NCBI GenBank assembly: GCA_000165345.1
Contig: CM000431.1
Coordinates: 544,001 to 608,000 of the forward strand
Direction of reading: 5' to 3'
Length of the DNA: 64,000 nucleotides
Part shown: piece by piece, positions 1 to 64,000 of the stretch
Layout: the number at the start of each line of letters is the position of its first letter
How positions within the stretch are numbered: position 1 is the first letter of the stretch
Notes under the pieces: generated by a model
Told to the model about the DNA's origin: nothing
Seen by the model: the letters and a program-made list of their open reading frames with translations, nothing else
Database searches by the model: none
Made by a program: the position numbers and the translations under genes

Positions 1-271
1 TAAAAGTATTAAGAACAAAAAGGCGCCAAAAAATTAATAAAAAGCTAGTTGATAACTTAAAAATTAGGATTAGAAATTTGTATTTGTTAGTATAGATTCA
101 TTTAGGGTATCTTGCAATGAGTTGTACTGCCTTCCCCAGTCAAATTTTATGGGATTTATAGGCAATATTTTCCTCAGCTTTTTGATGTACACGTTTTTGA
201 ATTTTGAAACAAAGTCATTAAATTTTGATTGAATTTGTCTCTCCTTCTCAGAAATCATTTTTGAAGACCGA

Positions 272-1302
272 CTAGCGAACTGTGACGGGTCCTGAATTTA
301 TTTTATTTGCGTCAATTTTAACAACAAATGTAATTTTACTTACCTTGATTAGTTCATTGAATGAGTGCCGATCAGAGACAATATTTACAATTATGTTTTC
401 GTACTTATAAACGAGATGAGAGTTTCCGGACTCTGAATTGTATGAATGGATATATATTCTCCCAATCCATATTAGTTCTTTCTGTAAATTATTTTCAGGA
501 AATTCAAACTTCCATTCGCTATGCCATGATCCAGTTCTAAAACAGATTTGTTGAAGCGACAAAAAATAAATGAAAAAACTTACTTGTTCGAACAATACTT
601 TAAATTAGCCGATGATCGCACTATTATTAACGTTTCTTTTTTACTTTGACTTATCTTTGGAATTAGTTCTGAATCATAAACCACAGTTCTTCTTAAAGGG
701 ACTTTAAAATCCTTGAAATCAAACTTTTCAAAACAGCTTTTTTCTTTACCTTCTAAGTTGATATAATTACTTTTAACAAAATTCAGTAGTTGCGTATCAA
801 TAAACAGATTTTCAAGTTCTTTACGGAAAGAAGTGAGTCTAGAATTTGAAGGAACTTTTATTTTTTCAATATCCACAACTTCTAGTGCACTTGGTTGAAT
901 AACGATATTAATAGAAAGAAGGGGGTCTATGTACTTGAATATCCTATTGTCTGAATTTTCTTCATCAACTCTTGAATATTTGTTGATTACACCCCAAAAT
1001 GTAGTATCTGAATTGATATCCAAATTTTTTATTGGGACTAATAGCGAAAATTTTTCTAAATGATCTCTTGAAATACGCTCAACTGTGGCTTGACCTCTTT
1101 CCAGATCTTCAAAATAATATCTGAATTTATCTAAAATACCAATTGCAGCTCCTGGTGCAGAATTTTCACATATATTCCTACGAATTAGTAATATTTTACT
1201 TTATTTCTTAATATACGGGGAAACCTTTTCATAAAAATGTAATAAAGGAAACCCTGAACCCAGTGAAACCTACTCTAATGTGAAATATAATGAATTATCC
1301 AT
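272..1302 (-). CDS. Hypothetical conserved protein, 3-exon model: join(1302..1274, 1177..584, 536..272), about 295 aa
   Basis: The ORF fragments 580..1023 and 272..595 lie in different frames and lack an ATG. A GTAAGT donor at 583..578 and a gttttag acceptor at 543..537 join them in frame, with the split codon AA|A = Lys. An upstream ATG at 1302 (MDNSLYFTLE) has a GTAGGT donor at 1273 and a cgtag acceptor at 1178, which opens the frame at 1177. The exon lengths sum to 885 nt, so every phase is consistent. The small ORF 70..258 may be a further exon or the 3'UTR. Confidence 0.45.
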
Positions 1303-1356
1303 TTATTATACTATTTCCATAAATTAATCCAAAAATAAAAATTAAAAAATCATTTT

Positions 1357-1366
1357 GTGCGCCAGC
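1357..1366. promoter_or_regulatory. GTGCGCCAGC about 55 bp upstream of the hypothetical gene's ATG (1302, minus strand); a near-copy, GTGCCGCCAGC, lies at 12045..12055 upstream of NOP58
   Basis: Two similar GC-rich decamers sit in equivalent positions upstream of two minus-strand genes. Confidence 0.3.
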
Positions 1367-1514
1367 TCGCATGTAAAAGGTAAAGTACGCAGGTACAAAT
1401 TAACAAGTTTGAAAAAAAAAATTGATAGTTATTTGCGAGTTTTAATTAATATCTAAAAAAGCTAAATAAGCAATTCTCATTGATTTCCATTATTTGAAGT
1501 AGAAACTGTACTAT

Positions 1515-4500
1515 TTAGAAAATCTTAGAAATGGGTGTCACCACATAAATAAGATCATTTTTTGAAATAATATGTTTTGGATGAGGGGATAATAACAAGA
1601 CTCTATTATTGATGCTAAACTTGGGAGCAACTCTATTTAAATAGTTGTTATATGACTTTTTACTTGTGGAGTAATTTTCTTGTGTATTATTTTCATCTGC
1701 AGTAATTTGTTTTATCACAACTTCCGGAGCATCTACATTATTTCCAATTGTTCGAACAACTCCAACAGTAATAATTCCGCTAATCCTTAGCATTTCTTTG
1801 AACACTGTTGAGAAACAGCTCCCATGGAATTGTTCTGGTATAGAAATTAGCTCAAGAGAACCCCACTCAGTATAATCTGGAAAATACTCAGTTTCAGGCA
1901 TTATTTTGCTAACTGCAGTATAAAATCTTTTTATTCCTGAACTTGGGCAATCCAAATTTATAATTTGATTGTCATATGTTAATGGACTATTGAAAAAGTT
2001 ATATTTTTCATTATAGCCTAATAGAGGTTTCATCGAGTCAGAGGTTGCTAATAAAGGATTAATTTTAACGTTCCTATAAATAATTGGAATTATCATATCA
2101 GTAGTGAGGACTCTTCCAGAAATAACTGTAGGACATGTAGAGAAATCCCACTCATTCAGGGAAATCCAAGATGTACTGTCCAATAATGGAAGGGATTCCT
2201 CAAATCTTATGTCTGCAATGATTGCTGGGAAGAAGCAAGGAGGTAAATGGCCTCCCTCAAAAAGCCATTTTTTGGTTATTTGGGCAAGGTTAGCAGTAAC
2301 TTTCCATTGCCACATATTCCATTTGGCATCAAATGACCTTAAGTCCTTGACTTTTGATCCGAAACCATTCCTTTCTGTGCTTTCTAATTCCTTTTTATGT
2401 GATTTATATAATGGGCAAATATTTTTGCTAAATTTTGAGCTTTTGCTCTTTAATAAAACAATCTCGGCCTGAATCTTCATATTTATCAGTGAATGAATTC
2501 TCCAACAAGTTGTTATAACCTTTGAATCGCTATTTATGGAGTTTGATGAGCAAACTACTATTGAGTGCGCATAAAAAAGTCCGGATCTAATTAGATCCTC
2601 ATCGTTTGAAGAATTCCCCTTGATATAAACTCCAACACAACTAGGAGGAACAATTGATCTTTGCAAATACTTTTCATTGTGATCATTAGAAAGAAAAACA
2701 ATAATCGTAGAAAGAATGAGTGATTGAGTTGAGGTTGGGACACTTGTTTTAAAATTCTTATTGATGTGTCTAAATGAATCCCAACCAACGGGAATTGATC
2801 TATTAAGAACAATCCCATTCAGAAACTCTTCAAGGCATTCTGGCCATTCGCAAACCAACAATATAAAAGTTGTTCCATGAATATAACCCTGTATTTTTGA
2901 AGGACAAAGTATGTCAATCTTTTCAATTTTGGATACCTTCGAGTACTTTAATTCTCTGTGAATTGGACTTGGTGGCTGCCCTCTTAACTGGTCTGACTTT
3001 CCACTAGAAGTGTCCATCTTTCTTATTCTTGGGGTAACAGGAGTCTCTACCCTCCATGAAGGAATAATTAGCTTGTTATTTATTAGTTTGGTTTTACCCT
3101 GCAAACAAAGCCTAATATAATTTAAAGTTTGCTTTGCGCGTGGAACAATTGGTTCTTTATATTTTTCTGTTTTAATATCAAGATTTTCTTTTTCATGAAT
3201 GAGTGAAAATGCTTTTCTCCTAGAATTAGAAATTATAAGTAGATCAATTTCAGTATTTTCTTCTATGACCATGTCCCCATATCTCCACCTTTTACCTGCA
3301 ATAAAATCACTTGGATTTAGAATCCTTTTCTTCTTGCAAATGCCAAAAACCTTAGAAGGTTCTTTCTTTTCAGAGTTTGACCTGACTGAGTTTTTGAACT
3401 TAAATTTGTTGGAAACATTTTCATCAATTTTTGCCAGTTTCAATTTATTTGGGAATAATTTTAATTTTTTATAATTGGATTTTTCGGAGTCTTTTTCATT
3501 TATAACAAAGCTTTTACTTGGAGAATCTAACTCATTTTTTTCAGAATTTCGATTATTACTGTTTTGGTCATCTTCATCTTCAGACGTAATAATGAAATTG
3601 TAGTGTTCATCATCTTCACAACAGTTTTCATTAACAGATTCATCAAGTTCAATGTTTAGTTCCATATTGGCATTATAATCTTCAAATTGATTTGTGTTAC
3701 CTTTATTAATGCCTGTTTCCTCACAAACATCTACAGCTATTCCAATACAAATCATAGAATGATTTTCGAAAATATATGACACAATCTGGAGGAATTGCAT
3801 TCCTATTAAATAGTTTGGAAGGGGAATTTCCATTAGCTCGCAGTGAGTACCTCTAATATAGTCTCTTGTAAGAATACCTGACTGAGAGGCAGTATCAAGA
3901 GAGCTGTATAAAAGCGTTTCATCGATTGTTGCCATTCTATTTAATGTACCCTTCTCAAGCTCTGAAAAATCTGCATCGAATATGTTAGTTCTATCGAATT
4001 CCAGTTGATCAGTATCTTCGCTTAGAGCTCTAGATCGCCTCCTAATATTTTCTGATACTAAACTTTCGTATTCTTGATTAAATTTATTCCCTCCACATTC
4101 ATTAATTATTCCATTTATTGAATTATGGAGAGATTCTCCTAATTCTAAGTCTTCTATTTTAATTGTATTAAAAAGATTTGTCAATAGTGTGGAAAATCCA
4201 GGGCAAAGAGCAGTCTTTGCAAGTAATCTGGACCTAATCTCTGCAATGTATACTGGAGTATACGAGCTTTTTTGCTCATGAATCGTGTATTTTGAATTTT
4301 TAATAGTTGAATTATACTTTTCATTTAAGTCTGAAGACAATTGATCTCTAACAATATTTGCAATTCTATTCATATTAATTTGATGGTCAGATCCAGAAAC
4401 TTTTGATAAATAAAACAGATAACTGCTAATTTCTTCAGGAGTCTTTGGAGCTTGTAGATTTGGATTGTTCGTTATTACGTTCCTTCTTGCAGTATTTATA

Positions 4501-6854
4501 TCCTGGATTCCATGAAGATCATAGAAGTGGTCATCTCTAAGAGCATTGTCAAGCTTGAAATCAGCGTTTTCTCCGTTGAAAACGATTACAGAATTTATAC
4601 GTAGAGGATCTGGGTAATTATCCGTTTTACTATCGGAGTTCTTTCTGTTTTTTTTACCCAATATTGAACTAGAAGAGTTGTACAATATTCCAGTTTCCTT
4701 ACTTCTATATAAAAACTCGTATTCCTTCAAATCCAAAAACTTTCTAACTGCATACCAGATCATCATTGTATTTCTTTCAAGATCCAAAACCCGATCAGCT
4801 GCAAATAATTTAGTGCTACCGTACTGCTCTGAATTACAATTTAGAAATTCAGTTAAGTTATTTTCTTGAAAATTGACACCATCTTCATGAAATGCATTTA
4901 TTGGTGAATAAACTTTTGCATTAATTGCATCGCTCCAGAAATATATTGCATAAATGAAGCCCTTAATGCTTTCAATGTCTACTTTTAAGCTTTCTATATT
5001 TTTAATCTTCTTGACAAAAAGTTGTGTATGAAGAGCTTGCTGAGAGTTTTTTACGAGTGTTGAGTAATCACGAGGATCAGAGTTTGTTAATAACATAACG
5101 ATTGGTTGATATCTGATAATTTTCCCAGATTTACCGTTGAATTGTTTTATGTAGTCAATATTTGCATTCAGTTGATTAAGCTCCATTAATAAGTAAGAAA
5201 GATGTTTAACTGATGGAGATCCAATCACTAATACCAGAGTGGTGTGGATATGATCCCTTTCGAAAATGCTCTCATCGTAAACGCCAATGTTGCAAACTCC
5301 CATAGTCTCTGGAGGAGTCTGAGCTAACTGAACAAGCTTGCTTATTTGATTTGGGACATATATTATTGTAAAAATAATCAGTATAATACAGATAAGTCTC
5401 GAGACAAAATTTGATGGTGTGTAATCTCCATATCCAACAGTTGAAATTGTGATGATTGTAAAGTAGAAATAATCAAATAATGTTGTGAAATTTGGTTTAG
5501 GAGACTCAATTATCATCATTGCACCTGAAAATCCTAGTACCACGCATGCAATAGTCCAAATAATCACAATACAAATTCTCATTACTTCCGAGGACCAGGA
5601 TAATATAATTGTAAGTATTGGGACCGGATTTAATACTCTGAAATACCTTAAAAATCCTAACATAAAAAGTGTTGTAACAGATCCAGATCCAATTGAGTAT
5701 TTCATGACCAATAATATCGGAGAAGTTGTCAGCATTTCCAATAATGGAATAAATGTTGCCGATGTGATTAAATATTTTAGAGTGATAATGCCGTTAATTC
5801 CACGACTAAGCAAAGATATTTCTCCAAGAATCTTATACAGAAAAGAGATATCTGCGATCCAAAGGAATGCTTCTTCGAATAACAGCAACGTTTCAGCTCC
5901 TTTTTTTACTTTCCAGGGGTCATTAATAGATTCTCTGGTTAAATAATTAGAATCAAGAGCCCATAAAAATGCCCAAATTATATTGATCAAGAAAAGCGAA
6001 ATCTGTACAAAGTCCTTAGAGAAGAAAGCTGTCAATCCTCTCAAAAAATATTTGTCATACATTAGTATCACCCTACTTCTTATTGTATTCAGCTTTTTTG
6101 AGAAAATAGTGCCTTCTTCATCAAAATTCAATCTATTTTCCCCAAAAGAAGAGTAGTCTCCAATGAACGAAAAGAACCTGCTCCCATGCCCAGAAATCTC
6201 TGAAGATTTGATCTTTTTGTTTTTTTTGGGCTTAGATGTAAATCCACCCGCATTTGTGTCATCTTCTGTAGTTTCCTCATGCTGATTTATTCCAGAGGAG
6301 ACAAGTGATGTTGCGTCAGCCAATATACTAATGCTAGGGTCGGCATAAATCAGCTCCCCATTTGCTTTATGCTTCCTTGTGTATTCAGAACAACTACTTT
6401 TACTACCTAGCGTTTCCTTACTAGTTCTCATTTCATTTACTCCAAGAACATCTTCAGTATTTAGAAACGTGTTGTTACCTGGAATTAATATTTTGCTTTC
6501 AGATTTCCAAGGAATTTCTTTCCTCTCTGAGAGCTCTTGCTTATCTTCTCTTTCATCAATTATTATTCTTTGCATCTCAAATTCTTGAATATTTCTTTCT
6601 TTAAAGGCTTTTTTTCTCGCTAATCTTCTTCTAAAAACATTTATCTGCATTTTTATACGACGCAAAGTACTAACAGGAAAGAATAAAAATCTGCAAATTA
6701 TCACAAACACAACTGTGGAGATAAATATACCCACTCCAATTAACAAAGTTATAATGCATTGAATACTATCAAACAAAAGCCAATGGCAAACCATCAGCAT
6801 AAACCCATAAGATACCAACAACAAGGTTAATATCCAAGAAAGCGGCGAAATCAT
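1515..6854 (-). CDS. Large K+ channel, 1779 aa: N-terminal transmembrane segments, a pore helix with the TVGYGD selectivity filter, and a long RCK-like cytoplasmic tail (BK/Slo-like)
   Basis: The motif FYFTIITISTVGYGDYTP is the canonical K+ channel signature. Hydrophobic segments precede it. After the pore comes TTLVLVIGSPSVKH, a Rossmann-like RCK start. It is a single uninterrupted ORF with an ATG start at 6854. Confidence 0.8.
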   Translation of the reverse strand: MISPLSWILTLLLVSYGFMLMVCHWLLFDSIQCIITLLIGVGIFISTVVFVIICRFLFFPVSTLRRIKMQINVFRRRLARKKAFKERNIQEFEMQRIIIDEREDKQELSERKEIPWKSESKILIPGNNTFLNTEDVLGVNEMRTSKETLGSKSSCSEYTRKHKANGELIYADPSISILADATSLVSSGINQHEETTEDDTNAGGFTSKPKKNKKIKSSEISGHGSRFFSFIGDYSSFGENRLNFDEEGTIFSKKLNTIRSRVILMYDKYFLRGLTAFFSKDFVQISLFLINIIWAFLWALDSNYLTRESINDPWKVKKGAETLLLFEEAFLWIADISFLYKILGEISLLSRGINGIITLKYLITSATFIPLLEMLTTSPILLVMKYSIGSGSVTTLFMLGFLRYFRVLNPVPILTIILSWSSEVMRICIVIIWTIACVVLGFSGAMMIIESPKPNFTTLFDYFYFTIITISTVGYGDYTPSNFVSRLICIILIIFTIIYVPNQISKLVQLAQTPPETMGVCNIGVYDESIFERDHIHTTLVLVIGSPSVKHLSYLLMELNQLNANIDYIKQFNGKSGKIIRYQPIVMLLTNSDPRDYSTLVKNSQQALHTQLFVKKIKNIESLKVDIESIKGFIYAIYFWSDAINAKVYSPINAFHEDGVNFQENNLTEFLNCNSEQYGSTKLFAADRVLDLERNTMMIWYAVRKFLDLKEYEFLYRSKETGILYNSSSSILGKKNRKNSDSKTDNYPDPLRINSVIVFNGENADFKLDNALRDDHFYDLHGIQDINTARRNVITNNPNLQAPKTPEEISSYLFYLSKVSGSDHQINMNRIANIVRDQLSSDLNEKYNSTIKNSKYTIHEQKSSYTPVYIAEIRSRLLAKTALCPGFSTLLTNLFNTIKIEDLELGESLHNSINGIINECGGNKFNQEYESLVSENIRRRSRALSEDTDQLEFDRTNIFDADFSELEKGTLNRMATIDETLLYSSLDTASQSGILTRDYIRGTHCELMEIPLPNYLIGMQFLQIVSYIFENHSMICIGIAVDVCEETGINKGNTNQFEDYNANMELNIELDESVNENCCEDDEHYNFIITSEDEDDQNSNNRNSEKNELDSPSKSFVINEKDSEKSNYKKLKLFPNKLKLAKIDENVSNKFKFKNSVRSNSEKKEPSKVFGICKKKRILNPSDFIAGKRWRYGDMVIEENTEIDLLIISNSRRKAFSLIHEKENLDIKTEKYKEPIVPRAKQTLNYIRLCLQGKTKLINNKLIIPSWRVETPVTPRIRKMDTSSGKSDQLRGQPPSPIHRELKYSKVSKIEKIDILCPSKIQGYIHGTTFILLVCEWPECLEEFLNGIVLNRSIPVGWDSFRHINKNFKTSVPTSTQSLILSTIIVFLSNDHNEKYLQRSIVPPSCVGVYIKGNSSNDEDLIRSGLFYAHSIVVCSSNSINSDSKVITTCWRIHSLINMKIQAEIVLLKSKSSKFSKNICPLYKSHKKELESTERNGFGSKVKDLRSFDAKWNMWQWKVTANLAQITKKWLFEGGHLPPCFFPAIIADIRFEESLPLLDSTSWISLNEWDFSTCPTVISGRVLTTDMIIPIIYRNVKINPLLATSDSMKPLLGYNEKYNFFNSPLTYDNQIINLDCPSSGIKRFYTAVSKIMPETEYFPDYTEWGSLELISIPEQFHGSCFSTVFKEMLRISGIITVGVVRTIGNNVDAPEVVIKQITADENNTQENYSTSKKSYNNYLNRVAPKFSINNRVLLLSPHPKHIISKNDLIYVVTPISKIF

Positions 6855-6947
6855 GATTCTTTACTTCATTTAATTTCTTAATTATCCTTTATAGTTCATT
6901 ATTTACTCTATTAAATCACAAAATAAGAAATTTTCATGATATATTTA

Positions 6948-6953
6948 GGCGCC
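6948..6953. promoter_or_regulatory. GGCGCC (E2F-like GC box) about 95 bp upstream of the K+ channel ATG
   Basis: It is a GC-rich hexamer in roughly 80% AT intergenic DNA. The same motif class recurs upstream of other genes here. Confidence 0.3.
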
Positions 6954-7357
6954 AACGCTTGCAGACAGGCTGCCACACAAAGTCTCCTAAGACCCAGAGA
7001 CTGCCAAATCTATTTGCAGATCAGGAATAGGTTGGCGTCTATGACAATTAAAATACGTTATAATATAACATTTAAATATGAATCCAATAATACATGTCGC
7101 GAATTTACACCTTTCTGCAGAACACAAAACTCGATCTCAATATTCCATGCGAAACTACTCTAACAAAAGGTGCATATCCTTATAAAGAGAGAAGTGTAAT
7201 AGATCTAGAGATAAGTATTTTCTAACTGTTAATTAGAAACACAGATTAGATCCGGATTAAACTATTCAAAATTTAAAAAATTTGAAACATAGATTAAAAT
7301 TTACGTATTATTATCATAAGAGAAATACTAATAAACAGTTTTGCCTGATTAAAGCAT

Positions 7358-8128
7358 TCATGGAGCATTTCTCCATTCGTCAGCTGCAGATCCTCCCCAG
7401 TTTCCTGAGACACCACCCCATTCATTTGCAGCAGCTGCGCTATCAACAGCAGCACCTTCAATGTCAACTCCCATACCATCATTAAGCTCCATATCAGCTC
7501 CAATTGCAGAGTTCTCATACTCTTCTGGATCTCTCCAGAAGAAAACATCGACCATTACGTCCCATTTGTCAGTCTTACCTCTGAGGAAGTTAACCTCGCG
7601 AGCTAATAAGTAGTACATGAGAGCGATTGACTCTTTACCTTTATTGTTACATGGAATAGCAACATCTACATATTGTAATGGAGAGTCAGTATCACAGAGG
7701 GCAATAACTGGGATGTTGGCATAAGAACTCTCAATAACAGCTTGTGAATCTACACGGGGGTCTGTAACGATCAAGAGACGTGGCTCCATGAATTTCTGAG
7801 TGATCTGGTTAGTGAGTGTACCCGGAGTAAAACGACCGACCATTGCATGAGCTCCCGTATGCTGGGCGAATTTGAGTGCAGGTCTAGAACCATATGGCCT
7901 TTGAGAAACAACGACTACATCCGCCAAGTTATCAATAGTTGCTATAATTCTAGCTGCTATCTGTATCTTTTCCCAAGTCTTGGCTAAGTTTATCAAGAAA
8001 ATACCTTCATGAGTTCTCTTATAAACATATGAGAGCATTTTATCCTCGACATTCTTTGTACCAATATGAGTCTTACATACGATCATCTTTGCGATGTCGT
8101 CCAATTTACGTGTTTCTGCTGGTGGCAT
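7358..8128 (-). CDS. RPSA: 40S ribosomal protein SA (uS2 / p40 / laminin-receptor family)
   Basis: It aligns along its whole length with eukaryotic RPSA. Shared stretches include THLGG.N, YIYKR..DGI.IINL.RTWEKL, AGRFTPGT.TNQ, EPRLL.VTDPR.D and [20 protein letters not shown]. Confidence 0.9.
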
Positions 8129-8333
8129 ATTGCTATAAAGTCACTTCTTTCTTTTACTGTTAGTTTGAGTATAATTAATTACCAAGACCAAGTGGCTAGG
8201 TTTCTTCTACGTGATAATTCCGACTGGCTTTTGCCTCCTCCAAATTGCTTATTGACAAGAAAAAAAAACTTATACCGCAAGACAAGTTGATCTGTCTCCG
8301 TCTCTATTATTTAATATTGACGTCTCGAATAGT

Positions 8334-8339
8334 GGCGCC
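8334..8339. promoter_or_regulatory. GGCGCC(GCC) about 205 bp upstream of the RPSA ATG
   Basis: The argument is the same as for the 6948 motif. Confidence 0.3.
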
Positions 8340-9107
8340 GCCTCAAATTCTTCCCGGATTGAAAAGCCATGTTAAATAAATAAATACACGCTGTAGAATA
8401 TTTTTCATCCTAATCGCCCATCGGTATTGACGTGAATTTGATTGGTTCCCCAAACTTCTGAATAGCGTCTAAAGTGTGATGCGTTCTCTATAAGATGATC
8501 TTTAGATTTAATAGCGCGCTCCTTTCCGTTCTTGAAGACTTGATCTTTTTGTTTTAATATGATCGTGTAGTCTCGTGAATAATATTCAGTTTCATTATGG
8601 CATTTGCAGTTAAACACTCTCAAATATTCTATTTCGTGCCTGTTTAAGGAATGTAACTCTGTATTATGGTGTTTTGTTGAGTTTCACTTCGAAATGTAAT
8701 GTGAGCATATAAACATCAATTTATAAATAATTTTAGATTTATAATCGTAAAGCCGATGAGAGCACGGCAACAGAAGGGTATATCTAAAGCTAATGAACGT
8801 TTATGCCATCGGTAACTAAAGTGTTCTAAAAGTTGGCGTTTAAAATATTTCAACATTGGAGTTAGTTGCAGATTCAACTAGAGGTTTTGTGTAAATTGTG
8901 CACTGAAAAAAAAATTACTTGCGATAATTTAACGGGGAAATCTAAAACATTTTTGTGTAGTTGCGACATGCCTCAACGAGTCTGAATACTTTGGCTAAAT
9001 AGCAAGATAATATACAAATTCATTGTAGAATCTGCATTCAATGAATATTATTCTGTACAATTTTTTTAATCCTTAAGTGAATAATAATGCGGTAAAAAGA
9101 ACCATTT

Positions 9108-9113
9108 AGCGCC
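9108..9113. promoter_or_regulatory. AGCGCC about 190 bp upstream of the PSD ATG
   Basis: The argument is the same as for the 6948 motif. Confidence 0.25.
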
Positions 9114-9302
9114 ATGCGATATTTCTCATTTATTTGACGGGAAAACGAAAAGTTATGCCCAAAAAGATCAAATTATATATTTGATGTTCGAAGGAGAGGT
9201 AATATGATTATTTGAAGTTAGTATATGTCGTATTTATTTTCAAGACGGACAATATTTTTTTTTGGGACAATCGGAGCTTACAAATTTTTAGAAAGATCAT
9301 TT

Positions 9303-10348
9303 ATGAATAGGACATCGTTTTTAAGTGATAGCGAATATATATCTGACTGCAAAAAGGTAATGTAACTAATGATTTTCAATAATATTTAGTTAATTTCTTT
9401 TAGATCTTTTTTTATAGATCGCTATTCGGAAGAACAAGATCAAGATTTCTAGGGAAGCTGCTAAATATTAATCTTCCTGTATCTATTAGAAGAAGAATTT
9501 ATGGATTTTTGATTAACAATTACTTGTATAAAGATTCTTCATTTAGTGCATATTCCAAAGATGAAAAAATCAAGAAATTTGAAGAAAAGCATGCAAACTC
9601 ACTAGATTCTTATAGGTCTATAGGCGAGCTTTTTACGAGGTCAATTAGACCTTCGGAAATTGTATTTCAGTGCCTTGAAGATCCCAATTCAATTTCATCC
9701 CCATGTGAAGGGAGAACAATTGAGTTTGGAGAGATAAATTCGGATAAGTGTATTCAGGTCAAAAGTTCAACGTTTAAAGTTTCGGAATTACTCCAGGAAA
9801 ATTTTGCCTCGTTAACAAATTCTTCAAACTTATATTATATGATTATTTACCTTAGCCCAAAAGATTATCACAGATTTCATTCTCCTACCAATATTGAAAT
9901 TAAAAGTGTAAGACATATTTCTGGAGAATGTTTCCCAGTTTTTAAAGGTATTGCTTCAAAATTAAATAATTTATTTTCCATAAATGAGAGAGTGGTAATA
10001 AAATCAGAATGGGAGCATGGAAAAATGTATATTGTAGCTGTAGCTGCTCATGGAGTTTCAGATATTAAGCTATTTTGTGTTCCAAATCTAAAAACAAACC
10101 AGCGAGGATCGAACCTTAATTATTTACGGAAAGGTAAGACTGGCCAATTTATTGAATATTCCGATTTTAAAAATTGCAAAAATCAAGGAAAGTACCTCAA
10201 AGGGGATGAGTTAGGTCTATTTAACCTGGGTAGCACGATTGTTTTAATTTTCCAAGCTCCGGAAAACTTTAAGTTCGATGTCGACAGAGGTATAAAACTT
10301 AAGTTGGGGCAAATAATAGGAAAGGTGTTAGATAGTCAAAGTAGTTAG
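9303..10348 (+). CDS. PSD: Phosphatidylserine decarboxylase proenzyme, 2 exons: join(9303..9356, 9404..10348)
   Basis: The LGST autocleavage motif is present (FNLGSTIVLIF), and the body resembles PSD (GECFPVF, VAAHGVSDI). The ORF track starts at TTG 9509. Exon 1 is ATG..AAG followed by a GTAATG donor at 9357 and a ttttag acceptor at 9403. That extends the frame with RSLFGRTRSRFLGKLLNINLPVSIRRRIYGFLI, which matches the conserved PSD N-terminal region (..[20 protein letters not shown]..). Confidence 0.75.
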
Positions 10349-10463
10349 TGCCTTTAGTTAAATAAAATTCAGACATTAAATTCAATAAAAGAAGCTAACA
10401 TAAAAAAAAAAAAAAAAAAGATTCTCTTATACAAGCTAATGTAAATATATAAAATGCGAATCA

Positions 10464-11864
10464 CTAATGTTTGGACCTTTTATCTGGCGAGCCTTCTTCG
10501 CGGCTGTCTCCCGAAGGTTTCCTCTTACTTCCAACAATATCCATTGATGAATCGTAAGAACCTAGAGCTTTAGATTTGACAGGGCTATATGACGGGGTTG
10601 ATGGTTTTTTGTTCCCTCCTGTGGAGGAAAGGCGTCCTGAAGTTAATTGGTTGCTAAGTTCTTCCAATCTTCTCTCAACATATTGTTTATTTTCTATCGC
10701 TACAGTTGGTTCATTTTGATCATTAAGAGCATCAACGCGGATACATAATGATAACTTTGCTGCCAATATTCTGCTAATTTTACCCTTTAGTTTAGGTGCA
10801 GACTGCCCAACAACTGCCGCATGATATATGAGTCCATATTTTGGAGTGCTCTTCTTGGTCTTAAGAGCCCTAAATAAAGCCTTCTCTGCACCCAGAATTT
10901 GGACAGTACTAGAGGGATGTTTGGCAAGATTCATTAAACTGCCAGCATGAGAAATTAAACGGGCGCCAATAAGCTCTCCAACCATGTATGTAAGGTTTGG
11001 AGCGATTGTGGACATTCTCGTCTTTAAATATGTAGATAGTGACTCCCTATACTCTGAGAGCTCCAAAACACGGTCGCATAGTTCTATAATATTTTTTAAA
11101 TCCTCTTCAGTAATTTCTGTACCCATAGAAATCTCCGCAGCTTGTTTAATCTCAGCTTCCATTTCACTTGGAATATTACATGGTGGGGATTGCAAATTTG
11201 CATCACGAGTACAATGCCTAAAACCAATCACCTTGATGCAGTTTGCATACACATCACGGTCTGATATAATCTTTCCAAGTTCTGGGAAATGCCATCCGTA
11301 CCATTCTTTTAATCTCATTGCATAATTATTCAATTCACGATCTAAATCATCTAATAATGCTACAGCTTGAATAATCATTGTATCAATCTTCTCTGGACTA
11401 AACTTCAATTTAAATCGTCCTAGTGAGTGAGATAATGATAAAGCCATAGTTTTCATATCCTTTTCAGTTAATCCAGTAAGTAAGTCAGTTAATTGGTTTC
11501 TAATTCCCCTCATTACCTCCTGCATTTTAGGATTATAAACAACGTCAATTTCATACTTTTGCTTTATAAGACCCCCTAAAACCTTGTCTGCAACAGCTAG
11601 AGATTCTGATGCAGGGTTTGGAATGTTCTTCTTAATGAACTTGGATAAACCTTTACTTAACTTAGACTCAACCAAAGCTGTTGCCTCAACTAATGCTGAC
11701 TTTGTATCTTTGAACCTCAAAAAAGCTTCTAGAGAAACAGACTTCTGAACTTTATCTGGGTTCTGAAAGTACTCCGCAATTTCATCAGTATCCATACTCA
11801 GTAACTTTGAGTTTGTTACTCTAAACAGCCCATAGCCAGCCGGCGTTTCAAGGAGTACCAACAT
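10464..11864 (-). CDS. NOP58: Box C/D snoRNP protein NOP58 (NOP5/NOP56/NOP58 family)
   Basis: The N-terminus MLVLLETPAGYGLF, the NOP domain (WYGWHFPELGKII, AAEISMGTEI.EED, APNLT.MVGEL.GARLI.HAGSL.NLAK, LGAEKALFRALK, PKYGLIYHA) and the KKE/D-rich tail are all present. Confidence 0.9.
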   Translation of the reverse strand: MLVLLETPAGYGLFRVTNSKLLSMDTDEIAEYFQNPDKVQKSVSLEAFLRFKDTKSALVEATALVESKLSKGLSKFIKKNIPNPASESLAVADKVLGGLIKQKYEIDVVYNPKMQEVMRGIRNQLTDLLTGLTEKDMKTMALSLSHSLGRFKLKFSPEKIDTMIIQAVALLDDLDRELNNYAMRLKEWYGWHFPELGKIISDRDVYANCIKVIGFRHCTRDANLQSPPCNIPSEMEAEIKQAAEISMGTEITEEDLKNIIELCDRVLELSEYRESLSTYLKTRMSTIAPNLTYMVGELIGARLISHAGSLMNLAKHPSSTVQILGAEKALFRALKTKKSTPKYGLIYHAAVVGQSAPKLKGKISRILAAKLSLCIRVDALNDQNEPTVAIENKQYVERRLEELSNQLTSGRLSSTGGNKKPSTPSYSPVKSKALGSYDSSMDIVGSKRKPSGDSREEGSPDKRSKH

Positions 11865-12689
11865 TTTCTACACCTTTTTCTTTTTTCCCCTAAAGTCGAC
11901 TTCTTTTCAAGGCCTTACCTTTACTTAAAATTCCAAAAACCTTCAATAATGAGTCTTGCTAGAATATTCTTCGATCAACTCCTTTTGGAACCTTTATCTT
12001 CTCGAAAAACTGGTCATAAGATGACGACCCAATTACGTGTCTCGTGCCGCCAGCTATGGTATGACTGAATGAGCGGCAATGTATTTCTTAAAAATCCACA
12101 AATTATTACATGAAAAGGGTAAGTTATTGTCTAAACTGATATGTAGTAATTAATCTACTACCATAAACTACAACCAAAGGTTGCTAGTGTTTGTTAATTT
12201 GATATTTTGATCTTAAATTGGACTAATAAGTGTATAATTATAACTATGAACTTTCAATATTTTCGATAACTTTATTTAACAACATTTGGTTTTTTATACA
12301 AGTATAAGACTTCCTTTCTTTTCATTCACTATTTTCTGAATATTTCTATATTTAGTTTTTAATTGTTAAAATCAATATTTTAAATTTATTTATTTTTTTT
12401 TTTTAATCCCAAATGAAAAGATTAAATAGGAAATCCAACTAGTTTTTATTTTGATTATTATTTAAATAATTATTAGCACTAAACGGAAAGTTAAGTTCAT
12501 TCTCATCAAGATTTTTTCTTCAATTGAGCTTCACTTCCAACTAATTTGGATTTTCTTGCCAAATGATTTAACTAAAAAAGCACTCAAGGCTAGCCCTTTT
12601 CCATCAAAAAAAAATGTTAAAGCATAATGAAATGGAAATAATTAAAATATTAAACAAGTTTCTAATGATTTTCAAACTAAACGCAAGCA

Positions 12690-15600
12690 CTATCCGCTTA
12701 ATTTGGGGTTTTCTGCTTCATTTAAATCTAAAATATGTTCATCGCTTTCAGCTATGGATTTTTTATTTTTATTCTTTATTCTTCTTAATAATTCAACAAA
12801 AACACTATCATTACAGCCATTTCCCAATACACGTTGGGGATCATGGAATAAATAAGAAGGTATATAACTTTTTGGTTGTATACGATGTAAAATCATATTT
12901 CTATTCATAACAATATTTCTTCTTTCTTTAACCTTCTGGAGTATGTTTCCTTCATCCATCTTCATCTGTGAATCAGTTGATACATTCTCCCTATCAATCT
13001 CGACCAATTTTTCATTTTCATCCATATTATCTGTATCTATTTTTGAGTTATTTGTATCCGATTTTCCTTTGATTTGAGAAATATACGTCTTTCTACGGTG
13101 TTTAACCCATAATATGCTCATTGTTGAACTAATACTTGATATTACCTCCTCTGTTAATAATCCTGCCTTTTTTGTATTTGGTACGCATCTATATTGGTAT
13201 AGACTTGGCTCAAAATAAAATAAATCATTTAAGTTACCTTTATATTTTTCTGGAATACGCAATATATCCAAATCCTTACAAAATTCCGGTAATAATGTCT
13301 TTTTCTTATCCATTACATTCTTTTGTTTTTTCTTTGCAGAAATGATTCCACCCCAATTATCTAACTTATGTCCAGTATCCAATTCATCTGTACTTAACGA
13401 AATTTTTTCAGATTTCCCTGCTTCTGTTTTTTTTAATGAAACTAATTCGAAACCGTATAATTCACTGTCATCTGTTATTACTGCAATTGAATTAACAGTA
13501 CATGCTACTTGTGTCAATATTTTCTTTTCCCATATACTATGCCTTACAATTGTTGGGCATTGAATTGCTTTATTTGAAATTGTAGATGAATTTTGCGATT
13601 TTAAGTTGATTTTACTTATACCAAAATTTTTCATTGCTGAATGTGATGAGTTACTACCCCCAGTTTGCTCATGAACAGTAAAGTTTCCCCATAAATACAT
13701 GATATTAAATCCATCTTCAACTGTAGCACACACAAAATCCGGCCCGGCACTAATTGATGAAATAGTAATTTTATTACCTGAAATCAATGTTAACAAACTT
13801 CTCCTTCTTACTTCTTTCTTCAGTTCTTCTGAATATTCAAGCTTTAATAAATCAGTCGTAGGCAACGGAAGTAATGTTGGCACTAATAAATGTCCTTTTT
13901 TACTCATGCCTAACTGGCCCTTGTCATTCCTTCCCCAAATAAATAGGTTCTGAGTACATATAATATTAAACCCATTTCCACATAAAATTTGTCTCACTCC
14001 TCCATTCTTGTTTCCTTCATTTTTATTGTTATACTCATCTTTTCCGATTTTTCCATTTTTTTTATCGTAATTTTTATTTGTACTTGATGAGTTATCAAAG
14101 TTGGGTAATTCTACCCTAAATGGCTCATAAAAATTGGCGTTACTACTTACAGTATCATACTCTGCCAAATGGCCATATAATGTTTTGAATCTATAATCCT
14201 CCAAGCATACATGAGTTCCTGCCCCCCACATAAAAACTGCACCATTTTGAGTAACTACACCACAGTGCCTTGCGCCAGCTGAAGCCATGTATACCTGTTC
14301 TTCTTTAAGTGGTTCAATCATCTTTGGACTCGGGATATATGAATAATTATGTCCATGGCCACATTGCCCAAATATGTTTTCGCCCCATGTGAATAGCTTT
14401 CCATCCGCTGTAATCGCCATTGAATGATCTGATCCGCATCCTACCCATCTAATTCTTCTTGTATAATCTATCTGTCTTATTAAATAACGAACAGTCTTCC
14501 CTGTTTTTTCATTCTTTGTATACCTATATTCAGAATCAATGAATCTTACAGGTTCCCTTATATTCGATGATACCAAGTCCATAACAGGAACTCCTAATTG
14601 GCCTTGATCATTAACACCCCAGGAATATACATGATTTCTATATTCAAAGTTCAATAGCTTTCCAGAAGTCTGTCCTAACAATGCACCACTATTTCCACTC
14701 TTTGAAAATTTATGATTGGATAAATCCTCGTTATCAAATGAATCAATTTCAATATTATCATCCCCTTGCCCTGCCAAAATTCGTTCTGCTATTAATACTA
14801 AGGTATGCCTTTGTCCTACTGAAAATTGCAATATTTTCAATGGTGGAAACTGTTTTGTTGGAGCAGTTTCAAATATTGCGCCGCATAATCTTCTACACAA
14901 AGTCACAAAACCTCTTCCCCATGTGCTTGGATAATAATCGCCAACATCTTTAACAATACTTAATTCTACAGGGTTTAAAAATACAGTATTGCTTTCAACA
15001 ATTTTTGCAAGTGGTTGGAATAACCCTTGCATACTTAATAACGGGTATCTCATCATATTAAATTGTTTTAATTCTCTTGAGATTAAATTATTCATTTCTA
15101 CTGATTTTTTTACCGGATCTTTTGGAATTTTCTTTTGTATCTTAAATTTACTTAGGGTTTTAATTAATGAGTTTCCTGAATCAATATGTTTCCTTAGTGT
15201 AAATGTAACTCTCCACCACTGCTGTAATAATGTTATTGACTTTATTGCCTTGAAATATCTATATACTTCCAAACATGTGTATGCTCTACATTGTACTACT
15301 TGAGCGGAAAAACGTAATTTGACATATTGTCTTCTGCACAAAGCCATACGAAAAACTCTTTGAATTATAATAGCTTTGTTTACAACCTCTCTATGAGCTC
15401 TAATTTGCTCTCTAAATACATGGCTTCTTCTTAAAGTTCCTCTATATTCGATATGCTTTGCAATTCCAAGTCTAATTAGTGACTTCCTTTTTAGAGCTAA
15501 AATACATCTTTTCAGCATAAATAATTTGCAGAATTTCTTTCTTACTAACCATCCACGGAACACTGCTTGAATCTTAACTGCTTTGAAATTGGGTGTTTTT

Positions 15601-18600
15601 GTAAATGCTAATTTTTCTACCAATAATGCTTGTGCTTTAAGCGTTCTCCATGCTGATTGTATTACTTGGATTGAGAACTCTCTAAATTCATTATAACGAT
15701 AAAGTGTAAGCCTTCGGCGAACCATTTCACCTCTCCACCAAGCTTGAATTGATGTTGCTGCAGAATTTCGAAAGAATTTCCTTTCATCTTCTCGTTGTTG
15801 CGCTAACTCTTCCAGTTTATCAAATATGGTAGATGTTTTAACCCATGGAATTGCTAAATGTATTAGTAATGCTAATCCACAAATAAATTGCCGATAAGGG
15901 AGTATTTTTCTCCATAAAATACAAACAAACCTCATCCTAATTAATGATTGTATTCTCACGCTCATCAATCTTAATTTAGAAATAAATAATCTTGGTTTTA
16001 AAGTTCTCCATGCATTTTGAAGAATAATAGATGCTGGCAACGCTTTTTTCAAATATTCTTCTCTTCTTCGTTCGAGAACTAATACCATCTTATTTCTTAG
16101 GAATAAATTTTGTGTTCCAATTAAATATTCGACTTCAGGTACTTCTAATCCATGCAGTAAAGTTCTTATCGAGTCCCTTAAATTTTGTTGGGATTTTAAC
16201 CTTTCTAAAATACCCTTTTTGTGTATTCTAGGGATATATATTTCACTAAATTTGAGCAAAAAGACTCTTAGTGGGATCTTTACCGTGAAACCATACTGCT
16301 GAAACAAGACCTGAGATGAAATATCATACATTTCCAAATCATTTGTTATTTTAGTTTCAGATATCTCTTCCTCAGTTTTTTTACCCAATTGATAACTACT
16401 TGCACAAACTGAAAAGAATAGTTTTCCTCTTCTTAACATTGAATCCACCATCTTGGTAGCTTTTAATGCAATTTGAGACATTGAAGGAGATCCTGGAATT
16501 GCGCTTAATCTTATCCAAGTTAAATCCATAAAATCTTCAGTTTTTTTCCAAAAATTTTCAAATTTTATTATTTCAGGATCCTCATCAATGGATAATCTAG
16601 CTTTCTTTTTTTGAGCTGTACCTTTGTAGATATTCTTTTCTTGCATATATTTTTCATCTGTTTCTAAAATGGTTGTCCAGCATGCGCGAATGATCTTATT
16701 ATTTGACTTTCTAAATAATTCATCGACCTTCTCTGGAACTTGATTCAGGTTATCCTCTTCTGCCATAGCTATCATGCTATAATTACAGTTCCCAAATGAA
16801 TGATTAATAGTAACTTCAGGAGGTAGATAATCTGGCAATTCGCCAGCCTGCTCATCCTCTACTAAAACGCTTGAATGCAAACTATTAGCAGCATAATCTA
16901 CCTCAAAATCATTAACTACTCCAGAAAATAAATCATTGCCCATTGAATCTGCTCGATTTCCACGCTTTGTTCTTATCTTCCTATACTTTCTTATTTTTTC
17001 AGAATTTGAATCGTGGTAATCTTTACAAATTTGTTTTTTTCTTTTTAGAAGTTCATTATATGGCTCTTCCTGAAACTTTGATTCTCCCTTAGTAATAAAT
17101 TCATCGTTTGCCTTAAGCAGTTCGTTTCCTGTGAATGAACGTACAAACTTAGAATAAATTGACTTTGATGGATCCAAATCTATTCTCCCAAATTCATCGC
17201 ACGGAGTAGGTTTGTGAAGCAACGATGACTCTGTTGGATCTTTTTGTATTTCTGAAATAAATTCCTCAACCCTTCTTTGTCTTTTTGAAGTAATTTTTAG
17301 CAAATTCATAAATCCTTTTTCTGGATCTTCAAACAAATCAGTAATTGAATCAATATCACTATAGTTTAGCTTAATCATATTGAGACCTTCAGATTCAAGT
17401 ATCTTTTTCTCCGAATCAAATATTTCGTGAATATAATTCTTTTTTAATTTTTCCTCACAATAATTTTGCATTGCATTCGAAAATGAGAAACCTTCTTTTA
17501 TAAATCCAGGGCCATGAATTATTGTGAATGACTCTAGTCCTAGTAAATTGGTAACAGCAGGACGAAGGTTTTCATTGCATATAAAAACAACCCAATCTAG
17601 TAATCTGCAGTATAGAGTAACTTGTAATTGCACAAATTCATAACATGTTACTATATTTGTCCTTAAATCTTCAATTTCAATCCCCAATAATCTTGCTAGC
17701 AATGGGAAAAAAACGATTTTAGAGTCATTAATTTCATTTATAGTTGAATTACATAATATTGATACATATGAGTCAATGACTACAATTGCAAATACTACCT
17801 TAAAAAAATCAATCTTTTGTGTATCGTTTAACCCTAGTGAATTTAACGATCCAACAGTCATTTTAAAACCGCGGAGTTGATCAATATAATTTGTGTTCAT
17901 ATCTGGAGAAACTTGAGTTAAATATAGCATTGTTTCATCATTTGATAATTTTAATGATTTTATCAAAGGATTATTACTGTCTAATATTAATCCATGTGCT
18001 AATTGGTAAAAAATTGAAAAAAAAGGACCAGTTCTTGACCAATATGATACTGGAGATGTGTTAAAAGACCACAAATGCAAGTGAGATCCCATTAAACATC
18101 CATCTGAAGCAACAAAAATTCTCCAAACTTGCCCACAATAGCTTTGGCCATAATGATAGAATTTATTATCGCCATTGTTACCTTCTCCAGGTGTTTGAAT
18201 AAAACTTCTAGCTATATGAACAATAGAAGCAATTTTCTCGGAAATTGCATAAGAGCTCTTTATATACTTATACAAACTGAGATTTTTTGCTAAAAACCTA
18301 ATTAACATATGCATATTAAAACATTTTCCAGTATTTTGCGCTCCCATGATAATTATTGTCTGGTCCTGGTGATTCTCTGCCCAACTAACCAATGCACGCC
18401 TCGCTAAAGAAAAAATGTGAGGTTCAAATTTTGTTTTCATTTCAGTCCAAAACCTCTGAATTTCCAAGCTGCTATACGCCTCCATTAGCCTTGGAATTTT
18501 TTCTACTCTTGGGAGGATGAAAATCAATAAATTCCCACTAAAAGTGTAGCAAAACCCAGCTGCGCACCTTTCGCCAAGCATATGTGAAATCCCATGAGGA

Positions 18601-18941
18601 GTACAAACATCAAGCAAAGATAAATCTGGGCTTTTAATCGGATTATCTATAATCAATCCTATCTTGTGTTTTGGATAACTTTTTATTGCAAATATACTTT
18701 TTGAATTAATCGAGCTGAATTCAACCATAGCATTTTCACCTAAATTTGCATCTCTTAAAAAACCTCGTTTAACGACTTCTATGTCATCATCTCTATTTTT
18801 TACCCAAACAGGAATTCCGAATGGAATAATTGACTCTTTTTGGTCATTTGAATCATTTCTTTCTCCCAATTTTTTTTTAATTTGAATATTTATTAATTTA
18901 TTTTTTTCTACCTCAAACTCATCACCTTTTTGAGAGTACAT
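12690..18941 (-). CDS. Unconventional myosin heavy chain with a divergent motor domain, about 6 IQ motifs and a C-terminal RCC1-repeat (beta-propeller) tail
   Basis: The N-terminus has the myosin SH3-like fold and the conserved head region (LSLLDVCTPHGISHMLGERCAAGFCYTFSGNLLIFILP ~ LNEASVLHNLRERY..IYTYSG.F). The P-loop position reads GAQNTGKC rather than GESGAGKT. The IQ motifs include IQAWWRGEMVRRR, IQSAWRTLKA, IQAVFRGWLVRKKF and IQRVFRMALCRRQY. Four or more RCC1 blades are visible (YSWGVNDQGQLG, FTWGENIFGQCGHG, FMWGAGTHV, FIWGRNDKGQLG). The ATG is at 18941; the track start at 18959 is a TTG. Confidence 0.7.
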   Translation of the reverse strand: MYSQKGDEFEVEKNKLINIQIKKKLGERNDSNDQKESIIPFGIPVWVKNRDDDIEVVKRGFLRDANLGENAMVEFSSINSKSIFAIKSYPKHKIGLIIDNPIKSPDLSLLDVCTPHGISHMLGERCAAGFCYTFSGNLLIFILPRVEKIPRLMEAYSSLEIQRFWTEMKTKFEPHIFSLARRALVSWAENHQDQTIIIMGAQNTGKCFNMHMLIRFLAKNLSLYKYIKSSYAISEKIASIVHIARSFIQTPGEGNNGDNKFYHYGQSYCGQVWRIFVASDGCLMGSHLHLWSFNTSPVSYWSRTGPFFSIFYQLAHGLILDSNNPLIKSLKLSNDETMLYLTQVSPDMNTNYIDQLRGFKMTVGSLNSLGLNDTQKIDFFKVVFAIVVIDSYVSILCNSTINEINDSKIVFFPLLARLLGIEIEDLRTNIVTCYEFVQLQVTLYCRLLDWVVFICNENLRPAVTNLLGLESFTIIHGPGFIKEGFSFSNAMQNYCEEKLKKNYIHEIFDSEKKILESEGLNMIKLNYSDIDSITDLFEDPEKGFMNLLKITSKRQRRVEEFISEIQKDPTESSLLHKPTPCDEFGRIDLDPSKSIYSKFVRSFTGNELLKANDEFITKGESKFQEEPYNELLKRKKQICKDYHDSNSEKIRKYRKIRTKRGNRADSMGNDLFSGVVNDFEVDYAANSLHSSVLVEDEQAGELPDYLPPEVTINHSFGNCNYSMIAMAEEDNLNQVPEKVDELFRKSNNKIIRACWTTILETDEKYMQEKNIYKGTAQKKKARLSIDEDPEIIKFENFWKKTEDFMDLTWIRLSAIPGSPSMSQIALKATKMVDSMLRRGKLFFSVCASSYQLGKKTEEEISETKITNDLEMYDISSQVLFQQYGFTVKIPLRVFLLKFSEIYIPRIHKKGILERLKSQQNLRDSIRTLLHGLEVPEVEYLIGTQNLFLRNKMVLVLERRREEYLKKALPASIILQNAWRTLKPRLFISKLRLMSVRIQSLIRMRFVCILWRKILPYRQFICGLALLIHLAIPWVKTSTIFDKLEELAQQREDERKFFRNSAATSIQAWWRGEMVRRRLTLYRYNEFREFSIQVIQSAWRTLKAQALLVEKLAFTKTPNFKAVKIQAVFRGWLVRKKFCKLFMLKRCILALKRKSLIRLGIAKHIEYRGTLRRSHVFREQIRAHREVVNKAIIIQRVFRMALCRRQYVKLRFSAQVVQCRAYTCLEVYRYFKAIKSITLLQQWWRVTFTLRKHIDSGNSLIKTLSKFKIQKKIPKDPVKKSVEMNNLISRELKQFNMMRYPLLSMQGLFQPLAKIVESNTVFLNPVELSIVKDVGDYYPSTWGRGFVTLCRRLCGAIFETAPTKQFPPLKILQFSVGQRHTLVLIAERILAGQGDDNIEIDSFDNEDLSNHKFSKSGNSGALLGQTSGKLLNFEYRNHVYSWGVNDQGQLGVPVMDLVSSNIREPVRFIDSEYRYTKNEKTGKTVRYLIRQIDYTRRIRWVGCGSDHSMAITADGKLFTWGENIFGQCGHGHNYSYIPSPKMIEPLKEEQVYMASAGARHCGVVTQNGAVFMWGAGTHVCLEDYRFKTLYGHLAEYDTVSSNANFYEPFRVELPNFDNSSSTNKNYDKKNGKIGKDEYNNKNEGNKNGGVRQILCGNGFNIICTQNLFIWGRNDKGQLGMSKKGHLLVPTLLPLPTTDLLKLEYSEELKKEVRRRSLLTLISGNKITISSISAGPDFVCATVEDGFNIMYLWGNFTVHEQTGGSNSSHSAMKNFGISKINLKSQNSSTISNKAIQCPTIVRHSIWEKKILTQVACTVNSIAVITDDSELYGFELVSLKKTEAGKSEKISLSTDELDTGHKLDNWGGIISAKKKQKNVMDKKKTLLPEFCKDLDILRIPEKYKGNLNDLFYFEPSLYQYRCVPNTKKAGLLTEEVISSISSTMSILWVKHRRKTYISQIKGKSDTNNSKIDTDNMDENEKLVEIDRENVSTDSQMKMDEGNILQKVKERRNIVMNRNMILHRIQPKSYIPSYLFHDPQRVLGNGCNDSVFVELLRRIKNKNKKSIAESDEHILDLNEAENPKLSG

Positions 18942-19196
18942 TTCCAAAAAAAATGTCAATACGTATACTTAAAGGGAATAGATCTCTCGTAAAAATTAGT
19001 TTATGTCCTAAATTTTTTTCATATCATTTAATTGCTTGAACTATTTGCATTATTTCGTTGCAAATGTTGTCCACTTACATGCAGGTCACCTAAAGACAAA
19101 ATGCCCGCCGAATTAATAATGGGGAAAAAATTAATTTAGCAAAATTCAAGCAAAATTAAAAAAAGTCACACTATTTTTTTTTTGGAGTAATGGATA

Positions 19197-20171
19197 ATGA
19201 ATGTTAGACTAAATTTTTTGCTATATACTGCCGTATTAGTCTTTATATGCCTTACTAGCTCTTGCCAGTCGTATGAGTCGTTTGATCCAAGATCTCCTAA
19301 TGGGGGTGTTACTTTAAATGGATATATCCAAAAACCAGGGATTTTTTATTTCCTAAATGAGGAACTCCGTTGGAGAGATCGTGACTTTCCATTTTACAAT
19401 ATGTTAATGAGCACTGTTGCTACAACTTTTATTAATCTTATTAATCAAATTGAAAAGAATGAGGAAGGATTAATGCTTTATTATAGCAGGGAAGTAGCTA
19501 GACTTGCAAAAAAAGGGGAGGTGATTAATTCAATTTACAAGAGCTTTTTAACAGTTAAGGGCTCGAAACATGAACTAAAAATTTATGAAGAACAGTTCAA
19601 GCCTTTATGTAAAAGTTATAGAATTGAAATAGCAAAAAGTCCCATTATATCAATTGTTTCCCATTCGACATCCAGATTAAATGCTTATGATTATCTTATT
19701 CCATTTATTCCAAGTGAAGTTCTAGACCCGGTAATGAAAAAGTTTTCAATCGAAGTAACTAAGTTTTTGTGGCCTCAGTCTTTTGCCGAAATGTCCAATG
19801 TTTTTATCACTATGATAGAAAAATTGGAGAAACTATGCAAAAAAATCAACTTCAATCTGCTAGAATCATGTAATGAATATATGCAGCAGTCTAGAAGTTA
19901 CTTGATTGATCTCATTAAAAATCACGAGAAATTTTTAAAGTATTCAAAAACGAAAAATGCAAATTATTTGGAATTTTCTAATATCTTGAGAAAGCTACGC
20001 GGCGAAATACTTTCGTTCAAACCTTACCAGATTGTATTAAGGAAGTTAGATCCAGTTAAAGCAGATGCACTTGGGGTGCCCATGTTTTCTGGATTCAATC
20101 ACAGCATACTTGATGAAACAATGAAAGAATACTATGAAATATTAAGAGATCGAAGGTTAAAGAACAAATAA
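19197..20171 (+). CDS. Hypothetical secreted protein with an N-terminal signal peptide, 324 aa
   Basis: It begins with the hydrophobic leader MNVRLNFLLYTAVLVFICLTSSC and has no recognisable domain. It sits convergent with the next gene. Confidence 0.45.
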   Translation: MNVRLNFLLYTAVLVFICLTSSCQSYESFDPRSPNGGVTLNGYIQKPGIFYFLNEELRWRDRDFPFYNMLMSTVATTFINLINQIEKNEEGLMLYYSREVARLAKKGEVINSIYKSFLTVKGSKHELKIYEEQFKPLCKSYRIEIAKSPIISIVSHSTSRLNAYDYLIPFIPSEVLDPVMKKFSIEVTKFLWPQSFAEMSNVFITMIEKLEKLCKKINFNLLESCNEYMQQSRSYLIDLIKNHEKFLKYSKTKNANYLEFSNILRKLRGEILSFKPYQIVLRKLDPVKADALGVPMFSGFNHSILDETMKEYYEILRDRRLKNK

Positions 20172-20187
20172 TGATTATAGTTTGGAT

Positions 20188-21519
20188 TTAGCTTGAAATT
20201 GAATTAATATTAATTATATATATCGGAAGTACTTGCTTTGCGTTGCTAATAGTATAGCACCTCTTTTTAAAGCATTCCATTGGTCTGTCAGTAATCACCA
20301 AGCAAATTAGAAACCTGGAAATTTTTTTAGTTTCGTATAATTCTTCAAACTCATAAAAATTCATATCATATTTATTTTCAAAGGTTTGTGGCCCACAGGT
20401 ATTAGCTAGGAGTATTTCGGGCTCTTCTATATATATTAGCAATTTTAACTTAATAAAATTAATTGAACCTTGGTATAATCGTTTAATACTATCTATAAAT
20501 CTAGTCCTTGCATGACAACAAAATATTTTTCCAATCCCAACAACTTTAATGCTTGTTTGCGATGAACCGTAAATTTCTCCTTTGATTGAAATTAAATCTT
20601 CCACAATCTTTATTTCTTGTTGTGTACAATAATACGGTAAGAATGAACTTTCGAAGCATGAAATTCCATTTGGAGGCATAACAGATATTGATAATAGTTT
20701 TGATTCCATACTATTTGACCTTTCTAGACGTTCGTAGATAGGTTCTTGAAACTCATTTTTATTATGTAGTTTTATTTTCCTTTTATCTTTTTTTAACCTT
20801 CTTTCCAAGTTTCTAATTTTCTTGTCGAGATTATCAACTATCTCTCTAGTTTCTAAGTCATATTGCTTTAATAAAGTTGCATGGGGTGATTCTTGTTTTT
20901 CAAAGTTTTCTTTTCTATTATTGTTTTTATAATCACTATCTAATTTAGGATTGCAATTTGAACCATAGTTTGATTCAAAATTATTTAACTCTATGTTATT
21001 TTTGGGAATGTTTTGATTAATTTGACTTTCATCTTTTCTCTCGTTATTTCTCCTCAATTGCGGAGTGGATAAGTTACTTGTAGTCTGAAATGAGATAATC
21101 TTTTCAACATTGTTTAAATCAGGTAATTTCGATTTGGAAGTTGAGTAATACCTTTCAATTAACTTATTTACAAATGAACTATTGTAGCTTATTGAACTCT
21201 CAGAATCTATTCCTGAGCAAGTGTTCATTTCAGCATTATACTTTTTCTCATTTTGGCCATAATACTTGTAATTCCATTTTTTTTCATCATTGCGTCTCAA
21301 ATCCATACATTTCTCATTTTTGTTCAATTCTAGCTGGCGCATATTATTTCTAATATTGAAATCATATTTATCCCTCGAATGCCCAGTATCTGTCTGACTT
21401 TTCAGGTAAGAGACTGATTTAATATATCTTCTCAAGCTAGCCAGTTTTTTTTTGCATCTTGAAATAGTCAAATCAACATTTGTTGATACTGGGAAAAATA
21501 GATCAGTTCTTTCATGCAT
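20188..21519 (-). CDS. Hypothetical protein, 443 aa: N/K/S-rich low-complexity N-terminal two-thirds and a more ordered C-terminal third
   Basis: It is a long uninterrupted ORF with an ATG start. The region KRKIKLHNKNEFQ is coiled-coil-like. The C-terminal 130 aa are compositionally normal (..KVVGIGKIFCCHARTRFIDSIK..TCGPQTF..). Confidence 0.4.
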   Translation of the reverse strand: MHERTDLFFPVSTNVDLTISRCKKKLASLRRYIKSVSYLKSQTDTGHSRDKYDFNIRNNMRQLELNKNEKCMDLRRNDEKKWNYKYYGQNEKKYNAEMNTCSGIDSESSISYNSSFVNKLIERYYSTSKSKLPDLNNVEKIISFQTTSNLSTPQLRRNNERKDESQINQNIPKNNIELNNFESNYGSNCNPKLDSDYKNNNRKENFEKQESPHATLLKQYDLETREIVDNLDKKIRNLERRLKKDKRKIKLHNKNEFQEPIYERLERSNSMESKLLSISVMPPNGISCFESSFLPYYCTQQEIKIVEDLISIKGEIYGSSQTSIKVVGIGKIFCCHARTRFIDSIKRLYQGSINFIKLKLLIYIEEPEILLANTCGPQTFENKYDMNFYEFEELYETKKISRFLICLVITDRPMECFKKRCYTISNAKQVLPIYIININSISS

Positions 21520-21929
21520 TTCAGAAGTTCTACATTTGTTTTAAAAATCTATTTAGAGTTATAATCCTATTTTCTGAATGACTCAGAAATTGCTAATTTT
21601 ATTAGTTGTTAATACTGCATTACTTTCTGCAAATTAATATGAAAAAACTGTTAATTTATTAATTTTTTTAAAAATTTAGTGTGGTTTCCACAAATATTTG
21701 TTATTAAAATATTTTGTGTACAATAAGGTCAAATTTTGAAATTTTAGTTTTTAAATTTGGACTCCAAAATCATTGAGAAAAAATTTTTCGAAACTTAAAA
21801 TGTGATTAAGTATTAAGGTTTCAAATAATATCAGTCTATAATACTATTTTACAAATTTCACACCTTTAAGTCAATGTCATTTAAATCGATGCTCGCTATT
21901 AGGACATTTAAGTCTCAAGTGTCTCGGCT

Positions 21930-22673
21930 TTATTCTACCTTCGTATTATCGCCCTCCGATTTCCATAAATTAATTAATGATTTCTTTCTTTGCCTGATCA
22001 TGTATGAGTACATAAATATAGAGCCAGGAATATATATACACAATATAACAATATATAGGCATGCAAGATTCACTTCGAAATTCAGAGCATTAGGCATTTT
22101 TGTGGGGAAATGTAGCAATCTTTGATAAACTGGATCGCTTGAGCTAGAATTATTATAAATATCAGAGATAAAGTTTGAACAAATAATTACCTCACTAAAG
22201 ATACCAATTGGATACAAAACAGCAAATGCGCTATATCTGAGCCACTTTAGGAATAAAGGCATTCTAATTGATGGAAAGTTAAATGAGCATTGCAAAATAA
22301 CATAATATGGATATCTGATTAACTCTGATAATGACCAAGTTATTATCATGATATTTGAGAAAACTGTCGAAATTTGGCGAGAGTTTTCTGGAGACAAATA
22401 GAATACGATCCATACTATGTGTAATCTCGAAGATACTTGGATTATTGTGGGCAGAAATTGCGACTTCACAATTCCAAGTGAAGAATTCATTATATCTAAC
22501 ACTGCTAGGCTTTGCGAAATTCGCAGTGCTATCATATGTTTACCTAATTGTTCATAAGTACTTTTTATGCCAATTATTTCATTAATTGTAAAGTATAATG
22601 TTGTAGCCCAAAATAAGGTTGAAACAATGCCATATATGATTAAATAGATACTTTTAAGCTTAGAGCTATGCAT
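21930..22673 (-). CDS. HACD: Very-long-chain (3R)-3-hydroxyacyl-CoA dehydratase (PTPLA/HACD/Phs1 family), multi-TM
   Basis: Family motifs are present: TIIQVSSRLHIVW, ITWSLSELIRYPYY and LYPIGIFSEVII (compare Phs1 QV.SR, WS..E.IRY.FY, LYP.G..GE). There are about six hydrophobic segments. The ATG is at 22673; the track start at 22697 is a GTG. Confidence 0.7.
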   Translation of the reverse strand: MHSSKLKSIYLIIYGIVSTLFWATTLYFTINEIIGIKSTYEQLGKHMIALRISQSLAVLDIMNSSLGIVKSQFLPTIIQVSSRLHIVWIVFYLSPENSRQISTVFSNIMIITWSLSELIRYPYYVILQCSFNFPSIRMPLFLKWLRYSAFAVLYPIGIFSEVIICSNFISDIYNNSSSSDPVYQRLLHFPTKMPNALNFEVNLACLYIVILCIYIPGSIFMYSYMIRQRKKSLINLWKSEGDNTKVE

Positions 22674-22826
22674 CTGAATTGCTATCCCACCGCACACTCA
22701 ATCACTGCTTGTAACAATTAATACAGATAAAACTTAAAGGCTTTCTATTTTTAAATAAAATTATTCTCAACACATTACCGCTTGCCAATTTGTATTGGCG
22801 CTGATCATTAATTATTAAATAAAGTA

Positions 22827-23513
22827 TTGCAAAAAAAAATAATCAATCAATTCAACTCGCGAGACGAAGACTTAGCTAGTGGCTTCCCTGACATTCATGA
22901 ACTCCTTTTAGAGTACAATGACCTATATTTCTTTGGGTCTCTCGGCTCTGTGATAATCAGATGGAGCAATAGAATGACATTGTGCGCAGGTAAATGTACA
23001 TATGAAACTGGAGGGAGATGCATCGTCAGCCTTTCAGAGCCACTACTAAAGTATAGATCCGTTAAAGAGCTAAGAGAGACAATTTTGCATGAGCTTATTC
23101 ATGCTTATTTGTTTGTGACATCAAACGATAGAGATAGAAATTTTCACGGGAAGGAGTTCTGCTTTCATATGAACAGAATAAACAAAATGTCTGGCCTAAA
23201 CATTACTATTTATCACAACTTCCATGATGAATTGAACTATTATAGAAGGTATATCTGGCGTTGCGATGGTGTTTGTAGAAATCACCCACCCTACTATGGA
23301 TACGTTCGACGTTCGATCAACAGAAAGCCAGGCCCAGCAGATTCTTGGTGGAATTTTCATAGAAAAACATGTGGAGGTTGTTTTGTCAAGGAGGCCAAAA
23401 CATTACCTCAAATAAATAATTTGGAGTCACTGGGCACAAGGCCTAACGGCCAGACTTCTAGTCCAAATATGCATCAAGATGATATATTGGAAATTATAGA
23501 AATTAGCGACTAG
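22827..23513 (+). CDS. SPRTN: SprT-like zinc metalloprotease, Spartan/DVC1 (SPRTN) ortholog; DNA-protein-crosslink protease
   Basis: It matches the human SPRTN protease domain across its length. Shared stretches include YFFGSL..IRWSNRMTLCAGKC, SLSEPLLKYR, the HELIHAYLF HEXXH motif, GHGKEFC.HM.RIN, ITIYHNFHDE, YRR..WRC.G.C, PPYYGYV.R and WW..H.KTCGG. The frame opens at 22812 but contains no ATG before the conserved domain (see findings). Confidence 0.8.
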   Translation: MQKKIINQFNSRDEDLASGFPDIHELLLEYNDLYFFGSLGSVIIRWSNRMTLCAGKCTYETGGRCIVSLSEPLLKYRSVKELRETILHELIHAYLFVTSNDRDRNFHGKEFCFHMNRINKMSGLNITIYHNFHDELNYYRRYIWRCDGVCRNHPPYYGYVRRSINRKPGPADSWWNFHRKTCGGCFVKEAKTLPQINNLESLGTRPNGQTSSPNMHQDDILEIIEISD

Positions 23514-23552
23514 GGTGTAGATAATTAACAATGCATATTTACTTTTATTTTC

Positions 23553-23583
23553 TATATATATATATATATATATTTTTTTTTAG
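23553..23583. repeat. (TA)10 dinucleotide repeat followed by a T10 run
   Basis: It is directly visible in the intergenic region between SPRTN and PSMA6. Confidence 0.95.
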
Positions 23584-23761
23584 TCAGTTTCCTTTCTTTA
23601 CATGAAGTTATACAACACTTGATATTGTAAGTTAAGCGCTAACTGAGAATTTGAGGGGTGTATAGATGCTTTTTTTAGAGGGGCTGGAAATTTTGTCCGT
23701 TTTAGGGGCTTGGATTTAATTTATTCATTAATATACTTTATCAAACTTTTGAACTGATAAG

Positions 23762-24581
23762 ATGTCCAGATTATCTCAATCCCTGCATGATAGGCATATT
23801 ACAATCTTTTCGCCAGAAGGCAAACTTTATCAAATAGAATATACCTTTAGAGCTGTGAAGAATTCAAACATTACGGCAATTGCTATAAAGGGTAAAGATA
23901 CCGTATGCATTGTATGTGAAAAGAAAGTCCCAAATCAGCAAGGACAACAAGATAAACTTTTGGACCCTGCCTATGTTACGTCTTTGTACAAAGTAAGAAA
24001 GCATATTGGGGCAGTAATGCTTGGGTTGGCTCCTGATTGTAGATCAATTATCTCAAAGTAAGTTTAATTTATTTGAAAACTCGGAGATTTATTAAAATAA
24101 CTCAAATTTCTAAACTAGGTGTAGGGAAATTGCAGGGAAATTTGCCTTCGAAAAAGGAGTTGAAATTCCTGTTTCATACCTATCACATAAAATAGCAGAT
24201 GTGAATCAACTATATACTCAGCATGCATCTATGAGACTTTTGGGTGCTTCTGGGATGTTTATATCAATAGATGATGAAGATGGGCCTTCATTATACAAGA
24301 TTGACCCAGCTGGGTACTTTGCCTCCTACAGAGCATGTGCTGTTGGTACAAAAGAGAGAGAGGGGAATAATGCGCTTGAGAAGATTATCAAGAACGAGCC
24401 TCTAAACAGCTGCGAAGAAGTTATTTCTGCAAGTATCGACTGTCTGAAAACCCTACTTGGAGTAGATTTCAAAGCTGAAGACATAGAGGTTGGTGTTGTT
24501 ACAAAAGATATGCCCGAATTTAGACTATTAAGCGTTGAAGAAATTGATAATTACCTAACTAATATCGCTGAAAGGGATTAG
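23762..24581 (+). CDS. PSMA6: Proteasome subunit alpha type-6 (alpha-1/iota), 2 exons: join(23762..24057, 24119..24581)
   Basis: Exon 1 (HDRHITIFSPEGKLYQIEYTF..) ends at a phase-2 GTAAGT donor at 24058. Exon 2 is homologous to the rest of PSMA6 (..EIPVSYLSHKIADVNQLYTQHASMRLLG..YKIDPAGYF..EDIEVGVVT). The ctag acceptor at 24118 restores the frame, with the split codon AA|G. A 6-nt-shorter in-frame alternative acceptor at 24124 cannot be excluded. Confidence 0.85.
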
Positions 24582-25406
24582 GGATTATGTTTCCAGCCTA
24601 ACTCAGAAAGGGAATCTTGAATGTGCAGAAATGATGTCTATATTCCAGCATAATCATTCTAGATCTAAGCGTTGCCAAGGTGTTGACCTCTTTATGCTTA
24701 ATACATTTGCTAAGACGTTAAATTTATACTTTTTTTCTAGCTTTTTTTCTCAATTTCTCTGGCTTCCATACCTCGAGAAATGGTGTGGGGTGTACTTGTG
24801 CCGCTCTTTAACATTTTCTCGCTTTTAATTCTTTGAATGCTAGCGGCTATTTTGGAACCTTTTATAATCTAGAGTGAGGAGATGTACGCAAGTTTGTGTC
24901 TACAAATGCAATGCTCACAGAGGATATTGGTGGAAATGTCTGAATCATAATAAAGGTGCATTTTTGCATTTAAACTATTTTATTTTTAGAAAGGAGTATT
25001 ACCTTTCATAAGAAAATAAATCTAACTTCAATCTAGCTAGAAAAGAACTTAAATTCAACCCTAAAGTGTATACAAAAATACTGGGGAATTTTGTTTGCAT
25101 TTCAAGGGTTTAGAAATTGTTAATTTCAAGTTTAATATAATTACCATTTTTTGCAAAAATTATAAATAAAAGGACACGAAATTTGTTTATATCTATTGTT
25201 AATTCAAGATAAGTAAGCTTAATACAAGTTAAGACTATTATAACTATTTAAGAATAATATTTAGCTGGTTTATTGGATATTCAATTCTCAACCTAAATTT
25301 TGCACTAATTTAAAAGCTATCTTAAGATTATTTTCTGAAATTTTAAGATAAGAATTACTTTAAATAAACTTCTTATTAAATATTGATTTTGTCTCCTGGT
25401 AATAGA

Positions 25407-28400
25407 ATGCTTAACAAAGAGGAGTACGGGCCATGCATAAATAGTACATTTAGTGAGTCGAATAGTAAGATGAATCCAAAAAATAATGAGTCAAATTTTC
25501 AAGATCAAGTCAGCTTAAAGGATTTATTTTCCCTATATGGAAAAAATCCATTTTTTTATACTCTCAAAGAAAATGCCAGAATAAATGGATTTAGGGAATG
25601 TTATTCTTGGATAGGGTCAAATGGGGACATAAAGAAGAAGTTTACTTATAGAGAATTCTTTGAAAAAGTAGTTGAATTAAGTTGGTATTTGAGCAAAAAA
25701 CTAGGAATCAAGGCAGGAGACAAAGTTATTTTGTGTTATACACCAGGATATGATTTTGTAATTGCATTTACTACATGTTTAGTTAGTGGGATTGTTGCTG
25801 TCCCTGTATATCCTCCTGATCCAATGAGAGGACAAAGCGAAATACAGAGGTTTTGTGATATAAAGCAAGCTTCAGAAACTAATATTTCCCTCACTTGTAC
25901 ATCTTATATGAGAAGTATTGAGATAGCTAAAACAATGTCTACCGACAAAAGATTTAAATCAATAAGGTTTGAAGCAACAGATAATTTGAAAATACGGAAG
26001 GAAGAATATATTAACGAAGTACAAAAGGCGATTAATGATATTATTCTTAATGATTCTAATCATTTTGATTTTTTGGGTTTTGATTTTAATATTAATACGG
26101 TAGCATTTCTGCAATTTACTTCAGGATCAACTTCCCAACCAAAAGGGGTGATGGTTACTCATGGAAATCTACTTTATAATATTCATATTTGCATCAGTAG
26201 CTACTCGTTTCCTTCAGTTTTAGAAGAACATTATAAAAATGAGCTTGACAGTATTCCTGCAGGAATTACAGTTTTGAAAAAAAACGAGCTTACAGAAGAT
26301 GAATTATCTTTCATTCATAACGAATTTGGAGAAGAAAAAAATATTATGTCATTAAATGATATTAAGTATGATAAATTGTATTTATATATGAGTATCATTA
26401 ATAAAGTCTTATATAAGAATACAATGAGTTCAGCTTCTGTTTTTAGCTGGCTTCCTGTTTATCATGATATGGGTTTAATTGGTTTTTTTTGTACTCCTTT
26501 GTTTTTTGGGTGTAACATTTTCCAAATGTCCCCAATTGACTTCATAAAAAAACCCTACCTTTGGATGCAATGCATGGATAAATACAATTGTTCTGTAAGC
26601 GGTGCTCCAAACTTTGCTTTTGAAGTCGTCGTAAGAAAAACTCCAAAGGAAATCTTAAATCAACTTAATTTAAAACATGTTTTTGCAATTTTATCTGGAG
26701 CCGAACCAATTAGAAAAACAACAATTGACAGATTTACTGAGGCCTTTAAGTCAGTGGGAATAAAGCATAATGTTATCAAGCCGGCATATGGTCTTGCAGA
26801 GCATACCTTGATTGTAGCAGGGAGCAATAGTTTTCAGCAAGAGGTAAACCATATCACTGTTAACACCAAGAAATTAAGAGAGAAGAATATTGTTGAAATA
26901 AAGGAGGCTAAAGAGAAAAGTTCTACAGAAACAACATCATTTGTTTCGAGTGGTATTGTTTACAAAGGAATTGATTTGAGAATTGTTAATCCGGAGAGTT
27001 TAAAAGAAGTAACTCCCGGAAATGTTGGCGAAATTTGGATTTCAAGTGAGTCTGTAACGCTTGGTTATTATAATAACAAGGAAGAGACAGAAAAAACGTT
27101 CAATGCAAATTTCACTATGCTAGATGGAAAAACATCGAAAAGTACTTACATGAGAACTGGGGATAGTGGTTTCATAATAAATGATATGCTTTATATTTCA
27201 GGGAGAATCAAGGATATGATAATCATTAGAGGTAGAAACTTTTATCCACAAGATATTGAGGAAGTTATTGATGGGGTCAGTGGAGTTAGACAAGGGTCAG
27301 TTGCTGTATTTTCTGTAACCCAGGCAGATGGTGAAGAGGCTATTGGTGTTGCTGTTGAAATCAGAATGGAAACGAGTATACTTGGAAGGGTAAGAAGGTT
27401 TTTTGAAAAACCTGCTTATGATAATATTGTTAGAGCAATATCGAAGGCAGTATTTATTGGGCACGGGCTACCAGTACATTACATTTGGCTTCTCTCCCCT
27501 AGAACAATATTAAAAACAAGCAGTGGAAAAATTAGAAGATCTCAAACAAGAGATGCAATTTTTTCCAAAAAACTTGTTCCATTATTCGAGTGGGTTTGTG
27601 AACAGTCTCCAATGTCTGATATTTTGGTTGAGCGATCATCACAGTTTATTAGTCCAACATCCATGATTATTTCAAAGTCTGGAGTTCAAAATAAATCAAA
27701 ATTTTATGAGAAAACACATTCAGGCCAACAAAAAATATCTGAGCAAGCTAATGATGAAAAAAATGAGTTTGATATTGATCAAGTCAAGATAAAGATCATT
27801 GAATTTGCTGCGCAAGTATTGGGAATAACACAGAAGGACCTGGATCTTAATGCGCCTCTACATGAATATGGAATAGATAGTTTAGGATCAATTCGCCTAT
27901 CTGAAATGATGAATGAAGAGTTTGGTGTAGAGCTAGACTCTACACTTTTATTCAACTATCCAACTGTAATAGAGATTGTGGACTTTGTTGCAGCACAGAT
28001 CTCTGGAAAAGAACTTCATAGAAAGAACTTGCTTAATCGCTCAGGGATTGACAGCTACTCAGATATTGTAGTTGTTGGAATGTCTTGTTCATTTCCTGGT
28101 GGGTCTTCAACTCCAGGAGAATTTTGGAGTTTGCTACAGTCAGGAGTTGATGCAATCGGAGAAATTCCAAAAAGTAGATGGAACATTGATGAGTATTATT
28201 CAACTGATTTAGATTTAGAGAACAAAATGTATACTAAAGAAGGAGGTTTTATAGAAAACATTGATCAATTTGGAGCATCATTCTTTAAAATATCCCATGC
28301 AGAAGCAAGATCTATGGACCCACAACAAAGAATATTTCTCGAAAAATCTTTTGAAGCGTTAAAGGACGTAGGATATACCATTGATACTTTAAAAAAACGA

Positions 28401-31400
28401 AATATTTCTGTGTTTGCAGGTTGTTGCAGCAATGATTGGACCCATGTTTGCAAATCAGAAGCAAATTCAAATATTGGTACATATGCTGCAACAAGTCATG
28501 CTGCATCAATAATAGCGAATAGGGTCTCATATACTCTAGGCCTGACAGGGTCTTCTGTGACAGTTGACTCTGCATGCAGTGCATCGATAGTTGCTCTTCA
28601 TGTTTCTTTACAAGAAATCTCAACTGGACAATGTGAAGCAGCTGTTGTTGGTGGTATTAATTTAATGCTTTCTCCGCAGATCACTGTTGCTCTTTGCAAA
28701 GCTAGGATGCTTTCTATGGATTGTCGATGTAAATCTTTTGATGCAGCAGCAAATGGATATGTAAGAGGAGAAGGTGTTGGAGTCCTTGTTTTAAAAACAA
28801 TGGAGAACGCAAATAATGGTGAAAAAATCTATTCAGTTATTAAAGGATCATCGGTAAACCACAATGGAAGGTCTGCAAGCTTAACAGCCCCAAATGGAAT
28901 CTCTCAGCAAAATGTAATAAATTCAGCTCTGGAATATGCAGGAATAAGACCAAATGATATTGGTTATATTGAAGCACATGGTACAGGTACATCTCTTGGA
29001 GACCCAATAGAAGTATCCGCATTAAAAAGCATATTTTCGAGAACAAGAGATTCAGGAAAACCTTTAATTATTGGTGCTGTTAAAACGAATATTGGCCACC
29101 TAGAAGGAGCTGCAGGTATGGCTGGTATTTTCAAAGTTATTCTTTCTTTAATAAATGATACTGTTCCTCCAAATCTCCACTTTAAAAACATTAACCCTCA
29201 CATCAACCTAAAAGGTTTTCCCGTAATCATTCCAACATCTAACATTGCACTGCAAACATATGACGGTTCAAAAACTTGTGCAGGAGTTTCTGCATTTGGA
29301 TTTGGTGGTACAAATGCACATGCAATTTTTGAAAAACCGAATCTAAGTATTGATTTGCCGATTAAAACGGTAAAAATAGAGACGAATAAGGCAAGAAATA
29401 ACCCTGTTCTATTTGTATTTGGTTTTCAAGGATTCCAGCATGTAAACATGGGTAAGTATTACTTTGAGAGAGAAATAGTCTACAGAGAATGGTTCTTGAA
29501 GTGTTGTAAAATAATTGATCCATTCTTAAAAATATCACTAAAATCATTAGTTTATCCTGAAACCAAGAATATGGAAAAATTAAGAGAGCTAAATAAGATC
29601 CTTGAGCAGGAAGAATATGCTCAATGTGCGCTTTTTGCAGTTCAATACTCTCTTGCAAAGCTCTTAGAGTCTAAAGGAATATATCCAGGAGCAGTAATTG
29701 GTCTTTCAGATGGAGAGTTAGTTGCATCTGTTTACTGCGGTTCTATCAACCTAGAGGATGGGCTAAAATTGTGTATGCTAAGGGCATCTTTATTGAGTGA
29801 GTTTTCAGCTGGTGAGGGGAAAATGGCACTGTTCAATGTGTCTAAAGAGGATGCCGAAATGGCTTTAGCAGACGTTGGACCACAACATAATAATAGGGTT
29901 TCAATTTTTGCATCTATTAGTTCAAATCAAGTCTTGCTTTCAGGCGATGAAGAAAAGCTTGAAACCGTAGTTTTTATATTGAAAGAATACTACCCTAGGG
30001 CCAATGCACATTCTATAGATGCAAAGTTCCTAAGAACAAAATATTCATTTGGTACCAACGGAATGAATGGCCTAATAGAGCCAATTTCTAACTTGATGGA
30101 AAATATTGCATTGGAAACTCCGATGATTCCAATGATTAGTGGAACTTCTGGTTATTTTGTTTATGAAGAATTAACAAGTCCAAAGTATTGGGGATGGCAG
30201 TTAAACAATAAATTATCTATCTCAAAGGCACTAAATACTGCTATTTTAAATGGAGCATCTACCATATTAGACTTAATGCCCATTTCCAGATCAGAATTTG
30301 AAATTTCAGAAATTTTTAATTTTGAAAATATTGATAAAGACACTATTTACTATTCACTTTTCGAAGATACAAACTTGGAAAGTTATGAACCGAATAAATT
30401 CAATAAAATGATCAAGGTGGTATCTGAAATTTTGCTTAAAAATCCATATAATGTTGAAGATGCATGTGACCAAATAATAAATAGCAATGGATCAACATAT
30501 AGCCGTGAGTCATTCCCTTGGAACTCGTTTAAACATTCAATACTTGGTGAGCAGAAATCAATTGACAGGTCAGTAAAAATTGTCTCTACCCTTAATAATA
30601 AGTCAATAAAACTATTCTCTGATCATAAAGTTTATGAAACAATTGTGATTCCGGGAGCCGGACTCATTGATTTGGCAGCAGCATCCATTATAACTGTTTC
30701 AATGGATGATGATAGTATTTTGCAAGGTTCTAATGCATTATTTGGAGAAAGTATAGCTGTAAAGCTAAACAATGTACTTTTTGAAAAACCAGTGGTGGTG
30801 AATAGAACTAGTTTATTTTCTTCTGAATGTACAGAAGTAATTAATCAACTGAAATCATACAACAATCTCGCCAACGATCAAAAAACAAATTTAATTTGTA
30901 ATATTGAGTCCGACGGAAGTATTTCTATACAGTATTGTAACATTGACAATCAAGAAGATTTTGATTATGAGGCTGATAATTCAATGATTGATTGCTTTTC
31001 TTGTAAGGCAAAAATTTCCGAGGGGGAATTTGTTCTAAGCGAAGATCTTGCCCAATTAAAGAACAATACAAATATAAAGGAAGATCCGAAAATTATGTAT
31101 GAAGAATATGAAGAAATTGGTTTGAAATATGGAAAAAAATTCAGAGTTGTGAAAGAAATTTATAGAAATGAGACATGTTCTATTGCTTTAGGAAAAATCT
31201 ATTTACCAGAAACGTGTAAATTTGGAACATTTGAATCTGGATTTTATTTCCATCCTGCAATTTTGGATGGTGCTCTCCATGTTGCAGGCTCACTATTAAA
31301 ATATAAAGATTCTTTTAAGAGTAAGCAGGCAATGGTACCAGTTAGTATTGAAGAAATTGAAATTAAATATGTCAACGCAAATCAAATGATTTGGGCAGCT

Positions 31401-34400
31401 GCATATCTTAGTGAAGCGACACAGAATTATTCCATTTTCGATTTAGTTTTGTTCGATTCAGAAGGAAGTTGTATTGGAAAATTAGAAAAAGTTTCTCTGC
31501 GTCAATTTAACAGCAAAAATATTTCGAGACCTACAGTTTCGCACAATGAAATACTTTGGATAACAGAATGGGAGAAATCAGATGTTTTAAAATTTTCAAA
31601 AAATATTTCAAAAGAGAGTGATTTTGATTTAAAAATAGCCTTAATACATTCAGGAATCTGTAATATTAGTGAAAAGGACGATATACAATTGCCCAAAGCC
31701 AATATAAGCTTCGTAAATTTAGATAAAATAAAAGAAAGTAATATTGAAGAGCTAGAAAGACTCATTGATATAACATCACTCGATTCATTAGTTTTCCTCT
31801 CACCAGTTGAACTGGCTTTGTCTGCTAAGATAGATTGTGAGAAGATTTCAATTGATATTTTGGAGTATGTAATGAAGATTTGCAAATTATACTTAAAAAT
31901 ACTAAAGCAAGCCAAACCAACTAAACAAGAACAAAAAATAAATATTCCAAATTTCTGGATCATAACAACAAATTCTCAAAATTTAATCAACTATAATATT
32001 AATGAAAATATTTGCATTCCAAATAACTCCGGATTATGGGGATTAGCTAAATCAGCAAATCTTGAAATTAGTTCTTTATTAACAAACTTTAGCCAACCAA
32101 TCAAGAGTGTGGATCTAGAAATTACAGATTTTAGTGATAATCAATATTTGAGAAAAACCATAGGAAGCTTAGTTCGATGGATAGGAAACTTTGAATATTC
32201 ATCTCTAAAAGAAAAAGAAAATCTTATTTTCAAATTTGAAAGGGAATTTAGTATTACCTCCAAAAATATATATGTAAACAGAATAAATAAATTCCATAAG
32301 CAAATTGTTGGGCCAGTTGAATTATTCATGCAAAATAGAGGTTCAATTTCTAACTTATCGTTAATAGAATCAGAGCCTATACAACTTGAAAAATTGAATG
32401 ACTATGAAGTAGTTATGAGAGTGAAATCTATTGGATTAAATTTTAGAGATGTATTAAATGTTATGGGATTGTATCCCGGTGACCCTGGACCTCCCGGCGG
32501 TGATTGTTCTGGTACTGTTGTCGCTGTTGGTGAAGGCGTTAAGCATATTAAAGTTGGTGATAATGTATTTGGAATTGCTCCTGGATGCTTAAAAACTTAT
32601 GTTACCACTGATTCAAATTTGTTATGCAAAATTCCAAAAGGATTTACCTTCGAACAAGCTGCTGCGTTACCAGTTGTTGCAACTACAGTTGAATATTCTC
32701 TTAAAGATATTGCGAATATTAAAAAAGGAGATATTGTTCTAGTTCATGCAGTTACTGGTGGCGTAGGATTAATGGTTGTTCAATATTGCAAAGCAATTGG
32801 TGCTAAAGTATACGGCACAGCTGGAAGCGAATCTAAAGTTGAATATGCACTTTCTAATGGTGTTGAGAGGGTAAGTAGCTCGAGAAATGCTGATAAATTT
32901 AAAGAGGATATGAAAGATTTAGAGGGAAAAGTTGATATTGTAATCAATTCATTGATCGAAGACTTTATTCCAAATTCTTTGAATTTATTGAAAAAAGGTG
33001 GTTGTTTTGTCGAATTGGGAAAAAGAGGAATATGGACAGAAGAAGAGATGAAAGAAAAGAGACCTGATATTAAGTACAAATGTGTTGCTGTTGATGTAAT
33101 GATGGAGGAAGATCCTTCTTGGTTTGGGGGAATGCTAACAAGAATAAAAAATTTGGCAGAAGAAGGAATAATCGAATCATTACCATTGAAGGTGTTTGAT
33201 ATGAGAGGTTCAGATGAGAATGGAATAGATGCATTCAGATATATGCAAAGAGCGCAACATATAGGAAAGGTTATTATTAAAATTCCATACTTAGCCGGTA
33301 TTGGAGATAATTCAATTCCAGAAGAATGCTTGATTACAGGTGGAAGTGGTTCTTTAGGTCTAGTTCTCACAGAGACCCTGCTTAATGAGGGTATTACAAA
33401 TATTTCTATAATTTCTAGATCAGGAATTGAATCACAATCAGATAGTATAAAAGCCAAATGGGAGAAACTATTTAAGAGAATTCTGAATAATAAAAATGGT
33501 AATAGTGGTATTAGATTCTTTAATATTGATATTGGCAACAAAGATTCAGTATATAAATTAATTAATACAGAGTTTAAAAACCTAAAGCATATATTCCATT
33601 TGGCAGGAGTACTTTCAGACTCAAACATCGAAACTCAAACTCGTGAAAGCATTGAGGAGGTATTTAAACCAAAAGCAATCGGTGCATGGAACTTACACAA
33701 CATCTGTGAAGAATTAGGGTTAAACAAAGAATTAAAGACATTTGTTATGTATTCTTCGATTGCATCAGGTTTAGGTAACTTTGGTCAAACAAACTACTCT
33801 GCAGCAAATTCTTGTTTAGATTCATTATCACAATATAGAGTAAGCAAAGGACTTAGCAGCAGAAGTATTCAATGGGGAGCTTGGGATGAGGATGGAATGG
33901 CTATGAATATAAGACAGCATTTGGGATTGGTAGGAATGAGCCCTATCTCCAAAACTACTGGGCAACAGGTAATATTTGATTTAATTACAACACAAATTTA
34001 CGAGGAAAATAGAAAGTCTGCGACAATAATGTGCCTTCCAATTAAATGGAAGACTTATATTAATACAATATATTCTGGAGAAAACATACCCCAGTTCTCA
34101 CTGGTAAATACGAATTTAAGAACTAAAAGGCAGCAAAATACAATATTATTGAAAATGAGTAAAGAAGAACGTGAAACATATATCGAGAAACAGATTATTT
34201 CTCTTTCAAAATCTATTCTTGGTGTTGAAATTAAATCACTGGACCAACCATTACAAGACATTGGAATCGATTCGCTTGCAGCACTTGAATTCAGAAACGC
34301 ATTATCAAAGAAATTTAACATTAAACTGTCAGCAACAACATTATTCGATTATCCTACAATTAGAGGAATTAAGGATCATATATCCGAGAAGCTTTCTGTC

Positions 34401-37400
34401 AAAGAGAGCATATACGAAACTAACAAGACTCAAATCTCGAACTTGATTCTTTCCCAAGACAATTTATCAGATGACAATGTTGGAGTTATTGCGGGATTAG
34501 CCTGCAGATTCCCTGGCGGATGCAATACTCCAGATACGCTCTGGAAATCTCTTATTAGAGGTTATTCGATAAATCCATTGTCTGGCAAAATGTTTAACTC
34601 AGTAGGCGGTGCCTTTTGTGCATCTAGAGAAATTCCAATTCAGAGGTGGAATCATAATTTAGTTTATAATGCAGATCCAGATAAAACGGGTAAATGCTAC
34701 TCTTACAAAGCATGTTTTATTGATTCAATAGACATGTTTGATAATTCCAAGTTTGGAATTACGAATATTGAGGCAAAACATATGGATCCTCAGCAAAGAA
34801 TTGTGCTAGAAACATGCTATGAGGCTCTAGTAGCCGCAAAAATTAAAGAAGAAACTCTAATTGGATTTCAAATGGGTGTATTTATTGGTTGTTGTTCAAA
34901 TGATTGGTCATTTTTACAAAGTAGAAAGGGAATGGCACCATTTACAGGGACTGGGGCTGCAAACACTACAATTTCAAACAGAGTTTCATACGTTTTTGGT
35001 ATGAGGGGTCCAAGCATGACAGTAGATACGGCATGTGCATCATCTCTCACTGCAGCATGCATTGCAATGGACAGTTTTAGAAACAAAGAGTGTAATGGAG
35101 CTATAGTTGGCGGAGTAAATGCTTTATTATCCCCGAACCTCTTCATTGCATTCTGCAAGGCTAGAATGCTTTCAGTAGATGGTAAATGCAAAACATTTGA
35201 CGCTTCAGCTGATGGTTATGTTAGAGGAGAAGGATGTGGCGCAATTGTAATTTTAAAGCAAAGTGAACAAAAGAAGCAAAATACTCCTATATTAGGAAGA
35301 ATAAAAGGTTGGGGATGCAATCATGTAGGGAGAAGCGCAAGCTTAACTGCTCCAAATGGTCCTGCACAAACATGCGTCATTAAAATGGCACTTAATCAAT
35401 CAAAATTAAACAGTTCAGATATTGATTACATTGAAACACATGGAACAGGAACAGCATTAGGAGACCCAATTGAGCTAGGTGCATTAAAAAGTGTTTTTGG
35501 AAGAAATGCAGATTATAAAAGATCAACTCCTTTAGTATTAGGAGCATTAAAAAGTAACATTGGGCACTTGGAGGGCGCAGCAGGTATTGCAGGATTAATT
35601 AAGCTGGTCTTAGTTTTAAAACACGAGACTGCAATTAGAATTGCCCATTTGACTAAAATTAATCCTCATTTAGATTTAGAAGACTTTAATGTCATTATAC
35701 CACAAAAAACCGTTTCATTAAAGTGTAATAAAAACAAACTTATTGGTGGGGTCAGTGGATTTGGATTTGGAGGATGTAATACTCACGTAATAGTGGAATC
35801 AACAGAAAAAAACAAATCTGAGGATATAGAGGCAGCTGATTTCTCGAAAAATCATATTTTGTTCGTATTTACAGGGCAAGGCTCACAGTATATCAATATG
35901 TGTAAGGGTATTTATGAAACTGAACCTATATTTAGAGAAAATATGAATTTATGTAATGAAATCGTTTCTAAAATTCTAAATATATCTCTTCTTGATATAA
36001 TCTATCCAATTGATGGTAATAAAGACGCTGAATTTAAAGCTATGAACATGCTAAATGATACTCGTTATGCTCAGCCAGCAATCTTTGCCGTTGAATATTC
36101 CCTAGCACAATTATGGATTTCTAAAGGTATAAAACCAGATTCAGTACTAGGACATAGCCTTGGAGAGTTTATTGCTGCGACTATTAGTCAAGTAATGACA
36201 ATTGAAGATGCATTAACTCTGGTCACACACAGAGCAAGTATCATGGCATCTACACCTGCTCTAGATGGAATCATGGTAGCCTGTAGACTCACTGAATCTC
36301 AAGTTGTTGATACAATTAAAAGATTCGGCCTCGAAGAATCTGCCTCTCTGGCAGCTGTTAATGGACAGAAAAGTGTCACTATATCTGGGAAAAAAGAGTC
36401 GGTATATAAGATTTTGGAGTATAATAATGTTGGTAGTAGATTCAGACGGCTAGATGTTTCTCATGCATTCCACTCTCCACTGGTCAGTGAAGCATCTGAC
36501 AAATTTAGCAAATTATTGGAAAACATCGAACTAAAAAAACCAACTGTTGAATTTATCTCAACCGTTACTGGAAAAAAAGAAATTGAATCAATATCGACTG
36601 CTAAATATTGGTCAAAACATATATTGAACACTGTTCGACTTTCGGATGCAGTTTATCACGCTATTGAATCTGTAAACTCAAGAATGACATTTATTGAGAT
36701 TACATCAAAGCCTATTCTTTCACAATTATTAAAAGCCCTAATACCTGTAAATAGTAGCCACATTTCAGTTAAATGCACATGCAAGCTGGTAAATTCTGAA
36801 ATTGACTTTATTCAACCTTTAGAGGAAATGCAAGAATTCGGTTCAGAAAATTCAAGTTTTACAAATCATGCTAATAACTTAGATGATGATTCTTGGAGGT
36901 TCAAACTCCTGAAACGAAGGCAAATTTCATGGAGTGATATTAGCCATCCAATAATTGCTCCTCTACATGACTTTAATGATATCGAATGGGTCAAGGAAAA
37001 TATATCCATAAGTAAGTCAAATGCAAGAGAACTTGTCGAAAAATTAGAATTTACCTGTATGATTTCACCAGAATTACTTGATTTGTTTGACAACCACAAA
37101 GTATTGGGACAGTCAATCCTCCCAGGAGCTGCCTTTGTCGATTTTATGGCAACAGTAGCATTGAATTATACAAAGTCGCAATTTACTTTAGGAGTAATTG
37201 GAGCAATGCCAGACTGGATTCAATTAAAGGGAATCTTCTTTAGAAACCCATTTATAATGTCTTCTGCAAAACAATACAAATATTTAAATACACAATTTGA
37301 TAGTCAAGACTATTCTGATGAAGATAATTCAAGCCGTAGTTCAGACTTTAATATTATTATGTCAAAAGGTAACAATTGCCAAATAAGCATTGAGTCTTCA

Positions 37401-40400
37401 TTGAAAATGGACGAAGAAACCGTTGTATATGCAACATGTGATGAAGTAGAATACGTATCAAGTATTGAGGCACAAACAAAAAGTTTGTGTATAATTTCTG
37501 AATGGCCAAGCAGTGAACTTATTTCAAACTCAAAAAAAGTTTCCCAAGAAGATATCTATGAAAAAATGTCAATTGCAGGTCTTCAATATGGTAGCAGGTT
37601 CAAAACTCTGAAAGAAATGTGGAAAGTTACTTCAAACTCCGCAGTAGGGATAATTCAAAGCGAGCTATTTACTAAAAATTGTGCAGAATCACCAGATAAT
37701 CTTGCAGTTTATGAATCAATAATGAATGAAAGAGGCTTTACAATACATCCGACTCTTTTGGATGGCGTATTGCATATGTGCGCATCTATACTTGGCGATC
37801 AATCAGATAAGGAGACATTTAATGAATTACACAAGCGAGCCACAATGGTACCAATAAGTATAAATAAATGCCTTATCACTTCTAAAATTGACACTTCAAA
37901 GTATATCAAGGGAGAAAAATATTGGGCTTTTGTTCAGCTCAAAAGTTCGGATAAGGACAGCGCAATAGTAAATGTTGCACTGAAAAGTATGAGTGGAGTT
38001 CCAATAGCAGTGCTTCTCGGAGTTTCACTTCGCTCTGTTAAAAACGGAGTGATTTCTACTCATACTATTAAACATGTAATTCCAAATGAGCTGTTATGGA
38101 GAATTGACTGGGATGAAGTTATTGAAAGCATTACTAATTCTGAAATAGTGTCGCTTCCAACCAAAGTCAATTGCGATAACACAGAAAATGAGTCCTATCA
38201 AGGGATAAACGCAAATCTGGTTGAAAAAAGAAAAGTTTTATTACTTACTAACTCTTGCAATATTAGTAAAAAAGAATTGTATTCCGAATATTTTACTGCT
38301 GATATTGTATGTGAAGCATCAAAACTATCTTTAGCTGAAATAGAGGCAACAATATATGGGAGAGATGATCAAGAATTGCCACCTTCTCCATCAAATGAAG
38401 CAAAGTATGACTTAATTTGTCTCCATATTCCCAATTCAGATAAGAATAAAGCTATTGTTTCATTATTGCCAGTATTATATCTTTGCAAAATTCTAAGATC
38501 AATGTTCGAAAATAAGGAAAGATTAATTCCACGTGTTAGAATAATTACTGAAAACATATTCAATGTAGATGGAATGAATCTTGAATTTAGAACAAATTCA
38601 GGTGTTGCTCCTTTCATTAAGAGCGCTAGACAAGAACTCGAGTTATTCTCTGATCAATCTGTTTCATTAGGATTAATTGATATAGAGACTGCAGAAGACT
38701 TAAATAAAGCTATAATTCTTTCATTTGTGAAAGATATACTTTGTTTCAAAAAAAGAGAAGATATTACTTCTAACGGCACACTTACAGAATCGCAACGTTT
38801 ATTTTTAAATACCGAATATGAGCCAGAGCTTGTGCTAAAAAAGAAAATTAAAGGTAAAGAAGATAACTGTGAAGCTCATTACAGAATAATTACTCCAAAA
38901 CTAGTCAGCTTAAGAGGCGAAGCAGCGATTATTGGTTCTTGTAAGTTAAATTTGAGTTCTCGCGGAGCGATAAATAATTTAGAGTTGTTACCTTTATCTA
39001 ATGAAGAAAGAAAATGTCCATCTGCAAATACTGTTGAAATTAGAGTAAGGTCAATCGGACTTAACTTTAGAGACGTATTAAATGTTATGGGATTGTATCC
39101 CGGTGACCCTGGACCTCCCGGCGGTGATTGTTCTGGTACTGTTGTCGCTGTTGGTGAAGGCGTTAAGCATATTAAAGTTGGTGATAATGTATTTGGAATT
39201 GCTCCTGGATGCTTAAAAACTTATGTTACCACTGATTCAAATTTGTTATGCAAAATTCCAAAAGGATTTACCTTCGAACAAGCTGCTGCGTTACCAGTTG
39301 TTGCAACTACAGTTGAATATTCTCTTAAAGATATTGCGAATATTAAAAAAGGAGATATTGTTCTAGTTCATGCAGTTACTGGTGGCGTAGGATTAATGGT
39401 TGTTCAATATTGCAAAGCAATTGGTGCTAAAGTATACGGCACAGCTGGAAGCGAATCTAAAGTTGAATATGCACTTTCTAATGGTGTTGAGAGGGTAAGT
39501 AGCTCAAGAAATGCTGATAAATTTAAAGAGGATATGAAAGATTTAGAGGGAAAAGTTGATATTGTAATCAATTCATTGATCGAAGACTTTATTCCAAATT
39601 CTTTGAATTTATTGAAAAAAGGTGGTTGTTTTGTCGAATTGGGAAAAAGAGGAATATGGACAGAAGAAGAGATGAAAGAAAAGAGACCTGATATTAAGTA
39701 CAAATGTGTTGCTGTTGATGTAATGATGGAGGAAGATCCTTCTTGGTTTGGGGGAATGCTAACAAGAATAAAAAATTTGGTAGAAGAAGGAATAATCGAA
39801 TCATTACCATTGAAGGTGTTTGATATGAGAGGTTCAGATGAGAATGGAATAGATGCATTCAGATATATGCAAAGAGCGCAACATATAGGAAAGGTTATCA
39901 TCAAAATTCCAACTCCTTTCAAATATTTAGAATTGGATACGGAAAATCATAAGTTAAACAACGTTGGTTCTGAAAAAGAAGATAGACACAACAATGAATA
40001 TGGCATTCATGTGATTACTGGAGGATTAGGAGGAATTGGAAGGATTATTATCAAGTGGATGTTAGAAGAAGGAGTTAGAAAGATTGCAATTTTATCAAGA
40101 AGCGCTAATAATGATTCTTTAAGAGATATCCCAGAAATAAAGGATTATTTGAATACAGATATTATTCAAATAGAATGCATAAAATGTGATGTTTCGATAT
40201 TGTCACAGGTAGAGAGTGCATTTAGGGAGATTTTAGTTAAATTTGGAGAAACGAACCAAATACATGGAATATTCCATGCTGCAGGTATTCTGATGGATGG
40301 AGCAATTGCTTCTCAAACAATGGAAATGATGGAGTCAGTATATGCACCCAAGGTATATGGAGCATGGAATCTACATGAGTGTTGTGAGAAGTTTGACTTG

Positions 40401-43400
40401 AATAAAAATTTGAAGCACTTCGTGATGTTTTCTTCAGTTGCATCATTACTGGGTAATTTTGGTCAAACAAACTACTCTGCAGCGAATTCTTGTTTAGATT
40501 CATTGGTTGAATATAGAAGAAATAAAGGAATGTGCGGAACTAGTATACAATGGGGTCCCTGGATTGAACAAGGAATGGCAATGAATATAAAACAACATTT
40601 AGAGAAGGTTGGAATGCATGGAATATCCAATGAAATGGGTATAAGAGTGATTAATGACGTGATCTTATATCAAAACACAGATTTAGATAAGAACTCATTA
40701 GGGAAATACCCAGTAATCACTTGCCAATCATTTAATTGGAATGTATATATGCGTCAATTATATTATAACTCAAAATATCCATCATTCTTCAAAGATGTGG
40801 TTGCATCAATGTCTACTGGAGAAGTAAAGAATATAGGAATGGATTTCAGGGGAATGAGTAAAGAGGAAGTGTACTCGTATGTTAAAGACTCAGTGCATAA
40901 TATAGTAGAACAGATTATTGGAATACAATCGTCAACTCTTGACTTGGACACGCCATTTTCAGAACTTGGGATGGATTCTTTGTCGGCAATTGAGTTGAGG
41001 AATGCATTAATTTCAAGATTTGGAATTAAGATATCTTCGACAGCATTGTTTGATTACCCAACATTGAGATCAATTATTCAGCATTTGACAGACTCTTTAT
41101 ATGTTTCAGAAACCCGAGACGCATTTTCTGACCTAGGAATGAGTATCTCAGAAAGAGAGTATTCAGTCGCAATAATTGGTGTTTCTTGTAGGCTTCCCGG
41201 TAGAGTAAAGTCATTTAACGATCTTTATGAAATTGTTTTGCTTAAAAGTAAGGATTGCATTACGGAAATTCCATTAGATAGATGGCCATTTGATTTATAT
41301 TATGACCCAGATCCAGATAATAGAAGCAAGTCATATGTAAACCAAGGTGCATTCATAACTGACATTGATCTATTTGATAATACTTTCTTTGGTCTTTCAT
41401 CAACTGAGGCTACAAATGTTGACCCTCAACAAAAATATATGCTTGAGGTAGCATATGAAGCAATGTATAATTCTGGAATTACAAAACGTTCGCTAACTAG
41501 CATCAAAAAAACAGCAAAAACAGGTGATGATCCTGTATTAATGGGAGTTTTTATTGGCTGTTGCAATACGGATTGGCACTTCCTTCAAGCAAAGTTTGGC
41601 TTTGAAAACTTCACTTCTTATACTGGTTCTGGCGGTGCAAGCTCTCTTGTTTCTAATAGAGTATCATATTCGTTTGGATTTAGGGGGCCTTCGCAGACCA
41701 TAGACACTGCATGCTCTTCGTCTCTTGTTGCGATGGATGCAGCTCTAAAGTCGTTGAAAGAAGGCTCTTGTCATACTGCATTAGTTGGAGGCGTAAACTT
41801 AATGCTAAGCCCGCATTTATTTGTAGCATTTTGCCGTGCAAGAATGCTTTCTCCTGATTGTAGATGTAAAACATTTGACGCCTCTGCAAATGGATATGTT
41901 AGAGGAGAGGGATGCGGCGCAATTTTATTAACTAAGAGATCAGAAATAGGTGGAAAAAAAATTAGGCCAATTGCATATGTGTTGGGATCTGCAACAAATC
42001 ATAATGGGAGATCTGCAAGCCTCACAGCTCCAAATGGTCCCTCACAAACAGAAGTTATTCAAAATGCCCTAAGAAATGCTAGATTAACTCCTAATGATAT
42101 TGATTACCTAGAATCTCATGGAACAGGAACTCCTCTTGGAGATCCTATAGAGTTTGGTGCGTTAAAGACGGTTTTTGGAAACAAAAAGGATATTAAGAGA
42201 AGTCAACCTCTTATTCTTGGAGCTCTGAAAACGAATATTGGTCATCTTGAGGGCGCAGCAGGTGTTTCAGGACTACTAAAGTTAATCTTGGTGTTGAAAA
42301 ATCGTATTGCACCAAAAATATTGCATTTCCAAAAACTTAATCCTCATATTGATACTGAGAACTTCGACGTTGAATTCCCAACTGAGTTAAAACCTATTAT
42401 TTCTAATAAATCAAAATTAGTTGGTGGTGTGAGCTCATTTGGGTTTGGAGGATGTAATTCCCATGTAATTTTGGAATCTGCCTCTGCCAACGAATTGAAT
42501 ACTGAAAGTAGCCAAAATAAAAACTATCCATATTTGATATTTGCGTATACTGGCCAAGGATGCCAATATATTAATATGTGCAAGCAACTGTATGATACGG
42601 AAGAAGTTTTTAGAAATGAAATGGATAAATGCAATGAACTTTTATATCCAATATTGGGGAGATCATTAATTTCAACAATATATTGTGAAAAAACTATGGA
42701 GAGTGAGAAGTTGATAAATCATACATCAATTTCTCAACCAGCAATATTTTCAATTGAATATTCATTAACTAAACTGTGGGAATCAAAGGGTATAGTTCCA
42801 TCTGCAGTAATGGGTCATAGCCTTGGAGAATTTGCAGCAGCAGTTACTAGTGGGATCTTATGCCTCAAAGATGCCATCACTCTAGTTGCAAGGAGAGCAG
42901 AAATTATGGCGTCTCTTCCTCAGAATGATGGAATAATGGTTGCTTGCAGGGTTTCAGAAGATCAAGTATTAGATTCTATTAATAAATTGAACTTAAAAGA
43001 TTCTGCAGCAGTTGCTGCAATAAATGGTCCAAAGAGCGTAACGATATCAGGAAGCAGGAGTTCAGTAATGCAGGTCCTGAATAATTTGGGTATGGAAGAC
43101 AGATATAAACAACTTGATGTTTCTCATGCATTCCATTCTCCTTTGGTTAGCTCTGCTGAAGAAAAGTTTGAAAAAGTAATAGAAAATATTCAATTTTTCG
43201 AGCCAAAATTAACATTCTTTTCTTCTGTAACGGGTAATATTGAATCTAAATTGTTAATAGAAAATAAATATTGGGCACAACATATTATACATTCTGTTAG
43301 ATATTATGATGCACTTGAGACTGCAATTTCCACAGATGAAGAAAACATAGCAATTATCGAAATTGGACCTAAGTCTGTTCTTACCTCGATGGGCAAACAA

Positions 43401-46400
43401 GCAGTAGGAGGCATTCAATTAGTACAAAGCTCAAATGAAAATATTTCAAATAATGAATTGACATGGATTCCAACAATTGATAATTCAAAATCAAATACAA
43501 TTGATTTCAATGATGCGCTAAAAGCTGCTCGGGAATATATAAAATATATTTCAGAAAGCGTTTGTGTTCATAAATGGAACCACTCTAGGTTCCATTGGGC
43601 AGATTTGACATCTGTCCACCCCTTATTGGGAAAGTTTTATTCATCAATTTCAGATGAAAATTATCTTGCTTATTCCACTGATATGCTAAAATCTAAAGTA
43701 TTTAAAAACATTGTAGAAGATCATGTTATTTTTGATACAAATATTATTCCCGCAGCAGCATTGATTGAGGCATCTGCATGCGCAGCATTTAAATTACAAA
43801 GGTCTGAAAAGTTCCCATCTAAATACGTCGAAATGGATTCAATGGATATTGAAAAGCCATTAGTATCAAATCAAGATGAAACTACATCTGAAATGGAAGT
43901 CTTTGTTGCAAAAAGTGGAGCAATTCAAATAAGGAAAAAATGCATTTCCGAAGCATTTGAATATGAAGAAGAATTTTCTGGACCACAAATAATTGCCAAT
44001 GATACAGTATTTAGTAATAGTAGAATTTACCATCATGCATCTATTTCAAACTCTAGAATACTTAGCAAGGATGAAGTAGATAAACAATGTTTCCCAAATT
44101 TAGTGGATTATTTAGAAAAGTATTCATCAAAAGATACAATGGAAGTCCCCATTGACAATATTTACAAAATGATGAATGAAATTGGTCTACAATATCAAAA
44201 AAATTATCAATGCCTTAAAACTGTAAAAGTAAAAATTGATAATAGCAACGATGAAAAAAAAATAAAGAGTTCAGGAAGCAATCAGATAAATGAGGTATTC
44301 TGCTATGTTAAGAGGCCAATAAGTGATTTTGACCTAACTGAGCTTAGGATTCACCCTGGAATGCTTGATTCAGTATTTCAAGCATCCTCAGTTTTGTTTG
44401 CCTCTGATGAGTTATTAGAGGGCAAAGATACGACAAAAAATAAGAGAGGACATGTTGCAATGGCTCCAATTGGATTCACTAAGTGTTTTTATGGAAGAAT
44501 ACAACATAATTCTGATGTTTGGGGTCTAGTGAAATTAAATCGATTTGAAAAAAAAGGAAATATAGCATTTATTGATGTAACTTTGTGGGATAGCAAAACA
44601 AATATTTTGGCAGCGCATTTCCAAGATTTAATTTTAAAAGGATTTTCGAACGCAGCATCGTTACTGTCCCAAGAAGTCAGAATTCCAAACCAGTTTTTGT
44701 GGAGAACTTATAATAAAAAGATAGTAGATAGAACTAATTATATTGAAAATAGCAGTACATTTGAACAAGAAAATAAAGAAGATCAAGATAAAGAGTTCAA
44801 CAGTGAAGACTCCGATCATGATAACCAAATCCAAAAGATTCTTATCTTTGGAATACCAACTGTAATTAAGGAATTGATTTGTAGTAAAATGGACAATAAA
44901 TACAAAAAGATTTCAACCACATTTATTTGTTTAGAAGAAGATCTAACGATTGACCTGATTGATCAGAAAATACAAGAAGAAAACTGGTCTGCTATGTTTT
45001 ATTTAGGTGGTTTAATGGATAATCTCTCAAGTAAGCAAGTTATGGGCGATATTTTAAAAATATCGCAGGTAATTTCAACTATTTCTGTATCTATTACAAC
45101 CGCACCATTTGTTTGTTTAACTTCATTTAATGATTGCAAAGAAGATGGGAACATTCCTAGACATTCAGGAATTAAAGGTTTTGTGAAAACAGCTAGAGTT
45201 GAACTTGAAAATGTCATAGGAAAATCAATAAACATTTCTCATATTGAGTGCAATTCGAGTTTGGTAAACGATCCAGAAACTCTTATGAGGACAATAAGTT
45301 ACATAGCCTCAATATATGAAGGAAAGATTGAAGAGGAAATTACTTTGGAAAGAGATTTAACTATATCTGAAAGTGGAATTTATGCCCCCAGATTAGAAAG
45401 TATTAATTTCCCTGTTTTTGGTGCAATTAAATTAACAATGTCATCTAGGGGAGCAATTGGAAACCTTAAATTCAAGCCACAACCACAATCTGAAAGAGTA
45501 AATCCACCTGCAAATACTGTTGAAATTAGAGTAAGGTCAATCGGACTTAACTTTAGAGACGTATTAAATGTTATGGGATTGTATCCCGGTGACCCTGGAC
45601 CTCCCGGCGGTGATTGTTCTGGTACTGTTGTCGCTGTTGGTGAAGGCGTTAAGCATATTAAAGTTGGTGATAATGTATTTGGAATTGCTCCTGGATGCTT
45701 AAAAACTTATGTTATCACTGATTCAAATTTGTTATGCAAAATTCCAAAAGGATTTACCTTCGAACAAGCTGCTGCGTTACCAGTTGTTGCAACTACAGTT
45801 GAATATTCTCTTAGAGATATTGCGAATATTAAAAAAGGAGATATTGTTCTAGTTCATGCAGTTACTGGTGGCGTAGGATTAATGGTTGTTCAATATTGCA
45901 AAGCAATTGGTGCTAAAGTATACGGCACAGCTGGAAGCGAATCTAAAGTTGAATATGCACTTTCTAATGGTGTTGAGAGGGTAAGCAGCTCAAGAAATGC
46001 TGATAAATTTAAAGAGGACATGAAAGATTTAGAGGGAAAAGTTGATATTGTAATCAATTCATTGATCGAAGACTTTATTCCAAATTCTTTGAATTTATTG
46101 AAAAAAGGTGGTTGTTTTGTTGAATTAGGAAAAAGAGGAATATGGACAGAAGAAGAGATGAAAGAAAAGAGACCTGATATTAAGTATAAATGTGTTGCTG
46201 TTGATGTAATGATGGAGGAAGATCCTTCTTGGTTTGGAGGAATGCTAACAAGAATAAAAAATTTGGTAGAAGAAGGAATAATCGAGTCATTACCATTGAA
46301 GGTGTATGATATGAGAGGTTCAGATGAGAATGGAATAGATGCATTCAGATATATGCAAAGAGCGCAACATATAGGAAAGGTTATCATCAAAATTCCAACT

Positions 46401-49400
46401 CCTTTCAAATATTTAGAATTGGATACGGAAAATCATAAGTTAAACAACGTTGGTTCTGAAAAAGAAGATAGACACAACAATGAATATGGCATTCATGTGA
46501 TTACTGGAGGATTAGGAGGAATTGGAAGGATTATTATCAAGTGGATGTTAGAAGAAGGAGTTAGAAAGATTGCAATTTTATCAAGAAGTGCTAATAATGA
46601 TTCTTTAAGAGATATCCCAGAAATAAAGGATTATTTGAATACAGATATTATTCAAATAGAATGCATAAAATGTGATGTTTCGATATTGTCACAGGTAGAG
46701 AGTGCATTTAGGGAGATTTTAGTTAAATTTGGAGAAACGAACCAAATACATGGAATATTCCATGCTGCAGGTATTCTGATGGATGGAGCAATTGCTTCTC
46801 AAACAATGGAAATGATGGAGTCAGTATATGCACCCAAGGTATATGGAGCATGGAATCTACATGAGTGTTGTGAAAAGTTTGAATTGAATAAAAATTTGAA
46901 GCACTTCGTGATGTTTTCTTCAGTTGCATCATTACTGGGTAATTTTGGTCAAACAAACTACTCTGCAGCGAATTCTTGTTTAGATTCATTGGTTGAATAT
47001 AGAAGAAATAAAGGAATGTGCGGAACTAGTATACAATGGGGTCCCTGGATTGAACAAGGAATGGCAGCAAATCTTAAACAACATTTAGAGAAGGTTGGAA
47101 TGTATGGCATATCCAATGAATTGGGTATTCGTGTTTTGAACGACATTCTATGCTTTGTATCAAAAAGTAGCTCTGTTATTGGTTGTCAGTCACTGAAATG
47201 GGATACGTTTATGCGCCGTTACAATACGATACCAACATTTTTAAGTGAAGTCGATTACAGTTCTCAGGGTAGATCACAAGGTCGTGTTGACATAAGCAAG
47301 CTGTCTGACGAGGAATTGGTTGTTGTCATTGCTCAAGTTGCTCAACAGTGTGCTAGTTCTCCGACATTACCAAGCCCAGATACTGTTTTGTTAGATTTAG
47401 GATTGGATTCATTGGGAGCTGTTGAATTCAGGAATTCAGTACTTGAAATGACAGGAGTTAAATTGCCGCAGACACTTGTTTTTGAAAACCCTACAATATA
47501 TGCAATTTCTATGTATGTAAGGGATCAAAATTCAGGAAACTCTACAAAATCAGATTCTAAAAAACATTCCCAGACTTCAAACGAACAAGCAAAGATGACA
47601 ATTGAGCAGTGGCTTCTATCTTCACTCAAACAGTCAGAAAGGTATATTTTATATGCTGAAGCTTTTGAAAAAAAATACCAAACAATCAGTAATTTAATTA
47701 CTGAGACTGATATTATTAGTGCATTAGAAGAGTTGGGAGTTGAAAATAATCAGGATTATGATCTATTATATGTTTCTTGGAATGAATTAATTTCTTCTGA
47801 AGAGGAAAATAGTAAGAAGCAAAATGATAGCAATAGCAAAAAACTTGAACAGGAGTTAATATTCGATCCTATTGCGGATGTAGAAGAGATCAAAAATTCC
47901 ATGAAATTAGATTTGGATGGGATATCAACAACAACTGACCCATCAGAGTTCAAAACCGCACTTTTGACAGGTGTAACAGGATTTGTTGGTAGAATATTGC
48001 TCGTGAAACTAATTGAAGAGTTTAAGAATATGCAGATTGTTTGTCTTGTAAGAGCAAGCAGCTCTGAAAAAGGCTTAGAAAGAATAATTAATGTTTGTGA
48101 AGAGGCAGAAGTGTGGAATCCAACCTATGCTTCTAGGATTATTGTCGAATGTGGAAACTTCGAAGAGGAGTATTTAGGACTTTCAGAAGAGAGATATTAT
48201 GAATTATGTAAAGAAATCGACGTTGTTTATCATATTGGAGGTGATGTTAATCTATTAAGTAATTACAAGAGATTAAGAAAAACAAACACTCTTTCACTTG
48301 TTGGTATAATAAATTTTTGTACAACTATCAAGCTTAAGCACTTGCATTTCTCTTCTACACTTGGACAGTTTCCAGCATTTTTTGCGGTATTTACCAGGGA
48401 GTTTGAAAATGCAGTTGTTAAGGAAACAGAAGGGCCATCTACGAGAGAAATGAGCAGATTGTTTCCTCCTACAAGACAAGGGTATCCTTGGAGTAAGTGG
48501 GCAGCTGAACAAATATTAGAAACTGCTCATCAACAAGGACTTCCACTTTCAATTTACAGACTGCCAAATACATATATTGCATCAGATACAGGTTATACAA
48601 ACAAAACTGATTATGCAACAGCTTTATTGATCGCTTCAATTTTGGAGGGTATGTTCCCTATTGGTTCATCAACTGCGCCATTGACACCTGTTAATACAAT
48701 ATGTGAAATAATAATATCTGCATCTAAAAAGAAAGAAAGGAAGCATTGGAGATATAACTTATTAGACACAAGAATTTTAGGAAAAAAACATGTTGAAGCT
48801 TGGGCATCTCAATTAGGGCTAGGAAATTATAAAGGCGTTGCTATTGATGAATTCTTCAGTGCAATTAAAAGTAGAGGGCCAGAAAGCCCAATTTTCAAAT
48901 TTGTACCATTAATGCAATACTGGAGGCACTATTGGTTTGATAATACTGAAAGAACTCAACCTTTTCCAGTAGATACATCGAATGTTTCTGAAGATATGCC
49001 TGAAATTTCATGGCCACCGTTGGAGATTACTTTTCAAAACTCATTTTTATACTGCGCAAAAAGAGGTTATTTCCCATCAAACTCTTCTTCAATTTCCTTC
49101 ACTCCAATTAAATGTTACAGCGATGCTTTAAATGAAATTAAAGCAGAATTAAGTTTAAGAAATGTTAATTTCAACCAGAATAAGTATGATTTTATTTGCA
49201 GAAAAATGCAAAAAAATGCAGACTCGATTTACGATTCATTAAAAAAAGTTTCGCTCAATTTCTGTGCTAAATATTCTTACTACATACTTCTGAAGCAATC
49301 TATAGTAAATCAATATATTGTTCAAGAGTCCCTCAATGATTCAATTTTAGAAAAGTTTAAAATGATGGATTGCTACTTTATTACGGGAACATCGTTTGAG

Positions 49401-50138
49401 GAAATATTGGAGTTGAGAAGAGTAATCAGAAAACTACTAAATAATTATAATGAATTAAAATTTGTTGACATTGCTTGTCCTTATCTTCCAACGAAGAATT
49501 CAAGAAGACTTATTTTAGAACAACTAAAAATCGCAACATCTATTTTACCATTAAAAAGATTCGAAGCTGTGGATTTGGATGAAATATTGACAGACGACTC
49601 CATTTTGTTAGAAATGTTTATGTTTGCTCCGTTTACCTTACCATTGATATATGGAAAAGAGTATTTTGAAGAATACAAAAATAAAATTACAGGTTGTTCA
49701 GAGGTAATGGAAGCATATTCATCGTTTAAAAATTACATTATTCAAACTCTAATAAAGAATAATTACAATACTGAATATCCGATTATTTTTAGTTCTCCTT
49801 TCCATTTACCTTTTGTAAAAGAAATTTTACAGATTTTTGAGAACTCTAAAATTATTGTTGTTGATAATAAACCAGATAATTCGACCATTCAAGGGAAGTT
49901 GTCAATGGTAAAATCTTTAAAATCAAAATATACGAATCTAGATGTTAGCGAAGAAGAAAATTCAGAGGTATATTTGCTAGACATCCTTGAGGAAATGAAG
50001 CATAGATTTGTTATCAATGAACCCAGCATTGATAAAAATAGGCTAATTTATCTCAAAGATTTTGGAGAGATACACAATGAAAAGATAAGTGTACAGTTAC
50101 AAGATTTCTGTTCCACGAGTATAGACAGTAGATTTTAA
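25407..50138 (+). CDS. FAS1: Giant modular type I fatty-acid/polyketide synthase (8243 aa, intronless): acyl-CoA ligase-ACP loader, three KS-AT-DH-ER-KR-ACP modules, C-terminal thioester reductase
   Basis: It is one continuous ORF. The first ATG is at 25407; the track start at 25383 is a TTG. All the domain motifs listed in the domain features below are present. The size and domain order match my recollection of the published Cryptosporidium parvum CpFAS1. Confidence 0.95.
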   Translation: MLNKEEYGPCINSTFSESNSKMNPKNNESNFQDQVSLKDLFSLYGKNPFFYTLKENARINGFRECYSWIGSNGDIKKKFTYREFFEKVVELSWYLSKKLGIKAGDKVILCYTPGYDFVIAFTTCLVSGIVAVPVYPPDPMRGQSEIQRFCDIKQASETNISLTCTSYMRSIEIAKTMSTDKRFKSIRFEATDNLKIRKEEYINEVQKAINDIILNDSNHFDFLGFDFNINTVAFLQFTSGSTSQPKGVMVTHGNLLYNIHICISSYSFPSVLEEHYKNELDSIPAGITVLKKNELTEDELSFIHNEFGEEKNIMSLNDIKYDKLYLYMSIINKVLYKNTMSSASVFSWLPVYHDMGLIGFFCTPLFFGCNIFQMSPIDFIKKPYLWMQCMDKYNCSVSGAPNFAFEVVVRKTPKEILNQLNLKHVFAILSGAEPIRKTTIDRFTEAFKSVGIKHNVIKPAYGLAEHTLIVAGSNSFQQEVNHITVNTKKLREKNIVEIKEAKEKSSTETTSFVSSGIVYKGIDLRIVNPESLKEVTPGNVGEIWISSESVTLGYYNNKEETEKTFNANFTMLDGKTSKSTYMRTGDSGFIINDMLYISGRIKDMIIIRGRNFYPQDIEEVIDGVSGVRQGSVAVFSVTQADGEEAIGVAVEIRMETSILGRVRRFFEKPAYDNIVRAISKAVFIGHGLPVHYIWLLSPRTILKTSSGKIRRSQTRDAIFSKKLVPLFEWVCEQSPMSDILVERSSQFISPTSMIISKSGVQNKSKFYEKTHSGQQKISEQANDEKNEFDIDQVKIKIIEFAAQVLGITQKDLDLNAPLHEYGIDSLGSIRLSEMMNEEFGVELDSTLLFNYPTVIEIVDFVAAQISGKELHRKNLLNRSGIDSYSDIVVVGMSCSFPGGSSTPGEFWSLLQSGVDAIGEIPKSRWNIDEYYSTDLDLENKMYTKEGGFIENIDQFGASFFKISHAEARSMDPQQRIFLEKSFEALKDVGYTIDTLKKRNISVFAGCCSNDWTHVCKSEANSNIGTYAATSHAASIIANRVSYTLGLTGSSVTVDSACSASIVALHVSLQEISTGQCEAAVVGGINLMLSPQITVALCKARMLSMDCRCKSFDAAANGYVRGEGVGVLVLKTMENANNGEKIYSVIKGSSVNHNGRSASLTAPNGISQQNVINSALEYAGIRPNDIGYIEAHGTGTSLGDPIEVSALKSIFSRTRDSGKPLIIGAVKTNIGHLEGAAGMAGIFKVILSLINDTVPPNLHFKNINPHINLKGFPVIIPTSNIALQTYDGSKTCAGVSAFGFGGTNAHAIFEKPNLSIDLPIKTVKIETNKARNNPVLFVFGFQGFQHVNMGKYYFEREIVYREWFLKCCKIIDPFLKISLKSLVYPETKNMEKLRELNKILEQEEYAQCALFAVQYSLAKLLESKGIYPGAVIGLSDGELVASVYCGSINLEDGLKLCMLRASLLSEFSAGEGKMALFNVSKEDAEMALADVGPQHNNRVSIFASISSNQVLLSGDEEKLETVVFILKEYYPRANAHSIDAKFLRTKYSFGTNGMNGLIEPISNLMENIALETPMIPMISGTSGYFVYEELTSPKYWGWQLNNKLSISKALNTAILNGASTILDLMPISRSEFEISEIFNFENIDKDTIYYSLFEDTNLESYEPNKFNKMIKVVSEILLKNPYNVEDACDQIINSNGSTYSRESFPWNSFKHSILGEQKSIDRSVKIVSTLNNKSIKLFSDHKVYETIVIPGAGLIDLAAASIITVSMDDDSILQGSNALFGESIAVKLNNVLFEKPVVVNRTSLFSSECTEVINQLKSYNNLANDQKTNLICNIESDGSISIQYCNIDNQEDFDYEADNSMIDCFSCKAKISEGEFVLSEDLAQLKNNTNIKEDPKIMYEEYEEIGLKYGKKFRVVKEIYRNETCSIALGKIYLPETCKFGTFESGFYFHPAILDGALHVAGSLLKYKDSFKSKQAMVPVSIEEIEIKYVNANQMIWAAAYLSEATQNYSIFDLVLFDSEGSCIGKLEKVSLRQFNSKNISRPTVSHNEILWITEWEKSDVLKFSKNISKESDFDLKIALIHSGICNISEKDDIQLPKANISFVNLDKIKESNIEELERLIDITSLDSLVFLSPVELALSAKIDCEKISIDILEYVMKICKLYLKILKQAKPTKQEQKINIPNFWIITTNSQNLINYNINENICIPNNSGLWGLAKSANLEISSLLTNFSQPIKSVDLEITDFSDNQYLRKTIGSLVRWIGNFEYSSLKEKENLIFKFEREFSITSKNIYVNRINKFHKQIVGPVELFMQNRGSISNLSLIESEPIQLEKLNDYEVVMRVKSIGLNFRDVLNVMGLYPGDPGPPGGDCSGTVVAVGEGVKHIKVGDNVFGIAPGCLKTYVTTDSNLLCKIPKGFTFEQAAALPVVATTVEYSLKDIANIKKGDIVLVHAVTGGVGLMVVQYCKAIGAKVYGTAGSESKVEYALSNGVERVSSSRNADKFKEDMKDLEGKVDIVINSLIEDFIPNSLNLLKKGGCFVELGKRGIWTEEEMKEKRPDIKYKCVAVDVMMEEDPSWFGGMLTRIKNLAEEGIIESLPLKVFDMRGSDENGIDAFRYMQRAQHIGKVIIKIPYLAGIGDNSIPEECLITGGSGSLGLVLTETLLNEGITNISIISRSGIESQSDSIKAKWEKLFKRILNNKNGNSGIRFFNIDIGNKDSVYKLINTEFKNLKHIFHLAGVLSDSNIETQTRESIEEVFKPKAIGAWNLHNICEELGLNKELKTFVMYSSIASGLGNFGQTNYSAANSCLDSLSQYRVSKGLSSRSIQWGAWDEDGMAMNIRQHLGLVGMSPISKTTGQQVIFDLITTQIYEENRKSATIMCLPIKWKTYINTIYSGENIPQFSLVNTNLRTKRQQNTILLKMSKEERETYIEKQIISLSKSILGVEIKSLDQPLQDIGIDSLAALEFRNALSKKFNIKLSATTLFDYPTIRGIKDHISEKLSVKESIYETNKTQISNLILSQDNLSDDNVGVIAGLACRFPGGCNTPDTLWKSLIRGYSINPLSGKMFNSVGGAFCASREIPIQRWNHNLVYNADPDKTGKCYSYKACFIDSIDMFDNSKFGITNIEAKHMDPQQRIVLETCYEALVAAKIKEETLIGFQMGVFIGCCSNDWSFLQSRKGMAPFTGTGAANTTISNRVSYVFGMRGPSMTVDTACASSLTAACIAMDSFRNKECNGAIVGGVNALLSPNLFIAFCKARMLSVDGKCKTFDASADGYVRGEGCGAIVILKQSEQKKQNTPILGRIKGWGCNHVGRSASLTAPNGPAQTCVIKMALNQSKLNSSDIDYIETHGTGTALGDPIELGALKSVFGRNADYKRSTPLVLGALKSNIGHLEGAAGIAGLIKLVLVLKHETAIRIAHLTKINPHLDLEDFNVIIPQKTVSLKCNKNKLIGGVSGFGFGGCNTHVIVESTEKNKSEDIEAADFSKNHILFVFTGQGSQYINMCKGIYETEPIFRENMNLCNEIVSKILNISLLDIIYPIDGNKDAEFKAMNMLNDTRYAQPAIFAVEYSLAQLWISKGIKPDSVLGHSLGEFIAATISQVMTIEDALTLVTHRASIMASTPALDGIMVACRLTESQVVDTIKRFGLEESASLAAVNGQKSVTISGKKESVYKILEYNNVGSRFRRLDVSHAFHSPLVSEASDKFSKLLENIELKKPTVEFISTVTGKKEIESISTAKYWSKHILNTVRLSDAVYHAIESVNSRMTFIEITSKPILSQLLKALIPVNSSHISVKCTCKLVNSEIDFIQPLEEMQEFGSENSSFTNHANNLDDDSWRFKLLKRRQISWSDISHPIIAPLHDFNDIEWVKENISISKSNARELVEKLEFTCMISPELLDLFDNHKVLGQSILPGAAFVDFMATVALNYTKSQFTLGVIGAMPDWIQLKGIFFRNPFIMSSAKQYKYLNTQFDSQDYSDEDNSSRSSDFNIIMSKGNNCQISIESSLKMDEETVVYATCDEVEYVSSIEAQTKSLCIISEWPSSELISNSKKVSQEDIYEKMSIAGLQYGSRFKTLKEMWKVTSNSAVGIIQSELFTKNCAESPDNLAVYESIMNERGFTIHPTLLDGVLHMCASILGDQSDKETFNELHKRATMVPISINKCLITSKIDTSKYIKGEKYWAFVQLKSSDKDSAIVNVALKSMSGVPIAVLLGVSLRSVKNGVISTHTIKHVIPNELLWRIDWDEVIESITNSEIVSLPTKVNCDNTENESYQGINANLVEKRKVLLLTNSCNISKKELYSEYFTADIVCEASKLSLAEIEATIYGRDDQELPPSPSNEAKYDLICLHIPNSDKNKAIVSLLPVLYLCKILRSMFENKERLIPRVRIITENIFNVDGMNLEFRTNSGVAPFIKSARQELELFSDQSVSLGLIDIETAEDLNKAIILSFVKDILCFKKREDITSNGTLTESQRLFLNTEYEPELVLKKKIKGKEDNCEAHYRIITPKLVSLRGEAAIIGSCKLNLSSRGAINNLELLPLSNEERKCPSANTVEIRVRSIGLNFRDVLNVMGLYPGDPGPPGGDCSGTVVAVGEGVKHIKVGDNVFGIAPGCLKTYVTTDSNLLCKIPKGFTFEQAAALPVVATTVEYSLKDIANIKKGDIVLVHAVTGGVGLMVVQYCKAIGAKVYGTAGSESKVEYALSNGVERVSSSRNADKFKEDMKDLEGKVDIVINSLIEDFIPNSLNLLKKGGCFVELGKRGIWTEEEMKEKRPDIKYKCVAVDVMMEEDPSWFGGMLTRIKNLVEEGIIESLPLKVFDMRGSDENGIDAFRYMQRAQHIGKVIIKIPTPFKYLELDTENHKLNNVGSEKEDRHNNEYGIHVITGGLGGIGRIIIKWMLEEGVRKIAILSRSANNDSLRDIPEIKDYLNTDIIQIECIKCDVSILSQVESAFREILVKFGETNQIHGIFHAAGILMDGAIASQTMEMMESVYAPKVYGAWNLHECCEKFDLNKNLKHFVMFSSVASLLGNFGQTNYSAANSCLDSLVEYRRNKGMCGTSIQWGPWIEQGMAMNIKQHLEKVGMHGISNEMGIRVINDVILYQNTDLDKNSLGKYPVITCQSFNWNVYMRQLYYNSKYPSFFKDVVASMSTGEVKNIGMDFRGMSKEEVYSYVKDSVHNIVEQIIGIQSSTLDLDTPFSELGMDSLSAIELRNALISRFGIKISSTALFDYPTLRSIIQHLTDSLYVSETRDAFSDLGMSISEREYSVAIIGVSCRLPGRVKSFNDLYEIVLLKSKDCITEIPLDRWPFDLYYDPDPDNRSKSYVNQGAFITDIDLFDNTFFGLSSTEATNVDPQQKYMLEVAYEAMYNSGITKRSLTSIKKTAKTGDDPVLMGVFIGCCNTDWHFLQAKFGFENFTSYTGSGGASSLVSNRVSYSFGFRGPSQTIDTACSSSLVAMDAALKSLKEGSCHTALVGGVNLMLSPHLFVAFCRARMLSPDCRCKTFDASANGYVRGEGCGAILLTKRSEIGGKKIRPIAYVLGSATNHNGRSASLTAPNGPSQTEVIQNALRNARLTPNDIDYLESHGTGTPLGDPIEFGALKTVFGNKKDIKRSQPLILGALKTNIGHLEGAAGVSGLLKLILVLKNRIAPKILHFQKLNPHIDTENFDVEFPTELKPIISNKSKLVGGVSSFGFGGCNSHVILESASANELNTESSQNKNYPYLIFAYTGQGCQYINMCKQLYDTEEVFRNEMDKCNELLYPILGRSLISTIYCEKTMESEKLINHTSISQPAIFSIEYSLTKLWESKGIVPSAVMGHSLGEFAAAVTSGILCLKDAITLVARRAEIMASLPQNDGIMVACRVSEDQVLDSINKLNLKDSAAVAAINGPKSVTISGSRSSVMQVLNNLGMEDRYKQLDVSHAFHSPLVSSAEEKFEKVIENIQFFEPKLTFFSSVTGNIESKLLIENKYWAQHIIHSVRYYDALETAISTDEENIAIIEIGPKSVLTSMGKQAVGGIQLVQSSNENISNNELTWIPTIDNSKSNTIDFNDALKAAREYIKYISESVCVHKWNHSRFHWADLTSVHPLLGKFYSSISDENYLAYSTDMLKSKVFKNIVEDHVIFDTNIIPAAALIEASACAAFKLQRSEKFPSKYVEMDSMDIEKPLVSNQDETTSEMEVFVAKSGAIQIRKKCISEAFEYEEEFSGPQIIANDTVFSNSRIYHHASISNSRILSKDEVDKQCFPNLVDYLEKYSSKDTMEVPIDNIYKMMNEIGLQYQKNYQCLKTVKVKIDNSNDEKKIKSSGSNQINEVFCYVKRPISDFDLTELRIHPGMLDSVFQASSVLFASDELLEGKDTTKNKRGHVAMAPIGFTKCFYGRIQHNSDVWGLVKLNRFEKKGNIAFIDVTLWDSKTNILAAHFQDLILKGFSNAASLLSQEVRIPNQFLWRTYNKKIVDRTNYIENSSTFEQENKEDQDKEFNSEDSDHDNQIQKILIFGIPTVIKELICSKMDNKYKKISTTFICLEEDLTIDLIDQKIQEENWSAMFYLGGLMDNLSSKQVMGDILKISQVISTISVSITTAPFVCLTSFNDCKEDGNIPRHSGIKGFVKTARVELENVIGKSINISHIECNSSLVNDPETLMRTISYIASIYEGKIEEEITLERDLTISESGIYAPRLESINFPVFGAIKLTMSSRGAIGNLKFKPQPQSERVNPPANTVEIRVRSIGLNFRDVLNVMGLYPGDPGPPGGDCSGTVVAVGEGVKHIKVGDNVFGIAPGCLKTYVITDSNLLCKIPKGFTFEQAAALPVVATTVEYSLRDIANIKKGDIVLVHAVTGGVGLMVVQYCKAIGAKVYGTAGSESKVEYALSNGVERVSSSRNADKFKEDMKDLEGKVDIVINSLIEDFIPNSLNLLKKGGCFVELGKRGIWTEEEMKEKRPDIKYKCVAVDVMMEEDPSWFGGMLTRIKNLVEEGIIESLPLKVYDMRGSDENGIDAFRYMQRAQHIGKVIIKIPTPFKYLELDTENHKLNNVGSEKEDRHNNEYGIHVITGGLGGIGRIIIKWMLEEGVRKIAILSRSANNDSLRDIPEIKDYLNTDIIQIECIKCDVSILSQVESAFREILVKFGETNQIHGIFHAAGILMDGAIASQTMEMMESVYAPKVYGAWNLHECCEKFELNKNLKHFVMFSSVASLLGNFGQTNYSAANSCLDSLVEYRRNKGMCGTSIQWGPWIEQGMAANLKQHLEKVGMYGISNELGIRVLNDILCFVSKSSSVIGCQSLKWDTFMRRYNTIPTFLSEVDYSSQGRSQGRVDISKLSDEELVVVIAQVAQQCASSPTLPSPDTVLLDLGLDSLGAVEFRNSVLEMTGVKLPQTLVFENPTIYAISMYVRDQNSGNSTKSDSKKHSQTSNEQAKMTIEQWLLSSLKQSERYILYAEAFEKKYQTISNLITETDIISALEELGVENNQDYDLLYVSWNELISSEEENSKKQNDSNSKKLEQELIFDPIADVEEIKNSMKLDLDGISTTTDPSEFKTALLTGVTGFVGRILLVKLIEEFKNMQIVCLVRASSSEKGLERIINVCEEAEVWNPTYASRIIVECGNFEEEYLGLSEERYYELCKEIDVVYHIGGDVNLLSNYKRLRKTNTLSLVGIINFCTTIKLKHLHFSSTLGQFPAFFAVFTREFENAVVKETEGPSTREMSRLFPPTRQGYPWSKWAAEQILETAHQQGLPLSIYRLPNTYIASDTGYTNKTDYATALLIASILEGMFPIGSSTAPLTPVNTICEIIISASKKKERKHWRYNLLDTRILGKKHVEAWASQLGLGNYKGVAIDEFFSAIKSRGPESPIFKFVPLMQYWRHYWFDNTERTQPFPVDTSNVSEDMPEISWPPLEITFQNSFLYCAKRGYFPSNSSSISFTPIKCYSDALNEIKAELSLRNVNFNQNKYDFICRKMQKNADSIYDSLKKVSLNFCAKYSYYILLKQSIVNQYIVQESLNDSILEKFKMMDCYFITGTSFEEILELRRVIRKLLNNYNELKFVDIACPYLPTKNSRRLILEQLKIATSILPLKRFEAVDLDEILTDDSILLEMFMFAPFTLPLIYGKEYFEEYKNKITGCSEVMEAYSSFKNYIIQTLIKNNYNTEYPIIFSSPFHLPFVKEILQIFENSKIIVVDNKPDNSTIQGKLSMVKSLKSKYTNLDVSEEENSEVYLLDILEEMKHRFVINEPSIDKNRLIYLKDFGEIHNEKISVQLQDFCSTSIDSRF
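25480..27580 (+). other. FAS1 loading domain: AMP-dependent acyl-CoA ligase/synthetase (AL)
   Basis: The AMP-binding signature LQFTSGSTSQPKGVMVTHGNL is present, followed by YGLAEHT, TGDSGF and the C-terminal SGKIRRS. Confidence 0.8.
27790..28005 (+). other. FAS1 loading ACP (ACP0)
   Basis: The phosphopantetheine attachment motif EYGIDSLGSIRLS is present. Confidence 0.75.
28060..29340 (+). other. FAS1 module 1 ketosynthase (KS1)
   Basis: The motifs DIVVVGMSCSFPGG, the active Cys in DSACSAS, EAHGTGTSLGDPIE and NIGHLEGAAG are present. Confidence 0.8.
29395..30320 (+). other. FAS1 module 1 acyltransferase (AT1), divergent
   Basis: It has the positional AT fold, but reads FVFGFQGFQ in place of GQGSQ and GLSDGE in place of GHSLGE. 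Confidence 0.6.
30560..31510 (+). other. FAS1 module 1 dehydratase (DH1)
   Basis: The motif HKVYETIVIP keeps the H and P of HxxxGxxxxP with G replaced by E. Downstream, FHPAILDGALH has the DH D.xxH/Q region. Confidence 0.55.
32400..33295 (+). other. FAS1 module 1 enoyl reductase (ER1); repeat copy 1
   Basis: It has the MDR-fold signatures GLNFRDVL and VLVHAVTGGVGLMVVQ. Its protein sequence is identical to ER2 and ER3 apart from one A/V difference. Confidence 0.8.
32451..33295 (+). repeat. Intragenic near-identical repeat, copy 1 (ER1; about 845 bp)
   Basis: The block starting gtattaaatgttatgggattgtatcccggtgaccctggacctcc recurs at 39075 and 45561 with only a handful of substitutions. Confidence 0.9.
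33310..34000 (+). other. FAS1 module 1 ketoreductase (KR1)
   Basis: The motifs LITGGSGSLG and NFGQTNYSAANS are present. Confidence 0.7.
34170..34400 (+). other. FAS1 module 1 ACP (ACP1)
   Basis: The motif DIGIDSLAALEFRN is present. Confidence 0.75.
34470..35800 (+). other. FAS1 module 2 ketosynthase (KS2)
   Basis: The motifs VGVIAGLACRFPGG, DTACASS, ETHGTGTALGDPIE and NIGHLEGAAG are present. Confidence 0.8.
35850..36800 (+). other. FAS1 module 2 acyltransferase (AT2)
   Basis: The motifs FVFTGQGSQY, GHSLGEFIAA and VSHAFHSPL are present. Confidence 0.8.
36950..38050 (+). other. FAS1 module 2 dehydratase (DH2)
   Basis: The motif HKVLGQSILPGAAFVD is a canonical HxxxGxxxxP, and HPTLLDGVLH follows. 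Confidence 0.7.
39024..39910 (+). other. FAS1 module 2 enoyl reductase (ER2); repeat copy 2
   Basis: It is the same sequence as ER1. Confidence 0.8.
39024..40580 (+). repeat. Intragenic near-identical repeat, copy 2 (ER2+KR2; about 1.56 kb)
   Basis: It is about 99% identical to 45510..47066 at a constant offset of 6486 bp. Roughly a dozen mismatches are visible. Confidence 0.9.
39990..40640 (+). other. FAS1 module 2 ketoreductase (KR2)
   Basis: The motifs VITGGLGGIGR and NFGQTNYSAANS are present. Confidence 0.75.
40880..41100 (+). other. FAS1 module 2 ACP (ACP2)
   Basis: The motif ELGMDSLSAIELRN is present. Confidence 0.75.
41160..42480 (+). other. FAS1 module 3 ketosynthase (KS3)
   Basis: The motifs VAIIGVSCRLPG, DTACSSS, ESHGTGTPLGDPIE and NIGHLEGAAG are present. 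Confidence 0.8.
42530..43400 (+). other. FAS1 module 3 acyltransferase (AT3)
   Basis: The motifs FAYTGQGCQY, GHSLGEFAAA and VSHAFHSPL are present. Confidence 0.8.
43600..44700 (+). other. FAS1 module 3 dehydratase (DH3)
   Basis: The motif HVIFDTNIIP keeps H and P with G replaced by D. HPGMLDSVFQ follows. Confidence 0.55.
45510..46400 (+). other. FAS1 module 3 enoyl reductase (ER3); repeat copy 3
   Basis: It is the same sequence as ER1 and ER2. Confidence 0.8.
45510..47066 (+). repeat. Intragenic near-identical repeat, copy 3 (ER3+KR3; about 1.56 kb)
   Basis: It is the partner of copy 2, as described there. Confidence 0.9.
46475..47125 (+). other. FAS1 module 3 ketoreductase (KR3)
   Basis: It is nearly identical to KR2. 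Confidence 0.75.
47300..47520 (+). other. FAS1 module 3 ACP (ACP3)
   Basis: The motif DLGLDSLGAVEFRN is present. Confidence 0.75.
47940..49000 (+). other. FAS1 C-terminal NAD(P)H-dependent thioester reductase (R) domain; chain-release terminator
   Basis: The Rossmann motif LLTGVTGFVGRIL and the catalytic Y..K in GYPWSKWAAE are typical of thioester-reductase and NRPS R domains. Confidence 0.75.
49000..50135 (+). other. FAS1 C-terminal extension of unknown function (about 350 aa after the R domain)
   Basis: It shows no recognisable motif and is not low-complexity. Confidence 0.4.
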
Positions 50139-50184
50139 ATTAGAAATGATGTTCGAACTAGTTAGATTTCTGTTTTAAAATTAT

Positions 50185-51339
50185 TTATTCAAAAGTTTCA
50201 TTTGAAAATAATAATGACGCAGCTAATTCAGTATTTCCATTTGTAGCTCTTAATGCATTAATTACCTGGCTTTCAGAAAACCCTAGTGATAAAAGTTGAA
50301 GTTTTTTCCCCTGTTCAAAGCATTGATCATATTCATTATTTGAATTTATTTGACTAATTTCACTATTTATTTCGGATTCAGATAAGAATTGTACCTTTTC
50401 ATCTCCAATAATTAGTGCATTTTGATGCAAGTCAATACAACATTGATACCTTTTAAGTAAATCCAATCCAAATAGGAAATCCACATGACTTTCTTCAAGT
50501 ACTGTTATTGAGAATGGAAAGAAGGAATTTCCAATTTTCATTTGAGCAACGTGTATTTTACCAACAATTTTACTTGTGCCCACACCTTGTGCAATTCCAC
50601 TAAACCTATAGTCTATTAACCTCACGAGGTTGCACTTTTCTGCACATTTTTTAGACATAATTGTTGTTTGCGCACCACTATCAACAAACGCTTTAATTGA
50701 GATTCCATTAACTTCTGCATTTATATATAGCATGTGAACTTGCGTAAAACTTTCTGGTAAATGGTCTTGCGCCAAAATTAAATTTTCTTCAACATTTTGT
50801 TTTCTTACTTGCTCTTCAATTAACCTTTGATATTCTGGGCTTAAAGGGTCCAAATTATACAAATTTGAGCTTGAATTTGAACTAGAAGAAATAGAGTTCA
50901 GATTTCCGGAAAAGTAGTCATTTTTTATTAGTTCTGTAAAACTTTTAATATCATCTTTATCAATTGAATCTCTATATTTACTTGATTTTGAGTAGTATAC
51001 TGATTTTAATGATTGATCTTCTTTAATTTTTGTGAAAAGCTCTTTTGAAAGCAATTGAATCAGATTTTCACGGTCATTCAAAGAAAAATTAGAATTTTCA
51101 AAGGTATTTTTATTGGTTTTTTCTGATAATACAAATATTGAGCCTTCATTTACAATATCAGATAATACGAATCCATCATTTTTCAAAATTTTACCTTCAA
51201 TTGAGAGCTCGTAATTCTTAAAACTATCTAAGTTAAGTTCAATTTCAATAAGCGATTTTAAAACCTCAACAGTAGTTTCTTCATGGATTTCAACTGAGAT
51301 GAGCTCTCCTGTTACGCTATAGAAAATATTCACTTTCAT
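50185..51339 (-). CDS. DDI1: DNA-damage-inducible protein 1 (Ddi1): UBL, retropepsin-like aspartyl protease and UBA domains
   Basis: An N-terminal ubiquitin-like fold is followed by the aspartyl-protease active site FVDSGAQTTIMS and the flap GVGTSKIVGKIH. A C-terminal UBA-like helix bundle follows (QVINALRATNGNTELAASLLF). Confidence 0.85.
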   Translation of the reverse strand: MKVNIFYSVTGELISVEIHEETTVEVLKSLIEIELNLDSFKNYELSIEGKILKNDGFVLSDIVNEGSIFVLSEKTNKNTFENSNFSLNDRENLIQLLSKELFTKIKEDQSLKSVYYSKSSKYRDSIDKDDIKSFTELIKNDYFSGNLNSISSSSNSSSNLYNLDPLSPEYQRLIEEQVRKQNVEENLILAQDHLPESFTQVHMLYINAEVNGISIKAFVDSGAQTTIMSKKCAEKCNLVRLIDYRFSGIAQGVGTSKIVGKIHVAQMKIGNSFFPFSITVLEESHVDFLFGLDLLKRYQCCIDLHQNALIIGDEKVQFLSESEINSEISQINSNNEYDQCFEQGKKLQLLSLGFSESQVINALRATNGNTELAASLLFSNETFE

Positions 51340-51362
51340 TTTATTTATTTACAAATCTTCGA

Positions 51363-51370
51363 TGGCGGGC
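51363..51370. promoter_or_regulatory. TGGCGGGC (E2F-like) 25 bp upstream of the DDI1 ATG (minus strand)
   Basis: The argument is the same as for the 6948 motif. Its closeness to the ATG suggests a very short 5'UTR or a different role. Confidence 0.25.
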
Positions 51371-51553
51371 ATGCAACGCACTCGAGCTGTTATTTGCACA
51401 CTTAAAATCAAAGTGGCAAAGAAAAAAACCTAGTGGGAAGTTAAGTTCAATAAAAAGTAATTGATCAGAGCAAGTATAGCAATCTAAAATAAATACAATT
51501 TTAAGCTATTAAAATATTATGCGTACGATAACCGATCTTTTTCAAAATAAATC

Positions 51554-52309
51554 CTACTCGGCGCTTGCAAGGTCATCTATGTATTTCTCGACACGCTCGT
51601 TGAGCAAATTTATTTGTTTTTCAGGAACTATAGAAAATTGGAAATCCGATCCAGGGCCAATGAAAGCCATTTCTAGTTCAAGGTTTTTTGATGCTCCTTC
51701 CTCTCTAGATTGTATTATCACTCTTGCAGCCTCGTATAACGCGTCTTCCTCGGATAAATTTTTCTCCATTAGTTTTTCTAGGTCAGTTCTTGCAAACTGT
51801 CTACCTTTACCAACCGCCATTGCGCAGTATTTATAGCATGAGCCGGATGGATGAATACAATATAGCTCAACACCTCTATCCTGGTCAAGCCCCCCCAGGA
51901 GTATTGAACAACCGAACGGTCGAACGGAACCATAAAGAGTAAAGTTATGCATATACATTGCAATTCTCTCTGCTAACACGCGTATTGGTATAGGATTCCC
52001 ATAGATTTTTTGATAATTTAACGACTCTGAACGTGCTATTGAAACGATCTTGTTCGAATCCGTAACAAATCCAGCAACACAACAACCAATCTGATTATCT
52101 ATCGCAAAAACTCTTCTGTTAGTACCTGCTACCATCATTTTGCTAGCAACATATTTGTCTACAGCAAAAACAATACCAGAGTTGTAAATCATTGCAATAG
52201 TTGTTCCACTATTGTCAACAGCTTTGTTTGCATATTCGACTTGGAAGACACGACCATCAGGAGAAAAGGTAGAAACTGATGAGTCATATCCAGATCCTAC
52301 ACTAGTCAT
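51554..52309 (-). CDS. PSMA3: Proteasome subunit alpha type-3 (alpha-7/Pre10)
   Basis: It matches PSMA3 along its length. Shared stretches include MTSVGSGYD.S.STFSPDGRVFQVEYA.KAV.NS, R.FA.D...G..VAG...D, VRPFGCS..LGG.D and LY..HPSG. Confidence 0.9.
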   Translation of the reverse strand: MTSVGSGYDSSVSTFSPDGRVFQVEYANKAVDNSGTTIAMIYNSGIVFAVDKYVASKMMVAGTNRRVFAIDNQIGCCVAGFVTDSNKIVSIARSESLNYQKIYGNPIPIRVLAERIAMYMHNFTLYGSVRPFGCSILLGGLDQDRGVELYCIHPSGSCYKYCAMAVGKGRQFARTDLEKLMEKNLSEEDALYEAARVIIQSREEGASKNLELEMAFIGPGSDFQFSIVPEKQINLLNERVEKYIDDLASAE

Positions 52310-52660
52310 ACTTGACAACACAATTCAAGAGCAAGATCAATTTCTTTTCGTAAATATTATTTCGATAAAGTTACGAGAATTTTATCAGTTTAAAAACTAT
52401 CCCCACAATGATTCAAAGTAACTAAGTAGCGGGTAGTGTTAGCTTGAATATGATTGTTCACTATCCCCTCGTAATTGCTTCTAATTTGGTAACAAGTATG
52501 ACTTATAAATTAACGAAATTGATAAATTAGAATAGTATTACTCATATTTTTGAATAGATTTAATTCAAATCATTTTGATTAATATTTCACAAAACTTTTT
52601 TAGTGATGCGAATTTATAAACTAAAATATTTCGAATTCTAATATTAATAGTTGATTAAAC

Positions 52661-52742
<82 letters not shown>

Positions 52743-52967
52743 CATTTATATTGCATAATTTTGACTGGAATATTACTTCATGTATTTGAGTTCATTAAGG
52801 TTGTGGGGCATGAAAGTTGGCTTGCTTCCCCTCATAATCTGATTAGCATTTATTTAATCAATAATTCAAGAAAAGTTGCTATTAAAGAAATAAATATGTC
52901 AGAGTAAGTCGACTAATAATATCTAAATTAATGATTTCATCTATTTAAACTTTCAATTAGCTGCTTT

Positions 52968-54389
52968 ATGCCAATCAGAGAAGTAAATGTGAACAGGCAA
53001 ACTATTTCAATTAAGGGCCGTATCATTCAGAAAAGTTCACTCCAGATTTTAAAGAGTGGGTTACGGTTTTTTCATCTTGACATAATAGACAAAGATAATG
53101 ATGTTATTAGAGTTAAGTTTTGGCGTCAAAAGGCAGAAGAGTATCATAATATTTTACAACATGGCTCAGTATATATTTTAAAATGCACAGGAAACGATGT
53201 TGTTGTTTCGAATACTAAGTTTAATGACACTTCAAATCCGTATGAAATTAACTTTTCTGATAGATGTTTTGTTAGAAAAGTTGAGAACGATGATGATTCA
53301 ATTGGCAAGGCACCAAAATATGTTTTTACAACTGTTAAGGATATTAGAGAAATACCAGTTCCTTCAATTGTTGATCTGATCGGAATAGTCAGACATTTCA
53401 GCCCTTCCACAAAAGTGATTTCAAGAAAGAACAATGATGAGGTTTCCAGAAGGACAATTTCAGTAGTAGATAAAACAGGCTTTCTTATAAACATCACATT
53501 ATGGGGAGAATTAGCGGAAGTTAGCGATGAAAAATTTTTGGGGAATCCAGTGGTTGCATTGAAGAGCATACAGATAAGGGAATATCAGGGTAGACAAGGA
53601 TCCACATTAAATGGGAGAAGCAATATGGAATTTTCCATAGATGATGGGAAAATGGAAGAGTTGAGAGACTGGTATGATAGTATTGGGAGTTCTATAAAGT
53701 TTGAATCTATAAGCAATATATCTTCGAATGAATCACCAAATAATTTCAGAGTTAACGATAAATTATACTCGGGAAGGACTCTCAAAGATATTAGGAATCG
53801 GATGGAAGATAACGAGTTTTCGTCAACTCCGTCGTTTCAGGTAATTGCAAGAATTTCGAAGATTGGCTCAATAAACGTAAATCAACAAGTTTCTGGAGAT
53901 AAAGGCGGCTCGTTGACATACGATGCATGTCCAATATGTAAAAAGAAAGTTCTCTTTTCCACTTCTTATTGTGAGAAGTGTGACGAATCTGTAGTTCCTG
54001 AGACTAAGTTCCTATTTCCTGTTACAATTGAAGACCATACATGTTCTTTAACCGTTCAATGTTTTCATGAAATTGGCTCAACATTTATTAAAGAATTGAG
54101 TGCTTCAGCCTGCAAAGAGATGGAACAAAATAACGACAAAAAGTTAAACTTCATCCTTAATCTACAATGTATGTGGAGACATTACAATCTCAAAATTCAA
54201 TTGAAGGCTGAAGAGTACAATAATCAGAAAAAAACTAGGGCAATAATTCAGTCAGCTGAGCCAATTGATCTTAATCAAATTTCCTATTTAATGCTAGAAT
54301 CGATCAGCCAATCAATATTAGGTAAAACTAACAAAAGATCTTTGTTTGAAGATAACATTAACACAAACAAAAGAATTTCGGTTGGCTAG
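52968..54389 (+). CDS. RPA1: Replication protein A large subunit, short type (OB-fold ssDNA-binding domains plus C-terminal zinc ribbon)
   Basis: OB-fold blocks with the aromatic ssDNA-contacting pattern are followed by the C4 zinc ribbon CPICKKK...CEKCDESV. The size, about 54 kDa, fits the short RPA1 form of this lineage. Confidence 0.7.
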   Translation: MPIREVNVNRQTISIKGRIIQKSSLQILKSGLRFFHLDIIDKDNDVIRVKFWRQKAEEYHNILQHGSVYILKCTGNDVVVSNTKFNDTSNPYEINFSDRCFVRKVENDDDSIGKAPKYVFTTVKDIREIPVPSIVDLIGIVRHFSPSTKVISRKNNDEVSRRTISVVDKTGFLINITLWGELAEVSDEKFLGNPVVALKSIQIREYQGRQGSTLNGRSNMEFSIDDGKMEELRDWYDSIGSSIKFESISNISSNESPNNFRVNDKLYSGRTLKDIRNRMEDNEFSSTPSFQVIARISKIGSINVNQQVSGDKGGSLTYDACPICKKKVLFSTSYCEKCDESVVPETKFLFPVTIEDHTCSLTVQCFHEIGSTFIKELSASACKEMEQNNDKKLNFILNLQCMWRHYNLKIQLKAEEYNNQKKTRAIIQSAEPIDLNQISYLMLESISQSILGKTNKRSLFEDNINTNKRISVG

Positions 54390-54502
54390 TTAATTAAAAA
54401 ATATTCCATAGAATTCCAATAGGATAGCTATAATTACTTGAATGTTAGTTTAATTCCTACACAGCTGCTAGAAACTATCTTCTTGAATAAATTGTTGCGT
54501 GT

Positions 54503-54508
54503 TGGCGC
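54503..54508. promoter_or_regulatory. GGCGCG about 90 bp upstream of the UBC13 ATG
   Basis: The argument is the same as for the 6948 motif. Confidence 0.3.
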
Positions 54509-54597
54509 GTATTGTTGCTTTCAATTGGATTCATTATGTTACATTGAGATCAATATCTACTTTAGCACGCACGAAATAATTTAAAGTTTTGGGAATC

Positions 54598-55050
54598 ATG
54601 TCAATTTCAAAAAGAATACAAAAAGAAACTATGAATCTCGCAAATGATCCGTCGCCTGGAATAAATGCAGAACCTGATGAAGACAATTATAGATATTTCA
54701 AAATTATGATGATGGGCCCTGAGGGCACACCTTATGAAGGTGGAAGCTACAAGCTTGAACTTTTTTTGCCAGAGCATTACCCTATGGAACCCCCAAAAGT
54801 TAGGTTTCTAACAAAAATTTACCATCCAAATATTGACAAACTTGGAAGAATTTGTCTAGATATTTTGAAAGATAAATGGAGTCCAGCCTTGCAAATTAGA
54901 ACAGTATTGCTAAGTATACAAGCATTACTAAGCTCTCCAGAACCTAATGATCCTTTAGACACCGTAGTTGCAGATCACTTCAAAAATAATTTACTGGACG
55001 CAGAGTCAACGGCCAGAGAATGGAATAGACTTTATGCCAAAGGATCATAA
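54598..55050 (+). CDS. UBC13: Ubiquitin-conjugating enzyme E2 N (Ubc13)
   Basis: It is near-identical to UBC13 across its length. Shared stretches include RI.KET..L...P.PGI.AEPDE.N.RYF, GP...[65 protein letters not shown]. Confidence 0.9.
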
Positions 55051-55323
55051 AGTTATTAACAAAAGGCAACACAAAAGGCAAATTAGCACAGATGCATTCA
55101 ACATCCACACTTTTCTAGTATTTTGGATCTCTAGAATTGAGTTCTGTTAGATTAAACCTTTTGATCAAACTTTTACAGACCAGATTTAGTAAATGCAACA
55201 CTAGAAAGTTAAATTTTTCAAAGTTGTCTGTTGGCCTAACATGAGTTCAACCTATATGGCCACGGGTATTTTGCAAATAGACACCGTGATAAATCTACAC
55301 TATTTTAATAGAACAAAATCAAT

Positions 55324-55962
55324 CTAAAGCTTTTTCTCTTCTCTTTTGATGAGTTCACGAAGTTCCCCCAATAATTGTGACTCTTTTAACATTCTTTGTT
55401 TCTCGTTTTGAAGAGCTATATTTCTTCTTTCTTCTACCGTATAAACTTGGTTCTCCTTTCTAATTCTTACAGCTGTCATTCTCTTGTGCATACTTCCGCT
55501 CATTACATATCCTACCTTCTCAAACGATTCTATTTGTTCTCCTGTTAATCCAACTTCACCTCTTCTTGGTATTCTTTTTCCTGCTTGGACGAATTGTGCC
55601 ATAGCTTCACCTTCGCCATAAAGAAGAGCTGCCCCATAATTTAGGTTTTGATTGATTGCTGTTTTTTTAATATCAGATGGACTTGGACCGAACAAATGAT
55701 CATCTTCAATCTTTTCTTCATTATCACAGCCAATGTCACTATTTGGACTCATTGAGGCAGTATCCTCGCTTAAAGATAAGTCTCTTTCAAAAGAAGGCCT
55801 TCTTTTATCTTTAAAATACCCAATAATGTTCTCTACGCTTGAAATATCCTTATCTTGCTCTCCATTTAAGGATACTTCTTCATTCCATAAGTTTTTGATT
55901 TTTTTTCTCATATCTCTTCTCCTTTTAGTGCGTTCATGTAACCATGAGATTAGCTTTTCCAT
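55324..55962 (-). CDS. NKAP-like protein (NF-kappaB-activating protein C-terminal DUF926 domain)
   Basis: The C-terminus GKRIPRRGEVGLTGEQIESFEKVGYVMSGSMHKRMTAVRIRKENQVYTVEERR matches the NKAP C-terminal domain almost residue for residue. A basic, RS-like N-terminus precedes it. The ATG is at 55962. Confidence 0.75.
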   Translation of the reverse strand: MEKLISWLHERTKRRRDMRKKIKNLWNEEVSLNGEQDKDISSVENIIGYFKDKRRPSFERDLSLSEDTASMSPNSDIGCDNEEKIEDDHLFGPSPSDIKKTAINQNLNYGAALLYGEGEAMAQFVQAGKRIPRRGEVGLTGEQIESFEKVGYVMSGSMHKRMTAVRIRKENQVYTVEERRNIALQNEKQRMLKESQLLGELRELIKREEKKL

Positions 55963-56157
55963 ACTGGACCATTGTGAACAAAATGTATAAATAAGTTGAA
56001 TATGCACTAATAATTTTATCGGATAATTTTTGTTTCAAAAAAACTTATATTTACCCTCAAAATATTGCCGGTAATTACAGATGGAAACCCACAGAAATTA
56101 TTTGAGGAATATTTTTTGACAAAAATAAATAACACTGTAATTGAGTTTTTCGTGATA

Positions 56158-56605
56158 ATGGAGAAAAGATTTGATCTGAGATACTGTGAAAAATTTCCAA
56201 ATGATTCACTATTAAACGGATTTGCTCCAAGAGATCTTGGTACAAAACCAAAATGCTTGCCACAGCAGATTCAAGAAACTGTAAGTTGGGAACAATAACT
56301 TTTCGAATATTGAATAATGCCATTTCTCTTAGGGGTTCATTCGGACATTAGAAAATGAGTTGAATATGCTTAGTGCTATACAAGGTTATCACTCAGCTGC
56401 AAAATCAAGAATGGAACAGGATTTAGTTTCGAAGGTTCAAAGACATCCAGGAATTCCAAGCTCTCACTTGAGCCTTGATCTACTAATGAATATGGATGAC
56501 AAGATCGAAATAAGCGATATTCTAGGCACGGAGAAACCTATCAATCCATTGGGCAAGAAGACAATCAGCGACACATTAGAGTCAATATTCAATATCAATA
56601 GTTAA
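56158..56605 (+). CDS. POMP: Proteasome maturation factor POMP/Ump1, 2 exons: join(56158..56280, 56333..56605)
   Basis: Exon 2 (..ELNMLSAIQGYHSAAKSRMEQDLVSKVQRHPGIPSSHLSLDLLMNMDDKIEISDILG) aligns with human POMP (..KMNFSTLRNIQGLFAPLKLQMEF.AVQQVQRLPFLSSSNLSLDVLRGNDETIGFEDILN). A GTAAGT donor at 56281 and a tctcttag acceptor at 56332 join it in phase 0 to an upstream exon (..LLNGFAPRDLGTKPKCLPQQIQET) that resembles the POMP N-terminal region. Confidence 0.65.
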
Positions 56606-56708
56606 ACATAGGCTCTCTCTACAACATTAAAAATATCTAATTTAGCAACAGAGAAACCCGGATATTACTAAGGACTAGATGCAATCTAACTCGTCGGTAG
56701 TTATTCAA

Positions 56709-57145
56709 TTACTCTGCCTCTTCTCTCTGCTTCCTCAAACGTGCAATCGTCGATCTAGCAGTAACTGCTGCCGCAGTGCTTAGCTGCCATGCACCTCCTG
56801 CCAAGACCTTTCTGCAACCCTTGCATTCCCAAATTCCACAGGCAGTTCTCTTTGTCGCTGTTTTTCCACAGAATGGACAAACATATGTCTCACGTTGTAG
56901 GATCTCAGTCTTCTTCACTTGCTTACGTAGAGAAGCACCATATCTAGTGCCAAATTTACCAACAATACCAACCTACAATAAAAAGGAAATGAGAAAATAT
57001 GAAGGATCCATAATGATAGGGGTCGAGATCGAAGAGTAAGATATGGGTTCTGAATGTCGAACATTTAGTTCAATAGAGGGATACTAAGAAGTTTACTCAT
57101 AAGATCGTCATCCTCCTGCTCAAATGTAACTTACCTTCTTAGTTC
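56709..57145 (-). CDS. RPL37A: 60S ribosomal protein eL43 (L37a), 2 exons: join(57145..57125, 56972..56709)
   Basis: Exon 2 encodes [37 protein letters not shown]...[18 protein letters not shown], which is the eL43 zinc ribbon. It lacks a start codon. The 7-codon exon 1, ATGGGTAGAAGAACTAAGAAG (MGRRTKK), is followed by a GTAAGT donor. The intron is 152 nt and ends at ttattgtag. Confidence 0.85.
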
Positions 57146-57233
57146 TTCTACCCATTTTCTTTTAATCACTTGAAACTAAAGTTAGTGCTCTGAAACGCTT
57201 CGTTTATTAAATCCCTATGAGACGGTTTATTTT

Positions 57234-57270
57234 AGCGCGTTGTCTCGATTTATACGCGGTAAATGCACGT
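57234..57270. promoter_or_regulatory. AGCGCG ... ACGCGG pair 90-125 bp upstream of the eL43 ATG (57145, minus strand)
   Basis: Two CGCG-containing boxes lie in the divergent intergenic region. Confidence 0.25.
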
Positions 57271-57691
57271 ATTTTAGCATTGGAATATTACTTTGCAAAA
57301 ATATTTAACAGGAGTCAAAACAATAAAAAACTGTAAAAAAGAATGAATTCTGAACTAATTAGTAGGAATATTGCTTGTACAACAAAATTATCTCAATTTA
57401 AGCTTAGATTTCCCACCTTAAGCGAATGTCAGAGCGCCATCTTAGTAATAGATACCAGCCTATTTGTACGTATTTCATAAAACTAAAAATCAAATTAGAG
57501 TTTTATTTTTAAAATATTTTCCTTGAGATTTCACGTTAGGGCTGAATAGACTTAATCATGTAATGCGCAACTCACCGCCTAATAATACACACATAGATGT
57601 CGCATGTAATAAATCTTTTTTTCCCTCTTTCCTACGAAACATTTCTCTTGGCTAATTTTTTTCAACTTTATAGCAATACATAATTGTAGTC

Positions 57692-58114
57692 ATGTCTGAA
57701 TTGGAAGCCCTGAGCAACCAAAGTACTGAGCGTGGAGTTGTTCAAGAGAACTCCACAGAAAAGATGGATGCAGCAGAAAATCCAAACGAAATTTCAGTAG
57801 ATAACAATGCCGCCATTGAGCTATTAAATGTTAATTTGCAGGACATGTTCGCCAACTCCTTCATTGGTGCTAACGTTGTTAATGCCACAAGAATGCAAGA
57901 GACTATTGGCGAATCTTGGCCATTTGACCAATATCAGGCAACCGGCTTGTTGCCAGTAGATTATGCGTACTGGCTTACGCCTTATAATACTTCAATAGGC
58001 CCAACTGCATTTGTTATGATGCAGGCCACAGCAACATTCCCAGATGGCACTCAGATGGATGCACAACAAGCGAGAGCACGAAGAAGACGCCATGTATTTG
58101 GTGTGTGTTGTTAA
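57692..58114 (+). CDS. Hypothetical protein, 140 aa, ending ...RRRRHVFGVCC
   Basis: It starts with an ATG, its composition is unbiased for this genome, and it carries no recognisable domain. A basic stretch plus two C-terminal cysteines suggests possible lipidation. Confidence 0.35.
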   Translation: MSELEALSNQSTERGVVQENSTEKMDAAENPNEISVDNNAAIELLNVNLQDMFANSFIGANVVNATRMQETIGESWPFDQYQATGLLPVDYAYWLTPYNTSIGPTAFVMMQATATFPDGTQMDAQQARARRRRHVFGVCC

Positions 58115-58235
58115 TTACTAGGCATAGATTTATGAAAATATCATTAGAGAAAATAAGTTTAAAACATTGGATGTATAATTTCTATTAAGCTATAATATAT
58201 TACTATTTCAAGTAGCACATTTAATATTGTAAACG

Positions 58236-59885
58236 CTAGTTTACCAAGCATTTTTTGCAGTTTTGAATAATTATCTCAACTGCAATCTTGAATTCCTTCA
58301 GTAGTACATGCTGTTTCGTCTCTAGGCTAACCTTTTGAGATATTTTCTTAATACATTCAAATATTTCATTTTTATTTTCTATTGACTTATTTTGATTTAA
58401 TAGTCTTACAATGTTACTTTCATGTAGAATGTGTTCAATTAATTCTGAAATCAATATAAATTGGTGAGGGCCGCACTTGCCCATATTCTTGCTAATATAT
58501 TTTAGCAATTTAATAGTTTTTTCGTATTCATTCTCCCTTGCAATCAAATGCAGAGCTCCTCTTGATGAAAGTAATTTTAAGAGTGAAATAAAATGCGGCC
58601 AGCTCATTTTGAGAGCGATTTCTAATGCCTTTTTATAAGAATATGATCGTAATAACCTGTCAAGTTTTGTTTGACGCTTCTTGCAATTTTTAATCTCTAT
58701 GTCCATAGCATTCGCAGAAGCCGCTCTACCTCTTTTATAATATCTTATCGTACCTGTTCTATATCCCTTTCTTAAGTTATTAATATCTTCATTAGCAACG
58801 TCCCTAGTTGACTCTTTAATTTCTGAAAAAACTTTTTTTCTTATACTCCAATTACCATCTTCAAGAGCAATTGCAATATACGATGAGCAATTTGATGTTG
58901 CAACTTTTACTATTCCTTTATTATAATTAAAAGATCGAATGAATTCAAATGTTTTAGAGTCATAAATGCATACATTATGGTCCAAACATCCAACAGCAAA
59001 TATATTCTCATTAGAGGAAATTGTTGTAATTGTTCGAGCAAAGTTTGCGATGCTGTGAATACATTCAAATTCAGTTTTTTCCAGATCCCAAATTTTAATA
59101 CAAGTACCTCCACAAGAAATTAACTTATTTCCATTAATAATATCAATACATTCTACAGGAAAATTATGCTTCAAGATTTTCATAACCTTTAGTTGGTATT
59201 TATTTGGTAAAGCATTACTTGCAGCATAATTTTCAGCTTGTTTGAGTTCTGAATAACACCAAATTTTGATATTAAAGTCATAGCTACAAGTTGCAAAATA
59301 AATATTTAAAGTATCTGTTGTGCTTGAATCATGGTTAGGATAATTAAACAATTTATTTTCAAGTGGTAATATACATCTGATCACATCATTGTGCGCAGGA
59401 GCTGTAAAAACAATTTCACCAGAGGAAACCTCTAAAATTGAGACTTTACCTGTCAATGTTCCAGAAATTATTTTGCTTTTGTCACATGAAAACGCAATCG
59501 ACGAGAGTTGTTCACTACTCTTTTCAAACCTGCGGACAACAGTCATAGTTTCAGTATCTAGCGCGATACATTCATTATTTTCCATTGAAATTCCACAAAG
59601 TCTACCATCATTTCTTAGAGTAGTTGCAGTAATTAAATTCTTTGAGTTAAATGAGGTAAGCTTACTTGAATTTTCTTCATTTACTTTTATGGGGCTTACT
59701 GTTTTTAGTTTATTTCCTGTAGTAATTAAGAGAGAGATTTCTCCATTAAAAATTCTAAATTCTAAATTTTTAATTGTTTCATTTTCATTCCCACTATTAG
59801 AATATAAATACCGATTATTAGATAAGATTTCAGAATATAAGGCTTTTCTTTTTGGCTCGATTTCAATTGGAATATAATCACCCAT
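58236..59885 (-). CDS. UTP15: U3 snoRNP protein UTP15 (N-terminal WD40 propeller plus UTP15_C domain)
   Basis: WD-repeat-like blades lie in the N-terminal 350 aa. The C-terminus ..KLDRLLRSYSYKKALEIALKMSWPHFISLLKLLSSRGALHLIA..LLKYISKNMG.. matches the UTP15 C-terminal domain. The ATG is at 59885. Confidence 0.65.
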   Translation of the reverse strand: MGDYIPIEIEPKRKALYSEILSNNRYLYSNSGNENETIKNLEFRIFNGEISLLITTGNKLKTVSPIKVNEENSSKLTSFNSKNLITATTLRNDGRLCGISMENNECIALDTETMTVVRRFEKSSEQLSSIAFSCDKSKIISGTLTGKVSILEVSSGEIVFTAPAHNDVIRCILPLENKLFNYPNHDSSTTDTLNIYFATCSYDFNIKIWCYSELKQAENYAASNALPNKYQLKVMKILKHNFPVECIDIINGNKLISCGGTCIKIWDLEKTEFECIHSIANFARTITTISSNENIFAVGCLDHNVCIYDSKTFEFIRSFNYNKGIVKVATSNCSSYIAIALEDGNWSIRKKVFSEIKESTRDVANEDINNLRKGYRTGTIRYYKRGRAASANAMDIEIKNCKKRQTKLDRLLRSYSYKKALEIALKMSWPHFISLLKLLSSRGALHLIARENEYEKTIKLLKYISKNMGKCGPHQFILISELIEHILHESNIVRLLNQNKSIENKNEIFECIKKISQKVSLETKQHVLLKEFKIAVEIIIQNCKKCLVN

Positions 59886-60127
59886 TTTAAAACAGTTTAA
59901 TTTCAATGTCAAATTTTACATTTTTTGTCTTTTATTTAAGAGGTTGTGGCGCTCTTAACAAAAAAAATTGGCGCTCAAACTCACACATCTCACACTGCAT
60001 GTTCGATTATAATCATCAAAGAAATGGCATGAACTTACAAAACATTGTCTCAAAATATTGCAGTAACTTCCATTTTTGTTATAAATATTATATATCTAGA
60101 GTAGTATCATGATCATTTACTAGCAAA

Positions 60128-61783
60128 ATGGAATTTACCAAACTTGTTAGTAAACCCAGTTTTAAATTGGATTTGGATAAAATCAACTATAAATTTGAGG
60201 CAGGAGATAAAAATAGCAATAGTTGCAAAGCCAACGGTAATAGAGGAAAACATAGCTTGGAATGTGGAAATTCATGCGGCACTGTTTATTTGGAAGATGG
60301 TGATAGTCAGATTTTGGAACAATTAAAACGCATAGAGGAGGAGAATATAAGGCTTCGCGAAATAAATGAACAGCTTTCAAGATCACTTTGCATCAGTACA
60401 AGATCTATTTCAATAAATAACAGTAATAACTCCTTTCAAATAGACGATTTTTCCAGGCAGTCATCATTTCTTAGTAGTCGAGCATTAACAACTAGATCAA
60501 TCTCTATGAACCCACAAATAGTAAAAAATTTAAAGATGACGGTAAGCGATATAATTGGAGATAGAACAGAAATAGCACTAAGAGTTATGCTATTAGAAAA
60601 TGAGTATTTTTTGGGTTTAGAACCAATTCTTGACAGGCAATCTGCAAGAGTTGTACTATCAAAGACTCCTTCCTACTGGAGTATTAAAAAAATACCTCAC
60701 TTTTGGGAAGGGTTTTCAAACATAATGTCTTCCGTAATTAAAAAAGGGTTCTTAAATACTATAAGCTATTGGTCTTTTCTTAGGGCACCTCCAAGCCCCA
60801 AAAAAAATGTAAAAAAATGGGAAGGCATTACGATTAAATACAAAGGGCCACTCAAGGAATTTAGAGGATATTCATTGGCTGGCAATGATGACGGATTGTT
60901 TGTATATCTTGAATCAGAAGAGGATGCATATGATAATATATTCTATTGCAACTTTAGGAAGAAGAAGGAAAAATGTACTGAAGATTTTAGAGATTGTACC
61001 AATGATCTACGAACAAATGTATTAAATTTGCTACATGCTAATACAAGAAGTTTTATTTGTATAGAACCGAATATAAAAAGTAAGGGTGGAAATATAATGA
61101 TTAAGTTGTCCGAGTCAAAAAGGAACAAATTGATGTTTGAAGAAATAAGTGCAAGCGAATTACTTGCTAGGCAATTGCTGATATCCGCTGAACAGATTTC
61201 CCAAGATTTTGATCTAACAAATAGAAATATTCATCAAGTGACATCTTTCCCATCTTTCAGTAATTATGAGCAAAACTTTCAGAAGACGAGCTCGAATAGA
61301 TATTCTCCTGAAGAGAGCTTTACGAGTAGAACTGTGGAATTATGCTCCTCTGCAGAGACGCAAAACAAAGATAAACGAGGTTCACTTGCGGACGAATTAT
61401 CAAGTGAACTTTTAACTCAAAGAAATCAGTCGCTAAGTAATTTTTTTGGTGAGGCAAATCATTCAAAATACACTTTAAGCGATAATATTGGCTTTAAAGA
61501 AGAAATACCTAATAAAAACAGCTTGAAAATTATAGATACAAGCCTTGGAGAAAATTCCAAAATTTGTTCGCCAAGAATTCGAGCATCGAATATAATCAAC
61601 GACCAGTTATCAGGATTGGAGTATCATGAAGTCCCGTTAACTAGAAGGCTAAACGTGGTGTACATTCCATCTACAACTGCTGTATTAGTTCATGACCTTG
61701 TTGATAGCGATGAAGAACTAAATAACAATATAGATAGTGGAAAAATAAGCGATGTGGAACAGGAGTATTTCAAGGTTGAATAA
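60128..61783 (+). CDS. Hypothetical protein, 551 aa, with an N-terminal coiled coil / leucine-zipper-like segment
   Basis: A heptad pattern is visible in LEQLKRIEEENIRLREINEQLSRSL. The rest is S/N-rich with no recognisable domain. Confidence 0.4.
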   Translation: MEFTKLVSKPSFKLDLDKINYKFEAGDKNSNSCKANGNRGKHSLECGNSCGTVYLEDGDSQILEQLKRIEEENIRLREINEQLSRSLCISTRSISINNSNNSFQIDDFSRQSSFLSSRALTTRSISMNPQIVKNLKMTVSDIIGDRTEIALRVMLLENEYFLGLEPILDRQSARVVLSKTPSYWSIKKIPHFWEGFSNIMSSVIKKGFLNTISYWSFLRAPPSPKKNVKKWEGITIKYKGPLKEFRGYSLAGNDDGLFVYLESEEDAYDNIFYCNFRKKKEKCTEDFRDCTNDLRTNVLNLLHANTRSFICIEPNIKSKGGNIMIKLSESKRNKLMFEEISASELLARQLLISAEQISQDFDLTNRNIHQVTSFPSFSNYEQNFQKTSSNRYSPEESFTSRTVELCSSAETQNKDKRGSLADELSSELLTQRNQSLSNFFGEANHSKYTLSDNIGFKEEIPNKNSLKIIDTSLGENSKICSPRIRASNIINDQLSGLEYHEVPLTRRLNVVYIPSTTAVLVHDLVDSDEELNNNIDSGKISDVEQEYFKVE

Positions 61784-62349
61784 TGTTCAATTAACTTAAT
61801 TGACCATTAAAAATAGTCAAGCAATTATTTTTGAGCAAAATTTACCGTTGATCAAAATTTTATTTTGAATACAAAAATTATCTTATATATACTAGCTAAA
61901 TAATTTTGACTCATTAAGCCAGTTATAAAGAGAAATCAAATCTTGGTTTTCGGTATTTTGAATGGCGTTTTTATCATTAATTATATACTGGAGGAAGTTT
62001 TTTAATTGATAAGTAAGGCCTTTTATGGATTTAATAATTCTGATTTTTTTATCCATTATTTTCAATAGACTAGATATTCTTTCAATTTCATATGTAGCTA
62101 TTGCATTTCTCAGAGATAATTTCAAAACGTAAATCTTCAATGCGTTTATACCTGAAATATTGTCTAAAAATCAAAATAATTAGTGTATAAATTTATGGTA
62201 AAACGTACTGGGATTAGTTTCGGCCTCACAAAGGGATTTAATTGAAGAAATTAGTCCCTTCAGAATATTCCGTTTATAATGCATGCAGTTATCACGCATC
62301 TTATCTTATTCATCATAACTCAGATAAAAGGGAAACCATTGCGCGATGA

Positions 62350-62360
62350 GGGGGGGGGGG
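62350..62360. repeat. G11 homopolymer
   Basis: The sequence gcgcgatgaggggggggggg stands out in an otherwise AT-rich intergenic region. Confidence 0.9.
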
Positions 62361-62404
62361 CACAACGAAACGTATGGAGCTGCGAAATTAAAAAGAAAAT
62401 TTAA

Positions 62405-63886
62405 TTAAAATTTACAGTATCTACTAGCAATATCCAATATTTTTCTGTAGACTAAATCAATGAAGCAACTTTCTAGATTCGAGGGAATACCATTGTTAGA
62501 GTATTCAATTAGTAGCTTTAAAATAAGAAAACCTAAGTCATTTGCGATCCCCTTAGCAACTGACGGTGTGAATCTCTGTTCGATGTAAGACGCAACGTCC
62601 TCGATTAGCCTATCAATCCTATCTGGGGAAACTTTAATTGGCACCTTCTTCGAGAATCTAGCCAATAGAGGCCCCAAGTGAAAGTTTAGCATATTAACAA
62701 CTTCTCTTAAGTTCCATTCGCCGCAGCCTGGAAGAGACAAATGAATGAAGAATCTGTAGGGCTACACAAGTTATTTCAGCTAAAAGACATCGGTGGATTT
62801 AAATAACAGCTCAGACAAATGCCTCGATTGTAATCAACACTAGCCATATGGCTAATGCAATTGATACAAGATAACTGGCAAACCCTTCGATAAGCCCGCT
62901 ATTATATCAAATTCATGCTCGTCATCTGATTTATCATCATTACCAGATAAATCCACGCAAGAAACAACATACCTGAAACATTCTGGTGCAAACAATATTT
63001 TTACTTGTAGATGTGCCAAAAATCATTATTTCTGAATGCATCCATTTGTTCGAACGAGATATAATATCAAAAAAAAACATCAATGAAAGAAGCGTATTGT
63101 TTTCTTCTAGCAAATACTGATCTATATCTTCAATGACCAATATATATTTACGTTTTCTTGTACAAACATCAATAATTTCTTTCAAGTATCTTTCAAAAAA
63201 TCCAATAGTTGCGTTGAAAATGTCTGCAGTATGTACGTATTTAATACTATAGTTTAAAGAGTCGGCAATTGAAGAGACGAGAAAGCTCTTACCTAAACGG
63301 TGATAAATATTTGTTAAATTAAATACAGGCATCAAATTTAAGGCTCAAATTTTCAACATGAAGAATTAGTGACCTATCATATAGTTATTTTCTCATTTGC
63401 CTGACTAAAATAAAACTTACCACAACCCTTGTCACCGAAAACAATAATACCAGACGCTTCATTAAAAACTATAGGAAGTCGAAAGTTCGATATTTCTGAA
63501 TATGAAATACAGGGGAGCAAAAGATTCTTTATTTTGTGAATTACTTGGCCAAAGCCAGTCATTTGAATTAATCCATTTTTGCATGAACCGCTCTCTCTAT
63601 CACAGCTAGAATCACAAATTGTACAATTTGAATTACTGACTGATTTATTCAATCTCCTGATAACGAAGTTAAAATAATATAAAAATACATTAAAAAAGTC
63701 AGGTATTACACCATTGAGGACTATTGCAACAAATCTACCGCACGAAACAGTGTATGGAATATCATGCAGTTCTTCATTTAAAACGTCAGCGATGCGAACC
63801 AGGTCAATCTCATTTACAATGAATTTCAATTCTTCATTGGATAAAGCCATAATATATTTGGAGTGAATGCTAGAAATTTTTTCCAT
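62405..63886 (-). CDS. AAA+ ATPase, 3-exon model: join(63886..63421, 63292..62973, 62761..62405), about 379 aa
   Basis: The Walker A GDKGCGKS is reconstituted across intron 1 (TGTG|gtaagt...ccgtttag|GTAAGAGC). The Walker B is ILVIEDID. Intron 2 (CAG|gtatgt...gtgtag|CCC) joins the sensor-1-like IMIFGTSTS to an arginine-finger region, giving IMIFGTSTSKNIVCTRMFQ|PYRFFIHLSLP, which parallels the AAA block IVIAATNRPD.LD.AL.RPGRFDR.I..PLP. All phases are consistent (466+320+357 nt). A possible TM helix lies in the N-terminal domain. Confidence 0.55.
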
Positions 63887-64000
63887 CAGACAATTCAGAG
63901 AAATTTCATTTATATCATATCTTTTATAAATTAAGAACCTTAATAAGGAAATTTTATCGATCTGGAGCGAGAAGTTTCTGAAATCTATTTCAAAAAATTC

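Follow-up and report, generated by a model that had tools for sequence, protein, structure and literature searches.

The 64,000-nucleotide stretch of Cryptosporidium parvum DNA analyzed here (the window) encodes a long myosin-like protein with an unusual ATP site, which raises the question of whether the gene specifies a motor or a structural protein derived from one. From its first ATG, a single unbroken ORF on the minus strand spans 12690..18941 and codes for 2083 aa; the ORF listing also gives an alternative start, an upstream TTG at 18959. The product is 100% identical to the annotated C. parvum protein EAK89094.1 / CPATCC_001210, and syntenic orthologues of the gene are found in C. ubiquitum and C. 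canis. Its overall layout is as follows.

12690..18941, minus strand: complete intron-less CDS of the predicted C. parvum MyoL orthologue, 2083 aa plus stop (ORF and annotated identity)
18642..18827, minus strand: SH3-like N-terminal subdomain, aa 39-100 (hhalign and predicted strands)
16062..18641, minus strand: degenerate myosin head including the converter, aa 101-960 (Pfam, hhalign, Foldseek, dN/dS)
16827..17279, minus strand: large lineage-specific insertion in the lower-50K region, about aa 555-705 (hhalign gap, pLDDT, conservation)
16062..16331, minus strand: converter, aa 871-960 (GFTVKIPLRVF against GFPNRIPFQEF)
15072..16061, minus strand: long neck or lever arm, aa 961-1290 (three Pfam IQ matches, regex scan)
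14862..15071, minus strand: highly conserved linker between neck and propeller, aa 1291-1360 (conservation, dN/dS, alignment to T. gondii MyoL)
13092..14861, minus strand: RCC1-like beta-propeller, about aa 1361-1950 (Pfam, Foldseek, AF2 model)
12693..13091, minus strand: poorly conserved C-terminal extension, aa 1951-2083 (low conservation, pLDDT about 20-30)

Pfam detects Myosin_head (aa 106-645, 120 bits; the PF00063 cut-off is 33.3 bits), three IQ matches, RCC1, RCC1_2, and WD40_RLD, in agreement with an earlier description drawn from the DNA letters (the sequence-only reading) of a myosin head fused to IQ motifs and an RCC1 tail. The sequence-only reading had also guessed, correctly, that the DNA is from Cryptosporidium. 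The SH3-like start described there is consistent with hhalign, which begins at aa 39 against the N-terminal region of non-muscle myosin II, and with the beta strands predicted at aa 44-96 in the AF2 model. Against canonical heads hhalign gives a probability of 99.2%, with query 39-997 aligned over template 37-839. All of the top 50 Foldseek matches to the head are myosin motors (E about 1e-19), the AF2 query model being of low confidence like that of the tail. The topology of a myosin head is complete, with the SH3-like start, the P-loop strand and helix, the relay helix, the HYAG strand, and the converter. Sequence and profile homology to the canonical myosin VI, II, and I motors runs over the whole motor, with local fold matches, but the C. 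parvum head has two large insertions. The lower-50K insertion is left unaligned to canonical heads by hhalign and has a pLDDT below 50.

The elements lining the ATP site map to the following positions.

18321..18344, minus strand: P-loop G200-AQNTGK-C207, canonical GESGAGKT (all aligners used)
18129..18179, minus strand: switch I region, aa 255-271 (two alternative registers)
17757..17783, minus strand: VVIDSYVSI, aa 387-395, at the position of the HLGN helix (phmmer alignment to myosin VI)
17499..17516, minus strand: true switch II H476-GPGF-I481, canonical DIxGFE (hmmalign)

Every aligner used put the P-loop where the sequence-only reading had it, at GAQNTGKC, which retains the Gly and Lys of GESGAGKT but has Cys for Thr. 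For switch I, MAFFT, hmmalign, and hhalign place H263-YGQSYCGQ-271 under canonical NDNSSRFGK, a register in which S267 and G270 are kept while Arg becomes Tyr and Lys becomes Gln (QSYCGQ for SSRFGK). The register first proposed, NNGDNKFYH, arises only from a pairwise phmmer alignment to myosin VI and is doubtful, the three profile-based alignments lying about 8 residues downstream. The call of a non-canonical switch I stands, with the Arg absent under both registers. VVIDSYVSI, originally taken for switch II, was rejected as such since phmmer puts it over the VLHLGNIDF helix of myosin VI. The true switch II, HGPGFI, has His for Asp and Ile for Glu, keeps the Gly (G479) and the Phe, and is followed by a predicted relay helix at aa 487-517. 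The purine-loop Asn is also lost (ILPR against VNPY). Canonical motifs might have lain elsewhere had the first registers been wrong, but we found no GESGAGKT, SSRFGK, or DIxGFE anywhere else in the C. parvum protein. As aligned here, all three nucleotide-sensing elements are degenerate, and this holds despite one wrong and one doubtful register. Hydrolysis by myosins depends on a salt bridge between Arg of switch I and Glu of switch II. We infer that the C. parvum head would lack the capacity for an actin-activated ATPase cycle.

The best PDB match to the protein is Toxoplasma gondii MyoL (TgMyoL; 9YA0 chain NA), with an E of 4.8e-103 and 297 bits over the converter, neck, and RCC1 region. The alignment starts at aa 874 and covers the converter, neck, linker, and first blades, the neck that follows the converter being the region of strongest similarity. 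Head against head, the C. parvum and T. gondii proteins share only 12.6 bits, so transfer of head function from TgMyoL is weak. An exhaustive, one-directional HMMER search of 1.84 billion representative proteins with the converter-neck-linker as query returned only 39 proteins, the best match outside Cryptosporidium being Neospora NCLIV_042890. Those matching in a single stretch have IQ and RCC1 domains, and their sources include Neospora, Plasmodium, Babesia, and Theileria. P-loop, switch I, and switch II in canonical form are absent from all 38 non-Cryptosporidium matches; a divergent ATP site is common to all members of the MyoL family. Other MyoL P-loops read GPSGAGRA or GELDAAQD, with the Lys lost as well, and in Plasmodium and most piroplasm orthologues the head is unrecognizable. 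The Plasmodium orthologues bear the automatic name 'cell cycle associated protein'. By these sequence comparisons, the gene is the C. parvum orthologue of apicomplexan MyoL and belongs to a pan-apicomplexan orthogroup. Cryptosporidium orthologues have already been named in the TgMyoL literature, and published BLAST tables score MyoL and CAM4 as conserved in C. parvum, with no conserved score for CAM1 and MLC4.

TgMyoL (TGME49_291020) and the C. parvum protein have in common a head, an IQ neck, an RCC1-like tail with insertions, and the divergent ATP site. They differ in length (2484 aa in TgMyoL against 2083 aa), TgMyoL having an N-terminal extension of roughly 500 aa that the C. parvum protein lacks. 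The Pfam myosin head scores 120 bits in C. parvum against 95 bits in Neospora, representing the Toxoplasma MyoL clade, and C. parvum retains GxxxxGK where Toxoplasma and Neospora have GELDAAQD. In the C. parvum neck a regex scan counts seven IQ-like cores (aa 974, 997, 1065, 1094, 1124, 1193, and 1239), two of which are strict IQxxxRGxxxR, whereas four IQ motifs are reported for TgMyoL.

A similar layout is found in T. gondii MyoH (TGME49_243250), a class XIV myosin with a head, multi-IQ neck, RCC1/ATS1 tail, and a role at the apical complex. MyoH hydrolyzes ATP and works on actin as an active motor, and its RCC1 tail anchors it to conoid tubulin. Given the identical domain order and the MyoH homologues reported in Cryptosporidium from head-based phylogeny, the C. 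parvum protein could be thought the orthologue of this conoid motor. We consider that the least probable of the readings weighed here: MyoH retains ATPase activity and actin binding while the C. parvum protein is without the catalytic residues, the top PDB match is MyoL, and none of the 39 neck homologues has canonical motifs. Among the 1.84 billion proteins, no myosin with canonical motifs is detectably similar to the C. parvum neck.

TgMyoL is described as myosin-like, its head being non-functional; when TgMyoL is depleted the preconoidal rings detach, and the neck and tail alone rescue, the head being dispensable in Toxoplasma culture (bioRxiv 10.64898/2026.01.06.697858). The protein tethers the preconoidal rings to the conoid, with neck and tail mediating its localization to the rings, and is needed for Toxoplasma gliding and invasion. 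MyoL has been located in the P2 ring, its neck occupied by three EF-hand light chains (CAM1, CAM4, and MLC4), and its head is visible there beside formin in Toxoplasma (PMC12819142). Our literature search found no localization, knock-down, or ATPase assay for Cryptosporidium MyoL, and no ATPase measurement is reported in the literature for any MyoL.

We think it likely that C. parvum MyoL is a myosin-derived pseudo-motor acting as a static ring tether, orthologous to TgMyoL. The residues through which ATP hydrolysis drives movement are replaced (Thr in the P-loop, Arg in switch I, Asp and Glu in switch II). By orthology with TgMyoL, the head would be a structural module of the ring rather than an engine, the neck would bind EF-hand light chains that are CAM4-like and calmodulin-like, and neck and RCC1-like tail together would target the protein to the preconoidal rings. 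It would then serve as a static mechanical tether between rings and conoid, holding the formin-bearing ring in place and so allowing F-actin to be supplied for gliding motility and for invasion. The sequence-only reading had arrived at an ATPase-impaired pseudo-myosin scaffold that recruits calmodulin-like light chains; the degenerate motifs and the published non-functional-head tether support the first part, and the light chains on the TgMyoL neck the second. A pseudo-myosin scaffold is already known from the work on TgMyoL.

We compared the MyoL sequences of nine Cryptosporidium species. Invariant positions make up 71% of the linker, 58% of the neck, and 33% of the head. The dN/dS values are 0.012-0.03 for the linker, 0.015-0.03 for the neck, about 0.03 for the converter, and 0.06-0.09 for the head, with the lower-50K insertion the least conserved at 0.10-0.13. 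Constraint on the protein is strongest in the neck, linker, and RCC1-like propeller, and the head is its fastest-evolving folded domain, a pattern inverted relative to an active motor. Even so, purifying selection on the Cryptosporidium head is clear, and the head is free of indels. Within it, the segment with the P-loop and its helix is best conserved. The P-loop MG-x4-GKC is invariant in all nine species, with G200, G205, K206, and C207 fixed; in C. andersoni it reads GTEGAGKC, nearly the canonical GESGAGKT. The switch I region contains a conserved block, [YF]G.S..GQ[VI]WRI, and switch II H.PG is invariant within the genus. Because of the purifying selection and the retention of the invariant G-x4-GK, Ser267, and Gly479, the head must have some role.

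One possible role is movement. Zeng et al. suggested that MyoL provides a possible extra actin-translocation step, that is, acts as a motor (PMC12819142). A highly divergent motor still moving actin at the preconoidal ring could draw on the complete topology of the C. parvum head, including relay helix, converter, and lever arm, on the position of the Toxoplasma head next to formin, and on the dependence of TgMyoL on the myosin chaperone UNC. We regard activity of this kind as improbable, however, as both salt-bridge residues are replaced along with Asp in switch II and Thr in the P-loop, the Toxoplasma head is dispensable, and the domain evolves fastest in Cryptosporidium and has decayed beyond recognition in Plasmodium and most piroplasms.

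Somewhat less improbable, though still unlikely, is a head that binds nucleotide and hydrolyzes it very slowly or not at all, keeping ATP or ADP as a structural or allosteric cofactor. Such a head may lock onto F-actin or a ring partner, making MyoL a nucleotide-gated static clamp and not an inert scaffold. The four fixed P-loop residues, the C. andersoni motif, the conservation of the P-loop and helix segment, the retained S267 and G479, and the head dN/dS would all fit. The loss of the purine-loop Asn, of the switch I Arg, and of the switch II Asp and Glu argues against it, as does Cys in place of the Mg-coordinating Thr, and the conservation may just reflect the folding core. Since other MyoL lineages have lost the P-loop Lys, nucleotide binding is not required family-wide.

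The tail bears on a further proposal of the sequence-only reading, that the RCC1 propeller could bind Ran, other GTPases, or chromatin. In structure searches with Foldseek the tail matches whole seven-bladed RLDs with TM(target) of 0.55-0.62; those of UVR8, WBSCR16, RPGR, and HERC2 lead, and RCC1 ranks 27th or lower. By sequence, RCC2 (5.9e-20) scores below the UVR8, HERC2, RPGR, and WBSCR16 RLDs. The tail is a generic RCC1-like propeller, nearer to these four than to RCC1. It has their seven-bladed fold and RCC1 repeat signatures, but follows a myosin-like head and neck in one polypeptide and has long insertions between blades that are low in complexity, gap-rich, and low in pLDDT, leaving the confidence of the model modest. 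A GEF for, or binder of, Ran or another small GTPase, or a chromatin binder, would be compatible with the seven-bladed fold and with the automatic name of the Plasmodium orthologues. This found no support in our analysis and seems very improbable to us, as the nearest structures are non-GEF RLDs, nothing points to nuclear localization, the Toxoplasma neck and tail go to the apical preconoidal rings, and the RCC1 tail of MyoH attaches to conoid tubulin.

In Toxoplasma MyoL adjoins the formin from which the actin for motility is launched, and a clear Cryptosporidium orthologue helps to extend the preconoidal-ring model to a parasite that is difficult to work with. It also cautions against treating the C. 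parvum gene as a drug-targetable myosin ATPase. The new points are modest: within the MyoL family the head has decayed least in Cryptosporidium, the G-x4-GKC of its P-loop does not vary across the genus, purifying selection acts on this head although Toxoplasma in culture can do without its own, and the catalytic residues lost differ between MyoL lineages. They leave the overall picture unchanged and may interest those studying how motors become scaffolds. There is a small chance that Cryptosporidium MyoL is an evolutionary intermediate whose head, in contrast to that of Toxoplasma, still binds nucleotide, and perhaps F-actin, through the invariant G-x4-GKC and is needed, to judge from the purifying selection. 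If so, it would be a nucleotide-gated static clamp on actin or the ring at the site where formin launches filaments, and the MyoL family would record how a motor became a structural subunit of the ring in a stepwise, lineage-independent way.

The C. parvum MyoL gene is a single unbroken frame, 12690..18941 (-), of 2083 codons counted from the first ATG. An ORF lister with bacterial start rules moves the start 6 codons upstream, to the TTG at 18959. With a G+C content of about 32% in the window, chance stops are frequent, so a frame of this length is not accidental. Its product is 100% identical to the annotated C. parvum EAK89094.1 / CPATCC_001210, publicly titled 'myosin fused to 3 IQ motifs and Rcc1 domain'. 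A homology search found full-length orthologues in 8 more Cryptosporidium species clusters, at 88-51% identity to the C. parvum protein. In the C. ubiquitum (L001) and C. canis (L002) loci the gene has the same neighbours, including Nop5/Nop58, and synteny is thus conserved. The features of this part of the window are:

10464-11864 (-), Nop5/Nop58 gene, flanking MyoL
12690-18941 (-), MyoL gene
19197-20171 (+), 324-aa ORF, flanking MyoL, with no recorded Pfam hits
25383-50138 (+), one 8251-codon ORF for a multi-modular type I fatty-acid/polyketide synthase

The synthase modules run from an AMP-ligase loading unit with an ACP, through three of the order KS-AT-DH-ER-KR-ACP, to a terminal NAD-binding reductase. 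It looks ordinary, and we take it to be the known, published C. parvum CpFAS1.

Pfam recognizes in C. parvum MyoL a Myosin_head at aa 106-645 (120 bits), IQ motifs, and RCC1/RCC1-like repeats. A profile of nine Cryptosporidium heads matched canonical myosin heads with 99.2% probability in hhalign, from the SH3-like start at aa 39 to the first IQ at aa 997 (C. parvum numbering). Within this span lie the converter (GFTVKIPLRVF) and, at aa 712-721, the HYAG strand (INHSFGNCNY). Two large stretches, around aa 555-705 and aa 786-820, are inserted relative to canonical heads. All the best Foldseek matches of the AF2 head model, a poor one with a mean pLDDT of 48, are myosin motor domains (E about 1e-19). 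The neck, aa 961-1290 (330 aa), has seven IQ-like cores (15159-16022 (-)), at aa 974, 997, 1065, 1094, 1124, 1193, and 1239, two of which fit the strict IQxxxRGxxxR. More light chains may thus bind the neck than the three annotated IQ motifs imply. The tail model is poor overall (pLDDT 46) with confident blades (pLDDT 70-87), and Foldseek aligned it to complete seven-bladed RCC1-like domains with a target-normalised TM of 0.55-0.62. As pLDDT was too low for residue-level geometry or docking, both models were used for secondary structure and fold class only.

The sequence-only reading had proposed a degenerate ATP site, and this was borne out, no canonical P-loop, switch I, or switch II being found elsewhere in the protein. 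It had the gene, its domains, and the P-loop right: G200-AQNTGK-C207 lies over GESGAGKT in every alignment. Its switch I is non-canonical as claimed, though the register it used, NNGDNKFYH, is doubtful and was given only by a pairwise phmmer alignment to myosin VI. MAFFT, hmmalign, and hhalign place the canonical NDNSSRFGK over H263-YGQSYCGQ-271. With this register Ser267 and Gly270 are retained, and the segment falls on a genus-conserved block, [YF]G.S..GQ[VI]WRI. In both registers the catalytic Arg is lost. For switch II, the proposed VVIDSYVSI (aa 387-395) was a mis-registration and aligns to the VLHLGNIDF helix of myosin VI. The true switch II, also degenerate, is H476-GPGF-I481, where hmmalign shows the Asp and Glu of DIAGFE replaced and the Gly kept; a predicted relay helix (aa 487-517) follows. 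MAFFT offset this block and hhalign gapped it oddly, and the register was settled by hmmalign to a canonical-head HMM together with the GF anchor. The Asn of the purine loop is gone too (ILPR versus VNPY).

The ATP site of C. parvum MyoL is thus genuinely degenerate. Hydrolysis by myosins needs four residues: the Arg of switch I and the Glu of switch II, which are joined in a salt bridge, and the Thr of the P-loop and the Ser of switch I, which coordinate magnesium. Three of these four residues are gone, which on sequence grounds argues against a working ATPase cycle. The P-loop Gly and Lys, Ser267, and Gly479 persist, and to that extent favor a Cryptosporidium head that would bind nucleotide as a clamp without hydrolysing it, a reading we consider unlikely. 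At the Thr/Ser position of Walker A, all nine Cryptosporidium species clusters have an invariant Cys (GKC; 18321-18344 (-)), for which structural conservation is the sole explanation on offer.

By far the best match among solved structures is T. gondii myosin L (TgMyoL; TGME49_291020, PDB 9YA0 chain NA), with an E-value of 4.8e-103. The two proteins share 297 bits over the converter, neck, linker, and first propeller blades. The heads share only 12.6 bits (9ya0_NA), far below the 45-78 bits (best stretch) that the C. parvum head scores against ordinary myosins, which suggests the MyoL heads drifted independently after activity was lost. A word-indexed homology search returned only Cryptosporidium orthologues, generic RCC1 proteins, and class II myosins, and missed TgMyoL. 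The family was recovered only when the converter-neck-linker (aa 871-1450) was compared exhaustively, by HMMER, with 1.84 billion representative proteins, a search that found 39 proteins. The matches in a single stretch, which have IQ and RCC1 domains, came from Neospora (NCLIV_042890), Plasmodium, Babesia, Theileria, and two further assemblies. Canonical versions of the P-loop, switch I, and switch II are all absent from the 38 non-Cryptosporidium matches. This makes the neck a hallmark of a motif-less family, not common to an active motor such as MyoH, and on this basis we rejected C. parvum MyoL as a MyoH orthologue.

Several family members are titled 'cell cycle associated protein' or 'IQ calmodulin-binding', namely P0028, P0032, and P0035 from Plasmodium and P0030, P0033, P0037, and P0038 from piroplasms. 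Among the Plasmodium and piroplasm orthologues scanned (all except P0038), none has a Pfam myosin head above threshold, and the myosin ancestry of these blood-parasite proteins is invisible to routine annotation. Two others, P0025 (contig L003, 1678-7599) and P0027, come from Logan assemblies; they pair together, roughly equidistant from Cryptosporidium and Neospora. The source of P0025 is run SRR26360272, where the gene is intron-less on a contig of 56% GC.

The head becomes progressively harder to recognize across the family. The Pfam head score is 120 bits in Cryptosporidium, 95 in Neospora, 78 in P0025, and 24 in one Babesia, with none for Plasmodium, Theileria, and the other Babesia. The motifs could be compared in three lineages:

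Cryptosporidium: P-loop GAQNTGKC, switch I QSYCGQ, switch II HGPGFI
P0025: P-loop GPSGAGRA, switch I TSSFVG, switch II YAPGFT
Neospora: P-loop GELDAAQD, switch I none recognisable, switch II ASTGLD

The P0025 motifs were taken from the hmmsearch alignment, hmmalign not having placed its N-terminal half. The remnants kept differ by lineage. Because all three lack the Arg of switch I as well as the Asp and Glu of switch II, the comparison suggests an early loss of hydrolysis and then independent erosion of the motifs, as a possible course drawn from three lineages and not a reconstructed history.

Within Cryptosporidium, the fraction of invariant positions in nine species is 0.58 in the neck, 0.71 in the linker, 0.44 in the propeller, and 0.33 in the head core. 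The corresponding dN/dS values between C. parvum and C. ubiquitum are 0.028, 0.030, 0.067, and 0.087. We relied mainly on this pair since dS with C. canis was near or at saturation (NaN in the converter). The pattern is the reverse of that of a working motor. Zeng et al. (PMC12819142) floated a truly active divergent motor; with the catalytic residues lost and the head fast-evolving, we regard that as very improbable. Nor is the head decaying: its dN/dS is 0.06-0.09, essentially without indels, and MG-x4-GKC, H.PG, and the HSFG strand are invariant in the genus (the C. andersoni P-loop is GTEGAGKC). This fits awkwardly with a head that is dispensable in cultured Toxoplasma.

TgMyoL lies in preconoidal ring P2, at the outer rim; three EF-hand proteins (CAM1, CAM4, and MLC4) are bound to its neck, and its depletion stops growth and invasion (Zeng et al., PMC12819142). 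The conservation table of that study counts C. parvum among the species with MyoL and CAM4. When TgMyoL is depleted, the preconoidal rings come partly loose from the conoid and gliding is impaired, and the neck-tail alone restores localisation and function (Haase et al., bioRxiv 10.64898/2026.01.06.697858); the same authors noted orthologues in Cryptosporidium and Plasmodium. Our literature search, by gene name and guessed locus tags, turned up no experiments on the Cryptosporidium gene. The suggestion that the RCC1 tail acts on Ran or chromatin found no support, the tail being closer to generic RCC1-like domains than to RCC1 itself. As the Toxoplasma neck-tail targets the apical rings, we likewise rejected a Ran-GEF tail.

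For C. parvum MyoL, both the kind of protein and its membership of the family are therefore already known. The proposal of a pseudo-myosin scaffold is supported but not new: it is in print for the orthologue, in work that lists Cryptosporidium among the organisms that have one. Architecture, degenerate site, family membership, and constraint pattern were observed in the present analysis; localisation, light-chain binding, and tethering we infer from Toxoplasma. By orthology, the neck would load calmodulin-like light chains and, with the RCC1-like tail, would dock MyoL between the preconoidal rings and the conoid tip. The head would then serve as a structural subunit of the ring, and MyoL may act as a passive tether that keeps the formin-bearing ring in place.

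Follow-up and report, generated by a model that had tools for sequence, protein, structure and literature searches.

Locus and identity

The window considered here, a stretch of 64,000 bases, contains a single open reading frame of 24,732 bases on the + strand (window positions 25407-50138), which consists of 8243 codons plus a stop codon and is free of introns and internal stops. The frame opens at position 25383 with a TTG codon, the earliest in-frame ATG is found at 25407, and 50138 is the last base of the stop codon. With a G+C of 34%, a random codon is a stop in about 7.3% of cases, and the chance of encountering 8243 stop-free codons is approximately 1e-271. The predicted product has a mass of 920.8 kDa. 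The initial annotation, which described a 24.7-kb intronless frame with 8243 codons from the first ATG, is borne out both by this frame analysis and by the NCBI gene annotation.

The DNA of window positions 9197-30171 corresponds to CP044420.1:556242-577216, on chromosome 3 of Cryptosporidium parvum IOWA-ATCC, with 0 mismatches over 20,975 bases. In the NCBI annotation of CP044420.1, a gene for an 8243-residue protein starts at window position 25407, and the end of an 8243-residue gene in another C. parvum assembly maps to position 50138; the whole coding sequence of CpFAS1, 8243 codons and a stop, thereby occupies 25407-50138 on the + strand. The proteins of the adjoining genes are exact C. 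parvum proteins. Because the genomic DNA is identical and carries this gene annotation, the frame is almost certainly CpFAS1 (cgd3_2180), a cytosolic type I FAS of giant size in C. parvum, organised as a bacterial PKS-style assembly line that would work as a fatty-acyl elongase and not as a de novo synthase; this identification is made at the level of DNA. We take this gene to be the type I FAS of C. parvum that Zhu et al. described in 2000, 2004 and 2010. The published CpFAS1 is an intronless ORF of about 25 kb that encodes a 921-kDa protein with 21 domains (PMC2995488, PMC6568194), and the frame agrees with it in organism, chromosome, length, mass, domain order and reductase motifs, without a difference. 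The earlier suspicion that the locus matches published CpFAS1 was correct on the grounds of size, mass, architecture, reductase motifs and identical chromosome 3 DNA: the locus is already known, not new. It is textbook Cryptosporidium material: the enzyme is a candidate drug target and is presumed to supply oocyst-wall lipids, and the rediscovery of the locus adds nothing. Three details do go beyond the CpFAS1 papers that are cited here by PMC number, namely the loss of active-site residues in AT1, conversion among the ER and ER-KR segments, and a degenerate ST tail; the active-site losses and the ER/KR homogenisation are not mentioned in those papers.

The gene had been described as lying among ordinary intron-containing eukaryotic genes. 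The neighbours are indeed eukaryotic, but only about 5 of the 20 annotated ones have an intron (one small intron each), and the others are intronless. Synteny of the locus is kept in C. hominis, C. meleagridis and C. tyzzeri, and dN/dS values range from 0.015 to 0.18 across all domains measured. Among named proteins, the C-terminal region is closest to 'type I fatty acid synthase [Cryptosporidium canis]', with which it shares 68% identity. Protein matches to the loading unit are headed by the alveolates Cystoisospora suis (40% identity) and Chromera velia; Cryptosporidium entries are absent from these loader matches, the collections apparently being without proteins of such size. Scans of the window for tRNAs, Rfam families and tandem repeats gave nothing relevant to the CpFAS1 gene.

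Domain architecture and catalytic motifs

With Pfam, run on ten overlapping pieces of the protein, all 21 claimed domains were placed above the gathering score, in the order AL-ACP, 3 x (KS-AT-DH-ER-KR-ACP), R. Behind R lies a 22nd domain, which is sulfotransferase-like. All are encoded on the + strand. The claim of 21 catalytic domains, organised in three complete reducing modules, holds with respect to domain content; it has to be qualified since AT1 lacks the canonical catalytic residues and since the 22nd domain is present. The assembly-line order that had been proposed, as opposed to that of an iterative FAS, is upheld by the three serial KS-to-ACP modules, the adenylating loader and the reductase terminus.

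The loading unit consists of AL (25608-27575, residues 68-723), which is discussed below, and of the loading carrier ACP0 (27795-27989, residues 797-861; PF00550, GIDSL serine). The first module comprises KS1 (28062-29183, residues 886-1259; Pfam, with Cys-His-His present), AT1 (29412-30266, residues 1336-1620), DH1 (30534-31514, residues 1710-2036; Pfam, HxxxExxxxP and LDGALH), ER1 (32400-33278, residues 2332-2624; Pfam, with a repeat copy at 32415-33291), KR1 (33330-33890, residues 2642-2828; Pfam and motifs) and ACP1 (34191-34382, residues 2929-2992; Pfam and motif). It is followed by KS2 (34485-35651, residues 3027-3415; Pfam and motifs), AT2 (35862-36734, residues 3486-3776; Pfam, GHSLG and the malonyl-type signature HAFH), DH2 (37038-38048, residues 3878-4214; Pfam, canonical HxxxGxxxxP), a 1626-bp ER2-KR2 repeat block (39017-40642, with ER2 at 39024-39902, residues 4540-4832, and KR2 at 40002-40565, residues 4866-5053, by Pfam) and ACP2 (40890-41087, residues 5162-5227; Pfam and motif). 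The third module contains KS3 (41163-42329, residues 5253-5641; Pfam and motifs), AT3 (42540-43412, residues 5712-6002; Pfam, GHSLG and HAFH), DH3 (43617-44654, residues 6071-6416; Pfam, HxxxDxxxxP and LDSVFQ), the ER3-KR3 block (45503-47128, the repeat partner of 39017-40642, with ER3 at 45513-46388, residues 6703-6994, and KR3 at 46488-47051, residues 7028-7215, by Pfam) and ACP3 (47337-47510, residues 7311-7368; Pfam and motif).

The active sites of the KS domains read DSACSAS, DTACASS and DTACSSS, and HGTGT and NIGH are found in all three. The DH domains each keep the His, Pro and Asp, and in place of the motif Gly DH1 has Glu and DH3 has Asp. HAVTGGVG is present in each of the three ER domains, GGxGxxG and YSAAN in each KR, and DSL in all four ACPs.

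The loader

The AL domain scores 172 bits with PF00501 and has the C-terminal subdomain PF23024. Among the NCBIfam models the loader is best matched by PRK05850 (357 bits), FadD21 (300 bits) and FadD32 (287 bits), whereas typical FACL models give at most 139 bits, all of these scores being below the curated cut-offs. In sequence it therefore resembles an adenylating acyl-[ACP] ligase that is FAAL-like rather than an acyl-CoA ligase. The prediction of a starter-activating acyl ligase was right in this respect, but the designation acyl-CoA ligase fits less well, as the best NCBIfam matches, though below the cut-offs, are fatty acyl-AMP ligase families. The published AL prefers medium to long chains and is also able to form acyl-CoA in vitro (PMC2995488).

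The divergent acyltransferase of the first module

AT1 is recognised by PF00698 with only 79 bits, compared to 166-172 bits for AT2 and AT3. When its catalytic positions are set by alignment to the structures of CurL, ZmaA and EryAIII, AT1 has GLSDG (S1434) where GHSxG is expected, and YSFG (G1549) at the place where AT2 and AT3 have HAFH. A histidine at position 1535, 14 residues upstream of G1549, aligns outside the motif. The catalytic His is missing from AT1 in all four species compared (C. parvum, C. hominis, C. tyzzeri and C. meleagridis), and in two C. meleagridis assemblies the nucleophilic Ser is replaced by Ala as well (GLADG). With a dN/dS of 0.098, AT1 is under purifying selection despite the lost catalytic residues. 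A protein search with AT1 returned only fragments of bacterial PKSs (about 30% identity); orthologues of distantly related Cryptosporidium species were not among the matches.

These substitutions make it probable that AT1 does not work as a canonical Ser-His transacylase, in which case AT2 or AT3 may supply the malonyl group of ACP1. A non-catalytic AT1, if true, alters the predicted product length as well as the design of inhibitor and reconstitution experiments.

Near-identical ER and ER-KR segments

The reducing part of the gene contains an 877-bp ER repeat in three copies that share 97-99% DNA identity. In the second and third modules the similarity extends over ER-KR: the segments 39017-40642 and 45503-47128 are 98.6% identical over 1626 bp. 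The copies are not identical, with 10-25 differences each. The ER1 and ER3 copies of C. meleagridis share 98.97% identity with one another, but their identity with any of the C. parvum copies is only 90-91%; the unique flanks of the two species are 92.6-94.2% identical. Interspecies dS amounts to 0.50 for ER3 and 0.42 for KR3, and the flanks, at about 0.2, reach half of this. Since the copies are 97-99% alike within a species and about 91% alike between species, the sequences indicate that ongoing intragenic gene conversion keeps the ER and ER-KR segments near-identical.

An assembly or polishing artefact, or one recent internal duplication, would be another way to obtain such near-identical repeats. 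Short-read assemblies do break exactly at the repeats, a Logan contig and the UKMEL1 contig both ending in ER1, and ambiguously mapped reads can homogenise copies during polishing. On the other hand, the copies differ at 10-25 sites each, and the same length of 8243 residues is annotated in two chromosome-level C. parvum assemblies. A single old duplication would leave orthologues as the closest relatives, whereas in C. meleagridis it is the paralogues ER1 and ER3 that are closest. Against these explanations there is also the interspecies dS of ER3 and KR3, which is twice that of the flanks. We consider both these explanations together to have only a slight probability, and ongoing conversion remains the preferred reading.

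The split gene models of C. meleagridis (2550, 2234, 2070 and 1309 residues) suggested a frameshift in each ER copy, and this was rejected. The C. meleagridis DNA that covers the 5' third and the 3' third of the gene, including the breakpoints in ER1 and ER3, reads through without stops, and the UKMEL1 contig ends inside ER1, so the splits examined are annotation artefacts. Due to the ER/KR homogenisation, short-read assemblies and lifted annotations fragment CpFAS1.

The repeats can be compared to the GRINS of bacterial assembly-line PKSs, which are defined by a GC skew and a TA skew that both exceed 25% (Nivina et al. 2021, PMC8256042). Segments of about 1 kb that are more than 90% identical between modules and have a strong GC skew occur in both. 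The GC skew of the CpFAS1 repeats is +0.33 to +0.36, against an ORF mean of 0.15, but their TA skew is small (-0.04 to -0.10) and stays short of the two-skew definition; moreover, the host is a eukaryote and has 34% G+C. The ER/KR homogenisation is a clean eukaryotic case of the module-to-module conversion that has been described for bacterial PKSs.

Terminal reductase and sulfotransferase-like tail

The thioester reductase R (47961-49106; PF07993 at residues 7519-7787) consists of a Rossmann part and a C-terminal subdomain. It scores 207 bits with PF07993 (cut-off 20) and 189 bits with TIGR01746, just under the cut-off of 213. The motifs TGVTGFVG (residue 7522) and GYPWSKWAAE (residue 7692) are those published for this domain (Gx1-2GxxG and GYxxSKWxxE). 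The C-terminal half of 'R' has been called apicomplexan-specific and without motifs (PMC2995488). The C-terminal subdomain of R is kept in 35 relatives.

Beyond R, as far as can be judged from sequence comparison, the last ~340 residues of the protein are a degenerate sulfotransferase-like domain (49248-50006, residues ~7948-8200) in which the PAPS-binding loops are eroded. With the Pfam model Sulfotransfer_3 the tail scores 17.3 bits (E = 0.006), below the cut-off of 27, and the corresponding region of C. canis scores 17.8 bits. An HMM made from the ST domains of nine relatives gives 32.4 bits for the C. parvum tail, 30.7 for that of C. meleagridis and 29.3 for that of C. canis, with 8.7 bits for the best of 2000 shuffles, and hhalign aligns the tail to ST domains with 79% probability (E = 1.6e-5). 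The best PDB matches of a structural model are Stf9 and Stf1 (E ~5e-6), obtained with a weak model (pLDDT 55) whose input alignment was itself made of ST domains. The dN/dS of the tail is 0.154.

The nearest homologues of this terminus are type I FAS/PKS proteins of gregarines (Gregarina niphandrodes and Gregarina sp. Poly1), Rhytidocystis, Colpodella and Chromera velia, in which the thioester reductase is followed by a C-terminal domain of ~350-450 residues, as in CpFAS1. In these alveolate relatives Sulfotransfer_3 is intact (5 of 5 scanned, E 1e-20 to 1e-35) and GLNRSGTT and HRDP are present, whereas CpFAS1 is without both motifs and has TGTS and DNKP at these places, as does the C. canis protein. 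From this we infer that the tail is a decayed sulfotransferase, inherited from an ancestral R-ST terminus that is still intact in relatives. Such a terminus argues that R makes an alcohol, because a sulfotransferase needs an alcohol acceptor, and this bears on the product question that was left by the 2010 paper. A further prediction of an R-ST ancestry is that gregarines and chromerids contain alkyl-sulfate lipids.

Type and origin of the synthase

The gene could also encode a true polyketide synthase, as implied by the name 'PKS2' in one paper, with a product that would keep oxygen functions or branches and so differ from a simple, saturated fatty alcohol of very long chain length. In favour of this, the domains are laid out as in an assembly-line PKS, cgd3_2180 has been labelled a PKS and polyhydroxy fatty acyl chains are present among the oocyst-wall lipids (PMC3760245); the replacement of the motif Gly in DH1 and DH3 (HxxxE/DxxxxP) points the same way. 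However, KR, DH and ER are present in 3 of 3 modules with their catalytic His, Asp and Tyr and their NADPH motifs, the malonyl-type HAFH of AT2 and AT3 makes methyl branches unexpected, and Pfam detects no methyltransferase or other tailoring domain besides the decayed ST. A polyketide product is thus unlikely. The name 'FAS' and the same six domain types per module might instead bring to mind an iterative de novo fatty acid synthase of the animal or fungal type, but three serial KS-to-ACP modules, an adenylating loader in place of acetyl/malonyl loading, and the lack of a thioesterase or MPT are at odds with it, as are the published preference of the loader for medium and long chains and the rejection of C16 and C18 by the reductase (PMC2995488), which makes this a very improbable description of CpFAS1.

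With regard to origin, the bacterial-style architecture, the lack of an intron, and the bacterial affiliation that has been described for the AT and R domains (PMC2995488, PMC6877471) could be taken to mean that the gene was inserted recently from a bacterium, or that it lies on a bacterial contig contaminating the assembly. Yet the base composition of the ORF equals that of its flanks (G+C 0.339 vs 0.29-0.37), the gene is embedded among syntenic eukaryotic genes in four species, the domains measured have dN/dS values of 0.015-0.18, and the closest homologues of loader and terminus are alveolate (Cystoisospora, gregarines, Rhytidocystis, Colpodella and Chromera), so that the probability of a recent bacterial source is close to nil. 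Given these alveolate homologues, any transfer predates the apicomplexan and chromerid radiation.

Proposed chemistry and comparison with other systems

On the preferred reading of CpFAS1 as an elongase, and following the published biochemistry, the FAAL-like ligase would adenylate a salvaged medium or long fatty acid and load it on ACP0. In each of the three modules, KS would then catalyse condensation with malonyl-ACP, and KR, DH and ER would bring about full reduction of the beta-carbon. Judging from the architecture and the HAFH motifs of AT2 and AT3, the nominal output of 3 x C2 would be a saturated chain of C22 or longer, and the C-terminal NAD(P)H-dependent reductase is expected to free chains only if they are very long, with an aldehyde or, as the more probable product, an alcohol as the result, again according to published biochemistry. 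The predicted product in the literature is likewise C22 or longer (PMC6568194). Activities of the modules have been published, but a CpFAS1 product was never detected; isolated R is active only on C20-C26 and rejects C16 and C18, with the highest activity on C26, which was the longest substrate tested and exceeds C16 + 6 (PMC2995488). The proposal that a pre-made acyl chain is elongated and reductively released, as deduced earlier from the AL loader and R terminator, fits the published AL preference for medium and long chains and the action of R on chains of at least C20 (PMC2995488). An extension by exactly six carbons is a nominal figure, to be set against an AT1 that has no catalytic His in 4 of 4 species and no Ser in C. 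meleagridis, and against the highest activity of isolated R being on C26. Expression of CpFAS1 is female-specific and the enzyme has been placed in female gametes (PMC6877471); its mRNA peaks at 48 h, and a role in the synthesis of oocyst-wall lipids is a hypothesis (PMC3760245).

Taken together, CpFAS1 may fall short of a colinear three-module line that is strictly self-sufficient. AT1 would be a conserved pseudo-enzyme, with module 1 either dependent on AT2 or AT3 or skipped; the reducing domains would be kept interchangeable by conversion while KS, AT and DH are module-specific; and the ancestral R-ST terminus would have made sulfated fatty alcohols, a PAPS-blind remnant of it being under purifying selection. 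To this combined picture we give somewhat less than an even chance.

The C. parvum polyketide synthase CpPKS1 (cgd4_2900, 13,411 residues) shares with CpFAS1 the AL-ACP loader, the serial modules, the C-terminal reductase and female-specific expression. It differs in having seven modules with incomplete reducing loops, and in its location on chromosome 4 and size of 40 kb, and its R domain is placed apart from that of CpFAS1 in a published tree (PMC2995488). A further likeness may be seen with the FAAL-primed PKSs of mycobacteria (FadD-type ligases with Pks12/Mas-type modules), where a FAAL primes fully reducing type I modules for the synthesis of very long chain wall lipids. The mycobacterial FadD32, FadD21 and FadD28 are among the best loader matches, and in structure the tail is matched best by Stf9 and Stf1, according to the weak model mentioned above. 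In mycobacteria, however, ligase, synthase and sulfotransferase are separate proteins, and release occurs by transfer or hydrolysis, with no fused reductase. The mycobacterial analogy has already been drawn (PMC3760245, PMC6877471).

The synthase gene and its identity

In the six-frame ORF list, the plus-strand frame is open from position 25383 to 50138, with the first in-frame ATG at 25407, and its translation has 8243 codons and a single, terminal stop. At 34% G+C, roughly 7.3% of random codons would be stops, which puts the chance of so long an open run at about 1e-271. Pfam searches, run on two halves and then on ten overlapping pieces of the translation, identified an AMP-binding domain and a carrier domain, three sets of KS, AT, DH, ER, KR and ACP domains, and an NAD_binding_4 reductase at the terminus, every one above its gathering score. 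The coordinates, length and count of 21 domains in the initial annotation were thus exact, and the three KS-AT-DH-ER-KR-ACP sets that it described were all recovered. According to motif and alignment inspection, KS1, KS2 and KS3 carry Cys-His-His, the catalytic His, Pro and Asp are kept in all DH domains, AT2 and AT3 have GHSLG and a malonyl-type HAFH motif, and the motifs of the ER, KR and ACP domains are present. The starter-activating ligase is indeed an adenylating loader, but its designation as an acyl-CoA ligase is imprecise, since its NCBIfam matches are headed by families of fatty acyl-AMP ligases (FadD32, FadD21, FadD28 and PRK05850; all under cut-offs), with acyl-CoA ligase models well behind.

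The suspected match to the published CpFAS1 of Cryptosporidium parvum was borne out by size, mass, domain order and reductase motifs as well as by identical genomic DNA and its annotation. The published CpFAS1 ORF is 25 kb long, has no introns and encodes at least 21 domains in precisely the order found here, with the reductase motifs Gx1-2GxxG and GYxxSKWxxE (PMC2995488), for which the present ORF has TGVTGFVG and GYPWSKWAAE. The translation has a mass of 920.8 kDa, and the published value is 921 kDa (PMC6568194). Two neighbouring ORFs (RPA1 large subunit and hypothetical protein Q5CUN3) and the SprT-like neighbour match C. parvum proteins exactly, and look-up of a 324-residue neighbour led to C. 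parvum chromosome 3 records. Positions 9197-30171 are identical to CP044420.1:556242-577216 at 20,975 of 20,975 bases, and the 8243-residue gene annotated there by NCBI starts at the base corresponding to 25407. In a second C. parvum assembly, the end of an NCBI gene with an 8243-residue product maps to 50138. The chromosome 3 gene is named cgd3_2180 (PMC3760245; PMC4053351; PMC6877471), and among named relatives the C-terminal region is best matched by 'type I fatty acid synthase [Cryptosporidium canis]', with 68% identity. The finding is therefore real and correctly read, yet already known and of low discovery interest; the state of AT1, the probable concerted evolution of the ER and KR segments and the nature of the C-terminal tail are modest, testable additions.

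Much of the biochemistry has been described. The loader is an acyl-[ACP] ligase that favours acids of medium to long chain length, the recombinant module domains show activity, and the isolated reductase accepts only C20-C26 acyl thioesters, C26 being the best, and prefers NADPH (PMC2995488). As the reductase product was never detected, it may be either an aldehyde or an alcohol (PMC2995488). The predicted CpFAS1 product is C22 or longer (PMC6568194), the transcripts are specific to female gametes (PMC6877471), and a role in acid-fast oocyst-wall lipids was proposed (PMC3760245).

A divergent acyltransferase in module 1

The acyltransferase of the first module (AT1, 29412-30266; S1434 near 29706, G1549 near 30051) scores 79 bits against Pfam, as compared to 166-172 bits for AT2 and AT3. 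In a three-module alignment, it has GLSDG for GHSLG, FQGFQ for GQGSQ and YSFG for HAFH, and alignment to the solved CurL, ZmaA and EryAIII acyltransferases places Gly 1549 at the position of the catalytic His. There is no His within the YSFG motif; the nearest one, residue 1535, aligns outside it. Every sequence from C. parvum, C. hominis and C. tyzzeri has the GLSDG and YSFG state, and in two independent assemblies of C. meleagridis the nucleophilic Ser is lost as well as the His, GLSDG being changed to GLADG (Ser to Ala). Between C. parvum and C. meleagridis, dN/dS is alike for AT1 (0.098) and AT3 (0.090), by which measure AT1 is still constrained. We infer that AT1 has been kept because it serves a structural or some non-canonical purpose, with another AT probably supplying the malonyl group to ACP1.

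Probable concerted evolution of the ER and KR segments

The three ER repeats (877 bp each; ER1 at 32415-33291) share 97.1-98.9% DNA identity, and the longer ER2-KR2 (39017-40642) and ER3-KR3 (45503-47128) blocks of 1626 bp are 98.6% identical. KS2 and KS3 reach only 71%, and no AT pair or DH pair within the ORF gave a significant DNA alignment. The C. meleagridis copies ER1 and ER3 share 98.97% identity, but match each C. parvum copy at only 89.9-91.4%; in unique flanking segments the two species agree at 92.6-94.2%. The boundaries of identity in this comparison are sharp. Interspecies synonymous divergence is about 0.2 in flanking domains, as compared to 0.50 in ER3 and 0.42 in KR3. The grouping of these paralogues by species, which is the signature of such a process, indicates intragenic conversion of ER and ER-KR segments that would have continued after speciation. 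A full-text literature search found nothing specific on gene conversion and CpFAS1. GC skew within the ORF also peaks in the repeats (+0.33 to +0.36), which have little TA skew, and for this reason they agree only in part with the published definition of GRINS, a repeat class of bacterial assembly-line PKSs.

On chromosome 3 of C. meleagridis, the annotation breaks FAS1 into four proteins, separate or overlapping (2550, 2234, 2070 and 1309 residues), which raised the possibility of a pseudogene. The breakpoints of these models fall in ER repeats, and the DNA is an open frame through both breakpoints that were read (ER1 and ER3). A contig of the C. meleagridis assembly UKMEL1 stops inside ER1. 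A pseudogene was rejected on this basis; the split is an artefact of annotation and assembly, caused by the ER/KR repeats, which also explain why a Logan contig ends in ER1.

The C-terminal tail

The second half of the approximately 780-residue 'R domain' was described as apicomplexan-specific and motif-free (PMC2995488). It contains, after the reductase, a degenerate sulfotransferase-like domain (49248-50006, residues ~7948-8200), for which the C. parvum tail gives a sub-threshold Pfam match to Sulfotransfer_3 (17 bits, E = 0.006). An exhaustive HMMER search with residues 7770-8243 yielded 35 relatives, the nameable ones being from C. canis FAS, Gregarina sp. Poly1, G. niphandrodes FAS, Rhytidocystis, Colpodella angusta and Chromera velia. 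In most, the match is limited to the C-terminal subdomain of the reductase, and the ten relatives examined continue for 290-480 residues past it. Of six tails scanned, the five from outside Cryptosporidium carry a strong Sulfotransfer_3 domain over this added stretch (E 1e-20 to 1e-35), and the score of the C. canis tail is again low, at 17.8 bits. The homologues from gregarines, Rhytidocystis, Colpodella and Chromera thus keep the domain intact where that of C. parvum is degenerate.

Alignment of the Cryptosporidium tail to these domains is colinear, and hhalign gives a probability of 79% (E = 1.6e-5). With an HMM made from nine relatives, the tails of C. parvum, C. meleagridis and C. canis reach 29-32 bits, against 8.7 bits for the best of 2000 shuffles. 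An AlphaFold model of the tail is weak (pLDDT 55) and, being built with a shallow alignment of sulfotransferase domains, biased; its best PDB matches are the mycobacterial sulfotransferases Stf9 and Stf1 (E ~5e-6), with CurM and olefin-synthase sulfotransferase domains also among the matches. The PAPS-binding loops are not conserved in the tail, which has TGTS and DNKP versus GLNRSGTT and HRDP in the relatives. Its dN/dS of 0.154 implies that it is still under constraint. Since a figure legend of PMC3760245 already has 'ST' at the end of the parasite synthases, the domain as such is not new; its decayed state in Cryptosporidium may be.

Chromosomal surroundings and origin

Upstream, the order PS decarboxylase, Nop, myosin-RCC1, two hypothetical proteins, PTPLA, SprT, proteasome alpha and FAS is common to C. 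hominis, C. tyzzeri and C. meleagridis, and the downstream order DDI1-like, proteasome, RPA1 is kept in C. meleagridis too. The view that the gene sits among ordinary intron-containing genes goes too far: judged from span versus product length in NCBI gene tables, a single small intron is present in about 5 of 20 neighbours (PS decarboxylase, a proteasome alpha subunit, UMP1, L37ae and a 120-residue protein) and the others have none. The absence of introns is normal for the C. parvum genome; what is unusual is the size and architecture of the gene. Because the nearest homologues of loader and terminus are alveolate and the G+C content of the ORF (0.339) is in line with the flanks, any bacterial origin of the gene is ancient, as the literature likewise holds (PMC2995488; PMC6877471).

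Exact look-up, which matched their neighbours, gave no match for the DDI1-like aspartyl protease with a UBA domain (50185-51339, minus strand) or for a 443-residue hypothetical protein (20188-21519, minus strand), which may reflect strain differences or different public start-codon choices. The PTPLA-family gene (21930-22673, minus strand) lies 2.7 kb upstream of FAS and is a second gene for very-long-chain fatty acids in this neighbourhood, PTPLA being the 3-hydroxyacyl-CoA dehydratase in the very-long-chain elongase of the ER; the linkage is kept in four species. In a 2083-residue protein (12690-18941, minus strand), a myosin head occurs together with IQ motifs and RCC1/WD40-like repeats, an unconventional myosin architecture. 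Finally, an (ATA)25 microsatellite (52666-52741) lies between the proteasome subunit gene and RPA1, and two C. parvum assemblies differ by 18 bp within 51339-52968, the interval containing this array.

Follow-up and report, generated by a model that had tools for sequence, protein, structure and literature searches.

The window, that is, the whole 64-kb stretch of DNA that was analysed, lies on chromosome 3 of Cryptosporidium parvum IOWA-ATCC, in an AT-rich genome (33% GC). According to the ORF list it contains CpFAS1 as one intact, intronless ORF of about 25 kb encoding 8243 amino acids. The Pfam domains run from an acyl-ligase-ACP loading unit through three KS-AT-DH-ER-KR-ACP modules to a C-terminal NAD(P)H reductase; this is the order of a CpFAS1-type modular type I fatty acid synthase, and it agrees with the published description (PMC2995488). 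Both ER and KR are active as enzymes, as earlier assays summarised in the same paper have shown. The gene is flanked by proteasome alpha1 and DDI1-like genes, as expected of the CpFAS1 locus (neighbouring proteins CPATCC_001215 and CPATCC_001217; QOY42567.1 and QOY42569.1). A product of 8243 amino acids is also annotated in three C. parvum assemblies, and the C. muris orthologue, annotated at 8466 amino acids, has three modules as well. Over 21 kb the window is identical to GCA_015245375.1 (CP044420.1), and it matches exactly the CpIA assembly, a PacBio/Illumina hybrid (PMC8744675). The FAS1 locus corresponds to cgd3_2180, for which dN/dS values flagging selection have been published (0.92, PMC6532270; 2.08, PMC7371110). 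The features of the locus are as follows.

25407 to 50138, forward strand: CpFAS1 gene, 8243 codons plus stop, from the ORF list and the Pfam domain order
32415 to 32450, forward strand: recoded zone directly 5' of the ER1 tract, with nearly the same peptide as ER2/ER3 in other codons
32451 to 33287, forward strand: homogenised ER1 tract, 837 nt; third copy, covering just the ER domain
33288 to 33940, forward strand: ER-KR linker and KR1, not homogenised, used as internal control
39022 to 40580, forward strand: ER2-KR2 homogenised tract, 1559 nt (ER core 39075-39911, KR part 39912-40580)
40581 to 40642, forward strand: variable 3' border of the tract shared by copies 2 and 3 (counterpart 47067-47128); within the window, 8 of its 62 nt are mismatched
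40643 to 45491, forward strand: unique stretch (ACP2-KS3-AT3-DH3) separating copy 2 from copy 3, used as control sequence
45508 to 47066, forward strand: ER3-KR3 homogenised tract, 1559 nt (ER core 45561-46397)

Self-BLASTN, a check proposed in a preliminary description of this DNA, recovered three strong repeat pairs. Positions 39006-40642 and 45492-47128 aligned free of gaps at 98.4% identity (26 mismatches in 1637 nt), while 32415-33287 aligned with 39039-39911 at 98.4% (14 of 873 positions mismatched) and with 45525-46397 at 97.3% (24 of 873). Beyond these three no comparable pair was found, the remaining inter-module matches all having 65-76% nucleotide identity where alignable, and a search for a further cassette copy in the 64-kb window found none. 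The bulk of the 26 mismatches fell at the two ends of the aligned pair. The core (39022-40580 against 45508-47066) differed at 13 of 1559 positions (99.2% identity), which bears out the earlier statement that the ER-KR cassettes of modules 2 and 3 are about 99% identical over 1.56 kb. Nine of the 13 differences, across approximately 328 synonymous sites, were synonymous and the other four were T/I, K/R, F/Y and D/E; an A/V replacement that had been listed together with them distinguishes instead ER1 from ER2/ER3 (position 33157). The ER of module 1 was indeed a third copy, at 32451-33287. Within the 837-nt ER core it differed from ER2 at 4 positions and from ER3 at 14, with 10 differences between ER2 and ER3; ER1 is hence nearer to ER2 than ER2 is to ER3.

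Homogenisation covers synonymous sites and is confined to discrete tracts with sharp edges (32451/33287 and 39022/40580). Identity of copy 1 begins at GTATTAAATG (32451), and the 12 codons upstream are recoded, as the preliminary description had noticed: compared with copies 2 and 3, 10 of the 36 nt are different, amounting to seven synonymous codon changes plus M/I and K/R. Since this zone keeps the peptide and changes the codons, selection at the protein level alone is insufficient to explain nucleotide identity. The similarity of ER1 ends abruptly at 33288, the Pfam ER match of module 1 (ADH_N to ADH_zinc_N_2) covering about 32400-33278. At its 5' end the ER2-KR2 tract coincides to within a codon with the beginning of Pfam ADH_N (39024), and at its 3' end it runs 15 nt beyond the Pfam KR match (40565); the identity of copies 2 and 3 stops directly after the peptide GPWIEQGMA, the very place at which this boundary had been set. 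All tracts are direct, in-frame repeats within one gene, with offsets of 6624 and 6486 nt, both divisible by 3. For the other domains, amino acid identity between modules was 49-58% for KS, 30-53% for AT, 23-28% for DH and 39-43% for ACP, values (23-58%) that are lower and more varied than the 50-60% originally given. KR1 had 72-73% nucleotide and 50% amino acid identity to KR2/KR3. The segment between copies 2 and 3 reached merely 65-68% nucleotide identity to other modules where alignable, and it was position-orthologous in all species.

The orthologue comparison, which had been suggested as a test for independently diverging copies, showed that the ER copies group by species and not by module. 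This holds for C. parvum, C. hominis and C. meleagridis, in part for C. tyzzeri, and for ER1/ER3 of C. muris, a distant species of the gastric clade. Within a species, the paralogous 837-nt ER cores differed at 1-15 sites in C. parvum, 1-13 in C. hominis and 5 in C. meleagridis; any copy of C. parvum differed from any copy of C. hominis at 25-30 sites, and either species from C. meleagridis at 72-77. When substitutions were polarised with C. meleagridis, eight were derived in all three ER copies of C. parvum and seven in all three of C. hominis, and a further 55 sites set C. meleagridis apart from both species in all copies. In C. parvum and in C. hominis, independently, new substitutions have thus reached every copy. 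The most recent exchange partners differ between these sister species, the closest pair being ER1/ER2 in C. parvum (AAG-type) and ER2/ER3 in C. hominis (ATT-type), while copy-specific variants such as 33275 T/C are kept across three species. In the 3' part of KR, all hominis- or meleagridis-specific changes were common to copies 2 and 3 within one assembly, and in C. tyzzeri four species-specific changes were found both in copy 2 and at the beginning of copy 3. Three species alone, C. parvum, C. hominis and C. tyzzeri, gave a full reading of ER2/KR2. The C. muris comparison, made on ER1/ER3 from loci without the middle 6.8 kb of the gene, gave 99.55% identity over 898 nt between flanks at 65-69% (KS 65%, KR 69%). 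Between species the tracts diverged by up to 9% (C. muris by 28% at the protein level), and their flanks were collinear with the orthologues at 94-98% identity. Copy-3 bases extend in copy 2 through 40610 in C. meleagridis and through 40589 in C. parvum GCA_048859185.1, demonstrating that the tract boundary moves between isolates and species.

Taken on the sequence comparisons, the tracts are very probably kept alike by recurrent non-reciprocal homologous recombination, i.e., inter-module gene conversion, in which a stretch of the coding DNA for the ER, or the ER and KR, of one module would be copied over its paralogue. Within a genome, homogenisation extends to synonymous sites, whereas neighbouring codons that specify the same peptide have been recoded, and the process appears to have run independently in every Cryptosporidium species examined. 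The preliminary description had proposed concerted evolution by gene conversion confined to the reductive cassette, and the orthologues support it strongly. The process may be self-limiting: pairing is open only to DNA that has stayed near-identical, which would hold the boundaries close to where ER begins and KR ends. The KR of module 1 would have dropped out of the exchange. In ER and KR exchange is presumably tolerated because each module carries out the same full reduction. The locus may be regarded as a natural, long-lived experiment in which a whole ER, or an ER with the catalytic KR, is swappable between modules without loss of function, at defined junctions (ER start, ER end, and KR end at GPWIEQGMA), with KS, AT, DH, ACP and the region before ER outside the exchange.

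Compatible with gene conversion is the possibility that the tracts are GRINS, elements of skewed composition that promote conversion in assembly-line PKS genes and that are also reported in some eukaryotes (Nivina et al., 2021; PMC8256042). These are defined by a length above 500 bp, DNA identity above 80%, and mean absolute GC skew and TA skew above 0.15 (150-nt windows, 30-nt step). The tracts resemble GRINS in being long intragenic repeats (837-1559 nt, 98-99.5% identity) tied to conversion and in their strong GC skew, 0.34-0.37, the non-repeat sequence of the gene having 0.146 and KR1, which is unconverted, 0.148. However, the TA skew was only 0.10-0.12 (0.109 in non-repeat sequence), which places the tracts outside the formal definition, and the two skews were anticorrelated rather than positively correlated. 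At third codon positions the GC skew was 0.21-0.24 in the tracts and 0.11 gene-wide, over only about 60-130 G+C sites; most of the tract skew therefore reflects amino acid composition. Also unlike GRINS, which occur in GC-rich DNA, these tracts lie in an AT-rich genome. We regard their identification as GRINS as unlikely.

Unequal crossing-over, with cycles of module deletion and duplication, could homogenise the cassettes in place of conversion, and the repeats are suited to it: being direct and in frame, they would give translatable two- or four-module alleles. Yet such crossovers would homogenise or remove the intervening KS-AT-DH and ACP sequences, which remain 23-58% identical and position-orthologous, and the tracts are short (0.84-1.56 kb). 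Full-length products with three modules are known from both C. parvum and C. muris. We consider this route very unlikely. Sequence lying between and beside the tracts has remained divergent and position-orthologous and the three-module order is retained, and for these reasons conversion is favoured over unequal crossing-over; the events would be conversions (non-crossover repair or short double exchanges) and not loss and gain of modules.

A pair that is 99% identical within one genome looks like a young duplicate, and it would result from a single recent event in C. parvum, either a duplication or a replacement of the cassette, that has simply been decaying since then without any ongoing exchange. 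This is highly improbable given that the tracts are also near-identical within C. hominis, C. meleagridis, C. tyzzeri and C. muris and yet differ between species, that lineage-specific substitutions are present in all copies, and that nested tracts have different partners in sister species.

It is equally hard to credit that the near-identity or the third copy arose through repeat collapse, duplication or cross-polishing during assembly, although several assemblies are visibly damaged at the tracts. The concern over a collapse artefact, raised at the outset, was answered by the equality of the window with the PacBio/Illumina hybrid assembly (PMC8744675), which shows that the repeats are not a product of collapse. 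Moreover, the ORF is unbroken over 8243 codons, independent assemblies of five species have the same architecture with species-specific sequence in every copy, and copy-specific variants such as that at 33275 are conserved in three species. The predicted hazard for short-read assembly is nonetheless real. In five species, numerous contigs built from short reads or Sanger data show ends, gaps or collapses at the tract edges: contigs break off within the tracts or at their edges in C. parvum, C. hominis, C. felis and C. bovis (for the latter two species the evidence consists of contig end positions), short-read contigs terminate at 47037-47073, around the end of the ER3-KR3 tract, and the tract region contains a 100-N gap in C. 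hominis UdeA01, a 1419-nt loss at a single N in the C. tyzzeri assembly, and a 1-nt deletion in C. hominis GCA_045269125.1. Two other C. parvum assemblies have the copy-2 base at 7 and 3 of the 13 copy-3 variant sites. The seven differences between GCA_031892065.1 and the window in 21 kb are all changes of copy-3 variant sites to the copy-2 base, in two blocks; in GCA_048859185.1, eight of nine differences in the FAS part are switches at paralogous variant sites. These differences between assemblies may be conversion tracts that are still segregating, but short reads mis-mapped while 99%-identical repeats are polished would leave the same pattern in either assembly, and the switching could be polishing error. 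The FAS1 locus is thus systematically mis-assembled in short-read genomes, and variant calls inside the tracts may be cross-talk between paralogues. The published dN/dS flags for FAS1 need rechecking against fragmented or mis-paired modules, and primers or typing markers in ER or KR would match two or three sites.

In three species comparisons, the tracts had about 2-2.4 times the synonymous divergence of their surroundings (other parts of the gene and the genes next to it), with dN unchanged and an excess rich in transitions. The KR1 region stayed at the level of unique sequence (dS 0.077 and 0.218), and the segment between copies 2 and 3 gave 0.067 against C. hominis and 0.182 against C. meleagridis. 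This doubling is the new point of the present analysis. It leaves almost no credence for purifying selection on the protein, codon usage or an embedded nucleotide element (an RNA or antisense gene) as the cause of identity: that explanation could draw on the enzymatic activity of ER and KR (PMC2995488) and on a 172-codon stop-free antisense stretch in every ER copy, but it predicts low tract dS between species, the reverse of what is seen, namely synonymous sites that are the same between copies but, from species to species, diverge at twice the rate found elsewhere; just 5' of the ER1 tract the peptide of 12 codons is kept and the codons themselves are not, KR1 is only 50% identical despite the same function, and the antisense frame is not conserved in C. 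muris, with control stretches reaching 115 codons.

The homogenised tracts might also be local mutation hot spots, in which the neutral substitution rate is roughly doubled exactly where conversion operates; we put this forward tentatively and hold it to be possible rather than probable. Mutagenic repair synthesis or heteroduplex repair during module-to-module copying could be responsible, or the G-rich, skewed coding strand could be both break-prone and mutation-prone. A signature of GC-biased conversion was looked for and none was found (GC3 0.24 in the tracts, 0.245 in the gene). Doubled dS could also stem from an episodic history, in which the ancestral copies were more divergent and each lineage came to be dominated by a different donor copy, or from a donor at an ectopic site, for instance CpPKS1 with its ER/KR domains. 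If the hot-spot reading were true, CpFAS1, in which converted ER/KR stand beside the unconverted KR1 in a haploid, obligately sexual eukaryote, would be a clean natural measure of conversion-associated mutagenesis, which could be tested in a tractable parasite that can now be crossed.

Inter-module gene conversion is documented for bacterial modular PKS (PMC8256042, PMC1592344, PMC4256081), and CpFAS1 is a new case of this known process in modular synthases. In both, homologous domains in different modules of one synthase carry near-identical segments of 0.5-1.5 kb between divergent flanks; copies are closer within a cluster than between orthologous clusters, and ER and KR are among the domains affected. 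The host of CpFAS1 is in contrast a eukaryotic parasite, and the same tracts are kept across the whole genus, whereas the bacterial case is confined to one cluster. As CpFAS1 is a fully reducing fatty-acyl elongase, conversion leaves the chemistry of the product unchanged, while its presumed effect in PKS is to widen the range of products. The mycolactone PKS of Mycobacterium ulcerans, whose same-function domains are approximately 97-100% identical across modules, a feature attributed to recent recombination or duplication, has a comparably extreme nucleotide identity. That system is evolutionarily young, plasmid-borne and homogenised in nearly all domain types; in CpFAS1 only ER, together with KR of two modules, is homogenised, and the state is old. 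The grouping of copies by species and the arrival of new mutations in all copies recall rDNA-type concerted evolution, in which paralogues among tandem or dispersed repeats group by species and mutations spread to all copies. Unlike in rDNA, the units in CpFAS1 are parts of a single reading frame, number two or three, and have their edges at the limits of protein domains.

CpFAS1 occupies a single open reading frame of 8251 codons at 25383-50138 on the + strand of the window. The ORF list places its first ATG at 25407, which gives a product of 8243 amino acids, and an 8243-aa product is annotated for the FAS gene in three C. parvum assemblies. Pfam matches begin with an AMP-ligase and an ACP, continue through three KS-AT-DH-ER-KR-ACP modules and end in a C-terminal NAD_binding_4 reductase. 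CpFAS1 of Cryptosporidium parvum has been reported with the same architecture (PMC2995488). Over its downstream 21 kb, the window agrees base for base with CP044420.1 of GCA_015245375.1, a hybrid assembly of C. parvum IOWA-ATCC from PacBio and Illumina reads (PMC8744675). The gene is flanked by those for QOY42567.1 (proteasome alpha1) and QOY42569.1 (DDI1-like). The proteasome alpha1 gene (23762-24581, + strand) contains one 61-nt GT-AG intron at 24058-24118, and prokaryote-style gene calls on Logan contigs cut it into products of 99 and 116 aa. On the other side of CpFAS1, annotation coordinates 18-19 nt off relative to the IOWA-ATCC locus imply an indel of about 18 nt near 52699 (intergenic, between 52321 and 52968) in C. 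parvum GCA_048859185.1, and Logan contig SRR18691161 carries SNPs at 50653-51265 and an indel from 51395. Both sets of variants lie outside the FAS gene and are of the ordinary kind that separates isolates.

Self-BLASTN of 25-51 kb revealed three near-identical pairs of segments within the gene, the remaining inter-module similarity being 65-76%.

Near-identical pairs within CpFAS1 (self-BLASTN of 25-51 kb)
39006-40642 vs 45492-47128: 98.4% identity, 26 mismatches in 1637 nt, no gaps
32415-33287 vs 39039-39911: 98.4% identity, 14 mismatches in 873 nt
32415-33287 vs 45525-46397: 97.3% identity, 24 mismatches in 873 nt

The ends of the long pair hold clusters of mismatches. Its core, 39022-40580 (copy 2, the enoyl-reductase and ketoreductase domains ER2-KR2) vs 45508-47066 (copy 3, ER3-KR3), differs at 13 of 1559 nt, nine of the changes being synonymous and four conservative replacements (T/I, K/R, F/Y and D/E). 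The preliminary description had given this cassette as about 99% identical over 1.56 kb and had listed the same four replacements; both statements hold, as does its recognition of the ER of module 1 as a third copy. The segment common to all three modules, hereafter the ER core, spans 837 nt (32451-33287, 39075-39911 and 45561-46397), with 4 differences between ER1 and ER2, 10 between ER2 and ER3 and 14 between ER1 and ER3. For the other domains, protein identity between modules is 23-58%, lower and more varied than the 50-60% first suggested.

The tract edges correspond to domain limits. Copies 2 and 3 become near-identical within one codon of the Pfam ER start (39024) and stay so until 15 nt past the Pfam KR match (40565), directly after the peptide GPWIEQGMA, where the end had been placed from the sequence. 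The ER1 tract ends at the ER/KR junction, and KR1 is only 72-73% identical to KR2 and KR3 in nucleotides and 50% in amino acids. The 12 codons directly 5' of the ER1 tract encode a peptide almost identical to that of modules 2 and 3, yet 10 of their 36 nt differ, through seven synonymous codon changes and two replacements. This recoding, which had also been noticed earlier, demonstrates that the nucleotide identity is no by-product of protein conservation. At 33275, ER1 has T and ER2 and ER3 have C, a difference kept in C. parvum, C. hominis and C. meleagridis; hence the effective 3' limit of ER1 exchange has been stable at about 33274 in these three species. The 3' edge of the tract in copies 2 and 3, by contrast, shifts between isolates and species: identity stops somewhere in 40397-40581 in the window, and copy-3 bases are found in copy 2 through 40589 in C. 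parvum GCA_048859185.1 and through 40610 in C. meleagridis.

A protein database search with the ER-KR2 segment returned no Cryptosporidium FAS (best match 48% identical, longest about 1170 aa). Orthologues were fetched via the two neighbouring genes, covering 10 kb of each FAS end, with the middle of the gene, and so ER2 in most species, lying outside. The ER copies proved to be alike within species and divergent between them, as expected from the concerted evolution that had been proposed.

Differences per 837 nt of the ER core
Within C. parvum: 1-15
Within C. hominis: 1-13
C. meleagridis, ER1 vs ER3 of one assembly: 5
C. parvum vs C. hominis, all copy pairings: 25-30
C. parvum or C. hominis vs C. 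meleagridis, all copy pairings: 72-77

In the core, all three C. parvum copies carry eight substitutions derived in that species, all three C. hominis copies carry seven derived in C. hominis, and 55 sites set C. meleagridis apart from these two species in all copies; 29 sites vary among copies inside a species. In C. parvum, derived bases are common to ER1 and ER2 and absent from ER3 (e.g. 32704, 33017 and 33077), whereas in C. hominis ER1 is the odd copy out and ER2 and ER3 pair. Since the closest pair differs, the latest exchanges were separate and followed the split of these very close species. The 3' part of the KR (40200-40580) behaves in the same manner, every hominis- or meleagridis-specific change occurring in both copies 2 and 3 of the same assembly, and four changes specific to C. 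tyzzeri occur in its copy 2 and again at the start of its copy 3, as far as that copy can be read. C. muris RN66 represents the most distant of the lineages sampled; over 898 nt its ER1 and ER3 have 99.55% identity, against 65% for the adjoining KS region and 69% for the KR region. Its ER protein matches the C. parvum one at only 72% identity. The downstream C. muris locus stops short of KR2 (the gene is longer), and this gastric-clade comparison covers ER1 and ER3. Taken together with the other species, it indicates that ER homogenisation is genus-wide and renewed in each lineage.

Module-to-module gene conversion in CpFAS1 is thus a well-supported finding. Conversion between modules is well documented in bacterial modular PKS (PMC1592344, PMC4256081, PMC8256042); no report of intragenic repeats or gene conversion for CpFAS1 was found in the searchable literature, though the original papers of 2000 and 2004 may mention them. 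GC-biased gene conversion was rejected, as the tracts had no GC3 excess and no W/S asymmetry.

As to mechanism, gene conversion, by which the ER or KR sequence of one module would be copied onto another, fits the sequence comparisons better than unequal crossing-over. Homogenisation by crossing-over has against it that the sequence between the repeats is still divergent between modules and is collinear with its orthologue at 94-98% identity, and that module number is conserved. The repeats are direct (32415, 39039 and 45525) and their offsets of 6624 and 6486 nt are both multiples of three, so crossovers would yield translatable alleles of two or four modules. Crossover or single-strand annealing between repeats would leave an in-frame FAS with one module fewer or more, whose products would be shorter or longer by two carbons. 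Alleles of this kind were absent from the assemblies read, which represent few genomes and include the full-length FAS products annotated in C. parvum and in C. muris. Under gene conversion, divergence of the flanks now probably limits pairing and stabilises the tract boundaries, and exchange of ER or KR should be neutral, since all three modules do the same full reduction.

Conversion may be continuing within C. parvum. GCA_031892065.1 differs from the window at seven positions in 21 kb, and all seven are copy-3 variant sites carrying the copy-2 base, a pattern that short-read polishing of 99%-identical repeats could mimic. The switched sites form two blocks (45715-46019 and 46589-46883) around an unaltered middle block. 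With C. hominis and C. meleagridis as outgroups, the copy-2 base found in copy 3 is the derived one at 45814, 46589 and 46883, which polishing could again produce. The switches would fit segregating conversion tracts; equally, they could be a polishing artefact.

A quantitative puzzle stands beside the gene-conversion finding. When orthologous loci (L013, L017, L019, L023 and L028) were compared with the window tracts (32451-33287, 39022-40580 and 45508-47066), between-species synonymous divergence in the tracts was about 2-2.4 times that of FAS sequence outside them ('unique' segments) and of nine neighbouring genes.

Synonymous divergence (dS) of C. parvum vs C. hominis; vs C. meleagridis
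Homogenised tracts: 0.12-0.13; 0.34-0.47
Unique FAS segments (KR1 among them): 0.064-0.077; 0.18-0.23
Pool of nine neighbouring genes: 0.060; 0.191

By Fisher's test the excess had p values of 0.002-0.006 for C. hominis and of 1e-7 to 1e-12 for C. meleagridis, and dN did not differ between tracts and unique sequence. For C. tyzzeri copy 2, total divergence was 3.1% vs 1.5% in unique sequence (p = 1e-4). The excess is distributed along the tract and is transition-rich, with a raised ts/tv. Under neutral theory, a converting family evolves at the single-copy substitution rate, plus an offset that equals the divergence between the ancestral paralogues. Today the paralogues differ by at most about 0.055 at synonymous sites, which could account for the hominis and tyzzeri excess but is too little to reach the excess of 0.26 against C. 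meleagridis. The excess may reflect a mutation rate that is genuinely raised in connection with conversion, an episodic history with more divergent ancestral copies that were resolved to different donors from lineage to lineage, or an ectopic donor such as CpPKS1.

Two further readings of the tracts were rejected. [quoted passage not shown] The GC skew of the tracts (0.34-0.37) exceeds the threshold, compared with 0.15 both in KR1, which is not converted, and in the remainder of the gene, but their TA skew is only 0.10-0.12, and membership was rejected on the latter. Third-position GC skew was 0.21-0.24 in the tracts vs 0.11 gene-wide, on about 60-130 G+C sites, too few to inform. A 172-codon stop-free antisense frame (39404-39922, - strand), found in the same stretch of ER1 and ER3, is retained in C. 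hominis and C. meleagridis; an embedded gene was rejected because in C. muris the frame is only 73 codons long and frames of up to 115 codons occur in control regions. It probably arises by chance.

The hazard for short-read assembly, anticipated in the preliminary description, is real: contigs stop at or inside the tracts, and three assemblies are damaged within them. Logan contigs end at 32474, 47037 and 47073 in C. parvum, and C. hominis contigs at 32500, 32740, 32891, about 40155, 47037 and 47044; those of C. felis and C. bovis end at the equivalents of 47073 and 47061. In C. hominis UdeA01, 100 Ns replace 45683-46894, and in C. hominis GCA_045269125.1, whose annotated FAS product is 8195 aa long, ER3 carries a 1-nt deletion. 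C. tyzzeri UGA55 (GCA_007210665.1) is without 45713-47131 at a single-N join, an in-frame loss of 1419 nt that takes most of ER3-KR3 and leaves an annotated product of 7770 aa. The loss resembles a join made during scaffolding where the repeat had collapsed; judged from the sequence, a real domain deletion is possible. The annotation of C. meleagridis GCA_039657295.1 divides FAS1 into several products, broken in ER1 and ER3.

Split FAS1 products of C. meleagridis (locus coordinates)
Locus L017: 11201-15130 and 15368-21155
Locus L023: 11646-19296 and 19014-20820

No in-frame stop that might explain the split was found in the C. meleagridis ER cores, and the loci require 6-9 gap openings against the window. 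Indel errors are the likely cause, a real disruption of the gene being possible.

The conversion finding has practical consequences for Cryptosporidium assemblies and selection scans. FAS1 (cgd3_2180) has been listed as 'under selection pressure', with dN/dS of 0.92 (PMC6532270) and 2.08 (PMC7371110). The two FAS-flanking genes lie on separate contigs in the assemblies of the chipmunk genotype and of C. bovis; given this, the C. bovis contig end and the paralogous modules, the published values may be artefacts of mis-paired or truncated sequence.
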